Source: a bacterium (GTDB lineage Bacteria > Hinthialibacterota > Hinthialibacteria > Hinthialibacterales > Hinthialibacteraceae). Taken from it: a stretch of DNA of 64,000 nucleotides. Under the pieces are notes generated by a model. It worked only from the letters and a program-made list of their open reading frames with translations. It did not search any database and was not told where the DNA came from. How positions within the stretch are numbered: position 1 is the first letter of the stretch; every line of letters starts with the position of its first letter. The stretch is taken from assembly GCA_963662285.2 (NCBI GenBank), contig CAXXMV010000004.1, forward strand, positions 66,351 to 130,350, in the 5' to 3' direction. The position numbers were made by a program, and so were the translations under genes. This document shows positions 1-64,000 of the stretch, piece by piece.

Positions 1-4
1 GATA

Positions 5-1528
5 TTGCGCGGCGCCAAGTCGGCTGATGGGCAATCGCTTTATCTGGATACCGGTTTATCGGGCAAACATGCGGCATCGGCTCTGCTATCTATCGAGTGG
101 ATGGACGGAGCGAAGGGGACGGCTGAGACGCAGGAGAAATTCACGACGGATTGGTTTAACACGGTGGTGGTTGACCGGGTGTTGCAGCCCGCCGCTCCAG
201 TGAGTATAGATGAACCGCGCAATGGATTTATATCTTCGTGTAAGGTCTTTGAAGACGGCGCGACGTATCTTCAAGCCTCGGCTGCGGGGCAGTATACCGA
301 ACGCCCGGCTTATCCGGCGGATTCGGCGTCGAGTCCGGTTTTGACTTATCAGAGAAATCTGTATGTCGGATCGAAACTGGCGGTAGATATATTCCGGGTG
401 CGCGGCGGAAAGCAGCATGACTGGATTTATCATGCGCCGACGGATGTTGAATCGGTCATTGGCGCCGAGATGGCGTCTTTTAAGGCGGAGCGCAATGATT
501 ATGAATGGTTGAAGAATCCGGTTGAACCGGCTGTGGCGGCGATGACTAAAGGGGTGTATGGAGTTCAGTTCAAGGCGGCCAAGGGCACGGATCAGCGCCG
601 CCGGTTGTGGCTGGTTGATCCGGTTGGCTCTCAGTTGATCAAGTCGGTGCAACAGTCCGGTTCTTCTATAGTGTTGCGGCGTCAGATGAATGGTGATGAA
701 GGCGATGTCTTTGTCGCAGTTCATGAATTGATAGAGGACGGCAAGAAGGCGGATGTTGAGATAAAACCATTAAAACTTGATCCGGCGCCAAACCTGCGTG
801 GTTTTCAGGCAGTCGCATTCGCCGTGACTCAAGGAGATGAAGTCAATATATTTTTATCCAGTATGAATCCTGATGCGGAGTATTCCACCGAGTACAACGG
901 CGCCCGGATCGTCTTTCAGGGCGCTTTTGGACATGTGGAACTATCCAAGGGGAAATTGTCGCGGCTGCGAATGGTTGGCGGCGTATCATTGCGTTATGAT
1001 GCGCATGGTTTGAGTATGAAATCTCCCATAAGTTTGGGCGTTGTGCGTAATGTGTTGGTTGATGGAAACGCAATCGAGGTTGATTTCGATTACCGCATCC
1101 CGACAGGAGCGATGCTGGCGGGAAATTCTATCAATGTTTTGGCCAAACAAATAGCGCCGGTTATGTATCAAGCGGTGATAGTGGATGAAGTTGAGTCGAA
1201 GGATATTCCGCAAAAAATCAGGTTGCGGCATGGCGTCGCGCGGGATAAGGCGCATCCCGGTTTATGCGCGGCCTTAGAGACCGGGTCGAGGGTGATTTTG
1301 GAAAATGCCGCTGAACTTATTCGATTTGACGAGGATAAATATTCGCTTGCATATACCGCGCCGGTTGATGTTATGATTGAAAGCGCTGAGAAACGGCGGC
1401 GCGTGTTTATGATGACATCAAACATGATCCGTAGAATGCGGGGTGAACTCTCGGTTGGAACTATTCAGTTTCGTATGGCGCCTGATGAGAGCGTTGACGG
1501 GATGGTGGAATTTCGCCGCATTCCATAG
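5..1528 (+). CDS. C-terminal part of a heparinase II/III-like protein (5'-truncated by window edge)
   Basis: Long ORF open at the window start; 'FNTVVVD' and 'VDIFRVRGGKQHDWIYHAP' resemble the heparinase II/III-like beta-sandwich region. Confidence 0.55.
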   Translation: MRGAKSADGQSLYLDTGLSGKHAASALLSIEWMDGAKGTAETQEKFTTDWFNTVVVDRVLQPAAPVSIDEPRNGFISSCKVFEDGATYLQASAAGQYTERPAYPADSASSPVLTYQRNLYVGSKLAVDIFRVRGGKQHDWIYHAPTDVESVIGAEMASFKAERNDYEWLKNPVEPAVAAMTKGVYGVQFKAAKGTDQRRRLWLVDPVGSQLIKSVQQSGSSIVLRRQMNGDEGDVFVAVHELIEDGKKADVEIKPLKLDPAPNLRGFQAVAFAVTQGDEVNIFLSSMNPDAEYSTEYNGARIVFQGAFGHVELSKGKLSRLRMVGGVSLRYDAHGLSMKSPISLGVVRNVLVDGNAIEVDFDYRIPTGAMLAGNSINVLAKQIAPVMYQAVIVDEVESKDIPQKIRLRHGVARDKAHPGLCAALETGSRVILENAAELIRFDEDKYSLAYTAPVDVMIESAEKRRRVFMMTSNMIRRMRGELSVGTIQFRMAPDESVDGMVEFRRIP

Positions 1529-1605
1529 ATTCAGATGTTATTTATTGATTATTGCTCTTGATGAATTATGTTTAGTTGGTTCATACTCTAAAATAAAGCG
1601 ATGGG

Positions 1606-1639
1606 AGAATCGGGCAACCACAAGGGATTGCCCCTACGG
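1606..1639. repeat. GTAG-type REP-like palindrome, family A
   Basis: agaatcgggcaaccacaagggattgcccctacgg is identical to 2111-2144; the reverse complement has GTAG followed by a hairpin. Confidence 0.8.
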
Positions 1640-1696
1640 CGTTGGATTTGCGGTGTTTGTTTTTTTATAGGAAATGCTGGAGAGGGATGATTTGAT

Positions 1697-2011
1697 ATGA
1701 ATATTTTGCTGCTTGGATTGTATTTATTGAGTTGGGTTGCTGTCCCTGTGCATTGTTTTGATTTTGCATCAAAGCAGGATACGGCATTAACCAGGCTTGG
1801 TTCTTCTTTTGATGGCAATCTATTCGCTCAGGCTAGTGATGCAAAAACCGGCGCAAAAGAGGATCAACTGCTACCGGATGATAGCCAGAACTGGGGAGCG
1901 ATGATCGTTTTCGTGATTGGCATCGGGATTTTTCTGGCGGGTTATATGTATATCCGGGAGATGCCCGCCTCCGGGAAGAAGAATAAGAAGAAAAATAAGA
2001 AGCGTTTTTGA
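1697..2011 (+). CDS. small membrane protein (signal peptide, C-terminal TM helix, Lys-rich tail)
   Basis: Hydrophobic N-terminus, TM segment WGAMIVFVIGIGIFLAGY, tail KKNKKKNKKRF. Confidence 0.65.
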   Translation: MNILLLGLYLLSWVAVPVHCFDFASKQDTALTRLGSSFDGNLFAQASDAKTGAKEDQLLPDDSQNWGAMIVFVIGIGIFLAGYMYIREMPASGKKNKKKNKKRF

Positions 2012-2026
2012 GGAATGGGTGGCTTT

Positions 2027-2144
2027 GGTGGGCTACGCTTCGCTTTTAGCCCACCCTACGAGAAGAAACTTTGGGACGCGCTATCGCTTTGTCCAATCCT
2101 ACACGCTGTTAGAATCGGGCAACCACAAGGGATTGCCCCTACGG
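2027..2144. repeat. cluster of three REP-like palindromes (families B, C, A)
   Basis: ggtgggctacgcttcgcttttagcccaccctac (identical at 10873-10905); tgggacgcgctatcgctttgtccaatcctac; family A copy at 2111-2144. Confidence 0.8.
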
Positions 2145-2207
2145 TGTTTGGTCTTATATATTTGTCGGTTTGTTGTTGGAATTATGAGAGCAGGGTTTTG
2201 TTAAATT

Positions 2208-3386
2208 ATGATTTTGAGACGATTCAAACTGGTTATCCCCATCGGATTGGCGTTGGCGTCGTCGTTGGTTTTGTTGTGCGTTTGGTCGTTGGATAATTCA
2301 GAGAAGAGTTATGAATCCATAATTGAGCGCATCGCGTCTGCGCCAGTAGCGGAAGTTGCATCGCATATCGAATCAGCCCAAGCATATATAACATTTCAAA
2401 GCAAAGGCGTTTCTGCAAAACCGGGTGCAGAAAGCGCCCGCCCTATTGCTGATCTTTATTTTCAGTTAGGTAATGCCTTGCTGTCGCGTTCTGAAGATGA
2501 ATTGCTGGATATGGCGCATGAATACTATACTAAATCAATCGAGCTTTATCCCAGTTTGCACATGGGCTGGCCTTATTATCAAATGGGCAGGATATATGAG
2601 CGAAGAGGCGAGGATTTTTTTGGCAAAGCCGTAATTCATTACGCCATTGTGGCGCTGTATAATTCGGGCGACCTGTGGTTGAAATCGGAATACCGCATGG
2701 CATTGTTGAACCAGCGCATGAACAAGCCGCCCATTCAGTCAGAGCATCTTTATAATTACCTGCGCTATTCATCGCTGGATGTTAATGGGGACGCGGCGCA
2801 ATTTTCTGAGAATAGCCTGGATGATAAAGATGAGTCTTTGTATGTCTGCGCCTGTATTGCGCTGGCTACGGGCGACCTGGGGCGGTCGGGGGATTTGTTC
2901 GCCCGGTTTTTGAAGAAGAATCCAGCTGATTACAGTGCGCAGTATTATCTGGATAAGTGGGTAAAACATAGTTTGAAACCGCTGTATCCTGTGAGCGGCG
3001 ATCTGCTGTCATCCTGCTTCGCTCCCAAGGCGTTTCGTAATGGAGAGTTGCTGCTGGTGCATAATAACCTGATACGGGCGGACCTGTTTGTTCCTCAGTT
3101 GGATGGCGAAGGGCTTAATTTATCGGTTGAGATGGATAATCCATTTCAAAAACGGGTGCAGGTTTTTGCATCGCTCAATCGTCAAACGCAGAACTTTATT
3201 TTTGAAAAGGATTCCATCATTAAATTCGATGCCTGGTTTTCCGCCCCGCAACCACGCAATCTGGTTGAACTGCATATTATATTCGAGGACGGCGAGTCGG
3301 TTTCCGCTGGTCCATTATGGGTGAGAGTTCGTAAACTGCACGCCGAATTGTCATCGCCGGAGCGTCAGGCGGAGCGCAAACTGTGA
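2208..3386 (+). CDS. membrane-anchored tetratricopeptide-repeat protein
   Basis: N-terminal TM helix; TPR-like helices (YFQLGNAL...YYTKSIELYP, YYQMGRIYE); GTGA overlap with the flippase gene. Confidence 0.65.
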   Translation: MILRRFKLVIPIGLALASSLVLLCVWSLDNSEKSYESIIERIASAPVAEVASHIESAQAYITFQSKGVSAKPGAESARPIADLYFQLGNALLSRSEDELLDMAHEYYTKSIELYPSLHMGWPYYQMGRIYERRGEDFFGKAVIHYAIVALYNSGDLWLKSEYRMALLNQRMNKPPIQSEHLYNYLRYSSLDVNGDAAQFSENSLDDKDESLYVCACIALATGDLGRSGDLFARFLKKNPADYSAQYYLDKWVKHSLKPLYPVSGDLLSSCFAPKAFRNGELLLVHNNLIRADLFVPQLDGEGLNLSVEMDNPFQKRVQVFASLNRQTQNFIFEKDSIIKFDAWFSAPQPRNLVELHIIFEDGESVSAGPLWVRVRKLHAELSSPERQAERKL

Positions 3387-4795
3387 GTTTAATTTTACGC
3401 AACTCGATTTTCATGGGTCTGTTCAATATCTTCGGGCGGGCTTCCGGTCTGATTCGCTATCTCTTGTTGGTCTCTCTGCTATCCGCGGATTATTACTCCA
3501 TTATATCATACGCCTTCAGTTTCGGGCGGTTGGGGCGCCATTTTTCTGATGGCGGCCTGGATAACCTTATCTCGCGCGATGGGGCCCGTGACGTTAAAAA
3601 AGTGCCGGATTATATATTTCATGGTCTGGTGATGAAAGCGTTGTTGGGCGTCTGTTTTTTGTTCGGCGCCTATTTCTATCTTACAGTGGTGAGAGAGAAG
3701 GGCGCCTTTGAACTGGTGGTGATATACACCGCGTTGTGCGGTTCGCTAATGCTGTCGTTAACCGGAGTTCTACGCAGCGGATTCACCGCTATCGAACGAA
3801 TGGAATATCCGTTTTATACCAACCTGCCTTCGCGTTTTATCTCTATTGTGGTATTGGTTGGCGTATTGTATTGGGGCGCTCCATTGTTTTGCGCGGCGGC
3901 GGCGGTTTCGGTTGAGAATTTGATCTGGTTTGTTTTATTGGGTTCCGTGGCGGTGCGGTTTTTCTCTTTGCGTTCATCGCTCTCGTTGTCTACTATTGGT
4001 TATATGGTTTCCGAGTCGTGGTCTTTGGCTTTATATGGATTTTTCAATGTGTTTTATCTGAGTTTGGATGTAGTGATGATCGATGCATTGATGGGCATCG
4101 AACATGTGGGGCCTTATACCTACGCCAGCCAGTTGATTGAAGGAATTACTATGGTGGTGTCGGGATATCTGATCGCCATTTATCCTGTGTTATCGCGCAC
4201 CTATAAGACGGATGAGACGGCGTATCATAAACTGTTCCGTCAGGCGGTGGTGGTTTTGGGATGCATAACCCTGCCCGCCGCGACGCTGTTGGGCGTCTGG
4301 TCGTATTCGTGGATGGGATTGATTCCCCATAATCAGGCGGTGTCCGGTCTGGTGCTGAGAGTGTTGGCTATCACCATGAACTTATCCATGCTCAATACAT
4401 TGATTATCATTGTATTTACCTCACGCAACCGGCAGCGCTGGCTGGTGTTGTTTACCGGGGGCGCGGCGGCGATATCGTTTTTCACTAACTGGCTGCTTAT
4501 TCCAATTTACGGTCAGGCCGGGGCGGCCTATGCGTCTTTGATATCGCAATGCATTCTGTTTGTGATTATGGGGAGCATCGGGCTTAAACTGTTTAAGCTG
4601 CGTATTCCAGTGGGCAGACCGATGGCTATTTTGGCGATCTCGCTGGGAGCTGGGGTGGTGGTGTGGTTGATTCCGGGATTGCCATTGTATTTAGTTCCTG
4701 TTTTGTACGGGGTATTTCTTTTGGGCTTGGTCTGGTTAACCGGGGTGATGACGGTGGATGATTTTAATCGTCTGCGGAGGGCGACTAAATCTTAG
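3383..4795 (+). CDS. Wzx-like polysaccharide flippase (MOP family)
   Basis: About 12-14 TM segments; N-terminal 'ILRNSIF', 'DGGLDNLISRD', C-terminal 'LIPIYGQAGAAYASL'. Confidence 0.85.
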   Translation: MSLILRNSIFMGLFNIFGRASGLIRYLLLVSLLSADYYSIISYAFSFGRLGRHFSDGGLDNLISRDGARDVKKVPDYIFHGLVMKALLGVCFLFGAYFYLTVVREKGAFELVVIYTALCGSLMLSLTGVLRSGFTAIERMEYPFYTNLPSRFISIVVLVGVLYWGAPLFCAAAAVSVENLIWFVLLGSVAVRFFSLRSSLSLSTIGYMVSESWSLALYGFFNVFYLSLDVVMIDALMGIEHVGPYTYASQLIEGITMVVSGYLIAIYPVLSRTYKTDETAYHKLFRQAVVVLGCITLPAATLLGVWSYSWMGLIPHNQAVSGLVLRVLAITMNLSMLNTLIIIVFTSRNRQRWLVLFTGGAAAISFFTNWLLIPIYGQAGAAYASLISQCILFVIMGSIGLKLFKLRIPVGRPMAILAISLGAGVVVWLIPGLPLYLVPVLYGVFLLGLVWLTGVMTVDDFNRLRRATKS

Positions 4796-4828
4796 ATAAT
4801 AGAATTAGGTTAAATCGAAAGTTGTCGT

Positions 4829-4932
4829 ATCAAGGGCTGACCGCATTGCGGTCTTGCCCTTGGCGCCCGGCGCCCGCTGGAAATAATAGGTGATTTAATC
4901 AAGGGCAGAAAATACACTGCCCTTGGCACCCG
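4829..4932. repeat. two REP-like palindromes, family E (CAAGGGC...GCCCTTGGCRCCC)
   Basis: Copies at 4829-4868 and ~4898-4932; inverted copies at 61150-61189 and ~59756-59795. Confidence 0.7.
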
Positions 4933-4976
4933 TTTTAATTCTCCCACAGGTTTGGAGGATTTTAGGATAAAAGATT

Positions 4977-5987
4977 ATGAAAATATTTATTACCGGCGCT
5001 ACGGGGTATTTGGGCGGGAAGATATTGCGGGTTGCGCATGAGCAGGGACATTCCATTTGTGCGTTGTGCCGTAAGGCGCCTGAGGCGGGGAGTTTGCCGG
5101 ATGACGTTGAGCTTGCTTTAGGCGACTTGTCGCAAGCGGATGGATTGGTTGAGGCGTTGCAGGGGTGTGACGCTTTGATTCATACGGCTGGTCTGGTCTC
5201 TATTTGGCAGCGCGATCCCCGAGATTTTCACCGCGTCAATGTGGATGGAACGGTTATTCTTCTTGAAGCGGCGCGGGCGGCGGGCGTGAAGCGCGTAGTA
5301 TATACTTCGTCGTTCTTTGCGCTTGGCCCTACTGATGAAAAGCCGGCTGATGAATCGTGGAATAATCCCGATGAATCCTGTATGACTGAGTACGCCCGCA
5401 GCAAGACCATCGCTTTGCAGCGAGTCCGTGAGCAGATCGCCAATGGTATGGATATTATTCCGGTTTATCCGGTTTTGATTTATGGTCCGGGCAAGGCTAC
5501 TCAGGGCAATTATATAACCAAGATAGTGGATGATTTTCTGCACCGCCGGATTCCCGGAGTGTTGGGCGGCGGCGAGGGGCGGTGGACTTATTCTTATGTT
5601 GATGATGTGGCCAAGGGGCATTTGCTGGCATTGGAAAAAGGCCGCCGGGGAGAGAGTTATATCCTGGGCGGCGAAGATGCATCGCTTAATGAGTTGCTCG
5701 ATCTACTGCATGAATTGACGGGCGTTAAGCGGCCTACGATGAAGATTCCCAATTCGTTGGCTAAGGGTATGGCGTGGGTGGAAGAACTACGCGCCAGGAT
5801 GTCGAGCAATTATCTGCCCAAATTAACCGTTGAGGTGGTTGACGTCTATAAGCATAACTGGCGCTATTCATCGCATAAAGCGATTACAGAGTTGGGCTAT
5901 AGCCGGACTCCGCTCAAAGCCGGGTTGATTAATATTCTTGACTCGCTGGGCTTCACCCATCCCGATGAACGTAAGACTATGCTGTGA
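4977..5987 (+). CDS. NAD-dependent epimerase/dehydratase (extended SDR, HpnA/dihydroflavonol reductase-like)
   Basis: TGATGYLGG Rossmann motif, YARSK catalytic motif. Confidence 0.85.
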   Translation: MKIFITGATGYLGGKILRVAHEQGHSICALCRKAPEAGSLPDDVELALGDLSQADGLVEALQGCDALIHTAGLVSIWQRDPRDFHRVNVDGTVILLEAARAAGVKRVVYTSSFFALGPTDEKPADESWNNPDESCMTEYARSKTIALQRVREQIANGMDIIPVYPVLIYGPGKATQGNYITKIVDDFLHRRIPGVLGGGEGRWTYSYVDDVAKGHLLALEKGRRGESYILGGEDASLNELLDLLHELTGVKRPTMKIPNSLAKGMAWVEELRARMSSNYLPKLTVEVVDVYKHNWRYSSHKAITELGYSRTPLKAGLINILDSLGFTHPDERKTML

Positions 5988-6090
5988 GTTTTTGGTTGAA
6001 ATGCCGGGGATTAATTTCTATGACCGTATACTCTGCTTGGAGATTTATGGTATGATAGTTTGAGATTGAATATAACTATTTACAAGATAG

Positions 6091-6142
6091 GGTGGTTATT
6101 ATCAACCCTCTCCTGACCTCTCCCAATCTTGGGAGAGGAATG
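6091..6142. repeat. CCCTCTCCC...GGGAGAGG palindromic repeat, family D
   Basis: Near-identical to ~9336-9388; related copies at 14798-14886, ~15947-15981 and ~36596-36620. Confidence 0.7.
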
Positions 6143-6241
6143 CTTGAAATCAGGTATATTTAATAAGATAGCCAATCATATTCATAACCTAATTGACGTT
6201 TTAGGATGAATCAAACTAGAGTTGAAACAGAAGGGGAGATC

Positions 6242-7636
6242 ATGGGAAAAAATAAATTTTCACGCCGTTTGTTCTTGGCCGGTTCCGGCGCATCGCTGGT
6301 GACCGCAGGTTGCGCAACCACCAAAATCCGCAGCACTACGTTAGCCAAAAGCAATTATAAATCACCTAATGAAAAACTGAATATCGCCAGTATCGGCGTC
6401 GGCGGTAAGGGACGCGGCGATGTACATACCTGCAACAGCGAAAATATTGTGGCGTTGTGCGACGTTGATATGCGGCAAGTGGCCGGAGCGTCGAAGAGTT
6501 ATCCTAATGCGAAGCAGTATCAGGATTTCCGCGTCATGCTGGAAGATTGCAAAGAGATCGACGCGGTTACCATATCTACGCCGGATCATATGCATGCTTT
6601 CGCCGCCCTGCGTTGCATGGAGATGGGCAAGCATGTCTATGTGCAGAAGCCTTTGACCCATACGGTATATGAAGCGCGCATCCTGCGGCAGGCGGCGCAT
6701 AAATATAATGTGGCCACCCAGATGGGCAACCAGGGCGCGGCGACCAATTTGCACCGTGAAGCGGCTGAGGTGATATGGTCGGGTATGATCGGGGAAGTGC
6801 GCGAGGTGCATTCGTGGACCGACCGCCCTACTGGATGGTGGCCGCAGGGGATTCCTGACGCTTTGCCAGCGCAAGAGGTTCCCGATTTTCTGGATTGGGA
6901 TATCTGGTTGGGACCGGCGCCGTACCGGGACTATAATGTTGGATACTGTCCATTTAAGTGGCGCGGCTGGTGGGATTTCGGCTGCGGGGCGTTGGGCGAT
7001 ATCGCCTGTCATAATCTCAGCCCGGTTGTTAAGGCGTTGCGGTTGGAGTATCCCGTAAGCGTTGAATGCACCCATTTGAAAGATAACAACACCCAGACTT
7101 ATCCTACTGAATCGATTATTCATTATGAGTTCCCGCAGCGCGAGAATTTCGCGGCGGTTGACCTGTATTGGTATGATGGAAAATTGAAACCTGAACTGCC
7201 CGGTAACCCCGCAGATGATAATAAAATATTAAGCGACGGAACGGGAACCATGTTCGTCGGCGATGATGGCGTTATTGTGATGAATTCATCTTTAGGAAGA
7301 AATGTGCTGGTGGTGGATGGCAAAGAGGTAGAATACAAAATGCCCAGCCAGATTATCCCACGATTGCCGGATATCAAGACGGCGGATGGTAAACACTCTG
7401 ATAGCGACCGTATGCACAAGATGGATTGGATAAGGTCATGCAAAACCGGTTCGGTTTCGGGAACCAACTTCGACCACGCCGGTCCGTTGACCGAGTGGGT
7501 GGTGATGGGCAATGTTTCGCTGCGTTTCCCGCATCAGAAACTGGCCTGGGACGGCCCTAAGATGCGTTTCACCAATTTCAGTAAAGCCAATCAATTTGTT
7601 AGTAAGAAATACCGTAAGGGGTGGGAACTAATTTGA
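6242..7636 (+). CDS. Tat-exported Gfo/Idh/MocA oxidoreductase
   Basis: SRRLFL twin-arginine signal; IGVGGKG, TPDHMHA, QKPL, QMGNQG; start placed after the RBS at 6242. Confidence 0.9.
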   Translation: MGKNKFSRRLFLAGSGASLVTAGCATTKIRSTTLAKSNYKSPNEKLNIASIGVGGKGRGDVHTCNSENIVALCDVDMRQVAGASKSYPNAKQYQDFRVMLEDCKEIDAVTISTPDHMHAFAALRCMEMGKHVYVQKPLTHTVYEARILRQAAHKYNVATQMGNQGAATNLHREAAEVIWSGMIGEVREVHSWTDRPTGWWPQGIPDALPAQEVPDFLDWDIWLGPAPYRDYNVGYCPFKWRGWWDFGCGALGDIACHNLSPVVKALRLEYPVSVECTHLKDNNTQTYPTESIIHYEFPQRENFAAVDLYWYDGKLKPELPGNPADDNKILSDGTGTMFVGDDGVIVMNSSLGRNVLVVDGKEVEYKMPSQIIPRLPDIKTADGKHSDSDRMHKMDWIRSCKTGSVSGTNFDHAGPLTEWVVMGNVSLRFPHQKLAWDGPKMRFTNFSKANQFVSKKYRKGWELI

Positions 7637-7675
7637 TCCGCTTGGTTGGTGAAAGTTTTTTGAATTATATTAGAA

Positions 7676-7713
7676 GAGGGGAAGGATTTGGTAATCCTTC
7701 CCCCTTTGTTTTT
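7676..7713 (+). terminator. intrinsic terminator
   Basis: ggggaaggatt-tggt-aatccttcccc followed by a T-rich tract. Confidence 0.75.
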
Positions 7714-7869
7714 GTAGGAAGCGATTTTACACGATGATGGTTAAAAATCGTAAATGATTAAAAGATAAAAAGACTTGTAAATCAAGAGAAGGGTGGATTA
7801 TACTAATAGAGAACTTTATTGATCACCGTGCAAAGCATAAACATTTCACCTACCCTTGGAGAAGAAATA

Positions 7870-8124
7870 ATGGGAATGGTTAAAAAAAACATATCAGTAA
7901 CAGACCAACAAGATGGCTGGATAAAGGCGCAGATTGAAACCGGAAAATACGGCAATGAGAGCGAATTTTTCCGTGATCTTATTCGCGACTGTATCAGCCG
8001 CGATGCTGAAATAAAGTCAATTAACGCCGCGCTAGTCGAAGGCGAGCAAAGCGGCGTTAGTAATAAGACGGTTGATGAAATATGGCATGAGGCTGAAACT
8101 CATGATGGGGCGCAAAATGCCTAG
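7870..8124 (+). CDS. parD: ParD-family antitoxin (RHH)
   Basis: KNISVTDQQDGWIKAQIETGKYGNESEFFRDLIR...ALVEGEQSG; overlaps the toxin start. Confidence 0.9.
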   Translation: MGMVKKNISVTDQQDGWIKAQIETGKYGNESEFFRDLIRDCISRDAEIKSINAALVEGEQSGVSNKTVDEIWHEAETHDGAQNA

Positions 8125-8416
8125 GTATCGGCTTACGAAAAAAGCCGAAAATGACTTATTCGAACTAGCGTTGTATGGCATTCAGCAATTTGGCGTAGAG
8201 CGATCCAGAAAGTATCGCGACCAGCTGAAGCAGCGTTTTGAAGAATTGGCGCAACAGCCAGAGCAATACCCCTTGGTTACGCATATTAGAAAGGATTATA
8301 GGCGCAGTGTGTGCGGCGTACATTCGATTTACTATCGGATAGATAACGAAGGCGTTGAAATTGTACGCGTATTAGGCCGACAAGACCTTGTGAAGGAACT
8401 TTATTCGAAAGAATAA
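8117..8416 (+). CDS. parE: ParE-family toxin
   Basis: YRLTKKAENDL...QQFG...YRRSVCGVHSIYYRI...EIVRVLGRQD. Confidence 0.9.
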   Translation: MPRYRLTKKAENDLFELALYGIQQFGVERSRKYRDQLKQRFEELAQQPEQYPLVTHIRKDYRRSVCGVHSIYYRIDNEGVEIVRVLGRQDLVKELYSKE

Positions 8417-8430
8417 AATTGTTGAATCAT

Positions 8431-8462
8431 AAAAAAAGCCCTGGAGTAATCCAGGGCTTTTT
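8431..8462. terminator. bidirectional intrinsic terminator
   Basis: aaaaaaagccctgga-gtaa-tccagggcttttt. Confidence 0.8.
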
Positions 8463-8632
8463 GGTTTTGCGATGGGACACGCTTGCGCTTTGTACTACAG
8501 CATTATTTACCGCTAATTGTATTTTCCCCTTGCGCATTCATGTTGTATTTAAGAGAATAAACTGGAGTTTGAAACATGAAACTTAAACACTCTGTTTTAT
8601 AAGTGTTTATTTGTTAGGAATGGATTAGCAAA

Positions 8633-9193
8633 ATGAAGTCAGAGCGGGCATTCACCTTAATTGAATTACTTATCGTTGTGGCGATTATCGGGATTTTGGC
8701 GGCTATCGCGGTGCCGAATTTCCTGAACGCGCAAATCCGGGCCAAGGTATCGAAAACCGAAGCGGAGATGAGTTCTTATGTAACTGCAGCGGAAATGTAC
8801 CGGCTGGATAACAACGATTATCATCCGCACAACCATACTCCTTGGCAGAATAAGTATCTGACCACGCCGATTGCTTATTTCGCTTCCGTTCCCAGAGATA
8901 TTTTTGAAAAAGAGAATATCAGCAACGCCTGGACTTTGAAATATGGAGAATATCATCTGGAACGGATTTATTATCCGGATGGCAGTCTCTGGTTGGATCC
9001 ACGGCTTCGGGTGCCCAACAACCCGGCAGTTATGCAGCGGGGATTAAAAAATAAGCCCTACGCCTATGAACTGTGGAGCGTGGGTCCTAATGGCGTACTC
9101 GATTTCAATGTGAATGGGATTGTTGGTTTCACTTTTTATATGGCGAGCAATGGTATGACCAGCATCGGCGATCTGGTATGGATCCGACCATGA
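8633..9193 (+). CDS. prepilin-type N-terminal cleavage/methylation protein (GspG-like)
   Basis: AFTLIELLIVVAIIGILAAIAVPNF; WSVGP motif; paralog at 37214. Confidence 0.85.
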   Translation: MKSERAFTLIELLIVVAIIGILAAIAVPNFLNAQIRAKVSKTEAEMSSYVTAAEMYRLDNNDYHPHNHTPWQNKYLTTPIAYFASVPRDIFEKENISNAWTLKYGEYHLERIYYPDGSLWLDPRLRVPNNPAVMQRGLKNKPYAYELWSVGPNGVLDFNVNGIVGFTFYMASNGMTSIGDLVWIRP

Positions 9194-9240
9194 TTTAGCA
9201 TGCAAACATAGAAAACCAAGGTGATTTAAGTCCCATCCCC

Positions 9241-9388
9241 GTAGGGTGGGTCGCGTTTTTTGACCCACCTAATTAATTATTATCGGTAGTAAAATGGTGG
9301 GCTACGCCGCTTCGCGGCTTTTAGCCCACCCTACTGGGTGGTTGTTATCAACCTTCTCCTGGCCTCTCCCAGTCTTGGGAGAGGAATA
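9241..9388. repeat. inverted REP doublet (REPIN-like) plus a family D repeat
   Basis: gtagggtgggtc...gacccacc (9241-9269) faces ggtgggct...agcccaccctac (9296-9334), then family D; lies between convergent genes. Confidence 0.75.
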
Positions 9389-9392
9389 CTCT

Positions 9393-10826
9393 CTAATCAG
9401 TTTTTCGTTCGATCAGTTCTCCAAGGCGTTGGCTTATGGCTAGCGCTGGATCTAGGGGGACGTCTACTGGTTTGCAATCCGGGCTGATGGTTATGGTCGG
9501 TTTGGCGGTGATCTTCTGGCCTTCGAAGCCGGGCAGCCAGGCGCGTTGGGCTTCTAACATATCGATGCACATGTCGCGGATTTCCTTGAGGGTCAGTACG
9601 GCGCCGGTCAGGGGGTCCATAGCCACGGCGTGGACGATGTGTTCTACATCGTTATTTAAGGCCGCCTGGGCGGTGAGTATCTGTGAGTTTATATTGGTCA
9701 TGCAGGCGGCGGCGCATTGCGGGGGGATGTCGCCGATGCGGGTGGGGTGCAACCCGGTGTCATCGGCGAAAGTGGGAACCTCGACGCAGCAGTCGGATGG
9801 TAGGTTGGTGATGTATCCGTTGTTGCGCACATTGCCCATGAAGCGGAACGGTTTTCCGGTGGCTACCGCTTCGATGATGTATGAACAATATTCAACGCTG
9901 CGGCGCACGATCTTGGCCGACTCTGTTTCGAGCGGGTCTTGTTCAGCGTATTTAGCGGCCAGGGCGTTGCAGTAATTATAGTAGGCGCCGGTCTCGCCGC
10001 CAAAACTTGGTTCATCGCAATAGAGGTCGAGCGCCTTCTGGTTTTTGCGGAACCAGGGCAGGTATTCGCTGAGGTGCCCGGTGGATTCGGTCATGAAATA
10101 ACCGAAATGGCGGAACACTTCGCCGCGCACTTTCTCGTTCTTGTAATATTCGGGCTTCTCGAACAGTTCGCGCAGTTCGGGGTATAGGTCGCGTCCTTGA
10201 TGCGAAAGTTCGAGGAACCAATCCATGTGGTTGATGCCGCCGCAGATATACTTAATTTCATCTTTAGGTACGGTGCAGTATTTTGCGATGAGGTCGAGGG
10301 TGGTTTGAACGCCATGACATAAGCCGACGAAGTGCGCCTTGGTAGTCAGCCCCAGCGCCAGACAATTGGCGGCCATGGGATTGGCGTATTGCAGCATGAT
10401 GGCGCCCGGTTTGGCTAGTTCTTCCATATCGCGGGCGATGTCGGCCAGCACCGGGATGGTGCGCAGTCCACGGAACACGCCGCCCGGTCCGAGCGAATCG
10501 CCGACGCATTGATCAACCCCGTATTTCATGGGAATCTCATAATCGAGCCGGAAGGCTTCGACCCCGCCGACCTGGATCATGACTACTACAAAATCGGCGT
10601 CTCTAATGGCTTCGCGTCTATCCAGGGTAGCCCAGACCGAAGCAGGCGAACCGTTCTCTTCAATCATACGCTTGGCGAAGGCTTCCATCTTGCGCAGTTT
10701 TGGTTCAGTGCGGCTTATAAGAGCAAACTCGCTATCGGCTAAAGCGGGAGTAGCCAGAATATCGCTGATAAGGGTTTTGCAGAATATTATGCTGCCCGCT
10801 CCGATCATTGCTATTTTTTTTGACAT
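9393..10826 (-). CDS. melA: GH4 NAD+-dependent alpha-galactosidase
   Basis: IAMIGAGSIIF, GDSLGPGGVFRGLRTIP, YANPM, GLCHG, GINHMDW, TESTGHLSEY. Confidence 0.85.
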   Translation of the reverse strand: MSKKIAMIGAGSIIFCKTLISDILATPALADSEFALISRTEPKLRKMEAFAKRMIEENGSPASVWATLDRREAIRDADFVVVMIQVGGVEAFRLDYEIPMKYGVDQCVGDSLGPGGVFRGLRTIPVLADIARDMEELAKPGAIMLQYANPMAANCLALGLTTKAHFVGLCHGVQTTLDLIAKYCTVPKDEIKYICGGINHMDWFLELSHQGRDLYPELRELFEKPEYYKNEKVRGEVFRHFGYFMTESTGHLSEYLPWFRKNQKALDLYCDEPSFGGETGAYYNYCNALAAKYAEQDPLETESAKIVRRSVEYCSYIIEAVATGKPFRFMGNVRNNGYITNLPSDCCVEVPTFADDTGLHPTRIGDIPPQCAAACMTNINSQILTAQAALNNDVEHIVHAVAMDPLTGAVLTLKEIRDMCIDMLEAQRAWLPGFEGQKITAKPTITISPDCKPVDVPLDPALAISQRLGELIERKTD

Positions 10827-10872
10827 GGTATTGTCTCCCCAAAATTAATTTTAGATTATGCAGGTGGTTTTT

Positions 10873-10905
10873 GGTGGGCTACGCTTCGCTTTTAGCCCAC
10901 CCTAC
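10873..10905. repeat. REP-like palindrome, family B
   Basis: Identical to 2027-2059. Confidence 0.8.
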
Positions 10906-11122
10906 CGGCTGTTCTTATAGATTATGTCGTCATAATTATTGAAGTTACGATATAAGAGGAGTTAGGTCAACAGATATCGATTAATATTTTTGTGATTAAT
11001 TGTGAACGATGTTTATTGAGACCTGTGAGATTGATTATTCACGCGCCAATCATGTAGACAATAAAATATATGTATGTAATTATACAGTTGAAAATTATAA
11101 TCTATTCAAAGAAGGAGAGGAA

Positions 11123-11971
11123 ATGATTGTTTACAAATGTTTGAAACCGTTGTTATGGTTGAGTTGTCTGCTTTTTGGATTGGTTGGAATAGGGTATTCT
11201 CAAGATTTTGGTCCGGTGGATACCAATACTTACGTAGTAAAGTTTATTGATCCAGCCGGCCCGATGCCTGAGATTGGCGGCGATTTCGATACGGGCTGGG
11301 CGGCTAATTTAAATGATGGAACAAACTGGTTGATTTATACCGATCCCGAAAACGATCAAGATCCAGTCAATGGTCCACGATCCGATGATATGCACTTTTA
11401 CGCCGGGATTGTTGATGGCGATACCCCCCGGTTATATGTCGGATTGATGGGAAACGGTTTCACGCCCGGCATCGCTGAGGGCGCGCCAACCGAAAATGAT
11501 GTGGTTGGATGGTGGGGCAGCGCTCTTTATGAGTTTCTTATTTTGCAGAATTACCCCGATGATCCACGCAACAAAATCGTTTTTGGAGCGGATGGCCATT
11601 ATGCGGATTATTTGAGAAATCCCAATGAACCGCCGGAAGTCCAAAATCTAACTAATGTGGAATTCAATGTCATTGCAGGCGACGATTTTTATGCGGTCGA
11701 GTTTGCCTTCGATTTGGACAGCATGGCTTTTATCGAACTTGACGATCCTGACGATACGGGTATCACCTGGCTGCGCGTCATAGCAAGTATTCAAGGAAGC
11801 GGCGCTCCATTGATCGTCTGGCCGGATGGTGATTTTAACGGTAATGTGAATTATATTACTCATGGATCAACCGGATGGGATCACATGGGTTGGTGGGATG
11901 TTACGACCGAGCGTAGTAATCCGGTCAGATTCGAAGCTGCAACGAGCGTTGATAGTTGGGAAATATTCTAA
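11123..11971 (+). CDS. secreted acidic protein, possibly CBM9/DOMON-like, with C-terminal VxxWxxF motif
   Basis: RBS aggagagg before ATG 11123; signal peptide; 'PEIGGDFDTGW' and 'YAVEFAF' recall a CBM9-like fold; ends ATSVDSWEIF. Confidence 0.6.
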   Translation: MIVYKCLKPLLWLSCLLFGLVGIGYSQDFGPVDTNTYVVKFIDPAGPMPEIGGDFDTGWAANLNDGTNWLIYTDPENDQDPVNGPRSDDMHFYAGIVDGDTPRLYVGLMGNGFTPGIAEGAPTENDVVGWWGSALYEFLILQNYPDDPRNKIVFGADGHYADYLRNPNEPPEVQNLTNVEFNVIAGDDFYAVEFAFDLDSMAFIELDDPDDTGITWLRVIASIQGSGAPLIVWPDGDFNGNVNYITHGSTGWDHMGWWDVTTERSNPVRFEAATSVDSWEIF

Positions 11972-12112
11972 GTAGAATTCAATCTATTGGTATGTGGTGG
12001 GCTAAGCGCTATGGAGTTTAGTCCACCATATATTAAACGATGGTACACGATATTAAACGATGGTACACGCTTTCGCTTTGTCCCATCATTGTTTTTGTTA
12101 GAAAATCATCTA

Positions 12113-13633
12113 TTAATAAAGACCAACTTGTTTTATTTCAGATTTACTTTCCACGATATTTATGGGGAATTCGCGGTAATTATTATTTACTGTCCAGCGG
12201 ATGCGATATTCGCCCGGGGCGGCGTCTGCTTTCCAGGGGTGAATTAGGTTGCTGGCGCCTGCGGGTTTTTCGGGGTTTCCCTGGCGGATAACGGCAATGC
12301 GTTTTTTCCCTTCTTTATCATAAAGTTCAATAGTGACATTCCCCTTAATGCGCGTTTGGCTGATGAGATTGGTTTGTTTGCCTTGTATGATGAAGCCGGG
12401 CATGGCGGCGGCCATGATTAAAGATGAATCGCTGTGATAGGGAACCTTGAGTTCGGTAACAGGCAGTGAGGCGTATTGTCGATCAAAGGATGCTGGTTCA
12501 GCTATGGAGATGTTTCCCAACTGGCGGACTTTGTTGCTGAAACCGGCCAGAGCGGTCCATAATTCACCAGCCAGTTCGGGGAACTCACCACCAGGGGCTT
12601 TGGTTATGGAGGGATGACCGAGTGCATCCATTTCAACGGCGTAGTTGGAGTTACGCCACTGGGGATTTTCTGAGTCTCCATTCCACATGACTTTGAGATT
12701 GGTGTTGATAATGCGTTCGATATCGGTCTGGTCGAAGGTGATGCCGGAGTGGAAGGCTTCGGCGATCTGGCTGATCTCACCGGATTGGTAATTGCGGTAG
12801 GGATGAACATTGACCCAGTGGCGCAGTTTGTTGGGGCTTGTGTCATCAATATCCCAGTCGCCGAAGGGTTCCCAATAGTTCCAGACGTAGTGGTCGCGAA
12901 AAATAGACATACGGCTTTTCATGTAATTAAATATCTTGAGCGCCTTGGTGCGGTAATTTTCTTCGCCGGTTATGCGGTAAAGGCGCAGCGCCGCCAGGGC
13001 CATAGTGTTTTGCTTATTGAAGGGCAGGGTGAGACTGGACTTTCCGACGGGCAGTGCACGCCAAGCGTCGAGATTGTCGGCGGTCATATATTGATCCCAA
13101 GATACGTAAGCGCCATACGGGCCGTCTTCACGCCAGGTCTGGCGTGAATCCCATTTTTCGAGCAGATGCTTTTTGGCTAATTGGATGTAGCGCTGAGCGT
13201 CTTCGCGGTACTTGTCAGACAGGGATGCATCTTGGCTTTTCATGATCAGTTCGGCGAATTCCAACATGGGATTGATGAGAATAGCGTCGCCGACATGCAC
13301 GTCGCAGATGTAGTTGCCGTCGTAAATGAAAGAACCCACCCAGCCTTTATAGCCATCAGGCGAGGTATAAAATTTTTGAATGAGAGCATTGTAATAAGTG
13401 ACGGCGGAGTCGAGGAAAGCGGCATCGGAGGTTTTGCGGTATTGATCGACGAAACGGGACATGTCATAGGCGGCGTGCCAGCAAAGTCCTTCGCCTGTAA
13501 GGTCGCCTTCCTGCTTGAGCATAGGGGTTCTCATGCGGCTTTGCAGCAGGCGCTCCGCATCGGTTTGGCAAAAGGCGCTCGCAAGGGGTAAAACGATTAA
13601 GAGTAATAAATATTGTATGGAATTTTTGGGCAT
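12113..13633 (-). CDS. secreted protein with a putative (alpha/alpha)-toroid glycosidase/lyase-like domain and C-terminal Ig-like domain
   Basis: Signal peptide; 'ALAALRLYRITGEENYRTKA' is typical of six-hairpin folds; C-terminal 'VTIELYDKEGK...APGEYRIR'; ends SEIKQVGLY. Confidence 0.55.
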   Translation of the reverse strand: MPKNSIQYLLLLIVLPLASAFCQTDAERLLQSRMRTPMLKQEGDLTGEGLCWHAAYDMSRFVDQYRKTSDAAFLDSAVTYYNALIQKFYTSPDGYKGWVGSFIYDGNYICDVHVGDAILINPMLEFAELIMKSQDASLSDKYREDAQRYIQLAKKHLLEKWDSRQTWREDGPYGAYVSWDQYMTADNLDAWRALPVGKSSLTLPFNKQNTMALAALRLYRITGEENYRTKALKIFNYMKSRMSIFRDHYVWNYWEPFGDWDIDDTSPNKLRHWVNVHPYRNYQSGEISQIAEAFHSGITFDQTDIERIINTNLKVMWNGDSENPQWRNSNYAVEMDALGHPSITKAPGGEFPELAGELWTALAGFSNKVRQLGNISIAEPASFDRQYASLPVTELKVPYHSDSSLIMAAAMPGFIIQGKQTNLISQTRIKGNVTIELYDKEGKKRIAVIRQGNPEKPAGASNLIHPWKADAAPGEYRIRWTVNNNYREFPINIVESKSEIKQVGLY

Positions 13634-13858
13634 AATTTAATCTCGCTTTATTCGGGATTGCCTATTATACCTGCTCCATTGGAATAACGCCAAGGCGCTT
13701 TAATACTTGTCCCCGAAATTGATGATGATCAAAGAGGAGTTCAACCATTTAGTTATGAGTGAACGAAAGAGAAGGCGGGAGGGTGTCTTCCGCCTTCTCT
13801 TGGTTTGTATTAGAAATAAGTGGTTTTGGTGGGTTGGTGAGGCGTGACCCACCCTACC

Positions 13859-14755
13859 TTACAGTAGGTTTTGGTATGCCAGCCATAGGCAGCGGAAGTA
13901 TTTCATTATCATTACCGGGTCGGGGCTGGTGTGGTGTAGTTCTGCGAGGCAGTATCCGTCGAAGCCGGTTTCGGTCAGTCTTTTTAAGAGATGGCGGTAG
14001 GGATAATTTTCATCGCATAGGTCGCGCATGTGGATTGAGAAGATTTTGTCTTTGACCAGGTTGAAATTATAATCGAAGCCTTCGCCTTCGAGGTCCTGTC
14101 CGTTGGAGTTCCAGCATACTCCGGCGTTGGGGTGATCGGCGGCGTCCATTATCTTTTTTATATTGGGTAATAAACAGGTTTCGCTGCCATGAACTTCCAG
14201 GCGGATCTGGATGCCGTAGTCTGCTCCGAAGGCGCCGACTTCGCGCAGCGATTTACCGATCTGCTCCAGGGTTTTTTCGCGGGGGACGTCTTTGGGGAAG
14301 CCGTTGGGGCGGACCTTTATGCCGGTGGCGCCGACATCGTGGGCCAGGATTATGTATTCTTTGGTATCTTCAATCTTTTTTCTTAACTCGCTCTGGTCGG
14401 CGGTGTGATAGTCGTAGGCGCTGCCGAGTCCCATTAATTCTACTGGTGAATCCTTGAAGCGTTTTTTGACTTCAGCGCGTTGTGGTTTGGTCAGGTTCAG
14501 TTCAACTTTATGGGCGTGGGTGGCGCGTAATTCAACTCCCTGAATTTTCGCCTGGGAGCAGGTATCGATTATGGTTTCGATATCCATGTCTTTAGCGAGG
14601 TTATAGGTGACAATGCCGACTTTCATCTTTGAAGGCTTGGAAAAAACGTCGCCCTTTTTTATTTTTTGCGAGGCTTGAGCCGATGCGCCCAGCAGTCCAA
14701 TGGTTCCCAGTGCGGCGCCAGTGCTCCCCAACATTTGTCTGCGATTCAGTTTCAT
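13859..14755 (-). CDS. Tat-exported sugar phosphate isomerase/epimerase (xylose isomerase-like TIM barrel)
   Basis: NRRQML signal; GVELR, RLEVHG, IHMRD. Confidence 0.85.
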   Translation of the reverse strand: MKLNRRQMLGSTGAALGTIGLLGASAQASQKIKKGDVFSKPSKMKVGIVTYNLAKDMDIETIIDTCSQAKIQGVELRATHAHKVELNLTKPQRAEVKKRFKDSPVELMGLGSAYDYHTADQSELRKKIEDTKEYIILAHDVGATGIKVRPNGFPKDVPREKTLEQIGKSLREVGAFGADYGIQIRLEVHGSETCLLPNIKKIMDAADHPNAGVCWNSNGQDLEGEGFDYNFNLVKDKIFSIHMRDLCDENYPYRHLLKRLTETGFDGYCLAELHHTSPDPVMIMKYFRCLWLAYQNLL

Positions 14756-14797
14756 AACGTTTCTCCTTGATAATCGTCAGTTGATTGAAGCGTTTGA

Positions 14798-14886
14798 TTC
14801 CTCCCCCAAGCCTGGGGGAGGTTAGGAGGGGGTTGTTTTGTCGAAACGCAACCCCCCTCTAACTCCCCCCAGGCTTGGGGGGAGAA
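14798..14886. repeat. long imperfect inverted repeat formed by two family D units
   Basis: ctcccccaagcctgggggaggttaggagggggttg ... caacccccctctaactccccccaggcttggggggag. Confidence 0.75.
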
Positions 14887-15030
14887 TACTATTATCAATA
14901 CTTTGTATCAAGCATAGTTTTTATATTAACACTTAATCTAGCTAAACAGTTATAAATAATTATCGTTAACGTGATCTGAGATTATTCTACATGAATTATC
15001 CCTAAATAATAAAGGGATGAGTGGTGATGA

Positions 15031-15891
15031 TTATGTAACCATTTCGAAGGGAATATTGCGGATAGCTATGGGCAGGGGGGATTGTTCGAGGGAAGGGAAG
15101 GCGTTCATGATTCCGTCGAAATGAGATAAGACTTGTTGATCCAAACTATTTGATTCATTTGATGAATTGTCTAACTCAGGCATTTCGTCTGGAAGTTCCA
15201 TGATTATGCTGCCTTCGCGGTATGGTTGGAAGATATAGCGCATAAAACGTTCTTTGCCTTCAATCACGCTTTTTTGCTGTAAGTTGACGGGAATTTCTAA
15301 TAGAAGGTCTTCATATAAATCAGGTCTTTCATTTCTGGCGCGGCGGTATTGCAGGAGGCAGACGCCGATTTGATGCTTCCTGTCATGGTCGTAGATGTAA
15401 ATTCGGCTGTCAGGATATTTTTTTAGAAACTGTTGCGCCGCGTTGGTATTAAATGCTATGGTCTTGATCCGTTCAGCGCCCAAGCGGCGGGATCGGGATA
15501 GTTTAATGAATAGCGTCCTGAGTAGTGGATAGGCGGTAATAGGAAATATAACGAATAGCGCTAAGGGGGCTAGATATGAAAACAGCAAGTTCTGGTGGTA
15601 GGAAAAGCGCAGCAGGAAGGCGATGGCGATGTGCAGCATGAAGAGTATGGCGACGATCTGTTTGATGTCCCACATTATTGTCCGGCGTATTGTTACATCC
15701 CATATCGTGCGCCGCAGTATTGCGAAAGATAAGGCGAACCAGACCAGCGCGGCGCCTACTTCGAGAATCCAGAGATATGGCGCTAATTCATGTAGGGTTC
15801 CGGTCATTGCGAGGAGGACCAATAACATGACCAGCATGATCTCGATGAAGGTGAAGGCGTGGTTATGGGGGGATGGTTTTAGTAGGATCAT
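15031..15891 (-). CDS. membrane protein with prepilin-like N-terminal motif
   Basis: HAFTFIEIMLVMLLVLL followed by about 3 more TM segments and a soluble C-terminal domain. Confidence 0.6.
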   Translation of the reverse strand: MILLKPSPHNHAFTFIEIMLVMLLVLLAMTGTLHELAPYLWILEVGAALVWFALSFAILRRTIWDVTIRRTIMWDIKQIVAILFMLHIAIAFLLRFSYHQNLLFSYLAPLALFVIFPITAYPLLRTLFIKLSRSRRLGAERIKTIAFNTNAAQQFLKKYPDSRIYIYDHDRKHQIGVCLLQYRRARNERPDLYEDLLLEIPVNLQQKSVIEGKERFMRYIFQPYREGSIIMELPDEMPELDNSSNESNSLDQQVLSHFDGIMNAFPSLEQSPLPIAIRNIPFEMVT

Positions 15892-16079
15892 GGTTTTTGT
15901 TTTTTGTTATTCGATGTATCTTTTTAAGTAAGAGTATTGTTATATTTCCCCTCACCCTAGCCCTCTCCCGGGGGGAGAGGGAATTTTGTTGTGCGACGTT
16001 TATTGTTTGAAATAGTATTATTATGAACTCATCTTCAAAACGAACGATGTTGTTGGTTGATAGTAACTCGGAATTGTGA

Positions 16080-17426
16080 TTAAGCACGGATATCAAGCCC
16101 GCGGGCGTTGATGGTTTTTTGATTATCATGAATTGGCTGTAGGGTCCGGGGGACTTCGCCGACATTCACTCCGATTGATTTGATATCGAATCCCTTGTCC
16201 TGCAATGACGATTTTAGCTCATCCAGGGCTGACTGGATGAATTGCTGAACCTCTGGATTGGTTACTACAATGTTAAGCGATATACGGGGATGATCCCATT
16301 GCATGGAGATGTGCATAGGGCCGAGGTTGGATAGATCAAGCCGTAAATCTATGGCGCCGTTTTTTTTCTTTTTATCCCTGGGAGTGTAGCGTAGTTCAAG
16401 TTGGCGCTCTTCTTTATTATCCATATATGGAATCTGGACGAAAACGGGGAATGCAGTTTCGCCGCTTTGCGGCGGAAGGTTGTGCATGGCTTGGGCGATT
16501 AGCGACTCGTGCAGAGTTTTAACATCTTGAAACAGGCTGGCGAATGCCGCTGCGTGGGGTGATAGATCGAAGAGCGGTTGCAGGGTTAGCAATAGCGAGA
16601 GCAGTTGTACGATGGATTCGCCGAAGGTTGTGATATCCATGCCTGGATTCTGCAAAAGAAGGGCTTCGGGAGAAGCCAGAGCGGCGCGGAGAAAATCTTC
16701 CAGTTCTTTTTCCTGCTCAGGATCAGTTTGATCGTGCATGGGAAGCATGGTCTGCCGCATGGCGCTATGAACTTCTCTAAGCCGCCGGCGTTGAGATGCA
16801 TCCAGAATGGCGTCGCCTTCATCATCAGAATCGGCATCCAATTTTTTTTCCAGAGTTTTTAGTTTAGTTAGAACGTTGTTGGTGGTTGTAGCGATTTCCG
16901 GTTTGGGCGCGAACATGTGGGTTAACATGGCAACGATGGGGGGGCTGGTGGCAATACCCCGGCTGAACAGAAATGATAAGGCCGCAATGTTGCCGCCCGA
17001 CAGTTGAGGTAAGAGATTAGCCAGGTCTTTTAAGGCGGTTTGATCCAGAGGGATTCCGGCTTGCAGGAATGCTTGAGCGAGTATCTGGGTATTGGAACCG
17101 CTGACGCCCAGGTTGGCCAGAACGGCGCCCAGGGAGCGTGAAGCCGCTGTGGATGCGGCGGATGTAGATGGATCAGCCGAACGCCCTTGTTGTTCAAGAA
17201 CCAGCTTGCCATCGACCAGCCGGGCCAGCACGGCGTCACCGGATTTCAGGTTGGCGCCTTGCATATCCAGGGTGAAAGAGCGGCCCTGGATCAGCAGCGC
17301 CATCTTACCACCGGTTGATTGGGCGAGAGTCCCCTGTTGCGGACCTTGCTTTAACAGAGCGGACAGCCCTGAATTGAGGGCCTGCTGAGTAATGATCTGC
17401 GCTTGTGATGCGATTGGATCAACCAT
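16080..17426 (-). CDS. FliK-like (hook-length control C-terminal domain) protein
   Basis: C-terminal IDLRLDLSNLGPMHISM...VQQFIQSALDELKSSLQDKGF...GLDIRA. Confidence 0.7.
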   Translation of the reverse strand: MVDPIASQAQIITQQALNSGLSALLKQGPQQGTLAQSTGGKMALLIQGRSFTLDMQGANLKSGDAVLARLVDGKLVLEQQGRSADPSTSAASTAASRSLGAVLANLGVSGSNTQILAQAFLQAGIPLDQTALKDLANLLPQLSGGNIAALSFLFSRGIATSPPIVAMLTHMFAPKPEIATTTNNVLTKLKTLEKKLDADSDDEGDAILDASQRRRLREVHSAMRQTMLPMHDQTDPEQEKELEDFLRAALASPEALLLQNPGMDITTFGESIVQLLSLLLTLQPLFDLSPHAAAFASLFQDVKTLHESLIAQAMHNLPPQSGETAFPVFVQIPYMDNKEERQLELRYTPRDKKKKNGAIDLRLDLSNLGPMHISMQWDHPRISLNIVVTNPEVQQFIQSALDELKSSLQDKGFDIKSIGVNVGEVPRTLQPIHDNQKTINARGLDIRA

Positions 17427-17542
17427 GATTTTAGTGACTCTCAGAAAACTCGGCGTTATAAACAGTTATTCTTTTATAATCCTCAGTCATTATCGTTATG
17501 ACCATATTATATTGTCGGACGGAATTTGGCGATGTTAACCGC

Positions 17543-17581
17543 AAAAAAAAAGTCCCCTTGAGCAAAACTCAGGGGGACTTT
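17543..17581 (-). terminator. intrinsic terminator
   Basis: A-run + gtccccttgag-caaaa-ctcagggggac downstream of the minus-strand gene. Confidence 0.75.
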
Positions 17582-17604
17582 GGATTATTCTGGTATGGAT
17601 TGGC

Positions 17605-18561
17605 TTATCCCAACCATTTTTTGGCGTGAGCCACGTTATAACGGGTGTCTTCGATAAATTTGTCTTTACGGCCGCTTTCTTCGATGCAGTACCATTTGTC
17701 GTAACCGATATCTTTGCATGATTTGGCGACTCTGCCCCAATCGATATCCGAGTTGGGAGAGTCAAAGCGGGTTACGTCTTTGCCATTGTCTTTCAGGTGA
17801 ATTTCGCAGATGCGGTCGTTGCCCAGCAGCTTGATTTCGCCGGGGACGTCGTAACCATTGCTCCATGAATTGGCGATATCATAGTAAACCTGTACTATTG
17901 GAGAACCGACCCGCTCGATAATTTCCAGGTTTTGTTTGGCGGTGATAGTGTTTTCGAGACCGATAGCCACGCCAGCATCTTCAGCGCGCGGTGCGATTTG
18001 CCTTAATACCTCAACCACGCGGGTTATTTTGCTGGAATCCAGTTCATACTCTTTGAATTGACCATCGCTGATGTTACGTGTTTTTCCCATGGCGTCTTTG
18101 GCTTTGAGGTCGCCATTACCGAAGAAAGCGGTCAGAATGTTCTTGGCGCCCAATGCGGCGGCGGCTTCGATGGCGTCAATAACATAAACAGCTGACTGAG
18201 GTTCAGTGGCCAGTGGAATACTGTTGAGGATGCTTCCGGCGGCTACTGAGTGGATGGTGAAATCGTATTTTTTGCATAATTCTTTGTATTTATCCCGGAC
18301 TGATTTTTCACGCAGGGGCGCGTTATCCGGAGAAGTGGCGACGCTGGCTTGCATGCCGCGTAAATGAGCTTCTACCGCGCGGGGGATGACTTCTGGTCGG
18401 CAGTTACCGCCGCGATTGTTTTCATCCCTGACATTCCAGTCGCACATGCCAATTTTGAAATCTGATTTGGATTCAGAACTCCAGGCGTTTGCTCCAAGCA
18501 ATCCGAAGGCGGTGAGACCGAATCCGGCGGTGCGTAAAAAGTCTCGTCTTTCAAGCGTCAT
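17605..18561 (-). CDS. Tat-exported sugar phosphate isomerase/epimerase (TIM barrel)
   Basis: ERRDFL signal; KIGMCDW, GLENT, VYYDIAN, EIHLKD. Confidence 0.85.
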   Translation of the reverse strand: MTLERRDFLRTAGFGLTAFGLLGANAWSSESKSDFKIGMCDWNVRDENNRGGNCRPEVIPRAVEAHLRGMQASVATSPDNAPLREKSVRDKYKELCKKYDFTIHSVAAGSILNSIPLATEPQSAVYVIDAIEAAAALGAKNILTAFFGNGDLKAKDAMGKTRNISDGQFKEYELDSSKITRVVEVLRQIAPRAEDAGVAIGLENTITAKQNLEIIERVGSPIVQVYYDIANSWSNGYDVPGEIKLLGNDRICEIHLKDNGKDVTRFDSPNSDIDWGRVAKSCKDIGYDKWYCIEESGRKDKFIEDTRYNVAHAKKWLG

Positions 18562-18853
18562 GATACCAAACTCCTTATTTTATAAAAATTATTCATAACT
18601 AAAGTAATTATCAGAATCATGTTTATTTCAATATAATGGGTATTATTTATGGTAATGTAAAGAGGAAACAGGATTATAGATGTTGCTGCGTGTATGCCGG
18701 GAATGAAAGCCATTATTGAGACATTGATCCATGATTTAACCTTCATGTCATATTAAACGCATTAATATTAGCAGATTATTATGGGATGATGTTCTAGGGG
18801 CTAGAGTTATGGGCATGATGCGTCTAAAATTGCCTCTGAAATATAGTATCAGC

Positions 18854-18930
18854 CGGGGCGTAGCGCAGTCTGGTAGCGTACCTGAATGGGGTTCAGGTGG
18901 TCGATGGTTCGAATCCATTCGCCCCGACCA
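18854..18930 (+). tRNA. tRNA-Pro (GGG)
   Basis: cggggcg/cgccccg acceptor stem, anticodon arm cctga-atggggt-tcagg, T-loop ttcgaat, encoded CCA. Confidence 0.95.
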
Positions 18931-19085
18931 TTTCTAACTTTAACCTTCCCAGTGATTTACGGAAACGCTTAAACTCGACCATTTCACTCAATTACTCCTC
19001 AAAAATCCCAAATCGTGCAATTCATGCAATTTTCTTTCTAAGCGCCTGTAGAATTTAGAATTATGACATTCTTTTTGGGAGTATT

Positions 19086-19226
19086 TACGAGTTCCGCTCC
19101 GATTGCCAAGCCCGGATATCCTCATCAATAAAGGCCGTGACTTTTTAACGGTAAAACATAATCAACCGCTTCCATTGATTCCCATGATAATTACGCTCGG
19201 TGATGGACTGAGGCGAATGCCCAATA
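19086..19226 (-). pseudogene. C-terminal remnant of a tyrosine recombinase/integrase
   Basis: Minus-strand frame reads IGHSPQSITERNYHG, the spacing of the LGH...T...Y box II; internal stop; next to the tRNA 3' end and cut by an IS. Confidence 0.5.
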
Positions 19227-19965
19227 TCAGACCTCCTGAGCTCACCCGTGGTTTGCGCGGGATTTTGTTAGGATACTGGTTGGAAGGATAATCATCCAGA
19301 GATTGAGGGAATCTCCAGTGCGTGAGGTAGTTAAAAAAATGCCGCAGACCTTATTGCCTTTATTCACATCAGGCGAAGGATTCATGTCCTAGTTGATCTC
19401 CTATCAAAAAAAAGATGGATCGGTATACTCCTTTCATGCCGGATTACCGGTTTTCAGTCATGGGGAAACCGACCTGAAAAGTTTCCGCATGTTCACCAGT
19501 CAGCTGACGGTCAGTGGAGTGTGCCGCCAAGTTGACATCGTTAGAGCCTTTGGCATCAGCGTCATCAGTATGAAGCGATGGGTCAAGAAATACCGCGAGG
19601 AAGGCCCGGAATTATTCTTCAAAACTCCGCACCGACTCAGCGAACAATTGCTCAATGCGATTAAAATGATCGTCTATCGGGCGGAGACGGCCATGGCGAT
19701 GATTGTGCGAACGCAATTGGCCCGAAGCGACGATGCCCGCTCATTGATCCGGGAAATATTAGCGGCGGATGCGGATATCATTCCGGATGAGGAAAACAAA
19801 ACCTTAACGGTGCAGTTGCACCATTTGACCAACCACCTATCGGATCAAGCCGCCCGCAACTTCGCAGCTAATCTCAACGCCGCAGAAACCATCTACCCCG
19901 GCGCGGACTTGCGACTAATCTACAAACTGGTATCGGATGAAATTCCACCAGATCAGGAAGTCTGA
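19227..19965 (+). mobile_element. internally deleted insertion sequence (transposase remnant with terminal inverted repeats)
   Basis: TIRs tcagacctcctga (19227-19239) and tcaggaagtctga (19953-19965); ORF 19393-19965 joins an HTH-like N-terminal part to a transposase-like C-terminal part (NAIKMIVYRAET...LTVQLHHL). Confidence 0.7.
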
Positions 19966-20047
19966 AATTATACTTGCATTCTCCACACCCTCACCCTGTA
20001 CTCCTCATTTCTAACTTTTTTTTATTCGATTTTTTGCCGGTGCATCA

Positions 20048-22081
20048 TTAATAGACGCGCCAGTTGGAAACGTTGGTAGTAATCGGACCCGTTAGTTTAT
20101 AGATCGTCCATTGCGAGGCGTCTAGCGTTTCTAATAAGATTAATAATGAATGTGAATCAGCGGGGAAAATGCCCTGAATTGTATATCCATCCACGGCTTG
20201 AGCGATATCAATAGGGCCGCTTGAGGTATACCAGGTTAAACGATCCGCGCTCGAAACGCTTTCATGAACTACAATGAATTCATCTTCACTGCAGGAAAGT
20301 ATATTATTGCCAAAAACTTTTATCTTCGTATTACCGGAAAACAATGGGATGGTTGAGAATCCATCCTGTAAAACTATAAGTTCACCCAAAATCGGTTTAA
20401 GCGCGGATCCCTGTAGTGGGTCGCCCCAATTCACGAAATCCGTTACCTTGTTTGCCTGGCTATCTGGATTGTATAAGTTAAGTTCGTCTAGCATTCCATA
20501 AACATCCCGGTTTATATCGTTTGGACCGGATGGATCCCCCCAATAATTGTGTTGAAAGTCAGCCACTTTTTGTGATTCCATGAATACGCCGAAATTAACA
20601 TTATTATAGATATCGCTTTGGTTTACATTGACTGTTCCCTGGGTTGATATAATGACTCCAGCATTTTTACATTCAGTAATTAGAAGGCTGTCACCGGTAA
20701 AAGAATGTTGCTCGACAATTTGAATCCCATTGACTTCTGAGTTTTTGATGGAGGAACGTAACATATCGGTACGACCCATTCCCAATAACACTAGGCTTAC
20801 TGATTGGTCGTTCGTAAATATGCAGTCTTGAATAGTCGTGGTTTCCGGCGTACTGGATTGCGATACCACGGAGGTGATATTGTTATCAAATCGACAGTTT
20901 TTAATCGTTGCGGAACGATCCAGATAGATTCCGTTACCGCACAAATAGATATTGCAATGATCGACAGGGATGGCGCTGTGCAGTTCCAAAACTCCATGAG
21001 TATTTTGACCTCCAGCCCCACAGCGGAAGACTGCATTTGTAACCGAGCCACTGCTTCCTTCATTGTATACAACATGCGACCATTGCATCCATTCCGCTTT
21101 TGTCTGGTCTCCATCACCATTTGTATCGCCCGCGATTTCGTCGTCTTGAAGCGAAGTGAAAACAATCTTTTCCGTATCGGAACCGTTTATATGCAGTTCG
21201 TCGTTTACAGCAATTCCAAAGACGGATTTAATTTGGATTCCAGGCTGAAAGACGACTCGCACATTATCATTGGTTTTATCCTCATCGCCAACGTTCAAAG
21301 ACCATGAGTTATAAAGAAGAATGCCGAGATTGGGGACGTCGCCCGATTGCGTGAAAGTTCCACTAACTTCTATGACGTCCCAGTGATTATTTTGCAGGGT
21401 CAGGTTGGTAAAAGTAGATGTGATAAGGTTATTGGGGTAGGCGGCCATAGAAATAGCGCTGTTGGTTTTGCAGTTTTCTATCGTACAATTGCTTATATGA
21501 CTGTTTGTTGTATCTCCAAATTGTATGCCGTGTCCGTAATTTTCTCGAAATTGTAAATTGTTTAATACTCCGTCACCGGCGAGATACACTCCGGACGTAG
21601 CGCTCAATTCAAAGATGGAATCCTCTACTGTGATGCTGCCCATATTGTAAATCATTCCCGGAACGAACTGTCCCCCTCCACCGTAGCGGAAGACGGCGTG
21701 GGTTATTGTCCCCTGGCTTCCGGGTTGGAATAACAAATAACTCCATTCACCCCTTTGAGGCGTATCGCCCTGTCCTTCGATTCGCTCACCAATCGTATCG
21801 TTCCAACTCGTGAAAATGACTGGATTGTCGCTAGATCCTTGGATGTTTAAAGTACCCTGTATTTCGAAACCAGTCATTTTTATTATGGCGCCTGCTTGAA
21901 TGGTCAACGTTTTCCCTTCAGGTACCAGAATCCCTCCATGATAGGTACCGGCAGTCAACGGTCCGCTGATTCCATCAGGATTGCCGTCATAAACGGCTCC
22001 ACCGATTGTTGTATAAGCGACGGCTTGTTGAGTGAAGAAAAAAAGGGCGAGTAATAAAAAAACCAGGAAGAAACGATTCAT
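20048..22081 (-). CDS. secreted right-handed parallel beta-helix protein with C-terminal VxxWxxY motif
   Basis: Signal peptide (AVA cleavage); repeated 'LNIQGSSDNPVIFTS' / 'INGSDTEKIVFTS'; NYWGDPSGP; ends TTNVSNWRVY. Confidence 0.8.
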   Translation of the reverse strand: MNRFFLVFLLLALFFFTQQAVAYTTIGGAVYDGNPDGISGPLTAGTYHGGILVPEGKTLTIQAGAIIKMTGFEIQGTLNIQGSSDNPVIFTSWNDTIGERIEGQGDTPQRGEWSYLLFQPGSQGTITHAVFRYGGGGQFVPGMIYNMGSITVEDSIFELSATSGVYLAGDGVLNNLQFRENYGHGIQFGDTTNSHISNCTIENCKTNSAISMAAYPNNLITSTFTNLTLQNNHWDVIEVSGTFTQSGDVPNLGILLYNSWSLNVGDEDKTNDNVRVVFQPGIQIKSVFGIAVNDELHINGSDTEKIVFTSLQDDEIAGDTNGDGDQTKAEWMQWSHVVYNEGSSGSVTNAVFRCGAGGQNTHGVLELHSAIPVDHCNIYLCGNGIYLDRSATIKNCRFDNNITSVVSQSSTPETTTIQDCIFTNDQSVSLVLLGMGRTDMLRSSIKNSEVNGIQIVEQHSFTGDSLLITECKNAGVIISTQGTVNVNQSDIYNNVNFGVFMESQKVADFQHNYWGDPSGPNDINRDVYGMLDELNLYNPDSQANKVTDFVNWGDPLQGSALKPILGELIVLQDGFSTIPLFSGNTKIKVFGNNILSCSEDEFIVVHESVSSADRLTWYTSSGPIDIAQAVDGYTIQGIFPADSHSLLILLETLDASQWTIYKLTGPITTNVSNWRVY

Positions 22082-22222
22082 GATACAACCTCCAATGGCA
22101 ATTGTATCCCCCTAAAAAATGAAGAAAAAAAAGTCATTAAAATTATCTTAAATAATAATATCCAGGATTGTCAATATAAGTCAAGAGTATTTTTCGGACT
22201 TTTTAGAGATGCCAACGCGTGA

Positions 22223-22594
22223 TTAATCGACATAGGAATTGATGAGAGAGGGTATATCCAAGATGCGGGCCGCCTCCAACAAAGCGGCCGCCGCGCCATG
22301 GGAATAGGATTTGATGCGTTGTTTAATTGGAAATTTCCTGCAGCCTCTGAAGAAGGTCTTCGGTTTTACCCAGATAGGCCAAAACCACCGGCCGGGGTTT
22401 ACCATTGACCCGCCGGGACTCGACAATATACCAATATTTATCTCCATGAGAAATTTTTGCTGTAAAGTAGCCACGATACTACCTCGTTCAGTGTATACAA
22501 AAAAAAGCCCATAAATATACCGTAACCACATATATATACAGTAGATTACAGCATCTCAAAACTGGAAAATCTCAAGTTTCGCAGTAAACTTCCC
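22223..22594 (-). mobile_element. IS1634-like transposase 5' remnant (frameshifted)
   Basis: Alternative frame reads YWYIVESRRVNGKPRPVVLAYLGKTEDLL, then SYSHGAAAALL; truncated. Confidence 0.65.
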
Positions 22595-23220
22595 CTAGAT
22601 GAACCGAAGATTCTTGGGATTTACTGTTAACGTCTCATCATGTCCATCACGAATGAGTTCACTATGGCTGATGTTATCAGTCCAAGGTTCGACTCCAGCA
22701 GCTGGATAAATGTTGTTCCATCCTGCAAATGGCCGTTTGGCAGTATCAGCAATTGGCGTCCACTTGCCATCCAGATTATCTGCCAGGTAGGCCTTGTAGT
22801 ACCTTCGACCATTTTTCTCAACAACTGTTAGATATTTATCCATTCCTTTGAGTTTGTATGAGTGACTGGCTTCGAAAATTTTTCCTTAAGGGCAAGTTTG
22901 AAATTTCTGAATCCATTCGGGAAATCTTCAAGTCGCGTCCACAGGCGCCACATATTGCCGTACAAACTTGTAAGGAATAGATAGGCGCGCTGGTCATCAT
23001 AGATAATCCAGTAGTCAAGACCGCCTACCTTTAGAGGATCCATTCTGCCACCATCAAGAATTGGCATGGCCTGTGTCCATGAGTCAGGATTGGCGATATC
23101 CGATGTCGTAGAATAAGCAATCCATATCTTGTTCGCACCGGGTACACCCATCTGGTAAACCAGGTAGCATTTCTGATGTGGTCTGAAGTGAAAAACCTGA
23201 GGAGCACCGTAATAGTTACT
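22595..23220 (-). pseudogene. GH62-like alpha-L-arabinofuranosidase fragments
   Basis: YYGAPQVFHFRPHQKCYLVYQ, AYSTTSDIANPDSW, LDYWII, GRRYYKAY, ISHSELIR spread across frameshifted ORFs. Confidence 0.7.
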
Positions 23221-23445
23221 TTTTTCTTAATGGCTTCAAAATATGTATAGGCGGATCTTATGCGGGCGGAGCAGGTTATTCGGTTTGGCGCCTGACGACA
23301 TTGCGTAGCTTAGAGTTTGTTGATAAGAATTGTTGAACATTGTGGATAGATAAAATCAATGCATGTACTAAAAGAGGGGCGCATGCATTGATTTTTTTAT
23401 TTATAAGTTTAGCCGAGTGAGGCAAATTATTGTCTCTTCGCTATT

Positions 23446-23559
23446 TAGAGTAGTTTTCATAATAATGTTCTGATTGGCGATTCGAAAAATCCAGAAAAGA
23501 TTGGCTTATTCGAAGACTAAAGGTGATAATAAACGAACATAATTTTGATAATCGTTCTA
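23446..23559 (+). mobile_element. ~114-bp MITE-like element
   Basis: Imperfect TIRs TAGAGTAGTTTTCATAATAATGTTC / GAACATAATTTTGATAATCGTTCTA; related copies at 41467, 46485, 50679, 54050. Confidence 0.7.
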
Positions 23560-23592
23560 GTGATCAATTCAAATCAATATCTTTAAGGAATC

Positions 23593-23628
23593 AAAAAAAA
23601 ACGCCCCATCAATAACTGATGGGGCGTT
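23593..23628 (-). terminator. intrinsic terminator
   Basis: A-run + cgccccatca-ataac-tgatggggcg. Confidence 0.75.
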
Positions 23629-23656
23629 CGTGTTTCTTTGTATATAATAATTGTGT

Positions 23657-25072
23657 TTAAATGGAAAAGCCGTTGTGGTATTCGGGTTTGAGAAATGGTT
23701 CGGCTTTGTCAGTGTTGGTTGCTTTCATGTTTTCGCCATCCCAATAGAGCATTTCGCCGGCGCCAATCGCAGCGTTGCCCAGCATCGCCATTTCTGTCAG
23801 GTATGCGCCGTACTCGAAGTTGGAACTCGCTGGATCGCCGCCTTTGCAAGCGTCAAGCCAATCGCGCATGTGGCCTTTTACACGTTTAATGGTTTTTGCC
23901 GGACGTTTATAATTTTCGTTCAACGAATGCGGCAGTAGAACCGGATCGCCCGCCCAGCCGGGACACATGATTTTTCCTTTGCTGCCGCAGAACAGAATGC
24001 CTTGTCCGTCGCCCACGAGTTCTTCATCCGGACCAAGTTCTTCCGGTTTTGGAGGATCCACTTCAGTGTACCAGGTCAACTTGACGGGAGGCATATTGCC
24101 GCGCGCCGGGAATTGATAATAGATCATGTATGCCAGCGGGAAGGTATACTTGGTGACGCCGTATTGCGTGGCCTGGACGGTTGTTGGTTGGCCCAGGTCA
24201 AGCGAATAAAATGCGGGATCGGCGTTGTGGCAGAAGAAATCGCCCATTGAGCCGGTTCCAAAATCCCACCAGCCGCGCCATACATAAGGGGTATAGTCGA
24301 TATGATAAGGACGCTTCTTTGCGGGTCCAAGCCAGAGATCCCAATCCATGCCTTCAGGAACAGCCATCGCTTCTGTCGGGAAACCTTCGCGGCGTCCGAC
24401 GCGCGCACGGCTTTTGGTCCAGGCGTGCACTTCAGTGACATCACCGATGGCGCCGTCGAGAATCCATTCTTTCGTGTTGCGGAGTCCTTCGCCGCTATGT
24501 CCCTGGTTGCCCAATTGTGTGGCGACGCCATTCTTCTTGGCGCATTCAACGATTTTGCGGCATTCATATACCGTGCGCGCCAAAGGTTTTTCGCAGTAAA
24601 CGTGTTTGCCGAGATTCATTGAATCGATCGCGATGACGGCGTGGGTGTGATCGGGCGTCGCAATGACGCATGCATCGATATCCTTCTCTTTTTCGAGCAT
24701 CTTACGATAATCGAGATAAACTTGGGGTTTTGGAATATTATCAGATTCGTAGCGTAAATTAACCATCTCTGCTGCCGGGCCGCGCCCCGCTTTGCCGCCG
24801 TAATAGAAGCGGCTGTAATCGTTGGCTTCGGTAACATCGCAAATCGCCTTAATCCGGCAATCGTTTTGACGCGTAATTTCTCTGGTATGCTGTAAGCCGC
24901 GGCCGCCAGTTCCGATCATGGCAATGTTTAACATGTCGCTTGGAGCGGTGTTTCCCTCTCCACCCAATACGTAGCGCGGGACAAACGCAATAGATGAAAG
25001 CGCCGCTGCATTCTTTAATACGGTGCGACGTGATATCTTGTTACTCGATTCTTTGTTCGTATTTGATTTCAT
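23657..25072 (-). CDS. Tat-exported Gfo/Idh/MocA oxidoreductase
   Basis: SRRTVL signal; IGTGGRG, TPDHTHA, CEKPL, QLGNQG; paralog of 6242-7636; start after the ggaga RBS. Confidence 0.9.
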   Translation of the reverse strand: MKSNTNKESSNKISRRTVLKNAAALSSIAFVPRYVLGGEGNTAPSDMLNIAMIGTGGRGLQHTREITRQNDCRIKAICDVTEANDYSRFYYGGKAGRGPAAEMVNLRYESDNIPKPQVYLDYRKMLEKEKDIDACVIATPDHTHAVIAIDSMNLGKHVYCEKPLARTVYECRKIVECAKKNGVATQLGNQGHSGEGLRNTKEWILDGAIGDVTEVHAWTKSRARVGRREGFPTEAMAVPEGMDWDLWLGPAKKRPYHIDYTPYVWRGWWDFGTGSMGDFFCHNADPAFYSLDLGQPTTVQATQYGVTKYTFPLAYMIYYQFPARGNMPPVKLTWYTEVDPPKPEELGPDEELVGDGQGILFCGSKGKIMCPGWAGDPVLLPHSLNENYKRPAKTIKRVKGHMRDWLDACKGGDPASSNFEYGAYLTEMAMLGNAAIGAGEMLYWDGENMKATNTDKAEPFLKPEYHNGFSI

Positions 25073-25504
25073 GGTGACCGTCTCCAAATATTTTATTAGA
25101 ATGTCTATCGCAGAGCCAAAATACTTTCCGGGTAAGCGTGCTTGAAATTTTTTAGTTTTCAAAGGATACCCTTTTTACGAATGTAACTTATTTCCACTCT
25201 AACATTCGAGATTACTATAACCCGGGAAGAAAATAAACCTTAGTATTCAGGAAAATTCGATATTTAGGTTCGCGTAAAAGCCTTGTGTGAAAATTCTTCC
25301 GATAATTCAAGACTTTACAGGATTACTGATCAAGATGAGTTATTCCGGTTTTTGTGACTCGCAAATAATAGAACGTGTAGCGACCATGTGGTTTTGCTCC
25401 TTTCGTAACGATGTGGAAGACCACCTATACGGGGCAGTACAATCCGTCTAGCGGATGGAGACGCTCTACTTGAGATAGGATGTTCTTTTGGCCGCGGGAT
25501 TCGC

Positions 25505-28500
25505 CTATTGGAGTTTTCCCCAGTTTTTGTTTGGTTTCGATCCCATTTCTAAAATGAGATTTCCACCTTTTAGCAGTTCTCGTGCAGGGAATTGGAATGT
25601 ACTTAACGTTTCACCATTAAGAGTCGCGCTTTGTATATAGATATTTTTTCTCGAAGCATTTTTTGCTTCAATGGTAAACGTTTTTCCCCGGTTAAATTGC
25701 TCGCCTAAATCGATGGTTACTTTCTGGTATATTGGACTTCCTATTTCATAAATCGGATCAACGCGACACCCACCATCTGTTTGAAACAATCCCAGGGAGG
25801 CCATGATGAACCAGGCGCTCATTTGTCCCTGGTCTTCGTCGCCCAGATAGGCGTTGGATAATCCATAGCCGTAATAACGGTTTATGATTGCTCTACTCCA
25901 TTTTTGGGTCAACCAGGGTTTTTCGACCCAGTTAAATAGAAAGGCAAAGTGCATAGACTGTTGATTTCCCTGGATGACAGGATAGTTCCAATACTGATCG
26001 TTTTTGCCATTGAATCGCGTTTTGTCGCTCTCGCCAAATCCCCAATCCAAACGTTCAACAAAACGATCTTTGCCGATTATTTCAGCCAGGGCAGGGACAT
26101 CCTGCGGAACAAAAAATGTTAATTGCCAGGCATTTCCTTCGACATAATGTTCGTTGGCGCCCGACTTGTATGGGTCGAAATCGGGCAGCCAATCGCCATT
26201 AGAATCTTTCATTCTCGCGTAACCGCTCTCTGCGTCTATTACATTTTTCCAGTAATAACCGCGTTCCGAAAAAGTTTTGTAATCCTTCTCTTTCCCCAAA
26301 GATTTAGCAAACTGGCCGACGGTCCAGTCATCAAAGGAATACTCCAGTGAATTTGAAAATCGTCCCTTATCGTAGGGAACGTACTTATGTTTTAGATACG
26401 CTTCCAGGTTTCGATTTCCCGCATAGCCGCCGCCCACTATCTGACCGGGAGTGGTTTGCATTTTCTTCACGGCTTCAAAGGCTTTTTCGGCGTTGAATCC
26501 ATTTATGCCCATTTGGTGTGCGCTTACAATCAAGGGTATTTCATGTTCGGCCACCATTACCGGAATGTACTCCATGCCAGCAGGGCCTTTGGCTAACCAG
26601 CCTCCTGCATCGTACATGGCCAATTGAGAATTCACCCAACGGTTACTCCATTCAGGCGTGACCAGGTTCCAAAACTGATTGAGATTCCAAAAGGTGTTCC
26701 AGAAAGCATCGCACCCTAATGCGGGCGATTGGGGATCGCTCATCTGCCGGACCTGTTCATCTGCGTCAACCCACTCGCCGTTAACATCACTGAAAGTATT
26801 GCGGCTGCACAGGGCGCGGTACATATTGGAGTAGAAGCGCATTTTCTCGCGCCGGTCGTTGGTTGAAATGGTGAGTCGGTTAAACAGTTCATTCCAGGTA
26901 TTGAGACTATTTTGTCTCACCGCATTGAAGTTCCAGCCAAAAGTCTTGCTTATCTCCGCTTCCAGATTTTCCGATGCATTGTCTATACTCACATACGAGA
27001 TCGCTGTGCGTAGTTGAACAATATTATTGTTAGCTGTGTCAAACTCAAACCAGGCGCCGGCGTCTGAACATTTTCCGGTTTTGAGTAGGGCTTTATTTTT
27101 CTGGATACCATCCTCAGTCCATACCCCATGTTTCTTGATGGGGTGATCGAATTCCACTACAAAATGAACTGTATATTCTTGAGAAATTCCTCCAGACCAA
27201 GTGTTGGGGGAGAGTTGCTTGCTATATCCTTCCACCCGCGTGTCACTGATTTTTTGAATAAAGACTTCTTCTAATTTGTAACTATATTCCGCCGGGTTTT
27301 GCAGGTCGAGTAATATTCGTGATTCCTCTCTATCGGTCGGGAAGGTGTAACGATGAAATCCTGCACGGGTGGTGGCGGTTAGTTCGGCGGTTATATCATA
27401 ATCCGTTAATTCGGCTTTGTAATAACCGATAGGGGCTTCTTCGGTCTCCTTGTTTAATCTTGAACGATAGCCAGTATCGGGTTTTTTTTCATCGCCCACG
27501 GTTATGATCAGCTTACCGTTGGTTGGCATAATGGAAAGACCGCCCATGGTCCATTCGTGAATATGACTAAACCCTCCAATGGTTTCGAATATCGGATCGT
27601 AGCCTGCTTGCCAACCGCTGTTCTGGTTATCCGGGCTTAGTTTCACCATGCTGAAGGGCATCCAGGGGCCGGGCGCAATCATCCAGCGGGAGTGCGCCGT
27701 TCCCATTTTTGTATCGGCGTATTCTGCTAGAGTGATTATTTTTTGGGGAGACCTATCCACCTTCCCTGACTGGATTGCCTTTCCATCAATTAGAATCGTG
27801 TACTTACTCTCTTTCGGGGAAGAAACTGCTGGCATGGGGGCCTCAAAAACATACCTCCCGGTTTCTATCGTAGTGGTGAAGATTTCTTCGTTATCTAAAA
27901 GCGCCTTTAGTTCCGGCGTTCCCGAAAGATGTTCAAGGTCAATCAGGAGTGGTTGAGCATTTCCGTTTTCACTTTTGATTTCGTAGTGCGCTGCGTTTAC
28001 ATCCCGCAGGAAAACAGGACCGTTTTTTCTCAATTTCGCATCCGCTGGACCTTCCAGCCTGATTTGATCGAACATTAACCATGATCCCTGGATGGATGTC
28101 ATGGAAACAGCGTTGCCGCCTCTTCTAATCAGTTTTTCTGGAAGGGGTATTTTGATTAGATGTTCCTGTCCTTCGGCCAATTCGTCTTCTAATGTCTTGT
28201 TGCCTGAACCTTTGGGTAATTCAAATTTCCATGATTTCCCATTGAAGTTTATTTTAAGAATTGGAGCATCTTCAGGATGGATATCATGAAGATCAACGAC
28301 TAATGTCCAGTCGCCCTTTGACGGCTGTTCTTCAATGTCGAAGAGTATGGTTAAGGTGTGCGAACGCCATCCTGACGTGCCCCACGTTCCTCCCCATTTA
28401 TCAGAAGGTCCGGGTAGAACATACGGCCAATCCTCTTTTTCTGAAGAGTAACCAATCAGGAAGAATCGATCTTCCCAACCGAAATCTTTTTCAATGAATT

Positions 28501-28642
28501 GTTCGTAATCGTCTGGTGCAAGGGCATATTCAGCGCTGCTGTTATCCGCTGTGCCAATTTGCCAGATGGTTTCGCCCCGGGCGTTATATGGATGCGAAAA
28601 AATGCAGCCCAGGATGATTAGAATTAGTAATTGGTTTTTCAT
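25505..28642 (-). CDS. GH92 alpha-mannosidase with N-terminal accessory beta-domain
   Basis: PFSMVKLSPD, GFSHIH, YVEGNAWQ, GDEDQGQMSAW; signal peptide. Confidence 0.9.
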   Translation of the reverse strand: MKNQLLILIILGCIFSHPYNARGETIWQIGTADNSSAEYALAPDDYEQFIEKDFGWEDRFFLIGYSSEKEDWPYVLPGPSDKWGGTWGTSGWRSHTLTILFDIEEQPSKGDWTLVVDLHDIHPEDAPILKINFNGKSWKFELPKGSGNKTLEDELAEGQEHLIKIPLPEKLIRRGGNAVSMTSIQGSWLMFDQIRLEGPADAKLRKNGPVFLRDVNAAHYEIKSENGNAQPLLIDLEHLSGTPELKALLDNEEIFTTTIETGRYVFEAPMPAVSSPKESKYTILIDGKAIQSGKVDRSPQKIITLAEYADTKMGTAHSRWMIAPGPWMPFSMVKLSPDNQNSGWQAGYDPIFETIGGFSHIHEWTMGGLSIMPTNGKLIITVGDEKKPDTGYRSRLNKETEEAPIGYYKAELTDYDITAELTATTRAGFHRYTFPTDREESRILLDLQNPAEYSYKLEEVFIQKISDTRVEGYSKQLSPNTWSGGISQEYTVHFVVEFDHPIKKHGVWTEDGIQKNKALLKTGKCSDAGAWFEFDTANNNIVQLRTAISYVSIDNASENLEAEISKTFGWNFNAVRQNSLNTWNELFNRLTISTNDRREKMRFYSNMYRALCSRNTFSDVNGEWVDADEQVRQMSDPQSPALGCDAFWNTFWNLNQFWNLVTPEWSNRWVNSQLAMYDAGGWLAKGPAGMEYIPVMVAEHEIPLIVSAHQMGINGFNAEKAFEAVKKMQTTPGQIVGGGYAGNRNLEAYLKHKYVPYDKGRFSNSLEYSFDDWTVGQFAKSLGKEKDYKTFSERGYYWKNVIDAESGYARMKDSNGDWLPDFDPYKSGANEHYVEGNAWQLTFFVPQDVPALAEIIGKDRFVERLDWGFGESDKTRFNGKNDQYWNYPVIQGNQQSMHFAFLFNWVEKPWLTQKWSRAIINRYYGYGLSNAYLGDEDQGQMSAWFIMASLGLFQTDGGCRVDPIYEIGSPIYQKVTIDLGEQFNRGKTFTIEAKNASRKNIYIQSATLNGETLSTFQFPARELLKGGNLILEMGSKPNKNWGKLQ

Positions 28643-28965
28643 TTATTTAGTATCCATTCAACTAATAGGGAATTAACTTCTACACCCGTATAGAGTGATT
28701 AAAAGTCTTTTAAATATTTCGTTACCGTCTTATTACATATAATTGCCGCGATACGGTCATAGTAAAAACAGAATGTCAGTAAAATAGTATCTTATACTAA
28801 TCTTGATAAGATATATCTAACAGTCCAATTATTGCAAATATTTAACCTTTTCCCTCTTATAATAAGAGTGGCGGCGGCGGCCAGAATCGTTGGGGCTTAT
28901 ATCCTGTGATGCTATGATGAATAGCATCGTGTGAAGGAATCTCATCTGCTTGGGGTAATTGCATA

Positions 28966-31900
28966 ATGCGCGTCACTGGAACATATAGTCTCAGAAAATT
29001 TTGGATCACAGGCGTCTTGGCGTTTGTCATGGCGCTTCTCAATGCCTCCGTACTGTGCGCTGCAACGCCGCGTATCGGATTCCTGGCCGCTGAGCCATCG
29101 CTGGATGAAATGGGACCTCACAATCTAGCCGCCTGGCGGATTGCAACGGAGTTTGGACAGGCGACGCTTCTCCTAAGGCAGAAAGACGGCGCCTTTGCTG
29201 ATTCAGAAGGCCGTGCTCTCGATGCGAATGATTTCGACGTTCTCTGGTACCATCAGGGCGACGCTATTGAGCGCAACGCCATGTATTACGGGCCAAGCCT
29301 GAAAGAGATTCGCCAGTTTGCAGCGCAGGGCCGGGGCGTACTGCTCTCCGGCGGAGCACTGGCCATGGTCGCGCAACTTGGTCTCGAAGGGGTGATGCGT
29401 CCGCAGCGTCATGAACTGGGCAACTGGCGTGACCCGGCTGGCATGGTTCCGGTAGAGAAAAAGCATCCCGCTTTCCACGGCTTGCCGAACAGCGAAGACA
29501 TAATCTGGTTGAGCCAAGGGGGTTGTCCAGCCGTCGCTGATTTCTATTGGGGCGGCCCCGTAGAAGGCATGATTCTGGCTAAGACGCCCTCAGGGCCGGA
29601 AAATCCTCTCGTCGAATATAGATTGGGCCAAGGACGCATAATTGTTTTTGGATGGCGCTGGCCTGATTATGGTGATTCTGAAAATCCACATCGGGAGAAT
29701 CTGAACCGGCTGACATCAAACCTGTTGAACTATCTGGCCGATGCTCAGGCATGGCGTCCCTTCGTAATCCGCTCGGAGTATCCCCCCGTCGCCTCGCCGG
29801 ATGAACCGGGCGTCTCGCAACAACAATGGCGGGCGCTGCGCATGGCTATCGACGACCTCAGTGCGGATTTTCCTGAGCTCTACCGAAATGGCAAAGTCTA
29901 CCTGCAGCGCTTGCAAGCGCTAAAAACGCAAAATGACCGTCTCTCACCGGTTTCTGATCCAGCCGCCTATGCAACCATCGAAGAGCAGTTCGAAGCGTTG
30001 AAGAATGAAGCTCTGTTAGCCAACCCACTGCTGGACTTCGACCGACTGCTGATGATCCGGCGCCGCGCCGATCGATTGGGACTGCCGATGAATTTCAACA
30101 GCAATCCAGACATCGCGCCGACTGGTTACGATAACACGCTGGTCGCCCTCTCGCCTGTTCGTTTTGATGGAGCATTGGCGACCGTTTTCAGACCGGAAGG
30201 CGACCGATTTATCGGTGACGTCGATTTACACTATGATGCAGATCGCCTGTTGTTGTCGATCCCCGATCCCAACGGGCGATGGACTGTTGCCGAACTCCAG
30301 CTGGACAGCGGTCAACTGGCGCCGCTTCCCCTGATTGATGAACCGGACGTGCATAATTTCGATGCCTGCTATCTGCCCAACGGGCGCATCGTCTTCACTT
30401 CGACGGCGCCTTTCATCGGCGTTCCATGCGTGGGCGGCAGTTCGAAGGTGACGAATCTATACCTGCGCGAAGGTGAGGGACGCATCCGCCGCCTGACCAA
30501 CGACCAGGATCATAACTGGTGTCCTACAGTTCTTAATAATGGACGGATTCTCTATCAGCGCTGGGAGTACGCCGACATCGCGCACGCCTTCATGCGGTTG
30601 CTCTTTCACGCCAATCCGGACGGCAGCCGCCAGATGGAGTATTACGGCAGTAACTCGTTCTGGCCGACCGCCATGTTCTACGCCCGGCCTGTCCCTGATC
30701 ATCCAACGAAATTTGTCACTGTCGTGGGAGGTCATCACGACCTGCCCCGTCAGGGACAACTCGTCCTATTCGATCCGGCGCAGGGACGTCATGAGGCTGA
30801 TGGCGTTGTACAGCGCATCCCCGGTTTCGGCAAGAAGGTCGAGCCAGTTGTCCTGGATGGACTTGTCGGAGGCAGTTGGCCTCTGTTTCTGCATCCGTTC
30901 CCGCTCAGCCAGAAATATTTTCTCGTCTCGTGTCAACCAACCAAGACATCGCTGTGGGGCGTGTACCTGGTCGATGTGTTTGACAACTTCGTGTTGATCT
31001 ATGAGGAGCCGGGGCGGGCGATGCTCGAACCGATTCCGTTGCGTAAAACGCGCAGGCAACCTGTGTTGTCCGATATCGTTCAGCCGGATCAGAAGGAAGG
31101 GTCTGCGCTGCTGGTCGATGTCTATAGCGGGCCTGGATTGCGCGGGGTTCCGCGTGGAACCGTCAAGTCGCTGCGATTGATCAGTTATGAATTCACCTTC
31201 CACGGTTTCGGCGGTGAGCCGGACCGGGTTGGTTTCGATGGACCATGGGATGTCAGGCGCATCCTGGGGACGGTTCCGGTAGAGGAAGATGGGTCGGCTT
31301 TTTTCCGCGTCCCGGCTCTTACGCCAGTGTCAATCCAACCTTTGGATGAAGATGGCAAGGCGCTGGCTCTGATGCGGAGTTGGTTAACCGCCATGCCCGG
31401 CGAGGTAGTTTCGTGCGTCGGTTGTCACGAGTCGCAGAATACCACCCCGTCGGCTCAATCGCAGCCGCTCGCTGCATTGCGGGAACCCTCGCCGATTAAG
31501 CCTTGGTACGGCCCGCCGCGCGGCTTCTCATTCATCCGTGAGGTTCAGCCCGTGTTGGATGCCTACTGCATCCAATGTCATCATGGCCGTCCGCTGGAGA
31601 ATGGGCGAAAAACATTCGATCTAACCTCCCGGCCTGCGCAGCGCGTTCCGTCGGCTTTCCAGATGCACTTCACGCCGTCTTATATGGAGTTGCGTCGATT
31701 CCTCAACACTCCCACCCTGGAGAGCGACGCCCACATGTTGTCGCCCCGCGATTTCCATGCTGATACGAGCAAACTGATACAAATTCTGCGCGATGATCAT
31801 TACGGCGTTCAGTTGAACGCCGAGGCCTGGGATCGTCTCATTACCTGGATCGATCTGAACGCCCCCGCCCATGGGACATGGAAAGAGGTCGTCGGGCATA

Positions 31901-32946
31901 TCCCCGCCAAAGCCGCCCTGGCGTCGCCGGGCGCCGCGCGTCGCCGTGAACTGCATAATCGCTATGCCGGGATCGACGAAGATCCCGAGGCGGTCTATCC
32001 CGCCGCAATCCTGTCTGTGACAGGTCGCATCAACGCTGAACTTCCGCTGATCCCGGATTTCATAACTAGCGAATCCAAGCCCGCGTCGACTGGGCAACGA
32101 CATCAAAAAGGCATATCATTCCCCGAAATCATGAGCGTCACATTGGCCGATGACGTAACTATGCAACTGGCGCTAATTCCATCCGGTTCATTTGTGATGG
32201 GATCAGAGCAGGGTTATCCCAATGAACGCCCCGCCCATCCGGTCTCTATCGATAATCCCTTTTGGATGGGTCGCTTTGAGATAACCAACCGCCAGTACGC
32301 CTGTTTTGATCCCAGGCACGACAGTGGCTTGGAAACGGGCGAGCAGTATCAGTTCGGCGACTACGAGCGCGGTCATCATCTGCGGCGTCCCGAGCAACCC
32401 GTGGTGCGCGTCTCGTGGGATCAGGCGGTAGAGTTTTGCGATTGGCTGTCGCAGAAGACGGGCTATCGGTTCACCCTGCCTACCGAAGCGCAGTGGGAAT
32501 ACGCCTGCCGAAGCGGAGGGACGGATCCCCTCTGGTACGGCGCACTCGACGACGACTTCAGCCGTTGCGCGAACCTTTCAGACGCTACGCATTACACCGT
32601 AGACTATCCACACGTCCCGACCGCCCTGCCGCCCTGGCGACCCGCTGATATTCGCTTTAACGACGGCTGGCGCGTCTCAGCGCCCGTAGGCGCGTTTGAG
32701 CCTAATCCGTGGGGGCTATTTGATATGCATGGCAACGTCGCTGAGTGGACCAACTCGACTTATCGCCTGTATTCACTGTCGCTTAGCGACCACTCAGGCG
32801 ATCAAGCATCTCGCAAGACAGTACGCGGCGGCTCCTGGCTCGACCGCCCCCGCCGCGCCCGCTCTGCGTTTCGACTGCACTACGAACCATCGCAAGCCAT
32901 CCACGACGTCGGTTTCCGCGTAGTATGTGAGGATGCCACCCAGTAA
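28966..32946 (+). CDS. secreted multidomain protein: DUF4960-like, HzsA-like propeller, two CxxCH haem motifs, FGE-sulfatase domain
   Basis: DACYLPNGRIVFTST, LYQRWEY, LGTVPVEEDGSA, CVGCH and CIQCH, LPTEAQWEYACR, PNPWGLFDMHGNVAEW, GFRVV. Confidence 0.8.
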   Translation: MRVTGTYSLRKFWITGVLAFVMALLNASVLCAATPRIGFLAAEPSLDEMGPHNLAAWRIATEFGQATLLLRQKDGAFADSEGRALDANDFDVLWYHQGDAIERNAMYYGPSLKEIRQFAAQGRGVLLSGGALAMVAQLGLEGVMRPQRHELGNWRDPAGMVPVEKKHPAFHGLPNSEDIIWLSQGGCPAVADFYWGGPVEGMILAKTPSGPENPLVEYRLGQGRIIVFGWRWPDYGDSENPHRENLNRLTSNLLNYLADAQAWRPFVIRSEYPPVASPDEPGVSQQQWRALRMAIDDLSADFPELYRNGKVYLQRLQALKTQNDRLSPVSDPAAYATIEEQFEALKNEALLANPLLDFDRLLMIRRRADRLGLPMNFNSNPDIAPTGYDNTLVALSPVRFDGALATVFRPEGDRFIGDVDLHYDADRLLLSIPDPNGRWTVAELQLDSGQLAPLPLIDEPDVHNFDACYLPNGRIVFTSTAPFIGVPCVGGSSKVTNLYLREGEGRIRRLTNDQDHNWCPTVLNNGRILYQRWEYADIAHAFMRLLFHANPDGSRQMEYYGSNSFWPTAMFYARPVPDHPTKFVTVVGGHHDLPRQGQLVLFDPAQGRHEADGVVQRIPGFGKKVEPVVLDGLVGGSWPLFLHPFPLSQKYFLVSCQPTKTSLWGVYLVDVFDNFVLIYEEPGRAMLEPIPLRKTRRQPVLSDIVQPDQKEGSALLVDVYSGPGLRGVPRGTVKSLRLISYEFTFHGFGGEPDRVGFDGPWDVRRILGTVPVEEDGSAFFRVPALTPVSIQPLDEDGKALALMRSWLTAMPGEVVSCVGCHESQNTTPSAQSQPLAALREPSPIKPWYGPPRGFSFIREVQPVLDAYCIQCHHGRPLENGRKTFDLTSRPAQRVPSAFQMHFTPSYMELRRFLNTPTLESDAHMLSPRDFHADTSKLIQILRDDHYGVQLNAEAWDRLITWIDLNAPAHGTWKEVVGHIPAKAALASPGAARRRELHNRYAGIDEDPEAVYPAAILSVTGRINAELPLIPDFITSESKPASTGQRHQKGISFPEIMSVTLADDVTMQLALIPSGSFVMGSEQGYPNERPAHPVSIDNPFWMGRFEITNRQYACFDPRHDSGLETGEQYQFGDYERGHHLRRPEQPVVRVSWDQAVEFCDWLSQKTGYRFTLPTEAQWEYACRSGGTDPLWYGALDDDFSRCANLSDATHYTVDYPHVPTALPPWRPADIRFNDGWRVSAPVGAFEPNPWGLFDMHGNVAEWTNSTYRLYSLSLSDHSGDQASRKTVRGGSWLDRPRRARSAFRLHYEPSQAIHDVGFRVVCEDATQ

Positions 32947-33086
32947 TGTGGTGAGGTGATGCGTGTGATTAAAAATAATCGAATAACTTATTGTTAGTTT
33001 TTGGAATGAGCATTAAAACTGAAGCCGACCGACGAAATAGCGGCTGGACGAATGGGAGATGTAAATTGGATAAAATCAAGAAGACG

Positions 33087-34802
33087 ATGTTGTTTCTATG
33101 GGCGATTGCGTTGCTTTTGAGCGGCGCTCTGCATTGGGGATGGTGCGATACAGGTTCTGGCGCTAGTGATCTTCGTTACTATCGGCAAGTGGAGCAAGGC
33201 AAGCCGGTGTTGATCGAGTGCGATGTCGCCGTTTACGGGGACACGCCTGCCGGGATAACGGCTGCGATCCAAGCTGCGCGCATGGGTCAAAAGGCTGTGT
33301 TGCTGTCATTCAATCGGCACGTGGGAGGAGTAACCTCGAGTGGATTGACTGCTACTGATGTCGGGAATAAGGCTTCCATCGGAGGCATAGCGCTGGAATT
33401 CTACACCCGTATCGGTCAGATCAGTAATTTCCGTCCTTCGGAGGCCGAATCGCTTTTCCTGAAGATGCTCGATGAGGCGGGAGTGCAGGTTCTTTTCGAA
33501 CGCTGTCTGGAGTCAGTACAGATAAAGGACGCCCGATTGGCGTCTATAACCATGGAGACCGGAGAAACCATTAAAGCCGCGATGTTTATCGATGCCACAT
33601 ACGAGGGTGACCTGCTGGCGGCGGCCAATGTATCGTACTGCGTCGGCCGCGAGCCTGCCAGCGCTTATGGAGAATCTCTGGGCGGCCAATGGCAGAAAGT
33701 CTCGTGGAAGGACGTCTACCAGTTCTGTAGGCTTCCGCTGAGTCCCTACATGAAACCTGGAAAACCGGAAACAGGTCTGCTTCCTGAAATCTCCACTGAA
33801 CCGCCCGGTAAAGCGGGTGAAGGAGACTTCAAGGTACAGGCTTATAATTTCAGAATATTCCTTACAGACAAGACGGGGAAAATCCCTTTCCCCAAACCGT
33901 ATGGATATAATCCAGACCGCTATGCATTATTAGCCCGCTTTCTCAATGCTGATCCTGGCGTTCGATGGGTTCTTAATTATACGACGGCGCCCATGACCGA
34001 TGGTCCAGTTCAGTTACGGAACGGCGACTGTAACAACGCGGGTAGTTTTTCTACGGATTATGTCGGCGGCAATTACCGCTGGCCTGACGGAACCTATCAT
34101 CCGGGTTCTTTTGCGGAACTCCCTCCACCACGCCGCGGGGCGCCGATGTCCTTCCACGAATTATATGAATTGCGGGAGCGCATCTTTCAGGATCATGTTC
34201 AATATCATCAAGGACTTATGTATTTCCTGGCGAACGATTCCCAGGTTCCAGAAGCGTTGCGTGATAGAGTGAACCGCTTTGGACTCGATCCGCGCGAGTT
34301 TCAGGATACAGGATTCTGGCCTCATCAGCTTTATGTGCGGGAAGGTCGCCGTATGGTTTCCGGATACGTGATGACGCAAGCGAACTCTGAATCGAGAAGG
34401 AGCGTGAACGATTCCGTCGGACTGGCGGCATACGCGATGGATTCCCACTTCTGTCAGCGTGTCGTCGTGGAAGAAAACGGGATTACGACTGTGAGAAACG
34501 AGGGAGGTTTTGGACTCGGTTGTCCATCTCCCTATCCAGTTTCCTATCGGTCGATCATTCCAAAACGGGAGGAATGCTCAAATCTGCTTGTGCCGGTCTG
34601 TCTTTCCGCGTCGCACGCCGCCTATGGTTCGATCCGCATGGAGCCGGTTTTCATGATCCTAGGTCAGAGCGCCGGAACGGCTGCTGCGTTGGCGATTGAT
34701 GAGGGCGTTGCCGTGCAGGACCTTGCTTATGATAAATTGAAGGCGAAGCTGATTGAGGACGGGCAGCGTCTCGGAAAGAATTCGTCCGCCCCGTTGCGAT
34801 AG
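33087..34802 (+). CDS. FAD-dependent oxidoreductase (xanthan lyase-like family), exported
   Basis: DVAVYGDTPAGITAAIQAAR, FIDATYEGDL, LYVREGRRM, GSIRMEPVFM; start uncertain (ORF open from 32991). Confidence 0.85.
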   Translation: MLFLWAIALLLSGALHWGWCDTGSGASDLRYYRQVEQGKPVLIECDVAVYGDTPAGITAAIQAARMGQKAVLLSFNRHVGGVTSSGLTATDVGNKASIGGIALEFYTRIGQISNFRPSEAESLFLKMLDEAGVQVLFERCLESVQIKDARLASITMETGETIKAAMFIDATYEGDLLAAANVSYCVGREPASAYGESLGGQWQKVSWKDVYQFCRLPLSPYMKPGKPETGLLPEISTEPPGKAGEGDFKVQAYNFRIFLTDKTGKIPFPKPYGYNPDRYALLARFLNADPGVRWVLNYTTAPMTDGPVQLRNGDCNNAGSFSTDYVGGNYRWPDGTYHPGSFAELPPPRRGAPMSFHELYELRERIFQDHVQYHQGLMYFLANDSQVPEALRDRVNRFGLDPREFQDTGFWPHQLYVREGRRMVSGYVMTQANSESRRSVNDSVGLAAYAMDSHFCQRVVVEENGITTVRNEGGFGLGCPSPYPVSYRSIIPKREECSNLLVPVCLSASHAAYGSIRMEPVFMILGQSAGTAAALAIDEGVAVQDLAYDKLKAKLIEDGQRLGKNSSAPLR

Positions 34803-34943
34803 CGCTATGAGCCATCGCCAGCTATATATTACTTATTAATAAGTAATATGATTTTTTGCTAATACCGCCGTATCCATTATGAGTGAAATTATTATCATAG
34901 CAGAAAGGGGACATTTGAATTATAGAAATGAAAGGAGATCAAG

Positions 34944-36404
34944 ATGAAAAAGATTATTGTACTACTCAGTTTTCTATTATTAATCCCTCTGTTTTATTGC
35001 AGTACGTCAAATGCCAAAACCATTGGATTCTGGACGTTCGACAATATTGATATGGGAGCAGGGATCGATCAGAACGCAGGATTTCAGGATGCCAGCGCCA
35101 GCAATCTGACCGGTATATTGGGTTTGCCATTCAGCACGCCGGGATTCGCACAGGGGCCTTCTGGTGCAGCCATTGATTTCGCCTTATCACTGGATGGCGA
35201 AGCCGGATTGATCGTGGATGATTCAGATGCGGAACTACTCAATATTCTCGAACCGCCTATCACTATTGAAGCGTGGCTTAGGTCGGATGCATCCCAAGCA
35301 GGGCATATTGGAATCGTGAGTTATGGCGTCCCGGGAGGCCGTGACGGAGCTGGCGGCTGGAAACTGGGTTTAGTCGATGGCAATCTCATATTCACTACTT
35401 TTGGAGTAGTTGATGTGGTTTCTTCTGTTGCTTTTCCCTTTGATGGAGCATGGCATCATGTAGCGACGGTCTATTCCGATGCGGCTGGTCAAGTATTGTT
35501 CTATGTGGATGGTGAAGAGATGCAAGCGATCGATGAGAATCGCCCAATGCGGGATCCTTCCTCAAAAGAAATGAATATCGGACTTCAATATACATCCATT
35601 GGCCGTTTTGTGGGTGATATTGATCGTGTGCGAATTTCCAACGCGGCTTTGCAAAATGACGAATTAGACACGGATACCGCCGCGATAAAACCTCTGGGCG
35701 CAGGGACGCTGGCATTCTACGATTTCGACGAAATAAACGCCCCCTTTAACAGCCAGGGCGCCGAACCAACACGAACGGCGGTTTCCTTGGAAACATGGGT
35801 TGAGAATCATATCCCCCGCGTAAATGTGAATCTTCCGACTATTGAAGAATACAGTCCTAGCGGCGACGCCGGTGATATGTCTCTCTTGTTTGAAATGGAT
35901 ATGAACCAGCGCGCATTTGTATCTGATCCTGATGGTATTTTAGACTTCAGTGATGGAGACTGGACATTAGAAGCATGGGTCAGCACCGATTTGCCTGTCG
36001 ATGAACGGGAAGTGATACTCTATTACGGCTATTCCGGTCATGGGTATTCCTTATCGGTCAATGTGGACGGCACGCTTCAAATCACTACTCTTGGCATAGC
36101 CGATATGCCTTCAACGAATGCCATCGTGCCCTACTCTCTGGAATGGACTCATGTGGCTGTATCCCATATAGCAGGGGAATCCATCAACTACTTCATTAAT
36201 GGAGAGTTAATTGAATCCCGGGATTATACAAGCGGAACCATCCCCGCTGAGGGAGGAACTCTATACATCGGCGCGGAACCGGATGGCGGACTTCCATACT
36301 ATGGTTCCATCGACCGTATCCGAATCAGTGACGCAGCCTTATCTGCCGACGAACTGGATTCGATAGCTGGTACTGTCGACATATCATCTTGGTCACTGTA
36401 CTAA
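34944..36404 (+). CDS. secreted tandem LamG/concanavalin A-like domain protein with C-terminal IxxWxxY motif
   Basis: Two repeats of TxEAW...WxHVA...FYVDG/YFING...GxIDRxRIS; RBS aaggag; ends TVDISSWSLY. Confidence 0.85.
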   Translation: MKKIIVLLSFLLLIPLFYCSTSNAKTIGFWTFDNIDMGAGIDQNAGFQDASASNLTGILGLPFSTPGFAQGPSGAAIDFALSLDGEAGLIVDDSDAELLNILEPPITIEAWLRSDASQAGHIGIVSYGVPGGRDGAGGWKLGLVDGNLIFTTFGVVDVVSSVAFPFDGAWHHVATVYSDAAGQVLFYVDGEEMQAIDENRPMRDPSSKEMNIGLQYTSIGRFVGDIDRVRISNAALQNDELDTDTAAIKPLGAGTLAFYDFDEINAPFNSQGAEPTRTAVSLETWVENHIPRVNVNLPTIEEYSPSGDAGDMSLLFEMDMNQRAFVSDPDGILDFSDGDWTLEAWVSTDLPVDEREVILYYGYSGHGYSLSVNVDGTLQITTLGIADMPSTNAIVPYSLEWTHVAVSHIAGESINYFINGELIESRDYTSGTIPAEGGTLYIGAEPDGGLPYYGSIDRIRISDAALSADELDSIAGTVDISSWSLY

Positions 36405-36658
36405 GCTAAACGGTATTTATCGTTATCTCTGGAGGGGCGCGGCTTTATGATTGCGCCCCTCTGTATGTTTTTTCAGTCGGTAAAATGAATATTCATTCAG
36501 CTGGTTTTTATATAGAGATTGATTGGTGATTTGTATATTTTTGAAGAAAACTAATAATGTGACCGACTCGTTTTGTCTGGTGTGGTTTTAATTTACCCCT
36601 CACCCTAGCCCCCGGAAGGCTCCTCTCCGGACACAAATAAGGAGGAGGAGAATGAAAC

Positions 36659-37131
36659 GGGGAACATCATAGAGTGGGGAACATCATAGAGCGGGGAACA
36701 TCGGCTTCTAGCCGGTGTGTCAAAGAAGCCTATAAACCAGTCAACCAATTCCGAATGTCTCGTAGAATCCTTCCTCACATGCAAGATCCTGACTAAACCT
36801 ATTTCATTACGTTCAGAACCCATGATATTATTATGCCAAACGAAGTGTTGGCTGTTGTCATAAATCCATGTTTGTGTTGTGGCGCCGGATCACGTGCACA
36901 TCCTCCTGACACCATTGGAAATTTCAAACCTTGGATATCATTCGATCACAACAATACTTCATTGCATTAAAAGTTATTTATCAATAGAAGCGATCCGGTT
37001 AGGAAGGGATTGGTTGAAGTCGTGGAAGAGTATCCGTTTTTGTACGAAGAGAACCGAAGGAATTGGCGCACCGGCTAGAAGCCGATGCTCCCCTTTTTGA
37101 TGCTCCCTATTTTGATGCTCGCCTTTTTGAT
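36659..37131 (+). mobile_element. decayed REP-associated tyrosine transposase (RAYT) locus with flanking inverted REPs
   Basis: Fragments RRILPHMQ..*TYFITFR (from 36755), VVAPDHVHILL (HUH), PVRKGLV..EEYPF; 25-bp inverted repeats at 36693-36717 and 37069-37093. Confidence 0.8.
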
Positions 37132-37213
37132 ACTATCTGGTTATTGGTAGAGCCTGAAATGAGCGCAGATTATTACTCCATCTGAGTAATCCCGGATAAA
37201 AGGAGTATCTTCA

Positions 37214-37867
37214 ATGAAAAAGGCATTCACCTTGATCGAACTTCTGATTGTTGTTGCTATTATCGGAATACTGGCATCAATCGCGGTCCCTAATTTTATG
37301 AATGCGCGTGTACGCGCCCAAGTTACGCGGGCGCAAGCCGATCTGCGGAATCTTACGACGGCGATGAGCACCTATGCCGTGGATCATGGAACCTATCCTC
37401 CCAATTACAATTTTGTTACCGGCGCCACTGGCAACCACTCCATGTATCAACTCTTTCTGACTACCCCGATTTCGTATATCGCCAGCATTCCAGAAGATTA
37501 TTTCCGATCAACTTCCCCTTACGAGGATCAGCGCTGGTATACGGATGCTGCGCTTGGAATTTATGTCTATATCAACTATCCCATCAACAAAATCCATGAA
37601 ACGAGTGATGCTCGAAACAAGCCTCCCTTCGATTCATATTTAATGTGGAGTTTCGGTCCCGACCGAGGATTGAATACGGGCAGTTACTACCCGCTGCCTG
37701 CGATTGAAGCCTACGAGAAAAACCACCCCGACAAATGTGGTATCTATGAATCCCGCAAGGGTTGCCGTTACGATCCAACCAATGGATTGAACAGTGCAGG
37801 AGACCTCTACGAATTAGGTGGAGGAGCGAATAGCACAAGCCACTTGGAACTATACGGCGTTTTATAA
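37214..37867 (+). CDS. prepilin-type N-terminal cleavage/methylation protein (GspG-like)
   Basis: AFTLIELLIVVAIIGILASIAVPNF; LTTPISY; WSFGPD; YDPTNG..SAGD. Confidence 0.85.
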   Translation: MKKAFTLIELLIVVAIIGILASIAVPNFMNARVRAQVTRAQADLRNLTTAMSTYAVDHGTYPPNYNFVTGATGNHSMYQLFLTTPISYIASIPEDYFRSTSPYEDQRWYTDAALGIYVYINYPINKIHETSDARNKPPFDSYLMWSFGPDRGLNTGSYYPLPAIEAYEKNHPDKCGIYESRKGCRYDPTNGLNSAGDLYELGGGANSTSHLELYGVL

Positions 37868-37917
37868 CCAATGATTGATGGATGGATAGTTTTATCTCAG
37901 TGTAAGAGGAGAACTCA

Positions 37918-40281
37918 ATGCTTTCAAATAAACATCACTTCATTTCTATCTATTTGGTTTTTGGTCTAATCATGGTGTGTTGTTCTGCTTTTGGACAGTC
38001 AACGGGTGATAAGCCAGTTTATCTTGATTCCGGTCAGCCAATTGACAAAAGGGTCGAAGACTTGCTATCCCGAATGACTTTGGAGGAAAAAGTCGGGCAG
38101 ATGAATATGCCCTGTTTGTATAAGCAGCGTATGGGCTGGGGTCTTGGTGTGGGAGATGTCTCATTACACCGGTTGATGACGCTTGAAGAACGCCAGAAAC
38201 AGATGGAGGGATGCAGGAAATTCGCCAGAGGTAATCATAATGATGAGATAGGTCCGGGAGGTGGGTTTTTTACGCTGGCCGATAGGATCATCTATGAAGG
38301 CACTCGTAAGCAGGCTGAGTTTTTTAATGAACTTCAGAGAATTGCTGCTGAAGAATCACGATTGAAGATACCAGTGCTTCAGATAGAAGAAGGGACGCAT
38401 GGTCTGATGTGCGCTGGCGGCACGGTATTCCCAGAAGGGCTGGCCATCGGGGCAACCTGGAATAAGGAATTGGTGAGAAAAATCTATACAGTCGTAGCGA
38501 AAGAAGGACGCGCTACAGGTATACACGTTCTGTGTACGCTTGTGATAGAGCCAAATCGAGATCCACGCATGGGACGGAATGAAGAGGGCTATAGTGAGGA
38601 CCCCTATCTCTGCTCCTGCATCGCTGAGGCCATCGTGACCAGTATGCAGGGATATGACGTCTCCGGGAAAGATAAGGTTGTGGCGGCGCTTTGTCATTAT
38701 CCGGGTCAGAGTGAACCGGAGAGCGGCTTTGAGCGGGGCGCTTTTAAGGTATCGGAACGAAAACTGAGGGAAGTATTTCTGCCTCCCTGGGTGACGGGAA
38801 TCAAGAAACACGGCGCCTTGGCCGTCATGGCGACCTATCCCGCCATCAATGGCATTGCGACACACAGTTCGCCGTTTTTGCTGAAACAACTGCTCAGAGA
38901 AGAACTGGGCTTTGACGGTATTGTGCTGAGTGAGGGAAGAGGGATCAGCACCATCATCGATGAGTGCATTGTCGACACGCAAAAAGAGGCGGGACAGATC
39001 GCTGCGAACTCCGGCGTCGATGTAGGCATCTCATTTGAAGATGCCTATATGGCTCCACTGGTGGAGAGCGTCCATGAAGGCAAGGTCTCCATGCAGGCAA
39101 TTGATGAAGCCGTTGGCCATATCCTGAAACTGAAATTCCGTTTAGGCCTTTTTGAAAATCCCTATGTTGACGTCGAGGAAGCGGTGATGGCCGTTCATAG
39201 CGAAGAACATCAGGAACTGGCTTTGGACGCGGCGCGGGAGAGTATTGTCCTCCTGAAAAATGAGAGCAATCTTCTGCCGCTTAAAAAGAACATCGAATCC
39301 ATTGCCGTGATTGGCCCGAACGCCGATGCTGGAAAAAACCAGCTGGGTGATTATATCCCCCACAACATTCCTCAAGAGATTGTTACTGTTGTTAATGGTA
39401 TTAGAAATAAAGTATCCACTGAAACGAAAGTGACCTATGTTAAGGGATGTGAGGTTATCGGGGATAAACTGAATGAAATTTCAGAAGCAGTGAAAGCCGC
39501 CAGGAATGCTGATGTCGCCGTCGTGGTTGTTGGTGAAGACGGGTATGGCACCAACGGCGAAGGTAGAGACGTCGGAGATTTGGATCTGACCGGACTACAG
39601 CAGGACCTGGTCAAGGCAGTCTATGCAACCGGGACGCCTACTATTGTAGTGCTGATCAATGGCAGACCCTTGTCGATCCGCTGGACGGCGGAGAATGTTC
39701 CTGCCATCGTCGAAGCCTGGATGTGCGGCGAACAGGGCGGTAACGCTATTGCTGATGTATTGTTCGGTGACTATAACCCTTGCGGACGCTTGCCGATCAC
39801 GGTTCCGTATCACGTTGGGCAACTTCCCGTTTATTACAACCACATGCCTTCAAAAACAGGGAAGAAGTATATAAATATGACGGGAAAGCCGCTTTATGAA
39901 TTTGGCTATGGATTAAGTTACACGAATTATGAGTACAGCAACTTGCAGATTAGCCCCATGGCAATCAAATCCGCTGGTGAAGTAACTGTTACCGTAGATG
40001 TCGAGAATGTCGGTAAGCGTGCAGGCAAAGAGGTTGTTCAACTGTATATCAATGATGCGCTGAGCAGTGTATCTACACCGGTAAAAGAACTGAAAGGATT
40101 TGAAAAAGTAACCTTGAAAGCCGGAGAAAAGAAGAGAGTCGCATTTAAACTTACATCCGAAGACATCCGTCTTTTAGACAGAAATATGGAATGGAAAGTC
40201 GAACCAGGCGCTTTTGAGGTTATGGTCGGAAGGTCATCTCAGGATATTCGGCTCAAGGGAAAATTCGAAGTAATCGAATAA
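37918..40281 (+). CDS. GH3 beta-glucosidase/xylosidase (BglX-like)
   Basis: RVEDLLSRMTLEEKVGQ, RDPRMGRNEEGYSEDP, ESIVLLKN, PLYEFGYGLSY, Fn3-like C-terminus. Confidence 0.9.
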   Translation: MLSNKHHFISIYLVFGLIMVCCSAFGQSTGDKPVYLDSGQPIDKRVEDLLSRMTLEEKVGQMNMPCLYKQRMGWGLGVGDVSLHRLMTLEERQKQMEGCRKFARGNHNDEIGPGGGFFTLADRIIYEGTRKQAEFFNELQRIAAEESRLKIPVLQIEEGTHGLMCAGGTVFPEGLAIGATWNKELVRKIYTVVAKEGRATGIHVLCTLVIEPNRDPRMGRNEEGYSEDPYLCSCIAEAIVTSMQGYDVSGKDKVVAALCHYPGQSEPESGFERGAFKVSERKLREVFLPPWVTGIKKHGALAVMATYPAINGIATHSSPFLLKQLLREELGFDGIVLSEGRGISTIIDECIVDTQKEAGQIAANSGVDVGISFEDAYMAPLVESVHEGKVSMQAIDEAVGHILKLKFRLGLFENPYVDVEEAVMAVHSEEHQELALDAARESIVLLKNESNLLPLKKNIESIAVIGPNADAGKNQLGDYIPHNIPQEIVTVVNGIRNKVSTETKVTYVKGCEVIGDKLNEISEAVKAARNADVAVVVVGEDGYGTNGEGRDVGDLDLTGLQQDLVKAVYATGTPTIVVLINGRPLSIRWTAENVPAIVEAWMCGEQGGNAIADVLFGDYNPCGRLPITVPYHVGQLPVYYNHMPSKTGKKYINMTGKPLYEFGYGLSYTNYEYSNLQISPMAIKSAGEVTVTVDVENVGKRAGKEVVQLYINDALSSVSTPVKELKGFEKVTLKAGEKKRVAFKLTSEDIRLLDRNMEWKVEPGAFEVMVGRSSQDIRLKGKFEVIE

Positions 40282-40283
40282 CA
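40201..40283 (+). repeat. 83-bp direct repeat, copy 1 (3' end of the GH3 gene)
   Basis: Matches 41235-41317 with two mismatches. Confidence 0.9.
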
Positions 40284-40300
40284 GTTGTCAATGAGAAAGG

Positions 40301-41197
40301 TTGATTGAACGAATGGGAAGAATAACCACAGATTTGATCCTTTTGATATCCGTGTTGTTTGTGTTGAATAGCAACCATTGTTTTTCACGCGAAAATGGTT
40401 TTTCTTTCAAACCAGAGACGTTGAAGATTGGTGATTATACCTATCAATCGGTTGTTGATGACATGGAAGGCATGACGTTCCACATTGACCGGGCAGGCGA
40501 AACTATTTACTCATGCACCAAATATTATGCTGTATGCAATGTAATGCCTGTTGGAGTGGCGGGAGATATAACCAACGATGGAACACCCGAACTTGTGATT
40601 GAATCTTATTCCGGTGGAGCACATTGCTGCTTTGGATATTACGTCTTTTCATTGGGACACGAACTGGAACGGATTGTTTATTTGGATGGTATCGATGCCC
40701 AGTTCGAAATAAGAGATTTGGATGGAGATCAAGAATACGAGTTCATAGGGCGTGATGATACATTCAATTATTGGAACGCCTGTCATGCCGATTCACCTTT
40801 CCCCCTGGTTATTCTAAGGTATGAAGGCGGCGCATTGCGATTTGCGGATGAATTAATAAGCCAAATGAATCCCGCTCCTGAAATAGTCATGAAGAGACTT
40901 GATGGGATTTGTGCGCATATGAAAACTTTGGAGAAATCACCCATGCGTTTTAATACAGGATTTTTCATGGATTTTCATCCTCCGCTTTGGTCTTCCATGC
41001 TGGATTTAATCTATACCGGAAGCGGGGATAAGGCATGGATATTTTATGACCTGGCATGGCCTGAAAAGAAAATTGGGAAAGATAAATTTCTTAATGAATT
41101 TAAAAAGCAGTTACAAAAAAGCCCCTATTGGGACGAGTTGAAGCGAATCAATGGATGGCAAAAAATTGAACCTAAATCTCCGTCCGCAGCCGGTTAA
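40301..41197 (+). CDS. secreted hypothetical protein with FG-GAP-like calcium loops
   Basis: Signal-like N-terminus; GDITNDGTPELVIESYSGGAHCC, DLDGDQEYE. Confidence 0.65.
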   Translation: MIERMGRITTDLILLISVLFVLNSNHCFSRENGFSFKPETLKIGDYTYQSVVDDMEGMTFHIDRAGETIYSCTKYYAVCNVMPVGVAGDITNDGTPELVIESYSGGAHCCFGYYVFSLGHELERIVYLDGIDAQFEIRDLDGDQEYEFIGRDDTFNYWNACHADSPFPLVILRYEGGALRFADELISQMNPAPEIVMKRLDGICAHMKTLEKSPMRFNTGFFMDFHPPLWSSMLDLIYTGSGDKAWIFYDLAWPEKKIGKDKFLNEFKKQLQKSPYWDELKRINGWQKIEPKSPSAAG

Positions 41198-41234
41198 AGA
41201 AATACACCGTCAAGAAGAAGCAGATCATGTTAGG

Positions 41235-41317
41235 GAACCAGGCGCTTTTGAGGTTATGGTCGGAAGGTCATCTCAGGATATTTGGCTCAAGGGAAAATTC
41301 GAAGTAATAGAATAACA
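41235..41317 (+). repeat. 83-bp direct repeat, copy 2
   Basis: gaaccaggcgcttttgaggttatggtcgg...gaataaca. Confidence 0.9.
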
Positions 41318-41466
41318 ATCAGTAAAATCAGTCCAGGGCGAATGTTATCAGCCTTTTTAAGGAATGATACGGAATATATCTCTATAGAGAGAGAAAGTTT
41401 AACGAGTATTACGCTTTTGCATTGATTTTGCTGGATTTACGTATTCTATTAATTCGTCTTCGCTTC

Positions 41467-41552
41467 TAGAGCGTCAGTCATCATGACATTTATATTAGCG
41501 TATCGAAGACTAAAGATGATAATAAACGAACCTAATTATGACACCCGTTATA
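41467..41552. mobile_element. degenerate MITE copy
   Basis: tcgaagactaaagatgataataaacgaac matches the internal and right part of 23446-23559. Confidence 0.5.
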
Positions 41553-41797
41553 ATTGGCTTCTGCAACGGATTAAAAATAGCCCTGATGCAAATTTACAAA
41601 TATATTGAAAAGAAAACAACAAAAATCCAGTAATAATAAACGCTTGCCCTTACAAAATTATCCTGATATTTTAAAAAATGATTTAGCAATTGCTCTAACG
41701 TCCTACTGGACGAGCGGCGAATGGTTCCGTAAAATCAATCTAAATATGTTGCTTTATATAAGTATGAATAAAGAGATGGAATGGTGAATTAATAGAA

Positions 41798-42478
41798 ATG
41801 ACTAAAAATATTATTATCTCATTTCTGGGGATTGTTTTGTTATTCACTGGCTGCTCGGATAAGCAGGGTGAATTGGTGGATAAAAAAACTGATTCATCTT
41901 CTGCATCTCAGGTGGTGGATGCAAAAGAGTCTACTAACGTATTGGAAACAGGAAAACCAGCTGATCCAACTAACTTATCATCTAGTCATGATGCTAAACC
42001 AGTTGTGCGTGGAAATACAGCTGAGGTTGCGTATTTAAGGTTTACTATCGATGCTTCGTGGCGCCTGGAGCAACCAAAAAGCGCCATGCGTGCGGCGCAA
42101 TTCCTGCTGCCAGCAGCTAACAGTGAACTTGGTGATGGAGAGTTGGCTATATTTACAGGAATCTTTGGAACCCCGGAAGCTAATATTCAACGATGGATAG
42201 GTCAATTTAAGAAACTTAATAGTAAACCGGAGATTGTTAAAAAAACTGTGGGGACTTTGAATGTCCAGGTTTTGGATGTGTCGGGCATCCTGGGCGATAC
42301 AATGGGAACAATGGTCAACGCAACTGAGGACGAATCTGATTCTAGAATGATTGCTATGGTGGTAGATGGTCAGTCCAAGGGACCATGGTATTTTAAGTTG
42401 ATTGGACCAGTTGAGACGCTCGAACATTGGAAACAAACTTTTGATGAAATGATTGATTCGCTGGAACCGATTGAATAA
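41798..42478 (+). CDS. conserved hypothetical lipoprotein
   Basis: Lipobox LFTGC; MRAAQFLLP...EANIQRWIGQF...WYFKLIGP. Confidence 0.7.
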   Translation: MTKNIIISFLGIVLLFTGCSDKQGELVDKKTDSSSASQVVDAKESTNVLETGKPADPTNLSSSHDAKPVVRGNTAEVAYLRFTIDASWRLEQPKSAMRAAQFLLPAANSELGDGELAIFTGIFGTPEANIQRWIGQFKKLNSKPEIVKKTVGTLNVQVLDVSGILGDTMGTMVNATEDESDSRMIAMVVDGQSKGPWYFKLIGPVETLEHWKQTFDEMIDSLEPIE

Positions 42479-42507
42479 GAAATTTTGCAATCTTATAAAC
42501 CGGGTAA

Positions 42508-42831
42508 ATGGAGTTACTAATGGATAAGAAATCGGTAATAAGAAAATCGGATTTCATCATCGAGATAGCCGATAAAATGGAACTGTCTAATGAGAAAGCC
42601 AAAGAGGTAGTGGAATCATTATTCAAAGGAATTATTCAGAGCGTTAAACGTGGACCAGTCAGGATTCCGGGCTTCGGCGTTTTTCGAACTGCGCATCGCA
42701 GCGCCAGGAAAGGTCGTAATCCCCGTACTGGTGAAATCATTGATATCGATTCAACTACTTACCCGATATTTGTCCCGGATGAAAAGTTGAATGCTCTTAT
42801 AGAAGGACGTAAGAAAAAATCCAAGATATAA
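42508..42831 (+). CDS. hup: HU-family DNA-binding protein
   Basis: VRIPGFGVF, RSARKGRNPRTGE, PIFVP. Confidence 0.85.
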   Translation: MELLMDKKSVIRKSDFIIEIADKMELSNEKAKEVVESLFKGIIQSVKRGPVRIPGFGVFRTAHRSARKGRNPRTGEIIDIDSTTYPIFVPDEKLNALIEGRKKKSKI

Positions 42832-42864
42832 TCCAAGAAATAAAGAGTTGAGAGGTATACCAAT

Positions 42865-44391
42865 ATGAAAAAAAGCGTCTTTTATATTTGGACGGTTTGC
42901 CTTTTTGTTTTGCTTGCCGGATCGTTATGTTCAGCGCAGGAATTTATCACTATCTATCCCGCTGAAGGGGAAACAATTCGTTTTCAGAATTTAGTGGATC
43001 AAGGTTTTCAATGGCAAGCGCCGCCCGGCGCCGGAACTTTCCAGGTTCGGCTGTTTGGACCTGATCCCTTTTTATCGCAAGTTCCATTTGAATCAGAAGC
43101 ATCGCCCTTGAAATTGGATGCTATTCTTGGGCGGTATTTTTCTGAAGGCTCTGAATTCCAGTGGCGCGTCGAAGAGGTCGATCAGGATGGTAATATTGTT
43201 AATACGTCAAATCAGTCAGGTTTTAAGATCAGCAACCAGACAACCATAATCCCCACGCCAACGCCGCGCGTCTGGCCTACTCCACCGGGTGATATTGATG
43301 GTTCGTCAAAAGTGGACGCCCGTGATTTATTTATTTTATCTTCAGCATGGGTTAATCCAGATGGAAACCTGCGCGCAGGAGATTTGAATCAGGATTCCAT
43401 TATCAACTGGAAAGATTTGCTGATTTACAATCAACGGTATGGCGATCCCGCCCCGACGCCAACGCCTGCTCCTCCAATCGGCATGCCTCAGAATGTTCAA
43501 ATTACTCCCAAGGAAAAAGTTACTACATCAGAGACGCCCAGTCTGACTATTAAATGGTCTGCGCCGTTGTATCCGCCGGAAGGGCAAATTCTCTACGATA
43601 TTCTTATTCTGCCGCCTTATGGAGATAATATAGAATTTAACGGGACTACCGAAACTATTTATCAGCCATTCGCCAAAGGAATAACAACCCGCACCGGACC
43701 ATATAAAGTTTTCATCCGTGCGCGGATTGATGGCGTGGGTGAAAGCAATATCGCTGTCGGCGCGTTTGAAATTGTGTTGTATATTCCTGATCCGCCTACA
43801 CCTACTCCAGTTCCGCAAACGCCCGATATTTCATCCAATTCGGTAACTGATGTACTTGATGTGGCGCTGTTTACCAAGGCGTTTGGAACATACAAAGTGC
43901 ATGTTCAATTTAATTCCCTGGCCGATTTGCATACCGACGAGAAAATAGACCGTTTGGATTTACTGCTGTTTCAGCAGTACTATGCGGAGCGTCATCAGAC
44001 CATTTCCGCTCCTCAGTGGATCAAAGCTGAAATCCCGGTCATTACCGGTCCGGTGCTGGAAGCGCCAAGCGAGTTCATTACCGTTGAATTACATGAACCT
44101 TATGATTTGAATATGGGGATTTCCGGAGACCAGAACGGTTTGGTGGAAGCGCTTTATACCAAGTTATACTTTTCTGCGGTTGATGGCGCCATCGATTATT
44201 TTGTCACAATGGATTATCAGAAACGTGGAATTCACCTGGAGTTTTTTACAGGAGGTGCGGCTTATTTCGATCAGAAGATGATTCCCATTGGTCATGATGA
44301 AATTATTTCTATTGTAGTACAGGCTGCTGGAGAAGGATTGCAATTGGGAGAGAATAGCCAAACCCTGAATGTGATTATTCCTGCAAATTGA
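42865..44391 (+). CDS. secreted protein with two dockerin-like (EF-hand) modules, Pro/Thr linkers and Fn3-like domains
   Basis: GDIDGSSKVDARDL, GDLNQDSIINWKDL, ADLHTDEKIDRLDL; PTPTP linkers; signal peptide. Confidence 0.7.
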   Translation: MKKSVFYIWTVCLFVLLAGSLCSAQEFITIYPAEGETIRFQNLVDQGFQWQAPPGAGTFQVRLFGPDPFLSQVPFESEASPLKLDAILGRYFSEGSEFQWRVEEVDQDGNIVNTSNQSGFKISNQTTIIPTPTPRVWPTPPGDIDGSSKVDARDLFILSSAWVNPDGNLRAGDLNQDSIINWKDLLIYNQRYGDPAPTPTPAPPIGMPQNVQITPKEKVTTSETPSLTIKWSAPLYPPEGQILYDILILPPYGDNIEFNGTTETIYQPFAKGITTRTGPYKVFIRARIDGVGESNIAVGAFEIVLYIPDPPTPTPVPQTPDISSNSVTDVLDVALFTKAFGTYKVHVQFNSLADLHTDEKIDRLDLLLFQQYYAERHQTISAPQWIKAEIPVITGPVLEAPSEFITVELHEPYDLNMGISGDQNGLVEALYTKLYFSAVDGAIDYFVTMDYQKRGIHLEFFTGGAAYFDQKMIPIGHDEIISIVVQAAGEGLQLGENSQTLNVIIPAN

Positions 44392-44473
44392 TTGATGGTC
44401 TTTTGAACCTTTTTTGTTTTGGAAAGTGGAAGAGGAGAAACCGTTTCTTCTACGAAACGTTAGCATATATAGC

Positions 44474-45496
44474 ATGTCAAAACGCATTTTAATAAGAATT
44501 CCAAATTGGCTGGGCGACGCGGTTATGGCGACCGCCGCAGTTAATGCTTATCATGAGCGTCATCCGGAGGATATTATAACCCTGCTTGGTTCTCCGGCCA
44601 TGCTGACGGTTTTTTCATCATCCTATAATCCATACAATCTGATCCCTTTTGATAGAGAAAAAAATGATTCAGGATTGCGCGGTCTGTCGCGCATCAGTTC
44701 CATGCTGCGTGATGAGTATTACGATGCGGGATATCTGTTGACCAACTCATTCTCATCCGCCCTGATGATGTATCTGGGCAAAATACCCGAACGGATCGGA
44801 TACCGTGGGCATTTTCGTTCTGCTTTGCTTACCGACGTGGTAACGCCTCTTCAATCGCATACGCATCAAATCCAGCATTATTCATATTTATTGAATGGGG
44901 CTGAGGATCAAATACCCGCGCCTAAGATTCTCGTTTCTCCTGAAGAAAGAGAGAAGGCGAGGCAGCTGCTCGAACAGGAGGAATGCCTGGGTCGTAATAG
45001 AATCGGCATGGCCATCGGCGCCGCTTATGGGCCGGCCAAGCAATGGCCGCTGGAGCGTTATAAGGATTTAGCCAGAGACTGCGTTGAGAAATTGGATGCC
45101 ACGGTTTTATTATTCGGCGGCAAGGCAGAGATTGACGCCGCTGAACAGATCAAGCAGGATGTTGGTGAATGCGTCATCAATCTGGCGGGGAAGACCACTT
45201 TGCGCCAGTTGCTTCCGCTTATTCAGCAATGCCAGGTAGTGGTATCCAATGATTCCGGAGTGATGCACGTTTCTGTCGCGGTCAAGACTCCGGTGGTGGC
45301 AATTTTCGGCTCGACTGATCCTTCAAAAACCGGTCCGCTGGGCGCTAATCATCAAGTGCTTTACAAGAATCTTCCCTGTTCTCCATGCTTCGAACGAACC
45401 TGCCGCTACCAGCATTTAGATTGTCTCAAAAAAATTGAGACGCAAGAAGTATTCAACAAGATCGAAGGCTTACTGATCCTGGCGGTAGCAAAATAA
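44474..45496 (+). CDS. waaF: ADP-heptose:LPS heptosyltransferase II (GT9)
   Basis: PNWLGDAVM, NSFSSA, GAAYGPAKQWP, SNDSGVMH, AIFGSTDP. Confidence 0.9.
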   Translation: MSKRILIRIPNWLGDAVMATAAVNAYHERHPEDIITLLGSPAMLTVFSSSYNPYNLIPFDREKNDSGLRGLSRISSMLRDEYYDAGYLLTNSFSSALMMYLGKIPERIGYRGHFRSALLTDVVTPLQSHTHQIQHYSYLLNGAEDQIPAPKILVSPEEREKARQLLEQEECLGRNRIGMAIGAAYGPAKQWPLERYKDLARDCVEKLDATVLLFGGKAEIDAAEQIKQDVGECVINLAGKTTLRQLLPLIQQCQVVVSNDSGVMHVSVAVKTPVVAIFGSTDPSKTGPLGANHQVLYKNLPCSPCFERTCRYQHLDCLKKIETQEVFNKIEGLLILAVAK

Positions 45497-45533
45497 ACGT
45501 CTTTATATTCTGGCGCTTAGTTTATGCGCTCCA

Positions 45534-46424
45534 TTAATTTGAATTTGAACCGCAACACTTTTTGTATTTCAATCCGCTGCCGCAGAAACAAGTATCATTA
45601 CGGCCGATTTTGTTTCTTTTTTCAATAATTTTGTCGTGTAATTTTTTCTCCTTTTTGGGATTGTGGGATTTTTTCTCTTTAATATTGAAACAAGCCCAGT
45701 TTTCCATTTCTCCGATTACATCTTGAATGAACTGATAACGTGGATTGTTCTGAAGGTCACAGAGAACTGATTCCTTTTCTCTTGATAGCGTATATTTTAA
45801 TTGCTCCATAGTTAAATAAAATGCATCAATCATTCCCTCATCATATACTTGCTCAATATAATGAGAAACTTCTTCCGGGTATAATTTATTTGAACACATA
45901 GCTAAGTTATCCCATACAACATCGGAATCATCTTTTGATAATTTCCCCTGGAAGAGACTTGTGTAATACTCCATAATCTCATCGCGAGACTTTTTCCCAC
46001 AGGCGACTAAAGTCAGTAATCCGCGGAGTGAGGCGCTTCGGACGTACTCATGTATTTCTTTGTTTTCTACCAATGCCTTCATCCGGGATGTATCTCCATG
46101 TGATACAGACGCCAGAATATTACCAAGATCCTCGGTAACTAGATCGCCGGTTATATCCAAAGAAATTTCCCCGGGAACTGAAAAAAAATCCACAATCAAA
46201 GGATAGGCTTTTTTTTCTCTAAACTGCGACAGAAAATAGATTGCATAGATATGAGCCATATCATCCGGATCATCCAACAATTCCTGCATGTGGTTAGCTG
46301 CGTATTCGATAATATTCAATAGTTCGGGGGTATATTGTTTTTGATTGTTAACAATTTTTTCGAGAACTTTTCGTGGGAAAACACCTTTGATATATCTGAG
46401 TTGTTCTACAAGGTTTTGCGTCAT
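45534..46424 (-). CDS. DUF1186-like protein with C-terminal SEC-C motif
   Basis: YAIYFLSQFRE, GDLVTEDL; KIGRNDTCFCGSGLKYKKCC. Confidence 0.8.
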   Translation of the reverse strand: MTQNLVEQLRYIKGVFPRKVLEKIVNNQKQYTPELLNIIEYAANHMQELLDDPDDMAHIYAIYFLSQFREKKAYPLIVDFFSVPGEISLDITGDLVTEDLGNILASVSHGDTSRMKALVENKEIHEYVRSASLRGLLTLVACGKKSRDEIMEYYTSLFQGKLSKDDSDVVWDNLAMCSNKLYPEEVSHYIEQVYDEGMIDAFYLTMEQLKYTLSREKESVLCDLQNNPRYQFIQDVIGEMENWACFNIKEKKSHNPKKEKKLHDKIIEKRNKIGRNDTCFCGSGLKYKKCCGSNSN

Positions 46425-46484
46425 GATTATTTAACCTGAAATTTTAACACTTTCATTCATTCATTCATTCATTCATTTATAGAA

Positions 46485-46530
46485 TAGAGCGATCATCGCC
46501 AATCAGAATGTTATTATGAAAACCACTCTA
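46485..46530 (-). mobile_element. internally deleted MITE copy (both ends retained)
   Basis: tagagcgat...gccaatcagaatgttattatgaaaaccactcta. Confidence 0.6.
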
Positions 46531-46743
46531 ACTCACGGAGCACGATTTGTAATACGTTGGAAATATTATGAACATTATAATATAGTATTGTCAAGAATGA
46601 TCTCATAGGGGAAAATATCCACGTAAAAAAAGAGGTAAACAATAAATAACCGTGTATGCAAATCGAAAGTGATTATATGCAATCCTAATTAAGATAATCC
46701 TTAACCTGAATAGAATCTTTCACTGACGTAAACCGGTTACGAA

Positions 46744-47313
46744 TTACGGGAAATCCAGAAACTCTTTCATATCACCAGGAATAGTTAGATCAAGGATTTG
46801 AGTAATAGCTGTTTTAGGAGTATCGGGATCGAGTCCTAGAGCATTTTTTAATTCTTCAAAATCGACGGAGTCATCCATGATATGCTTGTACATAAGTAAG
46901 TATTTCGTACCGAATTTGCTGGGGATTTTAGAGCTAAGCTTACTTAAATCTAATGTTTCAAGCCCACGATGACAAACCGGTTTATATTTATAGGTGAATA
47001 TTTCGGCTGCCTCCGGATTTTCTGAATCTATATTGTCGAAGATGAGTTTGGCGTAATCTGATTTTTGATTACTTAAGATATCCGCAGAAGTAATGAAATA
47101 TAAATTAAATCCGCCCATGCCTTTTACAGACTTTTTTATGTTAACTTGAACAAAAAATCCTTTGGCCTTTCGTCCATCCTCTGTTTGGATCGACACTAAA
47201 GCAGGCTTAATTTCTCGATTGTATGGATCGTATGCAGGGGGTTGGGGCTTCTTCTGGCAGGCGATTAGAAATGCAATACCGATAAGGCAAAGTGAGAATC
47301 TGGATTGGTTCAT
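46744..47313 (-). CDS. hypothetical lipoprotein
   Basis: Lipobox LIAC; RBS aaggag. Confidence 0.6.
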   Translation of the reverse strand: MNQSRFSLCLIGIAFLIACQKKPQPPAYDPYNREIKPALVSIQTEDGRKAKGFFVQVNIKKSVKGMGGFNLYFITSADILSNQKSDYAKLIFDNIDSENPEAAEIFTYKYKPVCHRGLETLDLSKLSSKIPSKFGTKYLLMYKHIMDDSVDFEELKNALGLDPDTPKTAITQILDLTIPGDMKEFLDFP

Positions 47314-47476
47314 ACCATCTCCTTTTGATTTACCCGGTTTGCGTTTGATAATGTTGGATGGAGCGGATTTCTACAAATATACTCGTCTATTATGCAAATC
47401 AACTTAGTAAATACAAGCAAGGGTAGGGCTGCGCCATACCCTTGCTATCTATCTGTTATGATATATCTCACTACTA

Positions 47477-47770
47477 TTATTCCATTGTTAAAAGAGAGTC
47501 CATTCCGGCAATCTTGAATACCTTTTTGACGTTAGGACCCATATTTATTATGGAAAAACGGTCTACTCCGACTTTTTGAAAAGATGATAGACAAATCCGC
47601 AAAAAAGAAGAAGCCACGAATTCAACTTCTTTCAAATCGAATTCGATAGGTTTCTCTGTTTCAGCAATTTGTTTCATCAAATCACTTTCAATTTTCGAGC
47701 AATTAAAAGAGTCGAGTCGTGATTCAAAAACGACGCATAGTTTATCATCGGTCAGGTTAAATTGAGTCAT
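47477..47770 (-). CDS. STAS domain / anti-sigma factor antagonist
   Basis: RLDSFN, FDLKEVEFVASSFLR, NVKKVFKIAG. Confidence 0.85.
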   Translation of the reverse strand: MTQFNLTDDKLCVVFESRLDSFNCSKIESDLMKQIAETEKPIEFDLKEVEFVASSFLRICLSSFQKVGVDRFSIINMGPNVKKVFKIAGMDSLLTME

Positions 47771-47791
47771 GGGTATTCTCCTAAAGAAATA

Positions 47792-49228
47792 TTAATAATT
47801 TTTGTTGTATTGTTTTTCAATGGCTTCAGCGCCCAAAGATTCATCATAATACAATGCACTATCAAAACTCATCATGCGTTGATTCTCTCGACGTAAAGCA
47901 ATGCGCTGAACATTCATAAGGTTACGCGCCGTGACGTTATCTGTAGTGATGTTTTTGCCGCCGGTACCGCATCCCAGGGTGAAGGAAGGGCTCATTTTAT
48001 TGAACATGTAACCGACCGCGCCCTGTGAGGAAGGCGTGTTTACCACTATCCGGCCTGCATTCATCAGAGACGCGAATTTATTGATCTTCTCCGAATCATT
48101 GGAGTACATACCAACCGTATGTCCAATACCGCCATGGAAATTCAAATCGATGCACAGGTTTACGGCTTCTTCAAAATCACCGACTTCATAATAAGCCAGG
48201 ATGGGGGCTAGAATCTCGAAAGAAAGGGGATGATCTTCTCCAGCGCCCTTTAATGGAGCGATAAGCAATTTAACGTCATCAGGAGCGTTGAGGTTGGCTG
48301 CTTTAGCGATTTTCGCGGCTGATTGACCAACCACCGCTGGACTCATGGAACCTTTATCACGAAGGAAAGCCACTTCCTCCAGTTTGGGAATCTCTTCCTC
48401 GGTCAGGAAATAGGCATGTTTTTTGATGAATTCTTCTTTTATTAAATCAGTTTGGCTGCGTTCAACGATAATGGCCTGTTCGCTGGCGCAGATGGTTCCG
48501 TTATCAAATAATTTAGAAATGCAGATTTGCTCGACTGCGAAGGGAATATCAGCGCTGTTTTCGATATATATTGGAACATTGCCAGGCCCCACGCCTATAG
48601 TAGGCGTACCCGAACTGTAAGCGCTTTTAACCAGACCTGTACCGCCAGTGGCAAGAATCAGAGCCAGATCGGGATGAGTCATCAAAGCCTGGGTTTGCTC
48701 GCGGGATACTTCTGACAGCCATTGGATGCAATCATCCGGGGCGCCGGCTTTCAAGGCGGCTTCATAACAGATCCGGGCGGCATCCACTGTACAGTTAACC
48801 GCCTTACGCGATGGGCTGACAATTACCGGATTTCGGGTTTTGAGGGCGCTTAGAATTTTGTACATCACGGTTGATGTAGGATTAGTAACCGGGATTATGC
48901 AAAGAATCGGTCCCATTGGTTGAGCGATCTCAATGATGCCACGCTCTAAATCTTCGCTTAATACGCCAACGGTCTTTAGATTCTGAATATCTTCATACAC
49001 ATATTGGGTGGCTACAACATTTTTAAGAACTTTATCTTCCCAATTTCCCATTCCGGTTTCTTCATGGGCTTTTTTAGCTAATTGCACCCGGACTGCAAAA
49101 CCGGCTTGGTATACCGCCCGGACAATAGCGTCTGTTTGTTCTTGATCATATTGGCTGAAAACCGCAGACGCTTGGGTCGCTTTTTTCAAAACATCATCAA
49201 TGTAATTCACGTTGCTGGCATCATTCAT
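47792..49228 (-). CDS. CoA-acylating aldehyde dehydrogenase (AdhE N-domain/EutE-like), stand-alone
   Basis: PVTNPTST, LATGG, GVGPGN, FDNGTICASEQ (catalytic Cys), PSFTLGCG. Confidence 0.85.
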   Translation of the reverse strand: MNDASNVNYIDDVLKKATQASAVFSQYDQEQTDAIVRAVYQAGFAVRVQLAKKAHEETGMGNWEDKVLKNVVATQYVYEDIQNLKTVGVLSEDLERGIIEIAQPMGPILCIIPVTNPTSTVMYKILSALKTRNPVIVSPSRKAVNCTVDAARICYEAALKAGAPDDCIQWLSEVSREQTQALMTHPDLALILATGGTGLVKSAYSSGTPTIGVGPGNVPIYIENSADIPFAVEQICISKLFDNGTICASEQAIIVERSQTDLIKEEFIKKHAYFLTEEEIPKLEEVAFLRDKGSMSPAVVGQSAAKIAKAANLNAPDDVKLLIAPLKGAGEDHPLSFEILAPILAYYEVGDFEEAVNLCIDLNFHGGIGHTVGMYSNDSEKINKFASLMNAGRIVVNTPSSQGAVGYMFNKMSPSFTLGCGTGGKNITTDNVTARNLMNVQRIALRRENQRMMSFDSALYYDESLGAEAIEKQYNKNY

Positions 49229-49582
49229 GTTTTTCTCCTTGAATTCAATAAATCATAACAATATTATAAATATAGTGATATAGTAGCGGTTATCATCTCC
49301 ACAAATAGAATCCTTGTCAATTTCCAGATATCCATATATTCCAATTTTATAAAAATTATTAGTTACTTAAATAATATTACAGTCATCTTTGGCGCCTTGA
49401 TGTAACACTATTTGACATTGGTCTGTGGTTTATTTGATGAAAAACAAGTTAGGAGAGTGTCTAGAACTGATATTAATATATAGTGGATTCACATGGTATG
49501 TAACCGAAATATAAGAAGACTCATATAATATAAAAACAAGGAGAGATGGTGGACTACAAGCGTAGTCCACCTTTATCCTCTA

Positions 49583-50095
49583 TTATACAGTACTTGCCGA
49601 AAACATTAATAAATAAAAGGCAAGCAGAACAAACAGAATCGAATAGACCGGGAAGAAAAACCAGATGATATGGCTTAAAGAGAATTCGTTTGGCGTATCA
49701 ATTTTTTTGGCTAAGGCGTCTTCTAACGGATATGAAATCAACACAACCGCTAATAGACCATAGAGTGATGTCAGCAGACAAACCGCCATTGAGGGACCAA
49801 TTACTGAAGCATCTGTTACGTAAGTCATAATTTGGATGCCGCCGATCATATCACCGAGAATGGCGGAAATAAAAAAAGCACAGGTCAGTAGTTGATAGAG
49901 TTTCAATTTGGATGTGTTGTTGGAAGTCGGAACGATTTTTCCCATCAAGATAAATCCCAGAGTGCAGCCGAAAATAATCAGAAACGATGGTACGTCGAGG
50001 AAATCCATAATAGAATTGAATCCCCCGACGCAAACAATTGCCGCAATACATAAACCTGAAAAGATTAAATAACCGATTAGGGTTGTTATTCTCAT
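49583..50095 (-). CDS. short MotA/TolQ/ExbB-like membrane protein
   Basis: FLDVPSFLIIFG; IGGIQIM...IGPSMAVCLLTSLYG. Confidence 0.7.
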   Translation of the reverse strand: MRITTLIGYLIFSGLCIAAIVCVGGFNSIMDFLDVPSFLIIFGCTLGFILMGKIVPTSNNTSKLKLYQLLTCAFFISAILGDMIGGIQIMTYVTDASVIGPSMAVCLLTSLYGLLAVVLISYPLEDALAKKIDTPNEFSLSHIIWFFFPVYSILFVLLAFYLLMFSASTV

Positions 50096-50128
50096 GATTC
50101 ACAGTCCTTTCTTGAACATTGTTGAGTT

Positions 50129-50578
50129 TTACTCTGCTGTATCATTTGCTAAACGGCGTTGGATGATGTAATAGGCGGGCAGTGGCAAGATTCCTGAAAA
50201 GAAAATTGCGTAGAAAAAGGTGATTAATGCAACGGCCATAGAAGGGCCGATTGTGGAAGCGTCTTCCAGATTGCCAAGCATCTGAATGACTCCTATCAAT
50301 GTTCCAATGGCGCCGACGGCCAGCAGATTGCGAATCATGGTAAACCAAAAGTATGCCGCTTGACGTAGTTCGTCCCGTCCTCCACTTTCCCCGAACACTT
50401 GAGAAAGAGCGTTGCTAATATCTTTGAACGAAAAACTTATGATCGTAAGCCCAAAACAACCTCCCACTATAATTAATAGACTGGGGAAATCCAAAAAATC
50501 TAAAGGTCCTCCTCCTGCTATAGACGCAGCTGCGATCAAACCGATAAAAAGGAATTCTCCAACAAAAAACTGAACCAT
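50129..50578 (-). CDS. short MotA/TolQ/ExbB-like membrane protein
   Basis: FLDFPSLLIIVGG; GAIGTLIGVIQMLGNLEDASTIGPSMAVALITFFYA. Confidence 0.8.
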   Translation of the reverse strand: MVQFFVGEFLFIGLIAAASIAGGGPLDFLDFPSLLIIVGGCFGLTIISFSFKDISNALSQVFGESGGRDELRQAAYFWFTMIRNLLAVGAIGTLIGVIQMLGNLEDASTIGPSMAVALITFFYAIFFSGILPLPAYYIIQRRLANDTAE

Positions 50579-50678
50579 AATACTCTCCTTTCTGTTTGTT
50601 AAGCCTTGATAGAATCGATTGATTGTATCTAATGCAAATGCGTATTGTCAATCCATATACCGGTTAATTACGTCCATC

Positions 50679-50763
50679 TAGAGTAGTTTTCATAATAATG
50701 TTCTGATTGGCGATTCGAAAAACTAGAAAAGATCGTTTTTTTCGGAGATCAAAGGTGATAAAC
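50679..50763 (+). mobile_element. truncated MITE copy
   Basis: tagagtagttttcataataatgttctgattggcgattcgaaaaa is identical to the start of the 23446 copy. Confidence 0.7.
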
Positions 50764-50841
50764 TATTCAACGCGCATATATTTTTGATGGTTCATCCTGT
50801 AAGTGAGTACTTTGTTTTTTGCCTGAAGCGGGATGTGAAAA

Positions 50842-52266
50842 TTATTCCTCGTTGGAACCATGAGTAAGAGAAATGTTGTGTTCTTTCATCTTGCGGTAAA
50901 GGGTGCGGGTGCTGAATCCCAGAATACGCGCGGTGGCTTCTTTGTCTCCACCAGTCATATCTAAAGTTCTGCTGATGATGATTCCCTCAGATTGAGCGGC
51001 GGTGAAACCAAGGGGGATCATGATCTTTCCGTCGTTCGATGCGGCGCCGGGTTCTTCTTTAGGAATGGTCTGCTGAATAATATCCGGTAGATGTTCAAGC
51101 AGAATGCGGTCGCCCCGCGTCATGATAACGCCGTGTTCTATGACGTTCTCAAGTTCGCGAACGTTGCCGGGCCATGGATAATTTTCTAATGCGTTAAAAG
51201 CTCTCTGGCCGACTCCCGCAATATCTTTATTGTTTTTGCTGGCGTATTTTCTGATAAAATGCTGCACCAGCAGCGGGATATCGCCGTGCCGGTCATGCAA
51301 GGGGGGTAGTTTGAGATGAAAAACGTTGATGCGATACATCAAGTCTTCACGGAACTTATTATCGATGGTCTGTTGTTGAAGGTCGCGGTTAGTGGCGGCG
51401 ATGACCCGGACATCCACGCTGATAGAGTCGCTGCTGCCGACCCGTTCGAACTCACCCTCTTGTAAAACGCGCAGCAGGCGAACCTGAGCAGGCAGAGACA
51501 TTTCGCTGATTTCGTCCAGGAAGATAGTGCCGCCATCAGCGGCTTCGAATCGTCCCTGGTGATCGATATAGGCGCCAGTGAATGCGCCTTTGACATGGCC
51601 GAACAGTTCTGATTCGAGAAGAGATTCTGGCAGCGCTCCGCAATTCACTTTTATCATGGGTTTTTTGGATCGAGGACTTAGGGCATGGATAACCTCAGCG
51701 ATCTTCTCTTTGCCGGTGCCGGTTTCGCCGGAGATGAGCACATTGGCGGTGCTGGGAGCGATTTGTTCTACCTGAGTGATGATATTTCTAATAGCTTGAC
51801 TTTTGCCGATAATAACGTTCTCGGATTGGAAGCCTTTTAGACGGTCTTTTAATTCCTGAACTTCGATAAGCACTTCATGAGTTGAAAGCGCCTGCTCGAC
51901 GTGCACATGCAGTTCATCAAGCCGAACCGGTTTGGTCAGGTAATCGAAGGCGCCCGCTTTCATGGCCTGAACCGCCGTATCGACTGAACCATGACCAGTC
52001 ATCATGATAATGGGTATGGTGGGTGATATGGTTTTAATGCTCTTGACGAAGGTGATGCCGTCAAAGCCGGGCATAACCAGGTCGGTTAGAACCAGGTCGA
52101 ACCGTTCTTGCTGAATATAATTCAGCCCTTCATCCCCGCTTAAGGCTGCGCGGCAGCGATAGCCCAGGCTTTGCAGCGCTTTAACCAGAGTTGACGCCAT
52201 TTTCTGATCATCATCCACAAGGAGGATGTAATAGTCTGAGTTGGATTGACCTTTGAGCTGAGGCAT
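50842..52266 (-). CDS. sigma54-dependent response regulator (NtrC/AtoC family)
   Basis: REC (ILLVDDD, DLVMP), [22 protein letters not shown], Fis-type HTH. Confidence 0.92.
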
Positions 52267-52270
52267 TGAT

Positions 52271-53914
52271 TTATTTCCTATTAATAGCCAGTGGAAGACT
52301 AATTCTGATAATTGCTCCGCAACCCGGTTCACTTTCAACCTTGACTGTTCCCGTGTGCGCTTCCACAATTTCGCGCACCAGGTATAACCCTAAGCCCGTT
52401 CCACCCGGGCGATGAGTAACAAAAGCGGAAAATATTCCTGGCAATTTATCTTTAGGTATACCAACGCCATTATCACAAAATTCAATAACGACATGGTCAT
52501 GGTTGATCTTTGTTTTAATGGTTATTTGACCGGACTCTTTAATAGCGTATAACGAGTTATCATAAAGGTTACGGAAAACCCGCCTGAAATGATCCATATC
52601 TATCTCTATTTCAATATTATCATCAGCCATCAGTTCAATACGATCAATTTTTTGTATTTTACGTTCAGCAAACTCGCCAGCGACATCCTCTAAAAATGGT
52701 TTAAGGAGCATGCGTTTTTTAGAAGGCCGTTTGATGCGTGACAGAACCAGGTAATGATCTACAATTTCATTCATGCGAACCACTTCAGTTTGAAGATCAG
52801 AGAGTAATTCATTAATTTCATGCCGGTCTTCATCAGTCGATGGATTGACGTTTTGATCCAATACCTTGTCAACCCGGTTTTGCAGCAAGTCAGCGGTCAG
52901 GGTAATGACATTCATGGGCGTTCTGATTTCATGAGCCACGCCGGCGGTGATTTTTGTCATAGCGGCCAGTTGCTCCATGTTTTTTACTTTATCCGCCATG
53001 CGCTGAATTTCGGTCATGTCTTTGATCAAAAGAGTCGAACCGATATGTTCTCCCTGCCTATCGCATAGATAGGTGAGGATAGCATCCGCGTTTACCGGCT
53101 GGCCTGCTTTGTTTTTCCAATATGCTCCTTTGAGGATTGCATAGCCATTTTTTTGGGCTTCATCGATGATATCATCAATAGTTTGTTTTTGCAAAACCAG
53201 ATCATAGAGCGACATTTCAATGGTATCTAATGTTTTATAGCCGAAGATAGCCTGGGCGCCCTGGCTCCAGGTTGATATTCTATCTTGTTCATCCAGTCCT
53301 ATGATGGCGTCGTTGGCTTCATTGAGGATGAAGGATAACAAGCGGTCTTCCAACCACAGTTTATTCTCTAAAGCGGTGCGCGTTTCAATCAGTTCTTGTG
53401 AATAATGGTTGATATAGGAATCTATCGCCACTTGCATATCCAGCAAAAAAACTTTTAACAGAGCAATTTGGGCTTCTTGTAATTTTTGTGGAGAATCGTG
53501 ATAGGCCTCAACCATGACGGGTAACAATTTTTCGCAAAAAAGCGAATAAGCGCTGATGTACCACTTGGGAGGTAAATTTATTTCTATATGCGATTCGTCG
53601 AAATTCTTGCGCTGCAGGATATACTCTTTGTCAAAAATGCCCAGCAACATTTGTTCGAGGTATTTTAAGTGAGTAGTTTTCAGGTGATCAATATTTTCCG
53701 GTAGTTGCACTAACGACTGAGTCATAGGGACTAATTTAAGGTTTTCGTAGAAACTGTTGATAATTTCCGGAAGTTTAGGTAATAGGATAGGCGTCAGTTC
53801 TTGTAAGATTAGACGGTCATCATCGGTGACGTTTAAGTACGCCAATTGTTTTTCAAACTGGGTCAAATTAATGGGATTATAAATAGTATCTTTATTCGTC
53901 ATCATATCAAGCAA
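52271..53914 (-). CDS. globin-coupled (protoglobin) PAS histidine kinase
   Basis: Protoglobin-like N-terminus (SFYENL...SHIEINLPPKWYISAY), PAS (DAIIGLD...W..GAQAIFGY), HEIRTP, GTGLGL; no TM segments. Confidence 0.85.
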   Translation of the reverse strand: MLDMMTNKDTIYNPINLTQFEKQLAYLNVTDDDRLILQELTPILLPKLPEIINSFYENLKLVPMTQSLVQLPENIDHLKTTHLKYLEQMLLGIFDKEYILQRKNFDESHIEINLPPKWYISAYSLFCEKLLPVMVEAYHDSPQKLQEAQIALLKVFLLDMQVAIDSYINHYSQELIETRTALENKLWLEDRLLSFILNEANDAIIGLDEQDRISTWSQGAQAIFGYKTLDTIEMSLYDLVLQKQTIDDIIDEAQKNGYAILKGAYWKNKAGQPVNADAILTYLCDRQGEHIGSTLLIKDMTEIQRMADKVKNMEQLAAMTKITAGVAHEIRTPMNVITLTADLLQNRVDKVLDQNVNPSTDEDRHEINELLSDLQTEVVRMNEIVDHYLVLSRIKRPSKKRMLLKPFLEDVAGEFAERKIQKIDRIELMADDNIEIEIDMDHFRRVFRNLYDNSLYAIKESGQITIKTKINHDHVVIEFCDNGVGIPKDKLPGIFSAFVTHRPGGTGLGLYLVREIVEAHTGTVKVESEPGCGAIIRISLPLAINRK

Positions 53915-54049
53915 TTGCTCCCTTTCGCTATTGCAAGCAATGGAGTGAAGCGTAGTATCAAGAGATGATGGTTCTTGCGCCTATATCGCAGCATCCACTG
54001 GCGTAAGAAAGCAAGTTGACGGTTTCCTATAGTGTTAATCAGGATTGGA

Positions 54050-54163
54050 TAGAGCGATTGTCAAAAATATGTTCGTTCAATGTCACGTTTGGCCTTTATA
54101 GAAGCCAATCTTTTCCAGCTTCTATGAATCACCAATCAGAACATTATTATGACAACAACTCAA
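54050..54163 (-). mobile_element. full-length MITE copy (inverted)
   Basis: 114 bp; reverse complement aligns end to end with 23446-23559. Confidence 0.7.
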
Positions 54164-54408
54164 GTACTGAGCTGATATGAAGTAGCGCAATGTCTTATAC
54201 TCAATACTATGAAATGGACGTTCTGATTTGTCAAACTCTAGGAAGGTTTTTTGAGAGTAATAATTGATGTGGTTTTATATAAATATATTTGCCTATTCAA
54301 AAAAATACCCCTTATGAAATAGCGGGATTTAATCGGATCAGTTCACACTCTAAACATTAGGAGAATGAACTGATCCGTCTCTTTAGATACTCTTAAACTT
54401 AATAATCC

Positions 54409-55311
54409 TTATCTTTTATTAACCTTGATGCTTCCATTAGTCGTCCGGATGAAAACTTTGTCGCCTCCATCGCCGATGGGGCCGCGCAGGCTCGTTTTGG
54501 ATGCTTTCTTAACCGGAATGGCGAAGTCGGAAGAGACGCGTCCATTATGCGTACCGGCATCCAATTCCCCGGAATAGTTGGCTGGTAAGGTTATAGTAGC
54601 CGAACCATTGGTAGTCGTCATCTCAATGGGGGCGTTTCCGCTTTCAACTTCCAGATTTATACCGCCATTGGTAGATGATAAATTGACTTTGTTTCCCAGG
54701 TCTTTAATATTTGCGCTTATTTTCCCATTAGTAGTCGATGCATCTATGCTTCCCCGGCTGTCGTGGACACTGATTGAACCATTGGTGGTGCGAAGCATGA
54801 TCGAATCAGATCCTCCCGCTAAATCAATGGCGCCATTGGTAGTTTTAGCATCAACTTTTTTTTCAATGCCTTCAACAGTGATTTTCCCGTTGGTTGAGCG
54901 GAGGTGAACGCTCAAATCTCTGGGGCATTCAATAGTATAACTGACGCTGACCTGAACCTTTTTCCATCCACTAGGCTGTTCTTTATAAAACCGGATGCTA
55001 TCTCCGCTTTTTTCAGTGACAAGAGTAACCTGTTTAGCGTAATCTTCCGCCGCTTCATCCGTTTTAGCGCGGACGGTTTTAACGGCGTGAACCTTTACTT
55101 CGTTTGTATCGGATGCAGTAAGTTTAATTGAACCGTTGGTGGTGTCGCCATCAATCAAATTGACGCCAGCGGCTTCCAGGGTCCAGTCTTTTTCTTCAAT
55201 GAATTTGGCATTCAGGTTGCCGAATCCACCAAAAGATACCATGCAACCCGTCATCGAAAAACAACTGGCGGCCAAAACCACGGTAAGCAGCAAGATTTGT
55301 ACTTTTCTCAT
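54409..55311 (-). CDS. DUF4097-family beta-strand repeat lipoprotein
   Basis: Repeated TTNGxI/STNG units; Cys in MTGC after the signal. Confidence 0.8.
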   Translation of the reverse strand: MRKVQILLLTVVLAASCFSMTGCMVSFGGFGNLNAKFIEEKDWTLEAAGVNLIDGDTTNGSIKLTASDTNEVKVHAVKTVRAKTDEAAEDYAKQVTLVTEKSGDSIRFYKEQPSGWKKVQVSVSYTIECPRDLSVHLRSTNGKITVEGIEKKVDAKTTNGAIDLAGGSDSIMLRTTNGSISVHDSRGSIDASTTNGKISANIKDLGNKVNLSSTNGGINLEVESGNAPIEMTTTNGSATITLPANYSGELDAGTHNGRVSSDFAIPVKKASKTSLRGPIGDGGDKVFIRTTNGSIKVNKR

Positions 55312-55343
55312 TTTTCTCTCCTGGTAAGAAATATTTATTTTAT

Positions 55344-56372
55344 CTAATTCTTGGTAATAGAAATTCTTCCATGATCGTTTCTAACATAAATTTTCGTATC
55401 CCCACCTCCGCCAATGGGGCCATGCAACTGGTTTTTCCTGGCAGACTTGACGGCAATGGGGAAATCGGACTGAACCACGTTATGACTAGTTGAAGCGTCG
55501 AGTTGTCCCGAGAAATCAGCTGGCAGGGCAATTGAGACGGAACCATGATTGGTATTAACCTGGATGGGAGCGACATGATTGGCAACCGCTACATTAACAG
55601 CACCATGAGAGGAAGAAAATTTTCCATGATTGTATAGGGAATCGATTCGCGCATTGATGCCGCCATGCGTCGTGCCTAAATCGAACACGCCGGAACTCCC
55701 GCTCACCGTAATAGGAGCATGAGATGTCTTTAGCACTATGGTTTCCTGATCTGCTTGAATGTTGTCGGCGATGATCTTGCCATGAGTGGTATTAACATCC
55801 ACCCGACCGACGCAGTTTTTGAGGTCTACCGTCGCATGGGTGGTATTGAGTTTTATATCTTTCCTGCCGCCATTAAGATAAATCGAGCCGTGGGTAGTAA
55901 TGGCCTCAACGGTATCTTCTATGCCTTCAATGACTATTTTACCATGAGTTGTTCTAAGTTTGAGAGCAATCTTTTCGGGGCAACTGATGGTGTAACTGAC
56001 GCCGATGCTGAAATCTTTGTATCTATCTGGTTTCTTTATATATACACGTAATTTATCATTATCCTGCATAACCCAGACTTCCACCTGACCAGCGAATTGT
56101 TCGGCTTTGGCTTCAGTTTTGGCCCTTATGGTTTTGACTGCATGAACTTTTATTTCACTGACATCTTCCGCATTGACTATAACCGAGCCATGCATGCCCT
56201 CCGTCTCGATTGATGCGATGCCATCGGCGTCAAAAGTCCAGTCGCGCTCTTCAATGAACTTCGCATTGAAATTCCCTCCCGAAAAATGGACGCCATAGTA
56301 ATCGCATCCGATTTGCATGACGCAAAACATAGCGACCAGAAAAACCATCGAAGCCGGGTAACTCTTCTTCAT
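55344..56372 (-). CDS. DUF4097-family beta-strand repeat lipoprotein (His-variant repeats)
   Basis: Repeated TTHG/TSHA/SSHG units; paralog of the adjacent gene; start after ggagg. Confidence 0.8.
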   Translation of the reverse strand: MKKSYPASMVFLVAMFCVMQIGCDYYGVHFSGGNFNAKFIEERDWTFDADGIASIETEGMHGSVIVNAEDVSEIKVHAVKTIRAKTEAKAEQFAGQVEVWVMQDNDKLRVYIKKPDRYKDFSIGVSYTISCPEKIALKLRTTHGKIVIEGIEDTVEAITTHGSIYLNGGRKDIKLNTTHATVDLKNCVGRVDVNTTHGKIIADNIQADQETIVLKTSHAPITVSGSSGVFDLGTTHGGINARIDSLYNHGKFSSSHGAVNVAVANHVAPIQVNTNHGSVSIALPADFSGQLDASTSHNVVQSDFPIAVKSARKNQLHGPIGGGGDTKIYVRNDHGRISITKN

Positions 56373-56603
56373 CACAACCTCCATTGTTATTGCCATTTTC
56401 AATTTACATTTATATATGATGCTGAACAGCGCTTATTTATTCACTATTTAGAGTTATTTTATGCAAAACGCTATAGCAGACATAAGCCGCTGTATAAGCA
56501 AAATTCGGGCTTATTGATTAATACGAAAGCAGTTTGAATTAATTTCAAAACTTATTTATATAAATTTTATTATTGTAAAATCATGGAAGCCATATAAAAA
56601 CCA

Positions 56604-56636
56604 AAGCCTGAGAATGTGGGACTTATTCTCAGGCTT
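56604..56636 (-). terminator. hairpin/terminator
   Basis: aagcctgagaat-gtgggactt-attctcaggctt. Confidence 0.6.
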
Positions 56637-56669
56637 CTTGTTATTATGTATGAATTAGTAGTACAGGAA

Positions 56670-58100
56670 TCATATCCACGGTGGATTCTTTAACCGTTGT
56701 TCTTTTTCGCTAAGGTTAAAAATTTGTCTGGCGTTGCCATTCATGATCGGAGCGATCAGTTCCAGGGCGTTATCCAGGGTGACCCATTGTTCATCCACCA
56801 GTTGCGTTAACGCATTGGCGATTCCTTTGCGGGCGATTATGGCGTGGCCTAATACCGGCTCAACCGGGATGTAATCTCCGCCGAAGGTCAAGACCTTGTT
56901 AGCGGGCGCGGTGACCAAATACTGCTTGAGAAAGTTAACTCCCGCCACCGGGCTGATGATCCATGCCCAGCACATATCGATATGACAATTAGTGTAGTGT
57001 TTGGCCGCTGCGATCATCTCTTCATAATGTGGATAGCAGATATGCATGAAGACGAAGCGGGTTTCGGGAGAATGCTTGCAAAGATCGGTCACTGCTGCGG
57101 GATTGCCTTGGATGCGGCTTAGGGGCATACCGTTCTGCCCGGCGTAATACCCGGTATGGAGTTTAACCGGCAGGTTATACTCATTCGCTTTACGTACGCT
57201 GTACCAGAACAGATGATCTTCAATTTTCTTGCGGTCATCAGCGCTGAGATCGTCTCCATTCAGTTTACGCTTGAATGCATCTTCGGCTTTTTCGGCTGGG
57301 ATATCTTCAAAATCCAGTTGCCGCGAATAAGCCGCCTGCGATTTAACCGCTACGGCGTAGGGGCCGTATTTTTCAAACCACCAGTCGATCACGCGATGCC
57401 AATCGGACAGGTCTTTAACATCAATACCCGCTTTGGGAGCGTAAGATTTGATATTAGGCCCTATGTGCATACCTATGAAACTTATGTCCTGCATCAGCAG
57501 CAATGGTTGACTGGTTTCGCTGAAAGGCGCTTCCAGATAATTGACCTGACACGATTCGATGCCCGCTTTATCTTTGAGGACGGTCTTATAGAATCCCGGC
57601 TTTATGGTTTGCAGGTAGCGCTCCTGGATGGTCTTAACCGTATCGCGAGACAATCCATCAACGTTATACAACTCGCGCATGGCCAGCTCGACCGCCTGAC
57701 CGTAGCCAGTGTTTTTTACAGCAGGCCAATAAGGTTCGAGGATATCCCATTTCTTTATGGGATCAGTTTTGTCGGAAAAGAAGGCGCTATGTTGCTCCGA
57801 CGGCATCCCGGCGGTTTTCATATCTGAATCAATGTAATGGGAGAACAGCATCGACCAGTCGTTGGCTTTGATGCGGTGATGCTTGCCTTGTAGTCTGACT
57901 TCTTCCTCAATCAAATGTTCATGAGTATCAACCAGCGTGGTTTCCGCGATGCGTTTTTGAATTTGTCCGCGGGCATCGGCCTGAGTTGCATGTGAGGTTT
58001 TAACCCAAGGCCCCATGGCGCCCAGCATAGCCGCAGAACCAGCGGCGCCGATGCCTTTAATGGTTGAACGGCGGGATATCTTGTCGTTTTTTGGACTCAT
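56670..58100 (-). CDS. Tat-exported amidohydrolase-family protein
   Basis: SRRSTI signal; DTHEH, KLHTG, FMH, FGGD metal ligands. Confidence 0.85.
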   Translation of the reverse strand: MSPKNDKISRRSTIKGIGAAGSAAMLGAMGPWVKTSHATQADARGQIQKRIAETTLVDTHEHLIEEEVRLQGKHHRIKANDWSMLFSHYIDSDMKTAGMPSEQHSAFFSDKTDPIKKWDILEPYWPAVKNTGYGQAVELAMRELYNVDGLSRDTVKTIQERYLQTIKPGFYKTVLKDKAGIESCQVNYLEAPFSETSQPLLLMQDISFIGMHIGPNIKSYAPKAGIDVKDLSDWHRVIDWWFEKYGPYAVAVKSQAAYSRQLDFEDIPAEKAEDAFKRKLNGDDLSADDRKKIEDHLFWYSVRKANEYNLPVKLHTGYYAGQNGMPLSRIQGNPAAVTDLCKHSPETRFVFMHICYPHYEEMIAAAKHYTNCHIDMCWAWIISPVAGVNFLKQYLVTAPANKVLTFGGDYIPVEPVLGHAIIARKGIANALTQLVDEQWVTLDNALELIAPIMNGNARQIFNLSEKEQRLKNPPWI

Positions 58101-58220
58101 TACCAATCTCCTGGATATAGATGTAATTATTCATCATATCAAACAATATCATTCGCATTAAGGTCATACGCCGTGCTATTTGCATCTATCAATACCTGAT
58201 TGGTTTTAAGGAAAAGGGTT

Positions 58221-58583
58221 TTACAAATCAACTTCAGGAATGTCTGATGGCAAGATGCTTTCAAGCTGTTCGATTAACGGAGGTATATGTATGGTGGCAA
58301 CATTCCATAACATCTCACAAATAAGTTCGTCATAGTCATGCGCAATGATATGACGCTGGGAGATTATTTGTTTCCAAGGGATTTCGGGATATTGGTTGCG
58401 GAATTCTTGGCAAACCCGGTTGGCAGCTTCTCCGACGATTTCAATTTGCCTTTCAATAGCGCTTCGACGTAAATTATCGTCGAGTAAATTTTGCACGCTT
58501 TGGCCGATGGAAAATTCGCGAACCAGTTTAGCGGCTTGCAGCATGTCAAATATATAAGCGAAATCATTCTTCTTATGCGGCAT
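58221..58583 (-). CDS. HEPN (DUF86/HepT-like) RNase toxin
   Basis: RHIIAHDY (RX4H plus Tyr); IEIVGEAA; EIPW. Confidence 0.9.
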   Translation of the reverse strand: MPHKKNDFAYIFDMLQAAKLVREFSIGQSVQNLLDDNLRRSAIERQIEIVGEAANRVCQEFRNQYPEIPWKQIISQRHIIAHDYDELICEMLWNVATIHIPPLIEQLESILPSDIPEVDL

Positions 58584-58875
58584 GGATCAATATCCGGTTC
58601 TGGGCAATATCCAGACGAATGAAAGGATTCCGTACTCCATCCGCTGAAACCAAATCAACCTTCCGGCCAAAGACGCTCTCCAATTCATCAATCATGTCCT
58701 GCCATTCATACATCCCGATATTTTTGTAATCGATCAGTTTGACTAGTACATCAACATCACTATCAGGCCCGAAATCGTCGCGCAGCACAGAACCGAATAG
58801 ATAGAACTCCTTAATCCGCCATTTCTGACAGAAGGCTTTTATCTGTTCCATATCAATAGGAATGCGCGGTTCCAT
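58573..58875 (-). CDS. MNT nucleotidyltransferase antitoxin
   Basis: FGSVLRDDFGPDSDVDVLV (GSX10DXD); GRKVDLV; overlaps the HEPN gene. Confidence 0.9.
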   Translation of the reverse strand: MEPRIPIDMEQIKAFCQKWRIKEFYLFGSVLRDDFGPDSDVDVLVKLIDYKNIGMYEWQDMIDELESVFGRKVDLVSADGVRNPFIRLDIAQNRILIHAA

Positions 58876-58909
58876 TATTCACCTCTCAGTTAGCCAAACA
58901 ATTGTGTAT

Positions 58910-59104
58910 TTATTCATCCGGTGTTTCCGGAACGACTTTTTCTTGCTCGAATTCGCGTTCCGCTTCCTTCATATCCTGAATAATCTCTTTTCGCTTTCGA
59001 TCTGTCAGACGGCGGTGTATTACCTTAATAAGCGTTTCTTGTTCTTCAGCGCTAAGTTGGTCAATGTTTTCTAAAACCTGGTTAAAAGATACGTTTGTTT
59101 CCAT
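58910..59104 (-). CDS. small antitoxin-like protein
   Basis: FNQVLENIDQLSAEEQETLI...EAEREF resembles addiction-module antitoxins. Confidence 0.55.
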   Translation of the reverse strand: METNVSFNQVLENIDQLSAEEQETLIKVIHRRLTDRKRKEIIQDMKEAEREFEQEKVVPETPDE

Positions 59105-59217
59105 AATGCCGTTTCCTTTTATCCGCTTTTTTCGCCGACTCGCCTTATTTATTATACTGCATTTTAAATATTCCCTACGTAACTATTTAAAGTACTACCT
59201 GCACTTTGAAATTGGAT

Positions 59218-59700
59218 TCACGTTTTTTCCAATCCTACTAGATTTGCAAATTTCCCAGAATACTCAACTTTGAGAAAGTTTCCATTCATAAATTTTCCAA
59301 GTCCTTCTTTCTCCATCACATTACCTTTTTGATTTTTTAATTGTATTCTTAATAGATCATTCCAATCAATCTTGAAAAGATTCTTCAAAGAGGGAATATT
59401 AAAAAAATCAGTTTTTACACGATTTGGATAAATAACTTTTTCTTGTTCTTTTTCGTCTTCCCATAAATAGTTTTGAGGAGAATTATTTCTTTGATAATAA
59501 GGTTTACTAGTCACTTGACCATATCCAAAAAATTTTAATTCTTTTGATCGGCTATCCCTGATAACAATTAAATCACCTAGTTCAAGTTTCATGAATTTAG
59601 TTCTAAGTCCATCGCCTGCATCCTTGCAACCAACAATGCCTTCTTCTTTTGAAATATCATAATTTCTTTTATCATTGTAGGTGAAGAGAAAAATATTCAT
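59218..59700 (-). CDS. EVE/PUA-like domain protein
   Basis: NYDISKEEGIVG...KLELGDLIVI...FFGYGQVTSKPY...LW.DE...YPNRVK; markedly AT-rich. Confidence 0.6.
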   Translation of the reverse strand: MNIFLFTYNDKRNYDISKEEGIVGCKDAGDGLRTKFMKLELGDLIVIRDSRSKELKFFGYGQVTSKPYYQRNNSPQNYLWEDEKEQEKVIYPNRVKTDFFNIPSLKNLFKIDWNDLLRIQLKNQKGNVMEKEGLGKFMNGNFLKVEYSGKFANLVGLEKT

Positions 59701-59857
59701 TATAACTGATCCTTATTTTTCATCTAAATATAGCACCCATAGTTATTGTTAACGTGGGCACCAAGGGCAAGTCCGCAAAGCGGTCCACCCTAGATTAGCT
59801 TTTCACTTGGGAATCTCCTTATTGTTTCGATTCCTTATTTCTTCACATTCAGATTTC

Positions 59858-60286
59858 CTATTTGTGTCTTCTTAGTGAATCAATGCTTCGCCAAGTTGTG
59901 TCATTGGGTCTAAGGCATTCCCAAAAGCGCCAACCATTAACCATATTTTTTGTAATATGTACTGCTGCTCCTGAAGGAGAGTCAAACCTCTTTCCATCAA
60001 ATGAAAGAGCACCATTGGCCACTTCTCCAGTGTATAGTGTTCCTTTATAGGAAGCTCGAAATTTAGTTCCTTCCGGGAAAAAAACTTTCCCATAAAACCA
60101 CCCTTTACCTTCAATTACAGTTTTAGGCTTGGAGGTGATTTTATTACTTTGGACCCCAACAGACTTGTTTTTGTGAGATTCCAATAGTTCACGGATAACT
60201 TGGTCATATGTGGTGTCAGGATCAGAACGGAGCATCGTTAATTCTTTGTATAAATCAAAACCAATTTCAATCCTAATAGTTTCCAT
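59858..60286 (-). CDS. RHH/SeqA-N-like plus RAMA (DUF4357-like) domain protein
   Basis: N-terminal TIRIEI...TYDQVIRELL; C-terminal FPEGTKFRASYKG...DGKRFDSPSGAA...NGWRFW. Confidence 0.7.
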   Translation of the reverse strand: METIRIEIGFDLYKELTMLRSDPDTTYDQVIRELLESHKNKSVGVQSNKITSKPKTVIEGKGWFYGKVFFPEGTKFRASYKGTLYTGEVANGALSFDGKRFDSPSGAAVHITKNMVNGWRFWECLRPNDTTWRSIDSLRRHK

Positions 60287-60385
60287 AGCGCCTTACCTTC
60301 CTTATTATGCTTTCTGTACTATATATGCTAAAAGAAACCATGTCAACTACTTTTTTTCTAAATTCAGATATTTGTTCAAACAATC

Positions 60386-61078
60386 CTAAGCCACAGATTT
60401 CCTCAAAGCCGCTCGAGCTAACAGTCTGGTTGAATCCAAGGTTGGCAGCGACGATTCCTGCGGTCTTACCAATAGGGGGATCTCGGTACAGGATAGGGCT
60501 ACCGCGTCGCAGCCTTCATTTTTGAGCCGTTCGATAACGCCGTAGAAATAAGCCCGCGCTTCATCGGTGAATTTGCCATAGACCAATTCATCGAAGATGA
60601 TCTGGTTGATGCGGTTGCGTTCATCCTGATTGGGGATGCAATGCTCCAGGTTTTGCGCTTGCAGTTTTTCTGGATATACCGGACCCTCCATCAGGAACTT
60701 AGTGCCAAGTACGGCGATTTTTTTATAAGAATGCTGTTTCGCCTGATTGGCCACCTCTTCAGCAATATGCAGCCAGGGGATGGGAGACTCAGCAACGACC
60801 TGATCGAAGGATTGGTGAATGGTGTTATCCGGGCATATAGCAAACTGCGCGCCCAGGCTGGCCACTTTTTTGGCTGAGTCAATCATCAATCGCGCCACGC
60901 CGTCCCAATCGTAAGATTCAATGTACACCATGTATGCACTAAGCGGATGGGTGTGCATACTGATTTCGGGATGCGCATGACGCCCCATGACCTCTGCGCC
61001 TTCCATGCAGATAGTGCGGTAACAAAGCGCCGCGCCTTCAGCGCTGCACGCTACGATGCCGATGTGTTGTGAATTCAT
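60386..61078 (-). CDS. aspartate/glutamate racemase family protein
   Basis: ICPDNTIH, VLGTKFLM, ALSCTEIPL. Confidence 0.85.
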   Translation of the reverse strand: MNSQHIGIVACSAEGAALCYRTICMEGAEVMGRHAHPEISMHTHPLSAYMVYIESYDWDGVARLMIDSAKKVASLGAQFAICPDNTIHQSFDQVVAESPIPWLHIAEEVANQAKQHSYKKIAVLGTKFLMEGPVYPEKLQAQNLEHCIPNQDERNRINQIIFDELVYGKFTDEARAYFYGVIERLKNEGCDAVALSCTEIPLLVRPQESSLPTLDSTRLLARAALRKSVA

Positions 61079-61117
61079 GGTTGACTCCTGTTTTTTGATT
61101 GCGTAAGTCTATGCTTT

Positions 61118-61189
61118 GGGCGCCCACGAGGGACGCCCCTACGGGTAATGGGTGCCAAGGGCAAGAGCGCATTGCGCTCAGCCCTTGAT
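61118..61189. repeat. REP-like palindromes (family A-like and family E)
   Basis: gggcgcccacgagggacgcccctac; gggtgccaagggcaagagcgcattgcgctcagcccttgat. Confidence 0.7.
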
Positions 61190-61263
61190 CAAGCCACCAA
61201 AGATAGTGTGAAATTCCTTAACTTAATGACATTGTCATGAAAGGCGCCCCTACAATATCATTA

Positions 61264-64000
61264 TCACTGAAACCGCTTCAGTTTTTGCTTTATTTTCTTC
61301 TTTTTCGGTGTAACCGGTTGAGGCGGCGGTTGTGGGGCATCGGGTTGATCATCGACCGGATCATCTTCCTGCTCCAACGCTTCGATCAGAGGAATGATTC
61401 GCTCAGCCAGGGCGCCGCGTTTTTTCGTATCGTGAATCTCGATGCCCACATTTTCATCCTGCGCGGCGACTACCAGTTTGATGCCGTCTCTGCCGTCAAG
61501 TTGCAGTATACGCATAGGATTAAAACGTTCGCTCTGTGATATATGGTAACGCAGCAAACCTTGATAACGCCGGATCTGGATGATATCAAAACCAGCCTGA
61601 TGCGCCCTCACGCGGATGCGCAACCCGAATATCAGGCGTTCCACCTGCGGCGGTATCACGCCGTAAATATCTTTCAATTCCTCCTCCAGAGCATCTATCT
61701 CTTCTGGAGTCTTTATCTTGCCGATGCGTTGATGCAGAGCCATGCGCTGCTTGCTGCTTTCCACATAACTTGGTGGAATGGTTCCCTTGGGTGACATCTC
61801 CAGCATGGCGTCCCATTCCAGGATCAGTTTCTTGTTGCTCTTCAGGTTGGTCACCGTCTGGCGCAGCAGTTTGCTGTAGAGATCGAATCCGATGGCCGCG
61901 ATATGACCATGCTGCTGCCGCCCCAGGATGTTGCCCACCCCGCGTATTTCCATATCGCGCATGGCCAGATGGAATCCCGAACCGAGTTGGTTATGCTCCT
62001 GCAATGCCAGCAGGCGGCGCCGTGAAATGGATGTAAGCGCCTTCTTGCTGGGAACCAGCAGATAGCAATAAGCGCGGTGGCGGTCGCGTCCCACCCTCCC
62101 GCGCAACTGATAGAGCTGCGATAGCCCGAAATTTTCGGCGTTGTTAATGATAATGGTATTAACGTTGGGGATATCGATGCCGTTTTCTATAATGGTAGTC
62201 GCCACCAGGATGTCGTAATCCTGCCGGATAAAACCCATCATGACTTTCTCAAGTTCATGCTCCGACATCTGGCCATGCCCCACGCAGATTCGCGCATCGG
62301 GAATAATCTCTTGAATCATTTGAGCGATTTTATAGATCGACTCAACCCGGTTATGCACAATATAGACCTGCCCGTCACGCGACAGCTCGCGCAATACCGC
62401 GTTGCCGATCACCTCTTTAGACCATTCCATGATATAGGTTTCGATAGGCAAACGGTTCTTGGGCGGGGTGCTAACCAGACTCATATTACGGATGCCTGAC
62501 AATGACATATACAAAGTTCTCGGTATTGGCGTAGCGGTCAGGGTGAGGGTATCTACCAATTTCTTCATCTGACGCAGCCGCTCTTTATGCTTAACTCCGA
62601 AGCGCTGTTCTTCATCGACGATCACCAGCCCCAATTGAGCGAACTTTATATCAACCGACAACAGACGGTGGGTGCCGACCACTACATCGACGTCGCCGCT
62701 GGTAATTTCTTCAGCCACCTTTTTCTGTTCGCCAGCGCTGATGAACCGGGATAACATCTCCACCCGCACCGGGTAATCGGCGAACCGCTCGCGGATATTA
62801 AAGAAATGCTGTTGACAAAGAATAGTGGTGGGGGTGAGGATAGCGACCTGTTTTCCATCCATCACCGCCTTAAACGCAGCGCGGATCGCCACTTCGGTTT
62901 TGCCGAAGCCGACGTCTCCACAGACCAGGCGATCCATGGGGTTTTCATCTTCCATATCGCGCTTGACTTCTTCGATGGCGCGCCACTGGTCGGGCGTCTC
63001 TTCGTAAACGAACGATGCTTCAAACTCATTTTGCCATGTCGTATCTTTGGCGAAGGCGTGACCTTTGCGCACCGAACGGGTGGCGTACAGTTCCAGCAGT
63101 TCGTCGGCCATATCTTCAATGGACTGCCGGGCTTTAGATTTAGTGCGTTCCCAGTTTTTGGTTCCCAGTTTAGAGAGAGATGGTTTAACTTTATCCCCCC
63201 CGATATATCGCCCGATGCGTTCAATCTGGTCAAGGGGCACATATAGAACGCCGCCATCGGCGTACTCCAGTTCGATATATTCGCCTTCACTGCCTTCATG
63301 CTCCATACGCGTCATGCGCACGAAACGTCCAACTCCATGATCGATATGCACCACATAGTCGCCGATCTGTAAGTCTATCAAATCGGTGACCGGCAACGCT
63401 ATTCCTTCGCGCATAGGCGGGCGGAAGCGCTGATAGCGGCCGAATATCTCGCGGTCAGTGCAGATTAATACGCCGGGCTGATTGAGGGAGAAGCCCCGGT
63501 GCATCTCTCCGACAATGGTCTGGGGCAGCGACTCATGGTCATTCAATCCCAGGTCTTTGATCTGAGCTTGGAGAATTTCATCCAACCTGCTTTGCTGTCC
63601 GGTATTGTCGCACACGATCAACACTGGATGCCCTGAGGTGGATGCCCTGACCAATCCGGTAATGCGTTCTTTACGTTCTTCGCCGAATATTTCAGGCGAT
63701 GCGCAGCCCAGGTTGATATGATCGGGATTAGGATCAAGGGTGAATTCAGTCAGATTAACCATGCGCAGCGCTTCCAGTTCATTATCCAGGTCGGACATGG
63801 TCAGATAAAGCGTTTCGGGAGGTTCCAGTACAACTTCCTGTAATTTATGAAAATCAGATTCCGACAAATGGACCTCATGATCTTCAACTGGTCCAGTCGC
63901 TTCGGCGTATCGTTTGGTTATGATCTCATAGAAGGCGGCGCTCTCTTTTTCAACCTGATCGATATTAGAGACGAAGATCACCGCTTCATCGCCGAAAAGT
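61264..64000 (-). CDS. mfd: transcription-repair coupling factor (5' end beyond the window)
   Basis: GDYVVHIDHGVG (CarD-like RID), CGDVGFGKTEVA, DEEQRFGV, QLRGRVGR, TRCF C-terminal domain. Confidence 0.97.
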   Translation of the reverse strand, partial: LFGDEAVIFVSNIDQVEKESAAFYEIITKRYAEATGPVEDHEVHLSESDFHKLQEVVLEPPETLYLTMSDLDNELEALRMVNLTEFTLDPNPDHINLGCASPEIFGEERKERITGLVRASTSGHPVLIVCDNTGQQSRLDEILQAQIKDLGLNDHESLPQTIVGEMHRGFSLNQPGVLICTDREIFGRYQRFRPPMREGIALPVTDLIDLQIGDYVVHIDHGVGRFVRMTRMEHEGSEGEYIELEYADGGVLYVPLDQIERIGRYIGGDKVKPSLSKLGTKNWERTKSKARQSIEDMADELLELYATRSVRKGHAFAKDTTWQNEFEASFVYEETPDQWRAIEEVKRDMEDENPMDRLVCGDVGFGKTEVAIRAAFKAVMDGKQVAILTPTTILCQQHFFNIRERFADYPVRVEMLSRFISAGEQKKVAEEITSGDVDVVVGTHRLLSVDIKFAQLGLVIVDEEQRFGVKHKERLRQMKKLVDTLTLTATPIPRTLYMSLSGIRNMSLVSTPPKNRLPIETYIMEWSKEVIGNAVLRELSRDGQVYIVHNRVESIYKIAQMIQEIIPDARICVGHGQMSEHELEKVMMGFIRQDYDILVATTIIENGIDIPNVNTIIINNAENFGLSQLYQLRGRVGRDRHRAYCYLLVPSKKALTSISRRRLLALQEHNQLGSGFHLAMRDMEIRGVGNILGRQQHGHIAAIGFDLYSKLLRQTVTNLKSNKKLILEWDAMLEMSPKGTIPPSYVESSKQRMALHQRIGKIKTPEEIDALEEELKDIYGVIPPQVERLIFGLRIRVRAHQAGFDIIQIRRYQGLLRYHISQSERFNPMRILQLDGRDGIKLVVAAQDENVGIEIHDTKKRGALAERIIPLIEALEQEDDPVDDQPDAPQPPPQPVTPKKKKIKQKLKRFQ

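Follow-up and report, generated by a model that had tools for sequence, protein, structure and literature searches.

Tagged proteins in the window

The window, a contiguous stretch of 64,000 nucleotides, encodes three proteins that share their last residues, and two pseudopilin-like genes (Table 1). An earlier, sequence-only reading of this DNA had reported three ORFs ending V/I-x-x-W-x-[ILV]-[YF]-stop, and their coordinates and tails were confirmed. The beta-helix and double LamG identities that it proposed for carriers 2 and 3 agree with the Pfam matches; carrier 1 matched no Pfam or NCBIfam family in profile searches. None of the remaining ORFs of the window ends with the tag. At least 12 of these start signal-peptide-like, including GH92, GH3 and an FGE-type protein of 1341 aa.

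Table 1. Features of the window discussed in the text
Feature	Position	Strand	Remarks
Pseudopilin-like gene, two genes upstream of carrier 1	8633..9193	+	N_methyl (1.1e-8), TIGR01710 (1.4e-14)
Carrier 1, exported protein, 282 aa	11123..11971	+	ORF open from 11009, signal peptide starts at 11123
Carrier 1 tag, TSVDSWEIF	11942-11968, stop 11969-11971	+	Protein end ATSVDSWEIF
Protein with signal peptide, end IKQVGLY (no Trp)	12113..13633	-	Weak Pfam matches to GH9/GH76 only
Carrier 2, beta-helix protein with signal peptide, 677 aa	20048..22081	-	Pfam Beta_helix (6.9e-19)
Carrier 2 tag, TNVSNWRVY	20051-20077, stop 20048-20050	-	Protein end TTNVSNWRVY
Carrier 3, signal-peptide protein with two LamG domains, 486 aa	34944..36404	+	Pfam Laminin_G_3 matched twice
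Carrier 3 tag, TVDISSWSLY	Last base 36401, stop 36402-36404	+	
GspG-like pseudopilin gene	37214..37867	+	TIGR01710 (4.4e-15), N_methyl, T2SSG; 810 bp downstream of carrier 3

A fourth protein (12113..13633), put forward in the sequence-only reading as a variant with Val in place of Trp, was rejected as a degenerate member. Its orthologs (11 complete ORFs from as many other genomes of the family) terminate approximately 12 residues sooner and are untagged. Among tails with T at position -9, the Trp position is occupied by W (69), F (3) or Y (2) and never by V.

The pseudopilin gene downstream of carrier 3 lies on the same strand as this carrier and is one of approximately 117 dispersed paralogs. 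Its putative connection with the tag is weak.

Genome-wide occurrence and consensus of the tag

The genome-wide search proposed in the sequence-only reading was run with the pattern [VI]..W.[ILVM][YF]$. Among the 5180 non-overlapping ORFs (at least 100 aa) of the 7.29-Mb genome it matched 100, and among the 5305 overlapping ORFs that had been rejected it matched none. As an internal 7-mer the pattern occurs 82 times among 2,125,662 positions, so that only 0.2 C-terminal matches would be expected. A looser form of the motif was present in 160 ORFs; the rejected ORFs gave 7 such matches, and shuffled tails gave 4.2 on average. The shared C-terminal tag is real and far more widespread than the three window proteins.

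The consensus of the tails is T-x-V-x-[DNE]-W-[SEQ]-[LI]-[YF]-COOH. Information is limited to the final 9 residues; the upstream sequence is not conserved. Hydrophobic residues occupy positions -1, -2, -4 and -7, and polar positions are -3 (S/E/Q/M/A/D) and -5 (D/N/E/G/S/Q); within the five terminal residues, conservation extends to both faces. In 100 ORFs the motif is immediately followed by the stop codon, 17 have a single residue in between, and each longer extension was found 0-2 times; 19 proteins have H in place of the terminal Y/F. These extensions and H endings suggest that recognition does not strictly depend on a terminal aromatic carboxylate: a motif ending exactly at Y/F is strongly preferred but not absolute.

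Export signals and cargo diversity

The 105 carriers fall into 56 BLAST clusters, 44 of which are singletons. Enrichment among signal-peptide proteins, the check that had been proposed for the tag, was evident: crude predictors assigned a signal-peptide-like start to 82-87 of the 105 carriers versus 29-38% of all ORFs, and most of the carriers missed by them display a signal peptide by eye. A lipobox-like motif was found in 4 of the 105 and a Tat-like motif in none. The tag is position-specific and sits on non-homologous Sec-exported proteins, in line with the original claim. As described there, it includes neither a transmembrane helix nor a basic tail and is a much shorter element than the T9SS C-terminal domain (CTD); the protein ends at the motif.

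A Pfam scan of 73 carriers revealed many families, all of them soluble folds, and left 32 carriers without any Pfam family. The modules detected include CBM9, LamG, LTD/CotH, FG-GAP, beta-helix and propellers (WD40/PD40). The tag was also present on S8 and C1 peptidases, PBP-type binders, a tyrosine phosphatase and an MtrC-like cytochrome; in Shewanella, MtrC is exported by the T2SS. The cargo is therefore not specifically glycan-binding or glycan-degrading, as had been assumed. Two abundant and presumably periplasmic families, the sulfatases (0 of 46 members) and Gfo/Idh/MocA (0 of 80), carry no tag.

Structure, conservation and distribution

AF2 modelled the LamG carrier with a pLDDT of 91.3; in this model residues 454-462 form the last strand, and residues 481-486 have pLDDT values below 50. 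The tail of this carrier, the one modelled with confidence, is predicted to be disordered and to lie outside the fold. The possibility that the tag is a strand of the carrier's own domain is not borne out by this model. The AF2 model of the 282-aa carrier, obtained from a 21-row alignment, had a mean pLDDT of 45 and was unusable for the tail.

Of the 21 orthologs in the carrier 1 alignment, 17 end W-x-[LI]-[YF], two end in H and two have 2-3 extra residues. Among 120 LamG homologs, 32 possess the tag and 9 more end in H/Q/R/K/N. Another 72, labelled Verrucomicrobia where named, are approximately 75 residues longer and display a C-terminal domain ending ..FYRL.. at the tag position. The best 150 matches of the beta-helix carrier in a representative library were mostly giant repeat proteins; two of the 150 are tagged, a result of little weight. 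Several beta-helix homologs have T9SS-CTD-like ends, as judged by eye and not by a model.

Each of the 35 genomes from the phylum to which the window belongs (Hinthialibacterota/OLB16) contains the tag, versus 0-2 matches in controls. It was initially proposed to be lineage-specific, a restriction that no longer applies: a second phylum (Sumerlaeota-labelled) has it too. There its presence is patchy, with 13 tag-rich genomes (at least five matches each) and 22 tag-free ones among the 61 sampled.

Secretion machinery and pseudopilin genes

The genome encodes three T2SS clusters, two of them without their own gspG, and yields 8 secretin matches. A search of the T2SS clusters for a GspC-PDZ domain revealed no PDZ; short HR/PilP-like proteins were found instead.

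A GspG-like gene directly adjoins 17 of the 105 tagged genes, always on the same strand, versus a random mean of 4.6 and maximum of 12 in 500 draws. When only signal-peptide-like genes are considered, 17 of the 94 next to a pilin gene are tagged, versus 65 of 1315 others (odds ratio 4.2, p 1e-5). Pilins are the neighbor family with the strongest enrichment around tagged genes (22 of 104, p 2.4e-6), and near-tags occur on several further pilin neighbors in this genome. Within the phylum, a pilin gene lies within 1.5 kb of 8 of 30 LamG-family loci; the closest LamG orthologs, L180 and L181, have no downstream pilin gene. For replication, the first six matches per genome were inspected in five further members of the phylum (28 loci) and in five genomes of the second one (27 loci), and adjacency was seen at a single locus in each set. 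The association is significant in this genome and unreplicated in these 55 loci.

Phylogenetic profiling for co-occurring machinery, as proposed for the tag, did not single out a partner in the second phylum: neither pseudopilins, secretins nor a cohesin-domain protein discriminate tag-rich from tag-free genomes. Tag counts do not correlate with counts of the pseudopilin N-terminal pattern (rho 0.08, p 0.56), and tag-free genomes contain 10-131 matches to this pattern. Secretins were found in all ten genomes inspected for them, five tag-rich and five tag-free. Since secretins and pseudopilin expansions are equally present in tag-free genomes of this phylum, the T2SS machinery is independent of the tag. 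The cohesin-domain protein, which belongs to a PilMN/TPR-secretin operon, occurs in 59 of the 61 genomes whatever their tag count. Co-folding of the pseudopilin head (37214..37867, residues 29-217; 62 alignment rows) with LamG domain 2 and its tag (residues 296-486; 40 rows) scored 0.00 and gave no answer, and so speaks neither way on binding.

Proposed function of the tag

The tag looks like a short linear signal for sorting or docking, of a previously undescribed type, and is a candidate label for the cell surface or exterior. On balance, we lean towards the reading that it is a sorting signal on Sec-exported proteins with a cleavable type-I signal peptide, bound by an envelope component. 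Of the export or surface-attachment tag proposed in the sequence-only reading, the shared C-terminal tag on exported proteins stands; its sorting role, direction and reader we infer, and our searches found no machinery. In the proposed mechanism, carriers would enter the periplasm through Sec, and the tail would hang unstructured off the last folded domain via a short Pro/Gly/Thr/acidic linker. Binding of the tail by the envelope component would select approximately 100-160 proteins out of a much larger signal-peptide pool. These would then cross the outer membrane, be retained on the cell surface, or both, as with the T9SS CTD. The export route considered most likely is a secretin-based (T2SS-type) machine, because such machines are the only outer-membrane protein exporters found in the genome.

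A bolder form of this reading is offered tentatively and is in itself rather unlikely. Namely, the tail may be a transplantable linear export signal that selects folded periplasmic proteins for transport, either by a secretin-type (T2SS-like) channel or by an outer-membrane translocon that has escaped recognition, and may be common to two or more candidate phyla (Hinthialibacterota and the Sumerlaeota-labelled one). To our knowledge, only conformational signals are known for T2SS-like secretion; if true, this would be the first linear signal for that secretion class.

Several other explanations were weighed. The tail may act only after export, itself signal-independent or conformational, by plugging non-covalently into a surface receptor or scaffold, as a mini-dockerin or donated strand that keeps enzymes and binders on the cell. 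The disordered short motif on a linker, the predominance of binding and adhesin-type modules in the cargo, and the anchoring-type C-terminal domains of homologs elsewhere are consistent with such docking, as is the conservation on both sides of the terminal five-residue stretch, a pattern to be expected if the peptide sits buried in a groove. However, no receptor was found, the cohesin-domain protein tested being present regardless of the tag, and docking leaves unexplained how at least 56 unrelated folds are chosen for export; we consider it possible, though unlikely. A doubtful alternative, with a somewhat lower probability still, is that GspG-like pseudopilins or their pseudopilus read the tag and hand the cargo to the T2SS secretin, as a C-terminal counterpart of the TcpF/CofJ signals. 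It draws on the enriched pilin adjacency and near-tags in this genome, on the pilin genes at LamG-family loci, on the two T2SS clusters without gspG, and on the TcpF/CofJ precedent in the available part of the published account (PMC10120004). Yet no pilin gene lies next to 88 of the 105 tagged genes, the adjacency was not replicated elsewhere or at the closest LamG orthologs, and pilin and tag counts are unrelated in the second phylum, where tag-free genomes are rich in the pilin pattern.

A very improbable explanation is a processing or quality-control tag, in which a periplasmic PDZ-type protease or carboxy-terminal peptidase would read the hydrophobic C-terminus for maturation, activation or turnover and not for localisation. 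Aromatic or hydrophobic C-terminal ends are classic ligands of the DegS and Prc/Ctp PDZ domains, and the one-residue-longer and H-ending variants could be precursors or tolerated ligands. A single degradation or maturation tag for about 2-3% of the proteome, at least 56 families and two phyla is nevertheless hard to explain, and the T2SS clusters contain no PDZ protein. The lack of any common function, with the tail as a structural end-cap or a product of chance or compositional convergence, can be practically dismissed in view of the excess of observed over expected matches, the occurrence on unrelated folds, the predicted disorder of the tail outside the LamG fold, and the conservation in orthologs and across phyla.

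In two little-known phyla that degrade polymers, 2-3% of the proteome bears the tag, which lacks the defining features of known labels. Should it prove to be a sorting signal, it would indicate which enzymes and binders are placed on or outside the cell by these uncultured bacteria, would offer a nine-residue handle to fish out its reader, and may bear on the old question of how unrelated folded cargo is selected by secretin-type systems. Its patchiness in the second phylum provides a ready contrast for finding the reader.

Comparison with known C-terminal signals

Sortase signals, PEP-CTERM and the T9SS CTD are C-terminal address labels, each of which led to a dedicated machine. Comparison with curated models supports the view that the tag is not an already described sorting signal: no Pfam or NCBIfam model matched the tag in 13 tails (E up to 10) or, for NCBIfam, in the three window carriers. 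No relevant description was found in the literature on motif strings such as DWSLY or W-x-L-Y. The available part of the Hinthialibacterota paper (PMC9324843) does not mention 'secretion system', 'C-terminal' or 'sorting', nor does that of the Sumerlaeota genomics paper (PMC8092238) mention 'C-terminal', 'outer membrane' or 'pili'.

The T9SS CTD of Bacteroidota (type A Por_Secre_tail, TIGR04183/PF18962) resembles the tag in sitting at the C-terminus of many unrelated Sec-exported proteins and in lacking a transmembrane segment. It labels surface and extracellular cargo, and homologs of the beta-helix carrier in other phyla have tails that resemble it by eye. However, the CTD folds into an Ig-like domain of 70-100 residues that PorV/SprA recognise and PorU cleaves off, whereas the tag comprises nine residues predicted to be disordered. 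The CTD models had no match in 73 carriers (Pfam), the three window carriers (NCBIfam) or 13 tails (E<=10). Searches run without a positive control yielded no match to TIGR04183 in the genome and none to SprA (TIGR04189) in this genome (92.5% complete) or 14 control genomes. The Verrucomicrobia-labelled LamG homologs carry, at exactly the same position as the tag, a C-terminal domain of approximately 80-100 residues ending ..R-F-Y-R-L-[KR]-R-P, which is longer and probably a folded module.

The LPXTG/sortase, PEP-CTERM/exosortase and GlyGly-CTERM/rhombosortase signals share with the tag a short C-terminal motif on diverse exported proteins, lineage restriction and many paralogs per genome. Unlike the tag, they have a transmembrane helix and basic tail after the motif and are processed by a membrane transpeptidase or protease; their models matched neither the window carriers nor the 13 tails. 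The beta-signal of outer-membrane proteins, which BamA/BamD recognise, and the YxF motif to which DegS responds resemble the tag in the terminal Y/F and nearby hydrophobic residues. The beta-signal, however, is hydrophobic at -1, -3 and -5 and forms the last barrel strand, whereas -3 and -5 are polar in the tag, and tagged cargo has soluble beta-sandwich, beta-helix or enzyme folds, the LamG carrier consisting of two beta-sandwiches. A T1SS C-terminal secretion signal was ruled out, since T1SS cargo has no signal peptide and most carriers have signal-peptide-like starts. The eukaryotic PTS1 (-SKL-COOH, read by the TPR domain of PEX5) is similar in concept only, as a very short C-terminal label that takes folded unrelated proteins across a membrane; its sequence and machinery differ, and we have no evidence for a TPR reader of the tag.

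According to the available part of the source (PMC10120004), the N-terminal secretion signals of TcpF and CofJ are bound by the tip minor pilin of type IVb pili. These signals are N-terminal, serve a single cargo and have a known reader, whereas the tag is C-terminal, is shared by approximately 100 cargos and has a candidate reader only. As far as this account goes, they resemble the tag as short, flexible, terminal linear signals on folded periplasmic proteins that, for TcpF and CofJ, exit via a secretin, and the pilin-gene neighborhood of the tag in this genome fits the comparison.

Sequence consensus of the C-terminal tail

The window lies on contig C4 of genome G000 (7,286,025 bases in 8 contigs; G000:C4:66351-130350). 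Stop-to-stop frames of at least 100 amino acids (10,485) were reduced by greedy selection to 5180 non-overlapping ORFs, which cover 88.5% of this genome. The pattern [VI]..W.[ILVM][YF]$, which the sequence-only reading had put forward for a proteome-wide search, matched 100 of the 5180 kept ORFs but none of the 5305 overlapping frames that had been rejected. Internally, this 7-mer was counted 82 times in 2,125,662 positions, so that 0.2 C-terminal matches would be expected. A loose version of the pattern was found in 160 ORFs; the rejected frames yielded 7 matches, and shuffled tails 4.2 on average.

A position-specific profile of the 100 tails contained information in the last nine residues only: T at -9 (69 tails), V/I at -7 (83/17), D/N/E at -5, W at -4, S/E/Q/M at -3, L/I/M/V at -2, and Y/F at -1 (77/23). 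Further upstream, only a weak bias towards P, G, T, and acidic residues was seen. The resulting tag can be written as T-x-V-x-[DNE]-W-[SEQ]-[LI]-[YF]-COOH. Variants in G000 include replacement of the terminal Y/F by H (19 ORFs) or by Q, K, or N (a few ORFs). Exactly one extra residue beyond the motif was present in 17 ORFs, while each longer extension was represented by 0-2 ORFs.

Tag-bearing proteins

The three window ORFs from which the motif was originally proposed were all present with the C-terminal ends described for them (see table). The fourth protein suggested as a near-match, a GH-like protein, is not a member of this set: its tag-like 12-residue C-terminal extension, ESKSEIKQVGLY, has V where the tag has W and is missing from the orthologues in 11 other genomes. 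This extension could be a nascent tag, a decayed tag, or a chance resemblance. The tag is missing from at least 12 signal-peptide-like ORFs of the window, with GH92, GH3, an FGE-type protein, and an FAD oxidoreductase among them. Two window ORFs with no evident relation to the tag, one of 190 amino acids with a TTG start and one of 448 amino acids without signal peptide, are situated between Tat-signal xylose-isomerase-like genes.

Coordinates of the genes and gene clusters discussed in the text
Feature	Location	Strand	Remarks
Carrier 1, 282 aa	window 11123-11971	+	tail ATSVDSWEIF; no Pfam or NCBIfam family
Carrier 2, 677 aa	window 20048-22081 (stop 20048-20050)	-	tail TTNVSNWRVY; Pfam Beta_helix
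Carrier 3, 486 aa (LamG carrier)	window 34944-36404	+	tail TVDISSWSLY; two Laminin_G_3 stretches (Pfam)
GH-like protein	window 12113-13633	-	tag-like extension
190-aa ORF	window 19393-19965	+	
448-aa protein	window 16080-17426	-	
GspG-like pilin gene	window 8633-9193		
GspG-like pilin gene	window 37214-37867		beside LamG carrier
T2SS cluster	G000 C1:554.9-566.8 kb		locus L076
T2SS cluster	G000 C6:877-890 kb		locus L078
T2SS cluster	G000 C7		locus L079
Secretin operon	G000 C8:412-432 kb		locus L081
Hsp20/alpha-crystallin gene	G000 C8:308137-308694		locus L253
Tandem of tagged genes	G060:C119:12915-16978		loci L239/L244
Tandem pair of tagged genes	G020:C6		loci L268/L273

With L also permitted at -7, G000 encodes 105 carriers. 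Single-linkage clustering by BLAST placed them in 56 clusters, of which 44 contain one protein each. Pfam analysis of 73 carriers revealed beta-helix, TIG/PD40, WD40, FG-GAP, CBM9, LamG, and LTD+CotH proteins, S8 and C1 peptidases, PBP/ANF-type binders, beta-lactamase-like proteins, GH42, an MtrC-like multihaem cytochrome, and a tyrosine phosphatase; 32 of these carriers matched no Pfam family. Carriers are enriched in signal peptides: one crude heuristic flagged 87 of 105 carriers versus 38% of the remaining ORFs, a second flagged 82 of the 105 versus 29% of all ORFs, and in most of the unflagged carriers a signal peptide was visible by eye. A lipobox-like motif was found in four of the 105 carriers and a twin-arginine motif in none. 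The tag was also absent from all 46 sulfatase and all 80 Gfo/Idh/MocA oxidoreductase BLAST relatives in G000, both families being presumably periplasmic.

Tagged genes may also be arranged in tandem. One such array, in genome G060, includes three small proteins (about 150-290 amino acids) ending in ..D-W-H-[LM]-[FY], and a similar tandem pair occurs in genome G020.

A tail forming an integral strand of each protein's own domain would refute the sequence-only reading. The AF2 model of the LamG carrier (40-row alignment, mean pLDDT 91.3) places the final strand of the second LamG domain at residues 454-462, with pLDDT averaging 72 over residues 471-480 and falling below 50 over 481-486. According to this model, therefore, the tag of the LamG carrier is a free tail outside the fold, and the sequence-only reading is not refuted on this point. 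The model of the 282-aa carrier (pLDDT 45) was too poor to judge its tail.

Among 21 orthologues of the 282-aa carrier, 17 end in W-x-[LI]-[YF], two have H at the end, and two have 2-3 extra residues. The best 120 LamG homologues comprise 32 proteins with the tag end, nine ending in W-x-[LI]-[HQRKN], and 72 that have about 75 additional residues (median 554 versus 479 amino acids). Instead of the nine-residue tag, the longer homologues, which belong to Verrucomicrobia wherever the source is named, possess a C-terminal extension of ~80-100 residues ending in ..[FY][FY]R[LVAI].., for example ..R-F-Y-R-L-[KR]-R-P (homologues P0020-P0060, P0078-P0113, and others). The tag thus occupies the place of another C-terminal module of its relatives, and this extension may itself be a further C-terminal sorting domain that has no name yet.

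Distribution of the tag

The DNA pattern T-x-V-x-x-W-x-[LIMV]-[YF]-stop occurred at 58 sites in G000 (control 1), at 10-45 sites in each of the 19 remaining genomes of the family, and at 1-18 sites in the rest of the Hinthialibacterota (controls 0-3). All 35 genomes of this phylum had at least one match, the single match in genome G028 ending in TGG and not in a stop codon. A stricter pattern, applied to 185,579 species genomes, gave 95 stretches, 80 of which were listed. Among these listed matches, the multi-match genomes were labelled Ca. Omnitrophota, Ca. Hinthialibacteria OLB16, or Ca. Sumerlaeota, and unrelated taxa were represented by single matches, as expected by chance. Tagged homologues bore the labels Ca. 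Omnitrophota and Ca. Hinthialibacteria OLB16, which agree with the assignment to Hinthialibacterota.

The genomes labelled Sumerlaeota, whose phylum is distinct from the Hinthialibacterota and larger, had 7-18 matches versus 0-1 in controls. Within a sample of 61 genomes of this second phylum, 39 displayed at least one match, 13 of them at least five, and 22 had none. Of 30 sites sampled in this phylum, 27 are genuine ORF termini that show the complete consensus T-x-V-x-[DE]-W-x-L-[YF]. A third, small phylum has five matches in one genome out of five, and one of these matches is out of frame.

Secretion machinery and pilin genes

The survey of G000 revealed eight secretin matches, seven full-length GspE/PilB-type ATPases, and three T2SS clusters (E, F, H, I, J, K, L/M-like, D). 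A canonical gspG of its own is present in just one of these clusters, and none contains a GspC-PDZ gene. Some 117 genes for GspG-like pseudopilins (180-225 amino acids when mature; common motifs LTTP..Y..S.P.DPF, S.GPD, and SNG..S.GDI) are dispersed over the genome, singly beside genes for exported proteins.

In G000, 17 of 105 tagged genes lie directly beside a pilin gene, all co-directionally, versus 4.6 on average, and never more than 12, in 500 random draws; the LamG carrier is the window's example of such a pair. When only signal-peptide-like genes are considered, the tag is present in 17 of 94 neighbours of pilin genes and in 65 of the 1315 other genes (odds ratio 4.2, p 1e-5), and the pilin family is the top neighbour family of tagged genes (22 of 104). 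A pilin gene within 1.5 kb was found for 13 of 105 tagged genes versus 4.5 for random genes. The same distance held at 8 of 30 LamG-family loci of the phylum, the two closest orthologues not among them. When six tag sites per genome were sampled, it held at one of 28 sites in five other Hinthialibacterota genomes and at one of 27 in five second-phylum genomes. Counts of the pilin N-terminal pattern in the latter phylum (10-131 per genome) did not correlate with tag counts (rho 0.08). Phylogenetic profiling for co-occurring outer-membrane translocons, as suggested in the sequence-only reading, singled out no candidate among the secretins, which are present in tag-rich and tag-free second-phylum genomes alike. 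Given this weak replication, the missing count correlation, and secretins regardless of the tag, the tag-pilin link is a lead and not a finding.

One operon on contig C8 of G000 encodes two signal-peptide proteins, of which one has a cohesin domain, together with a PilM-PilN fusion and a secretin of 1057 amino acids that carries a TPR array at its N-terminus; relatives of the cohesin-domain protein occur in 59 of 61 second-phylum genomes. Also, four of the five members of an Hsp20/alpha-crystallin family (PF00011, 3e-20) are located at most two genes from a tagged gene (p 1e-4). Such proximity would not be expected of a cytoplasmic chaperone and, given the few genes, may be due to chance.

Possible function and comparison with known signals

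The simplest account of a disordered nine-residue tail kept at the extreme end of about 100-160 unrelated Sec-exported proteins is that the tag acts as a short linear signal for sorting or docking. This agrees with its lack in abundant, presumably periplasmic enzyme families, its position in place of the sorting-type modules of homologues, and its conservation across two phyla. The tag would select carriers for passage through the outer membrane, perhaps with surface retention, by a secretin-type system. We lean towards this route because some signal must pick these folds from the periplasm and the search of G000 revealed no other exporter; both the direction of sorting and the reader of the tag are inferred.

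No published description of the tag was found in the literature searched on the tail motif, both phyla, and T2SS signals. No sorting-signal model matched the 73 full-length carriers compared with Pfam or the three window carriers compared with NCBIfam. When 40-residue tails of 13 carriers were scanned separately, at E values up to 10, no model was common to two of them. TIGR04183 and SprA had no match in G000, in searches run without a positive control. The tail indeed has neither a transmembrane segment nor a basic end, as had been noted from the sequence, and is therefore not a sortase-type signal. It is also far shorter than the C-terminal domain of T9SS cargo, which is about ten times its length. 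The beta-signal has alternating hydrophobic positions, whereas the hydrophobic positions of the tag, -1, -2, -4, and -7, do not alternate.
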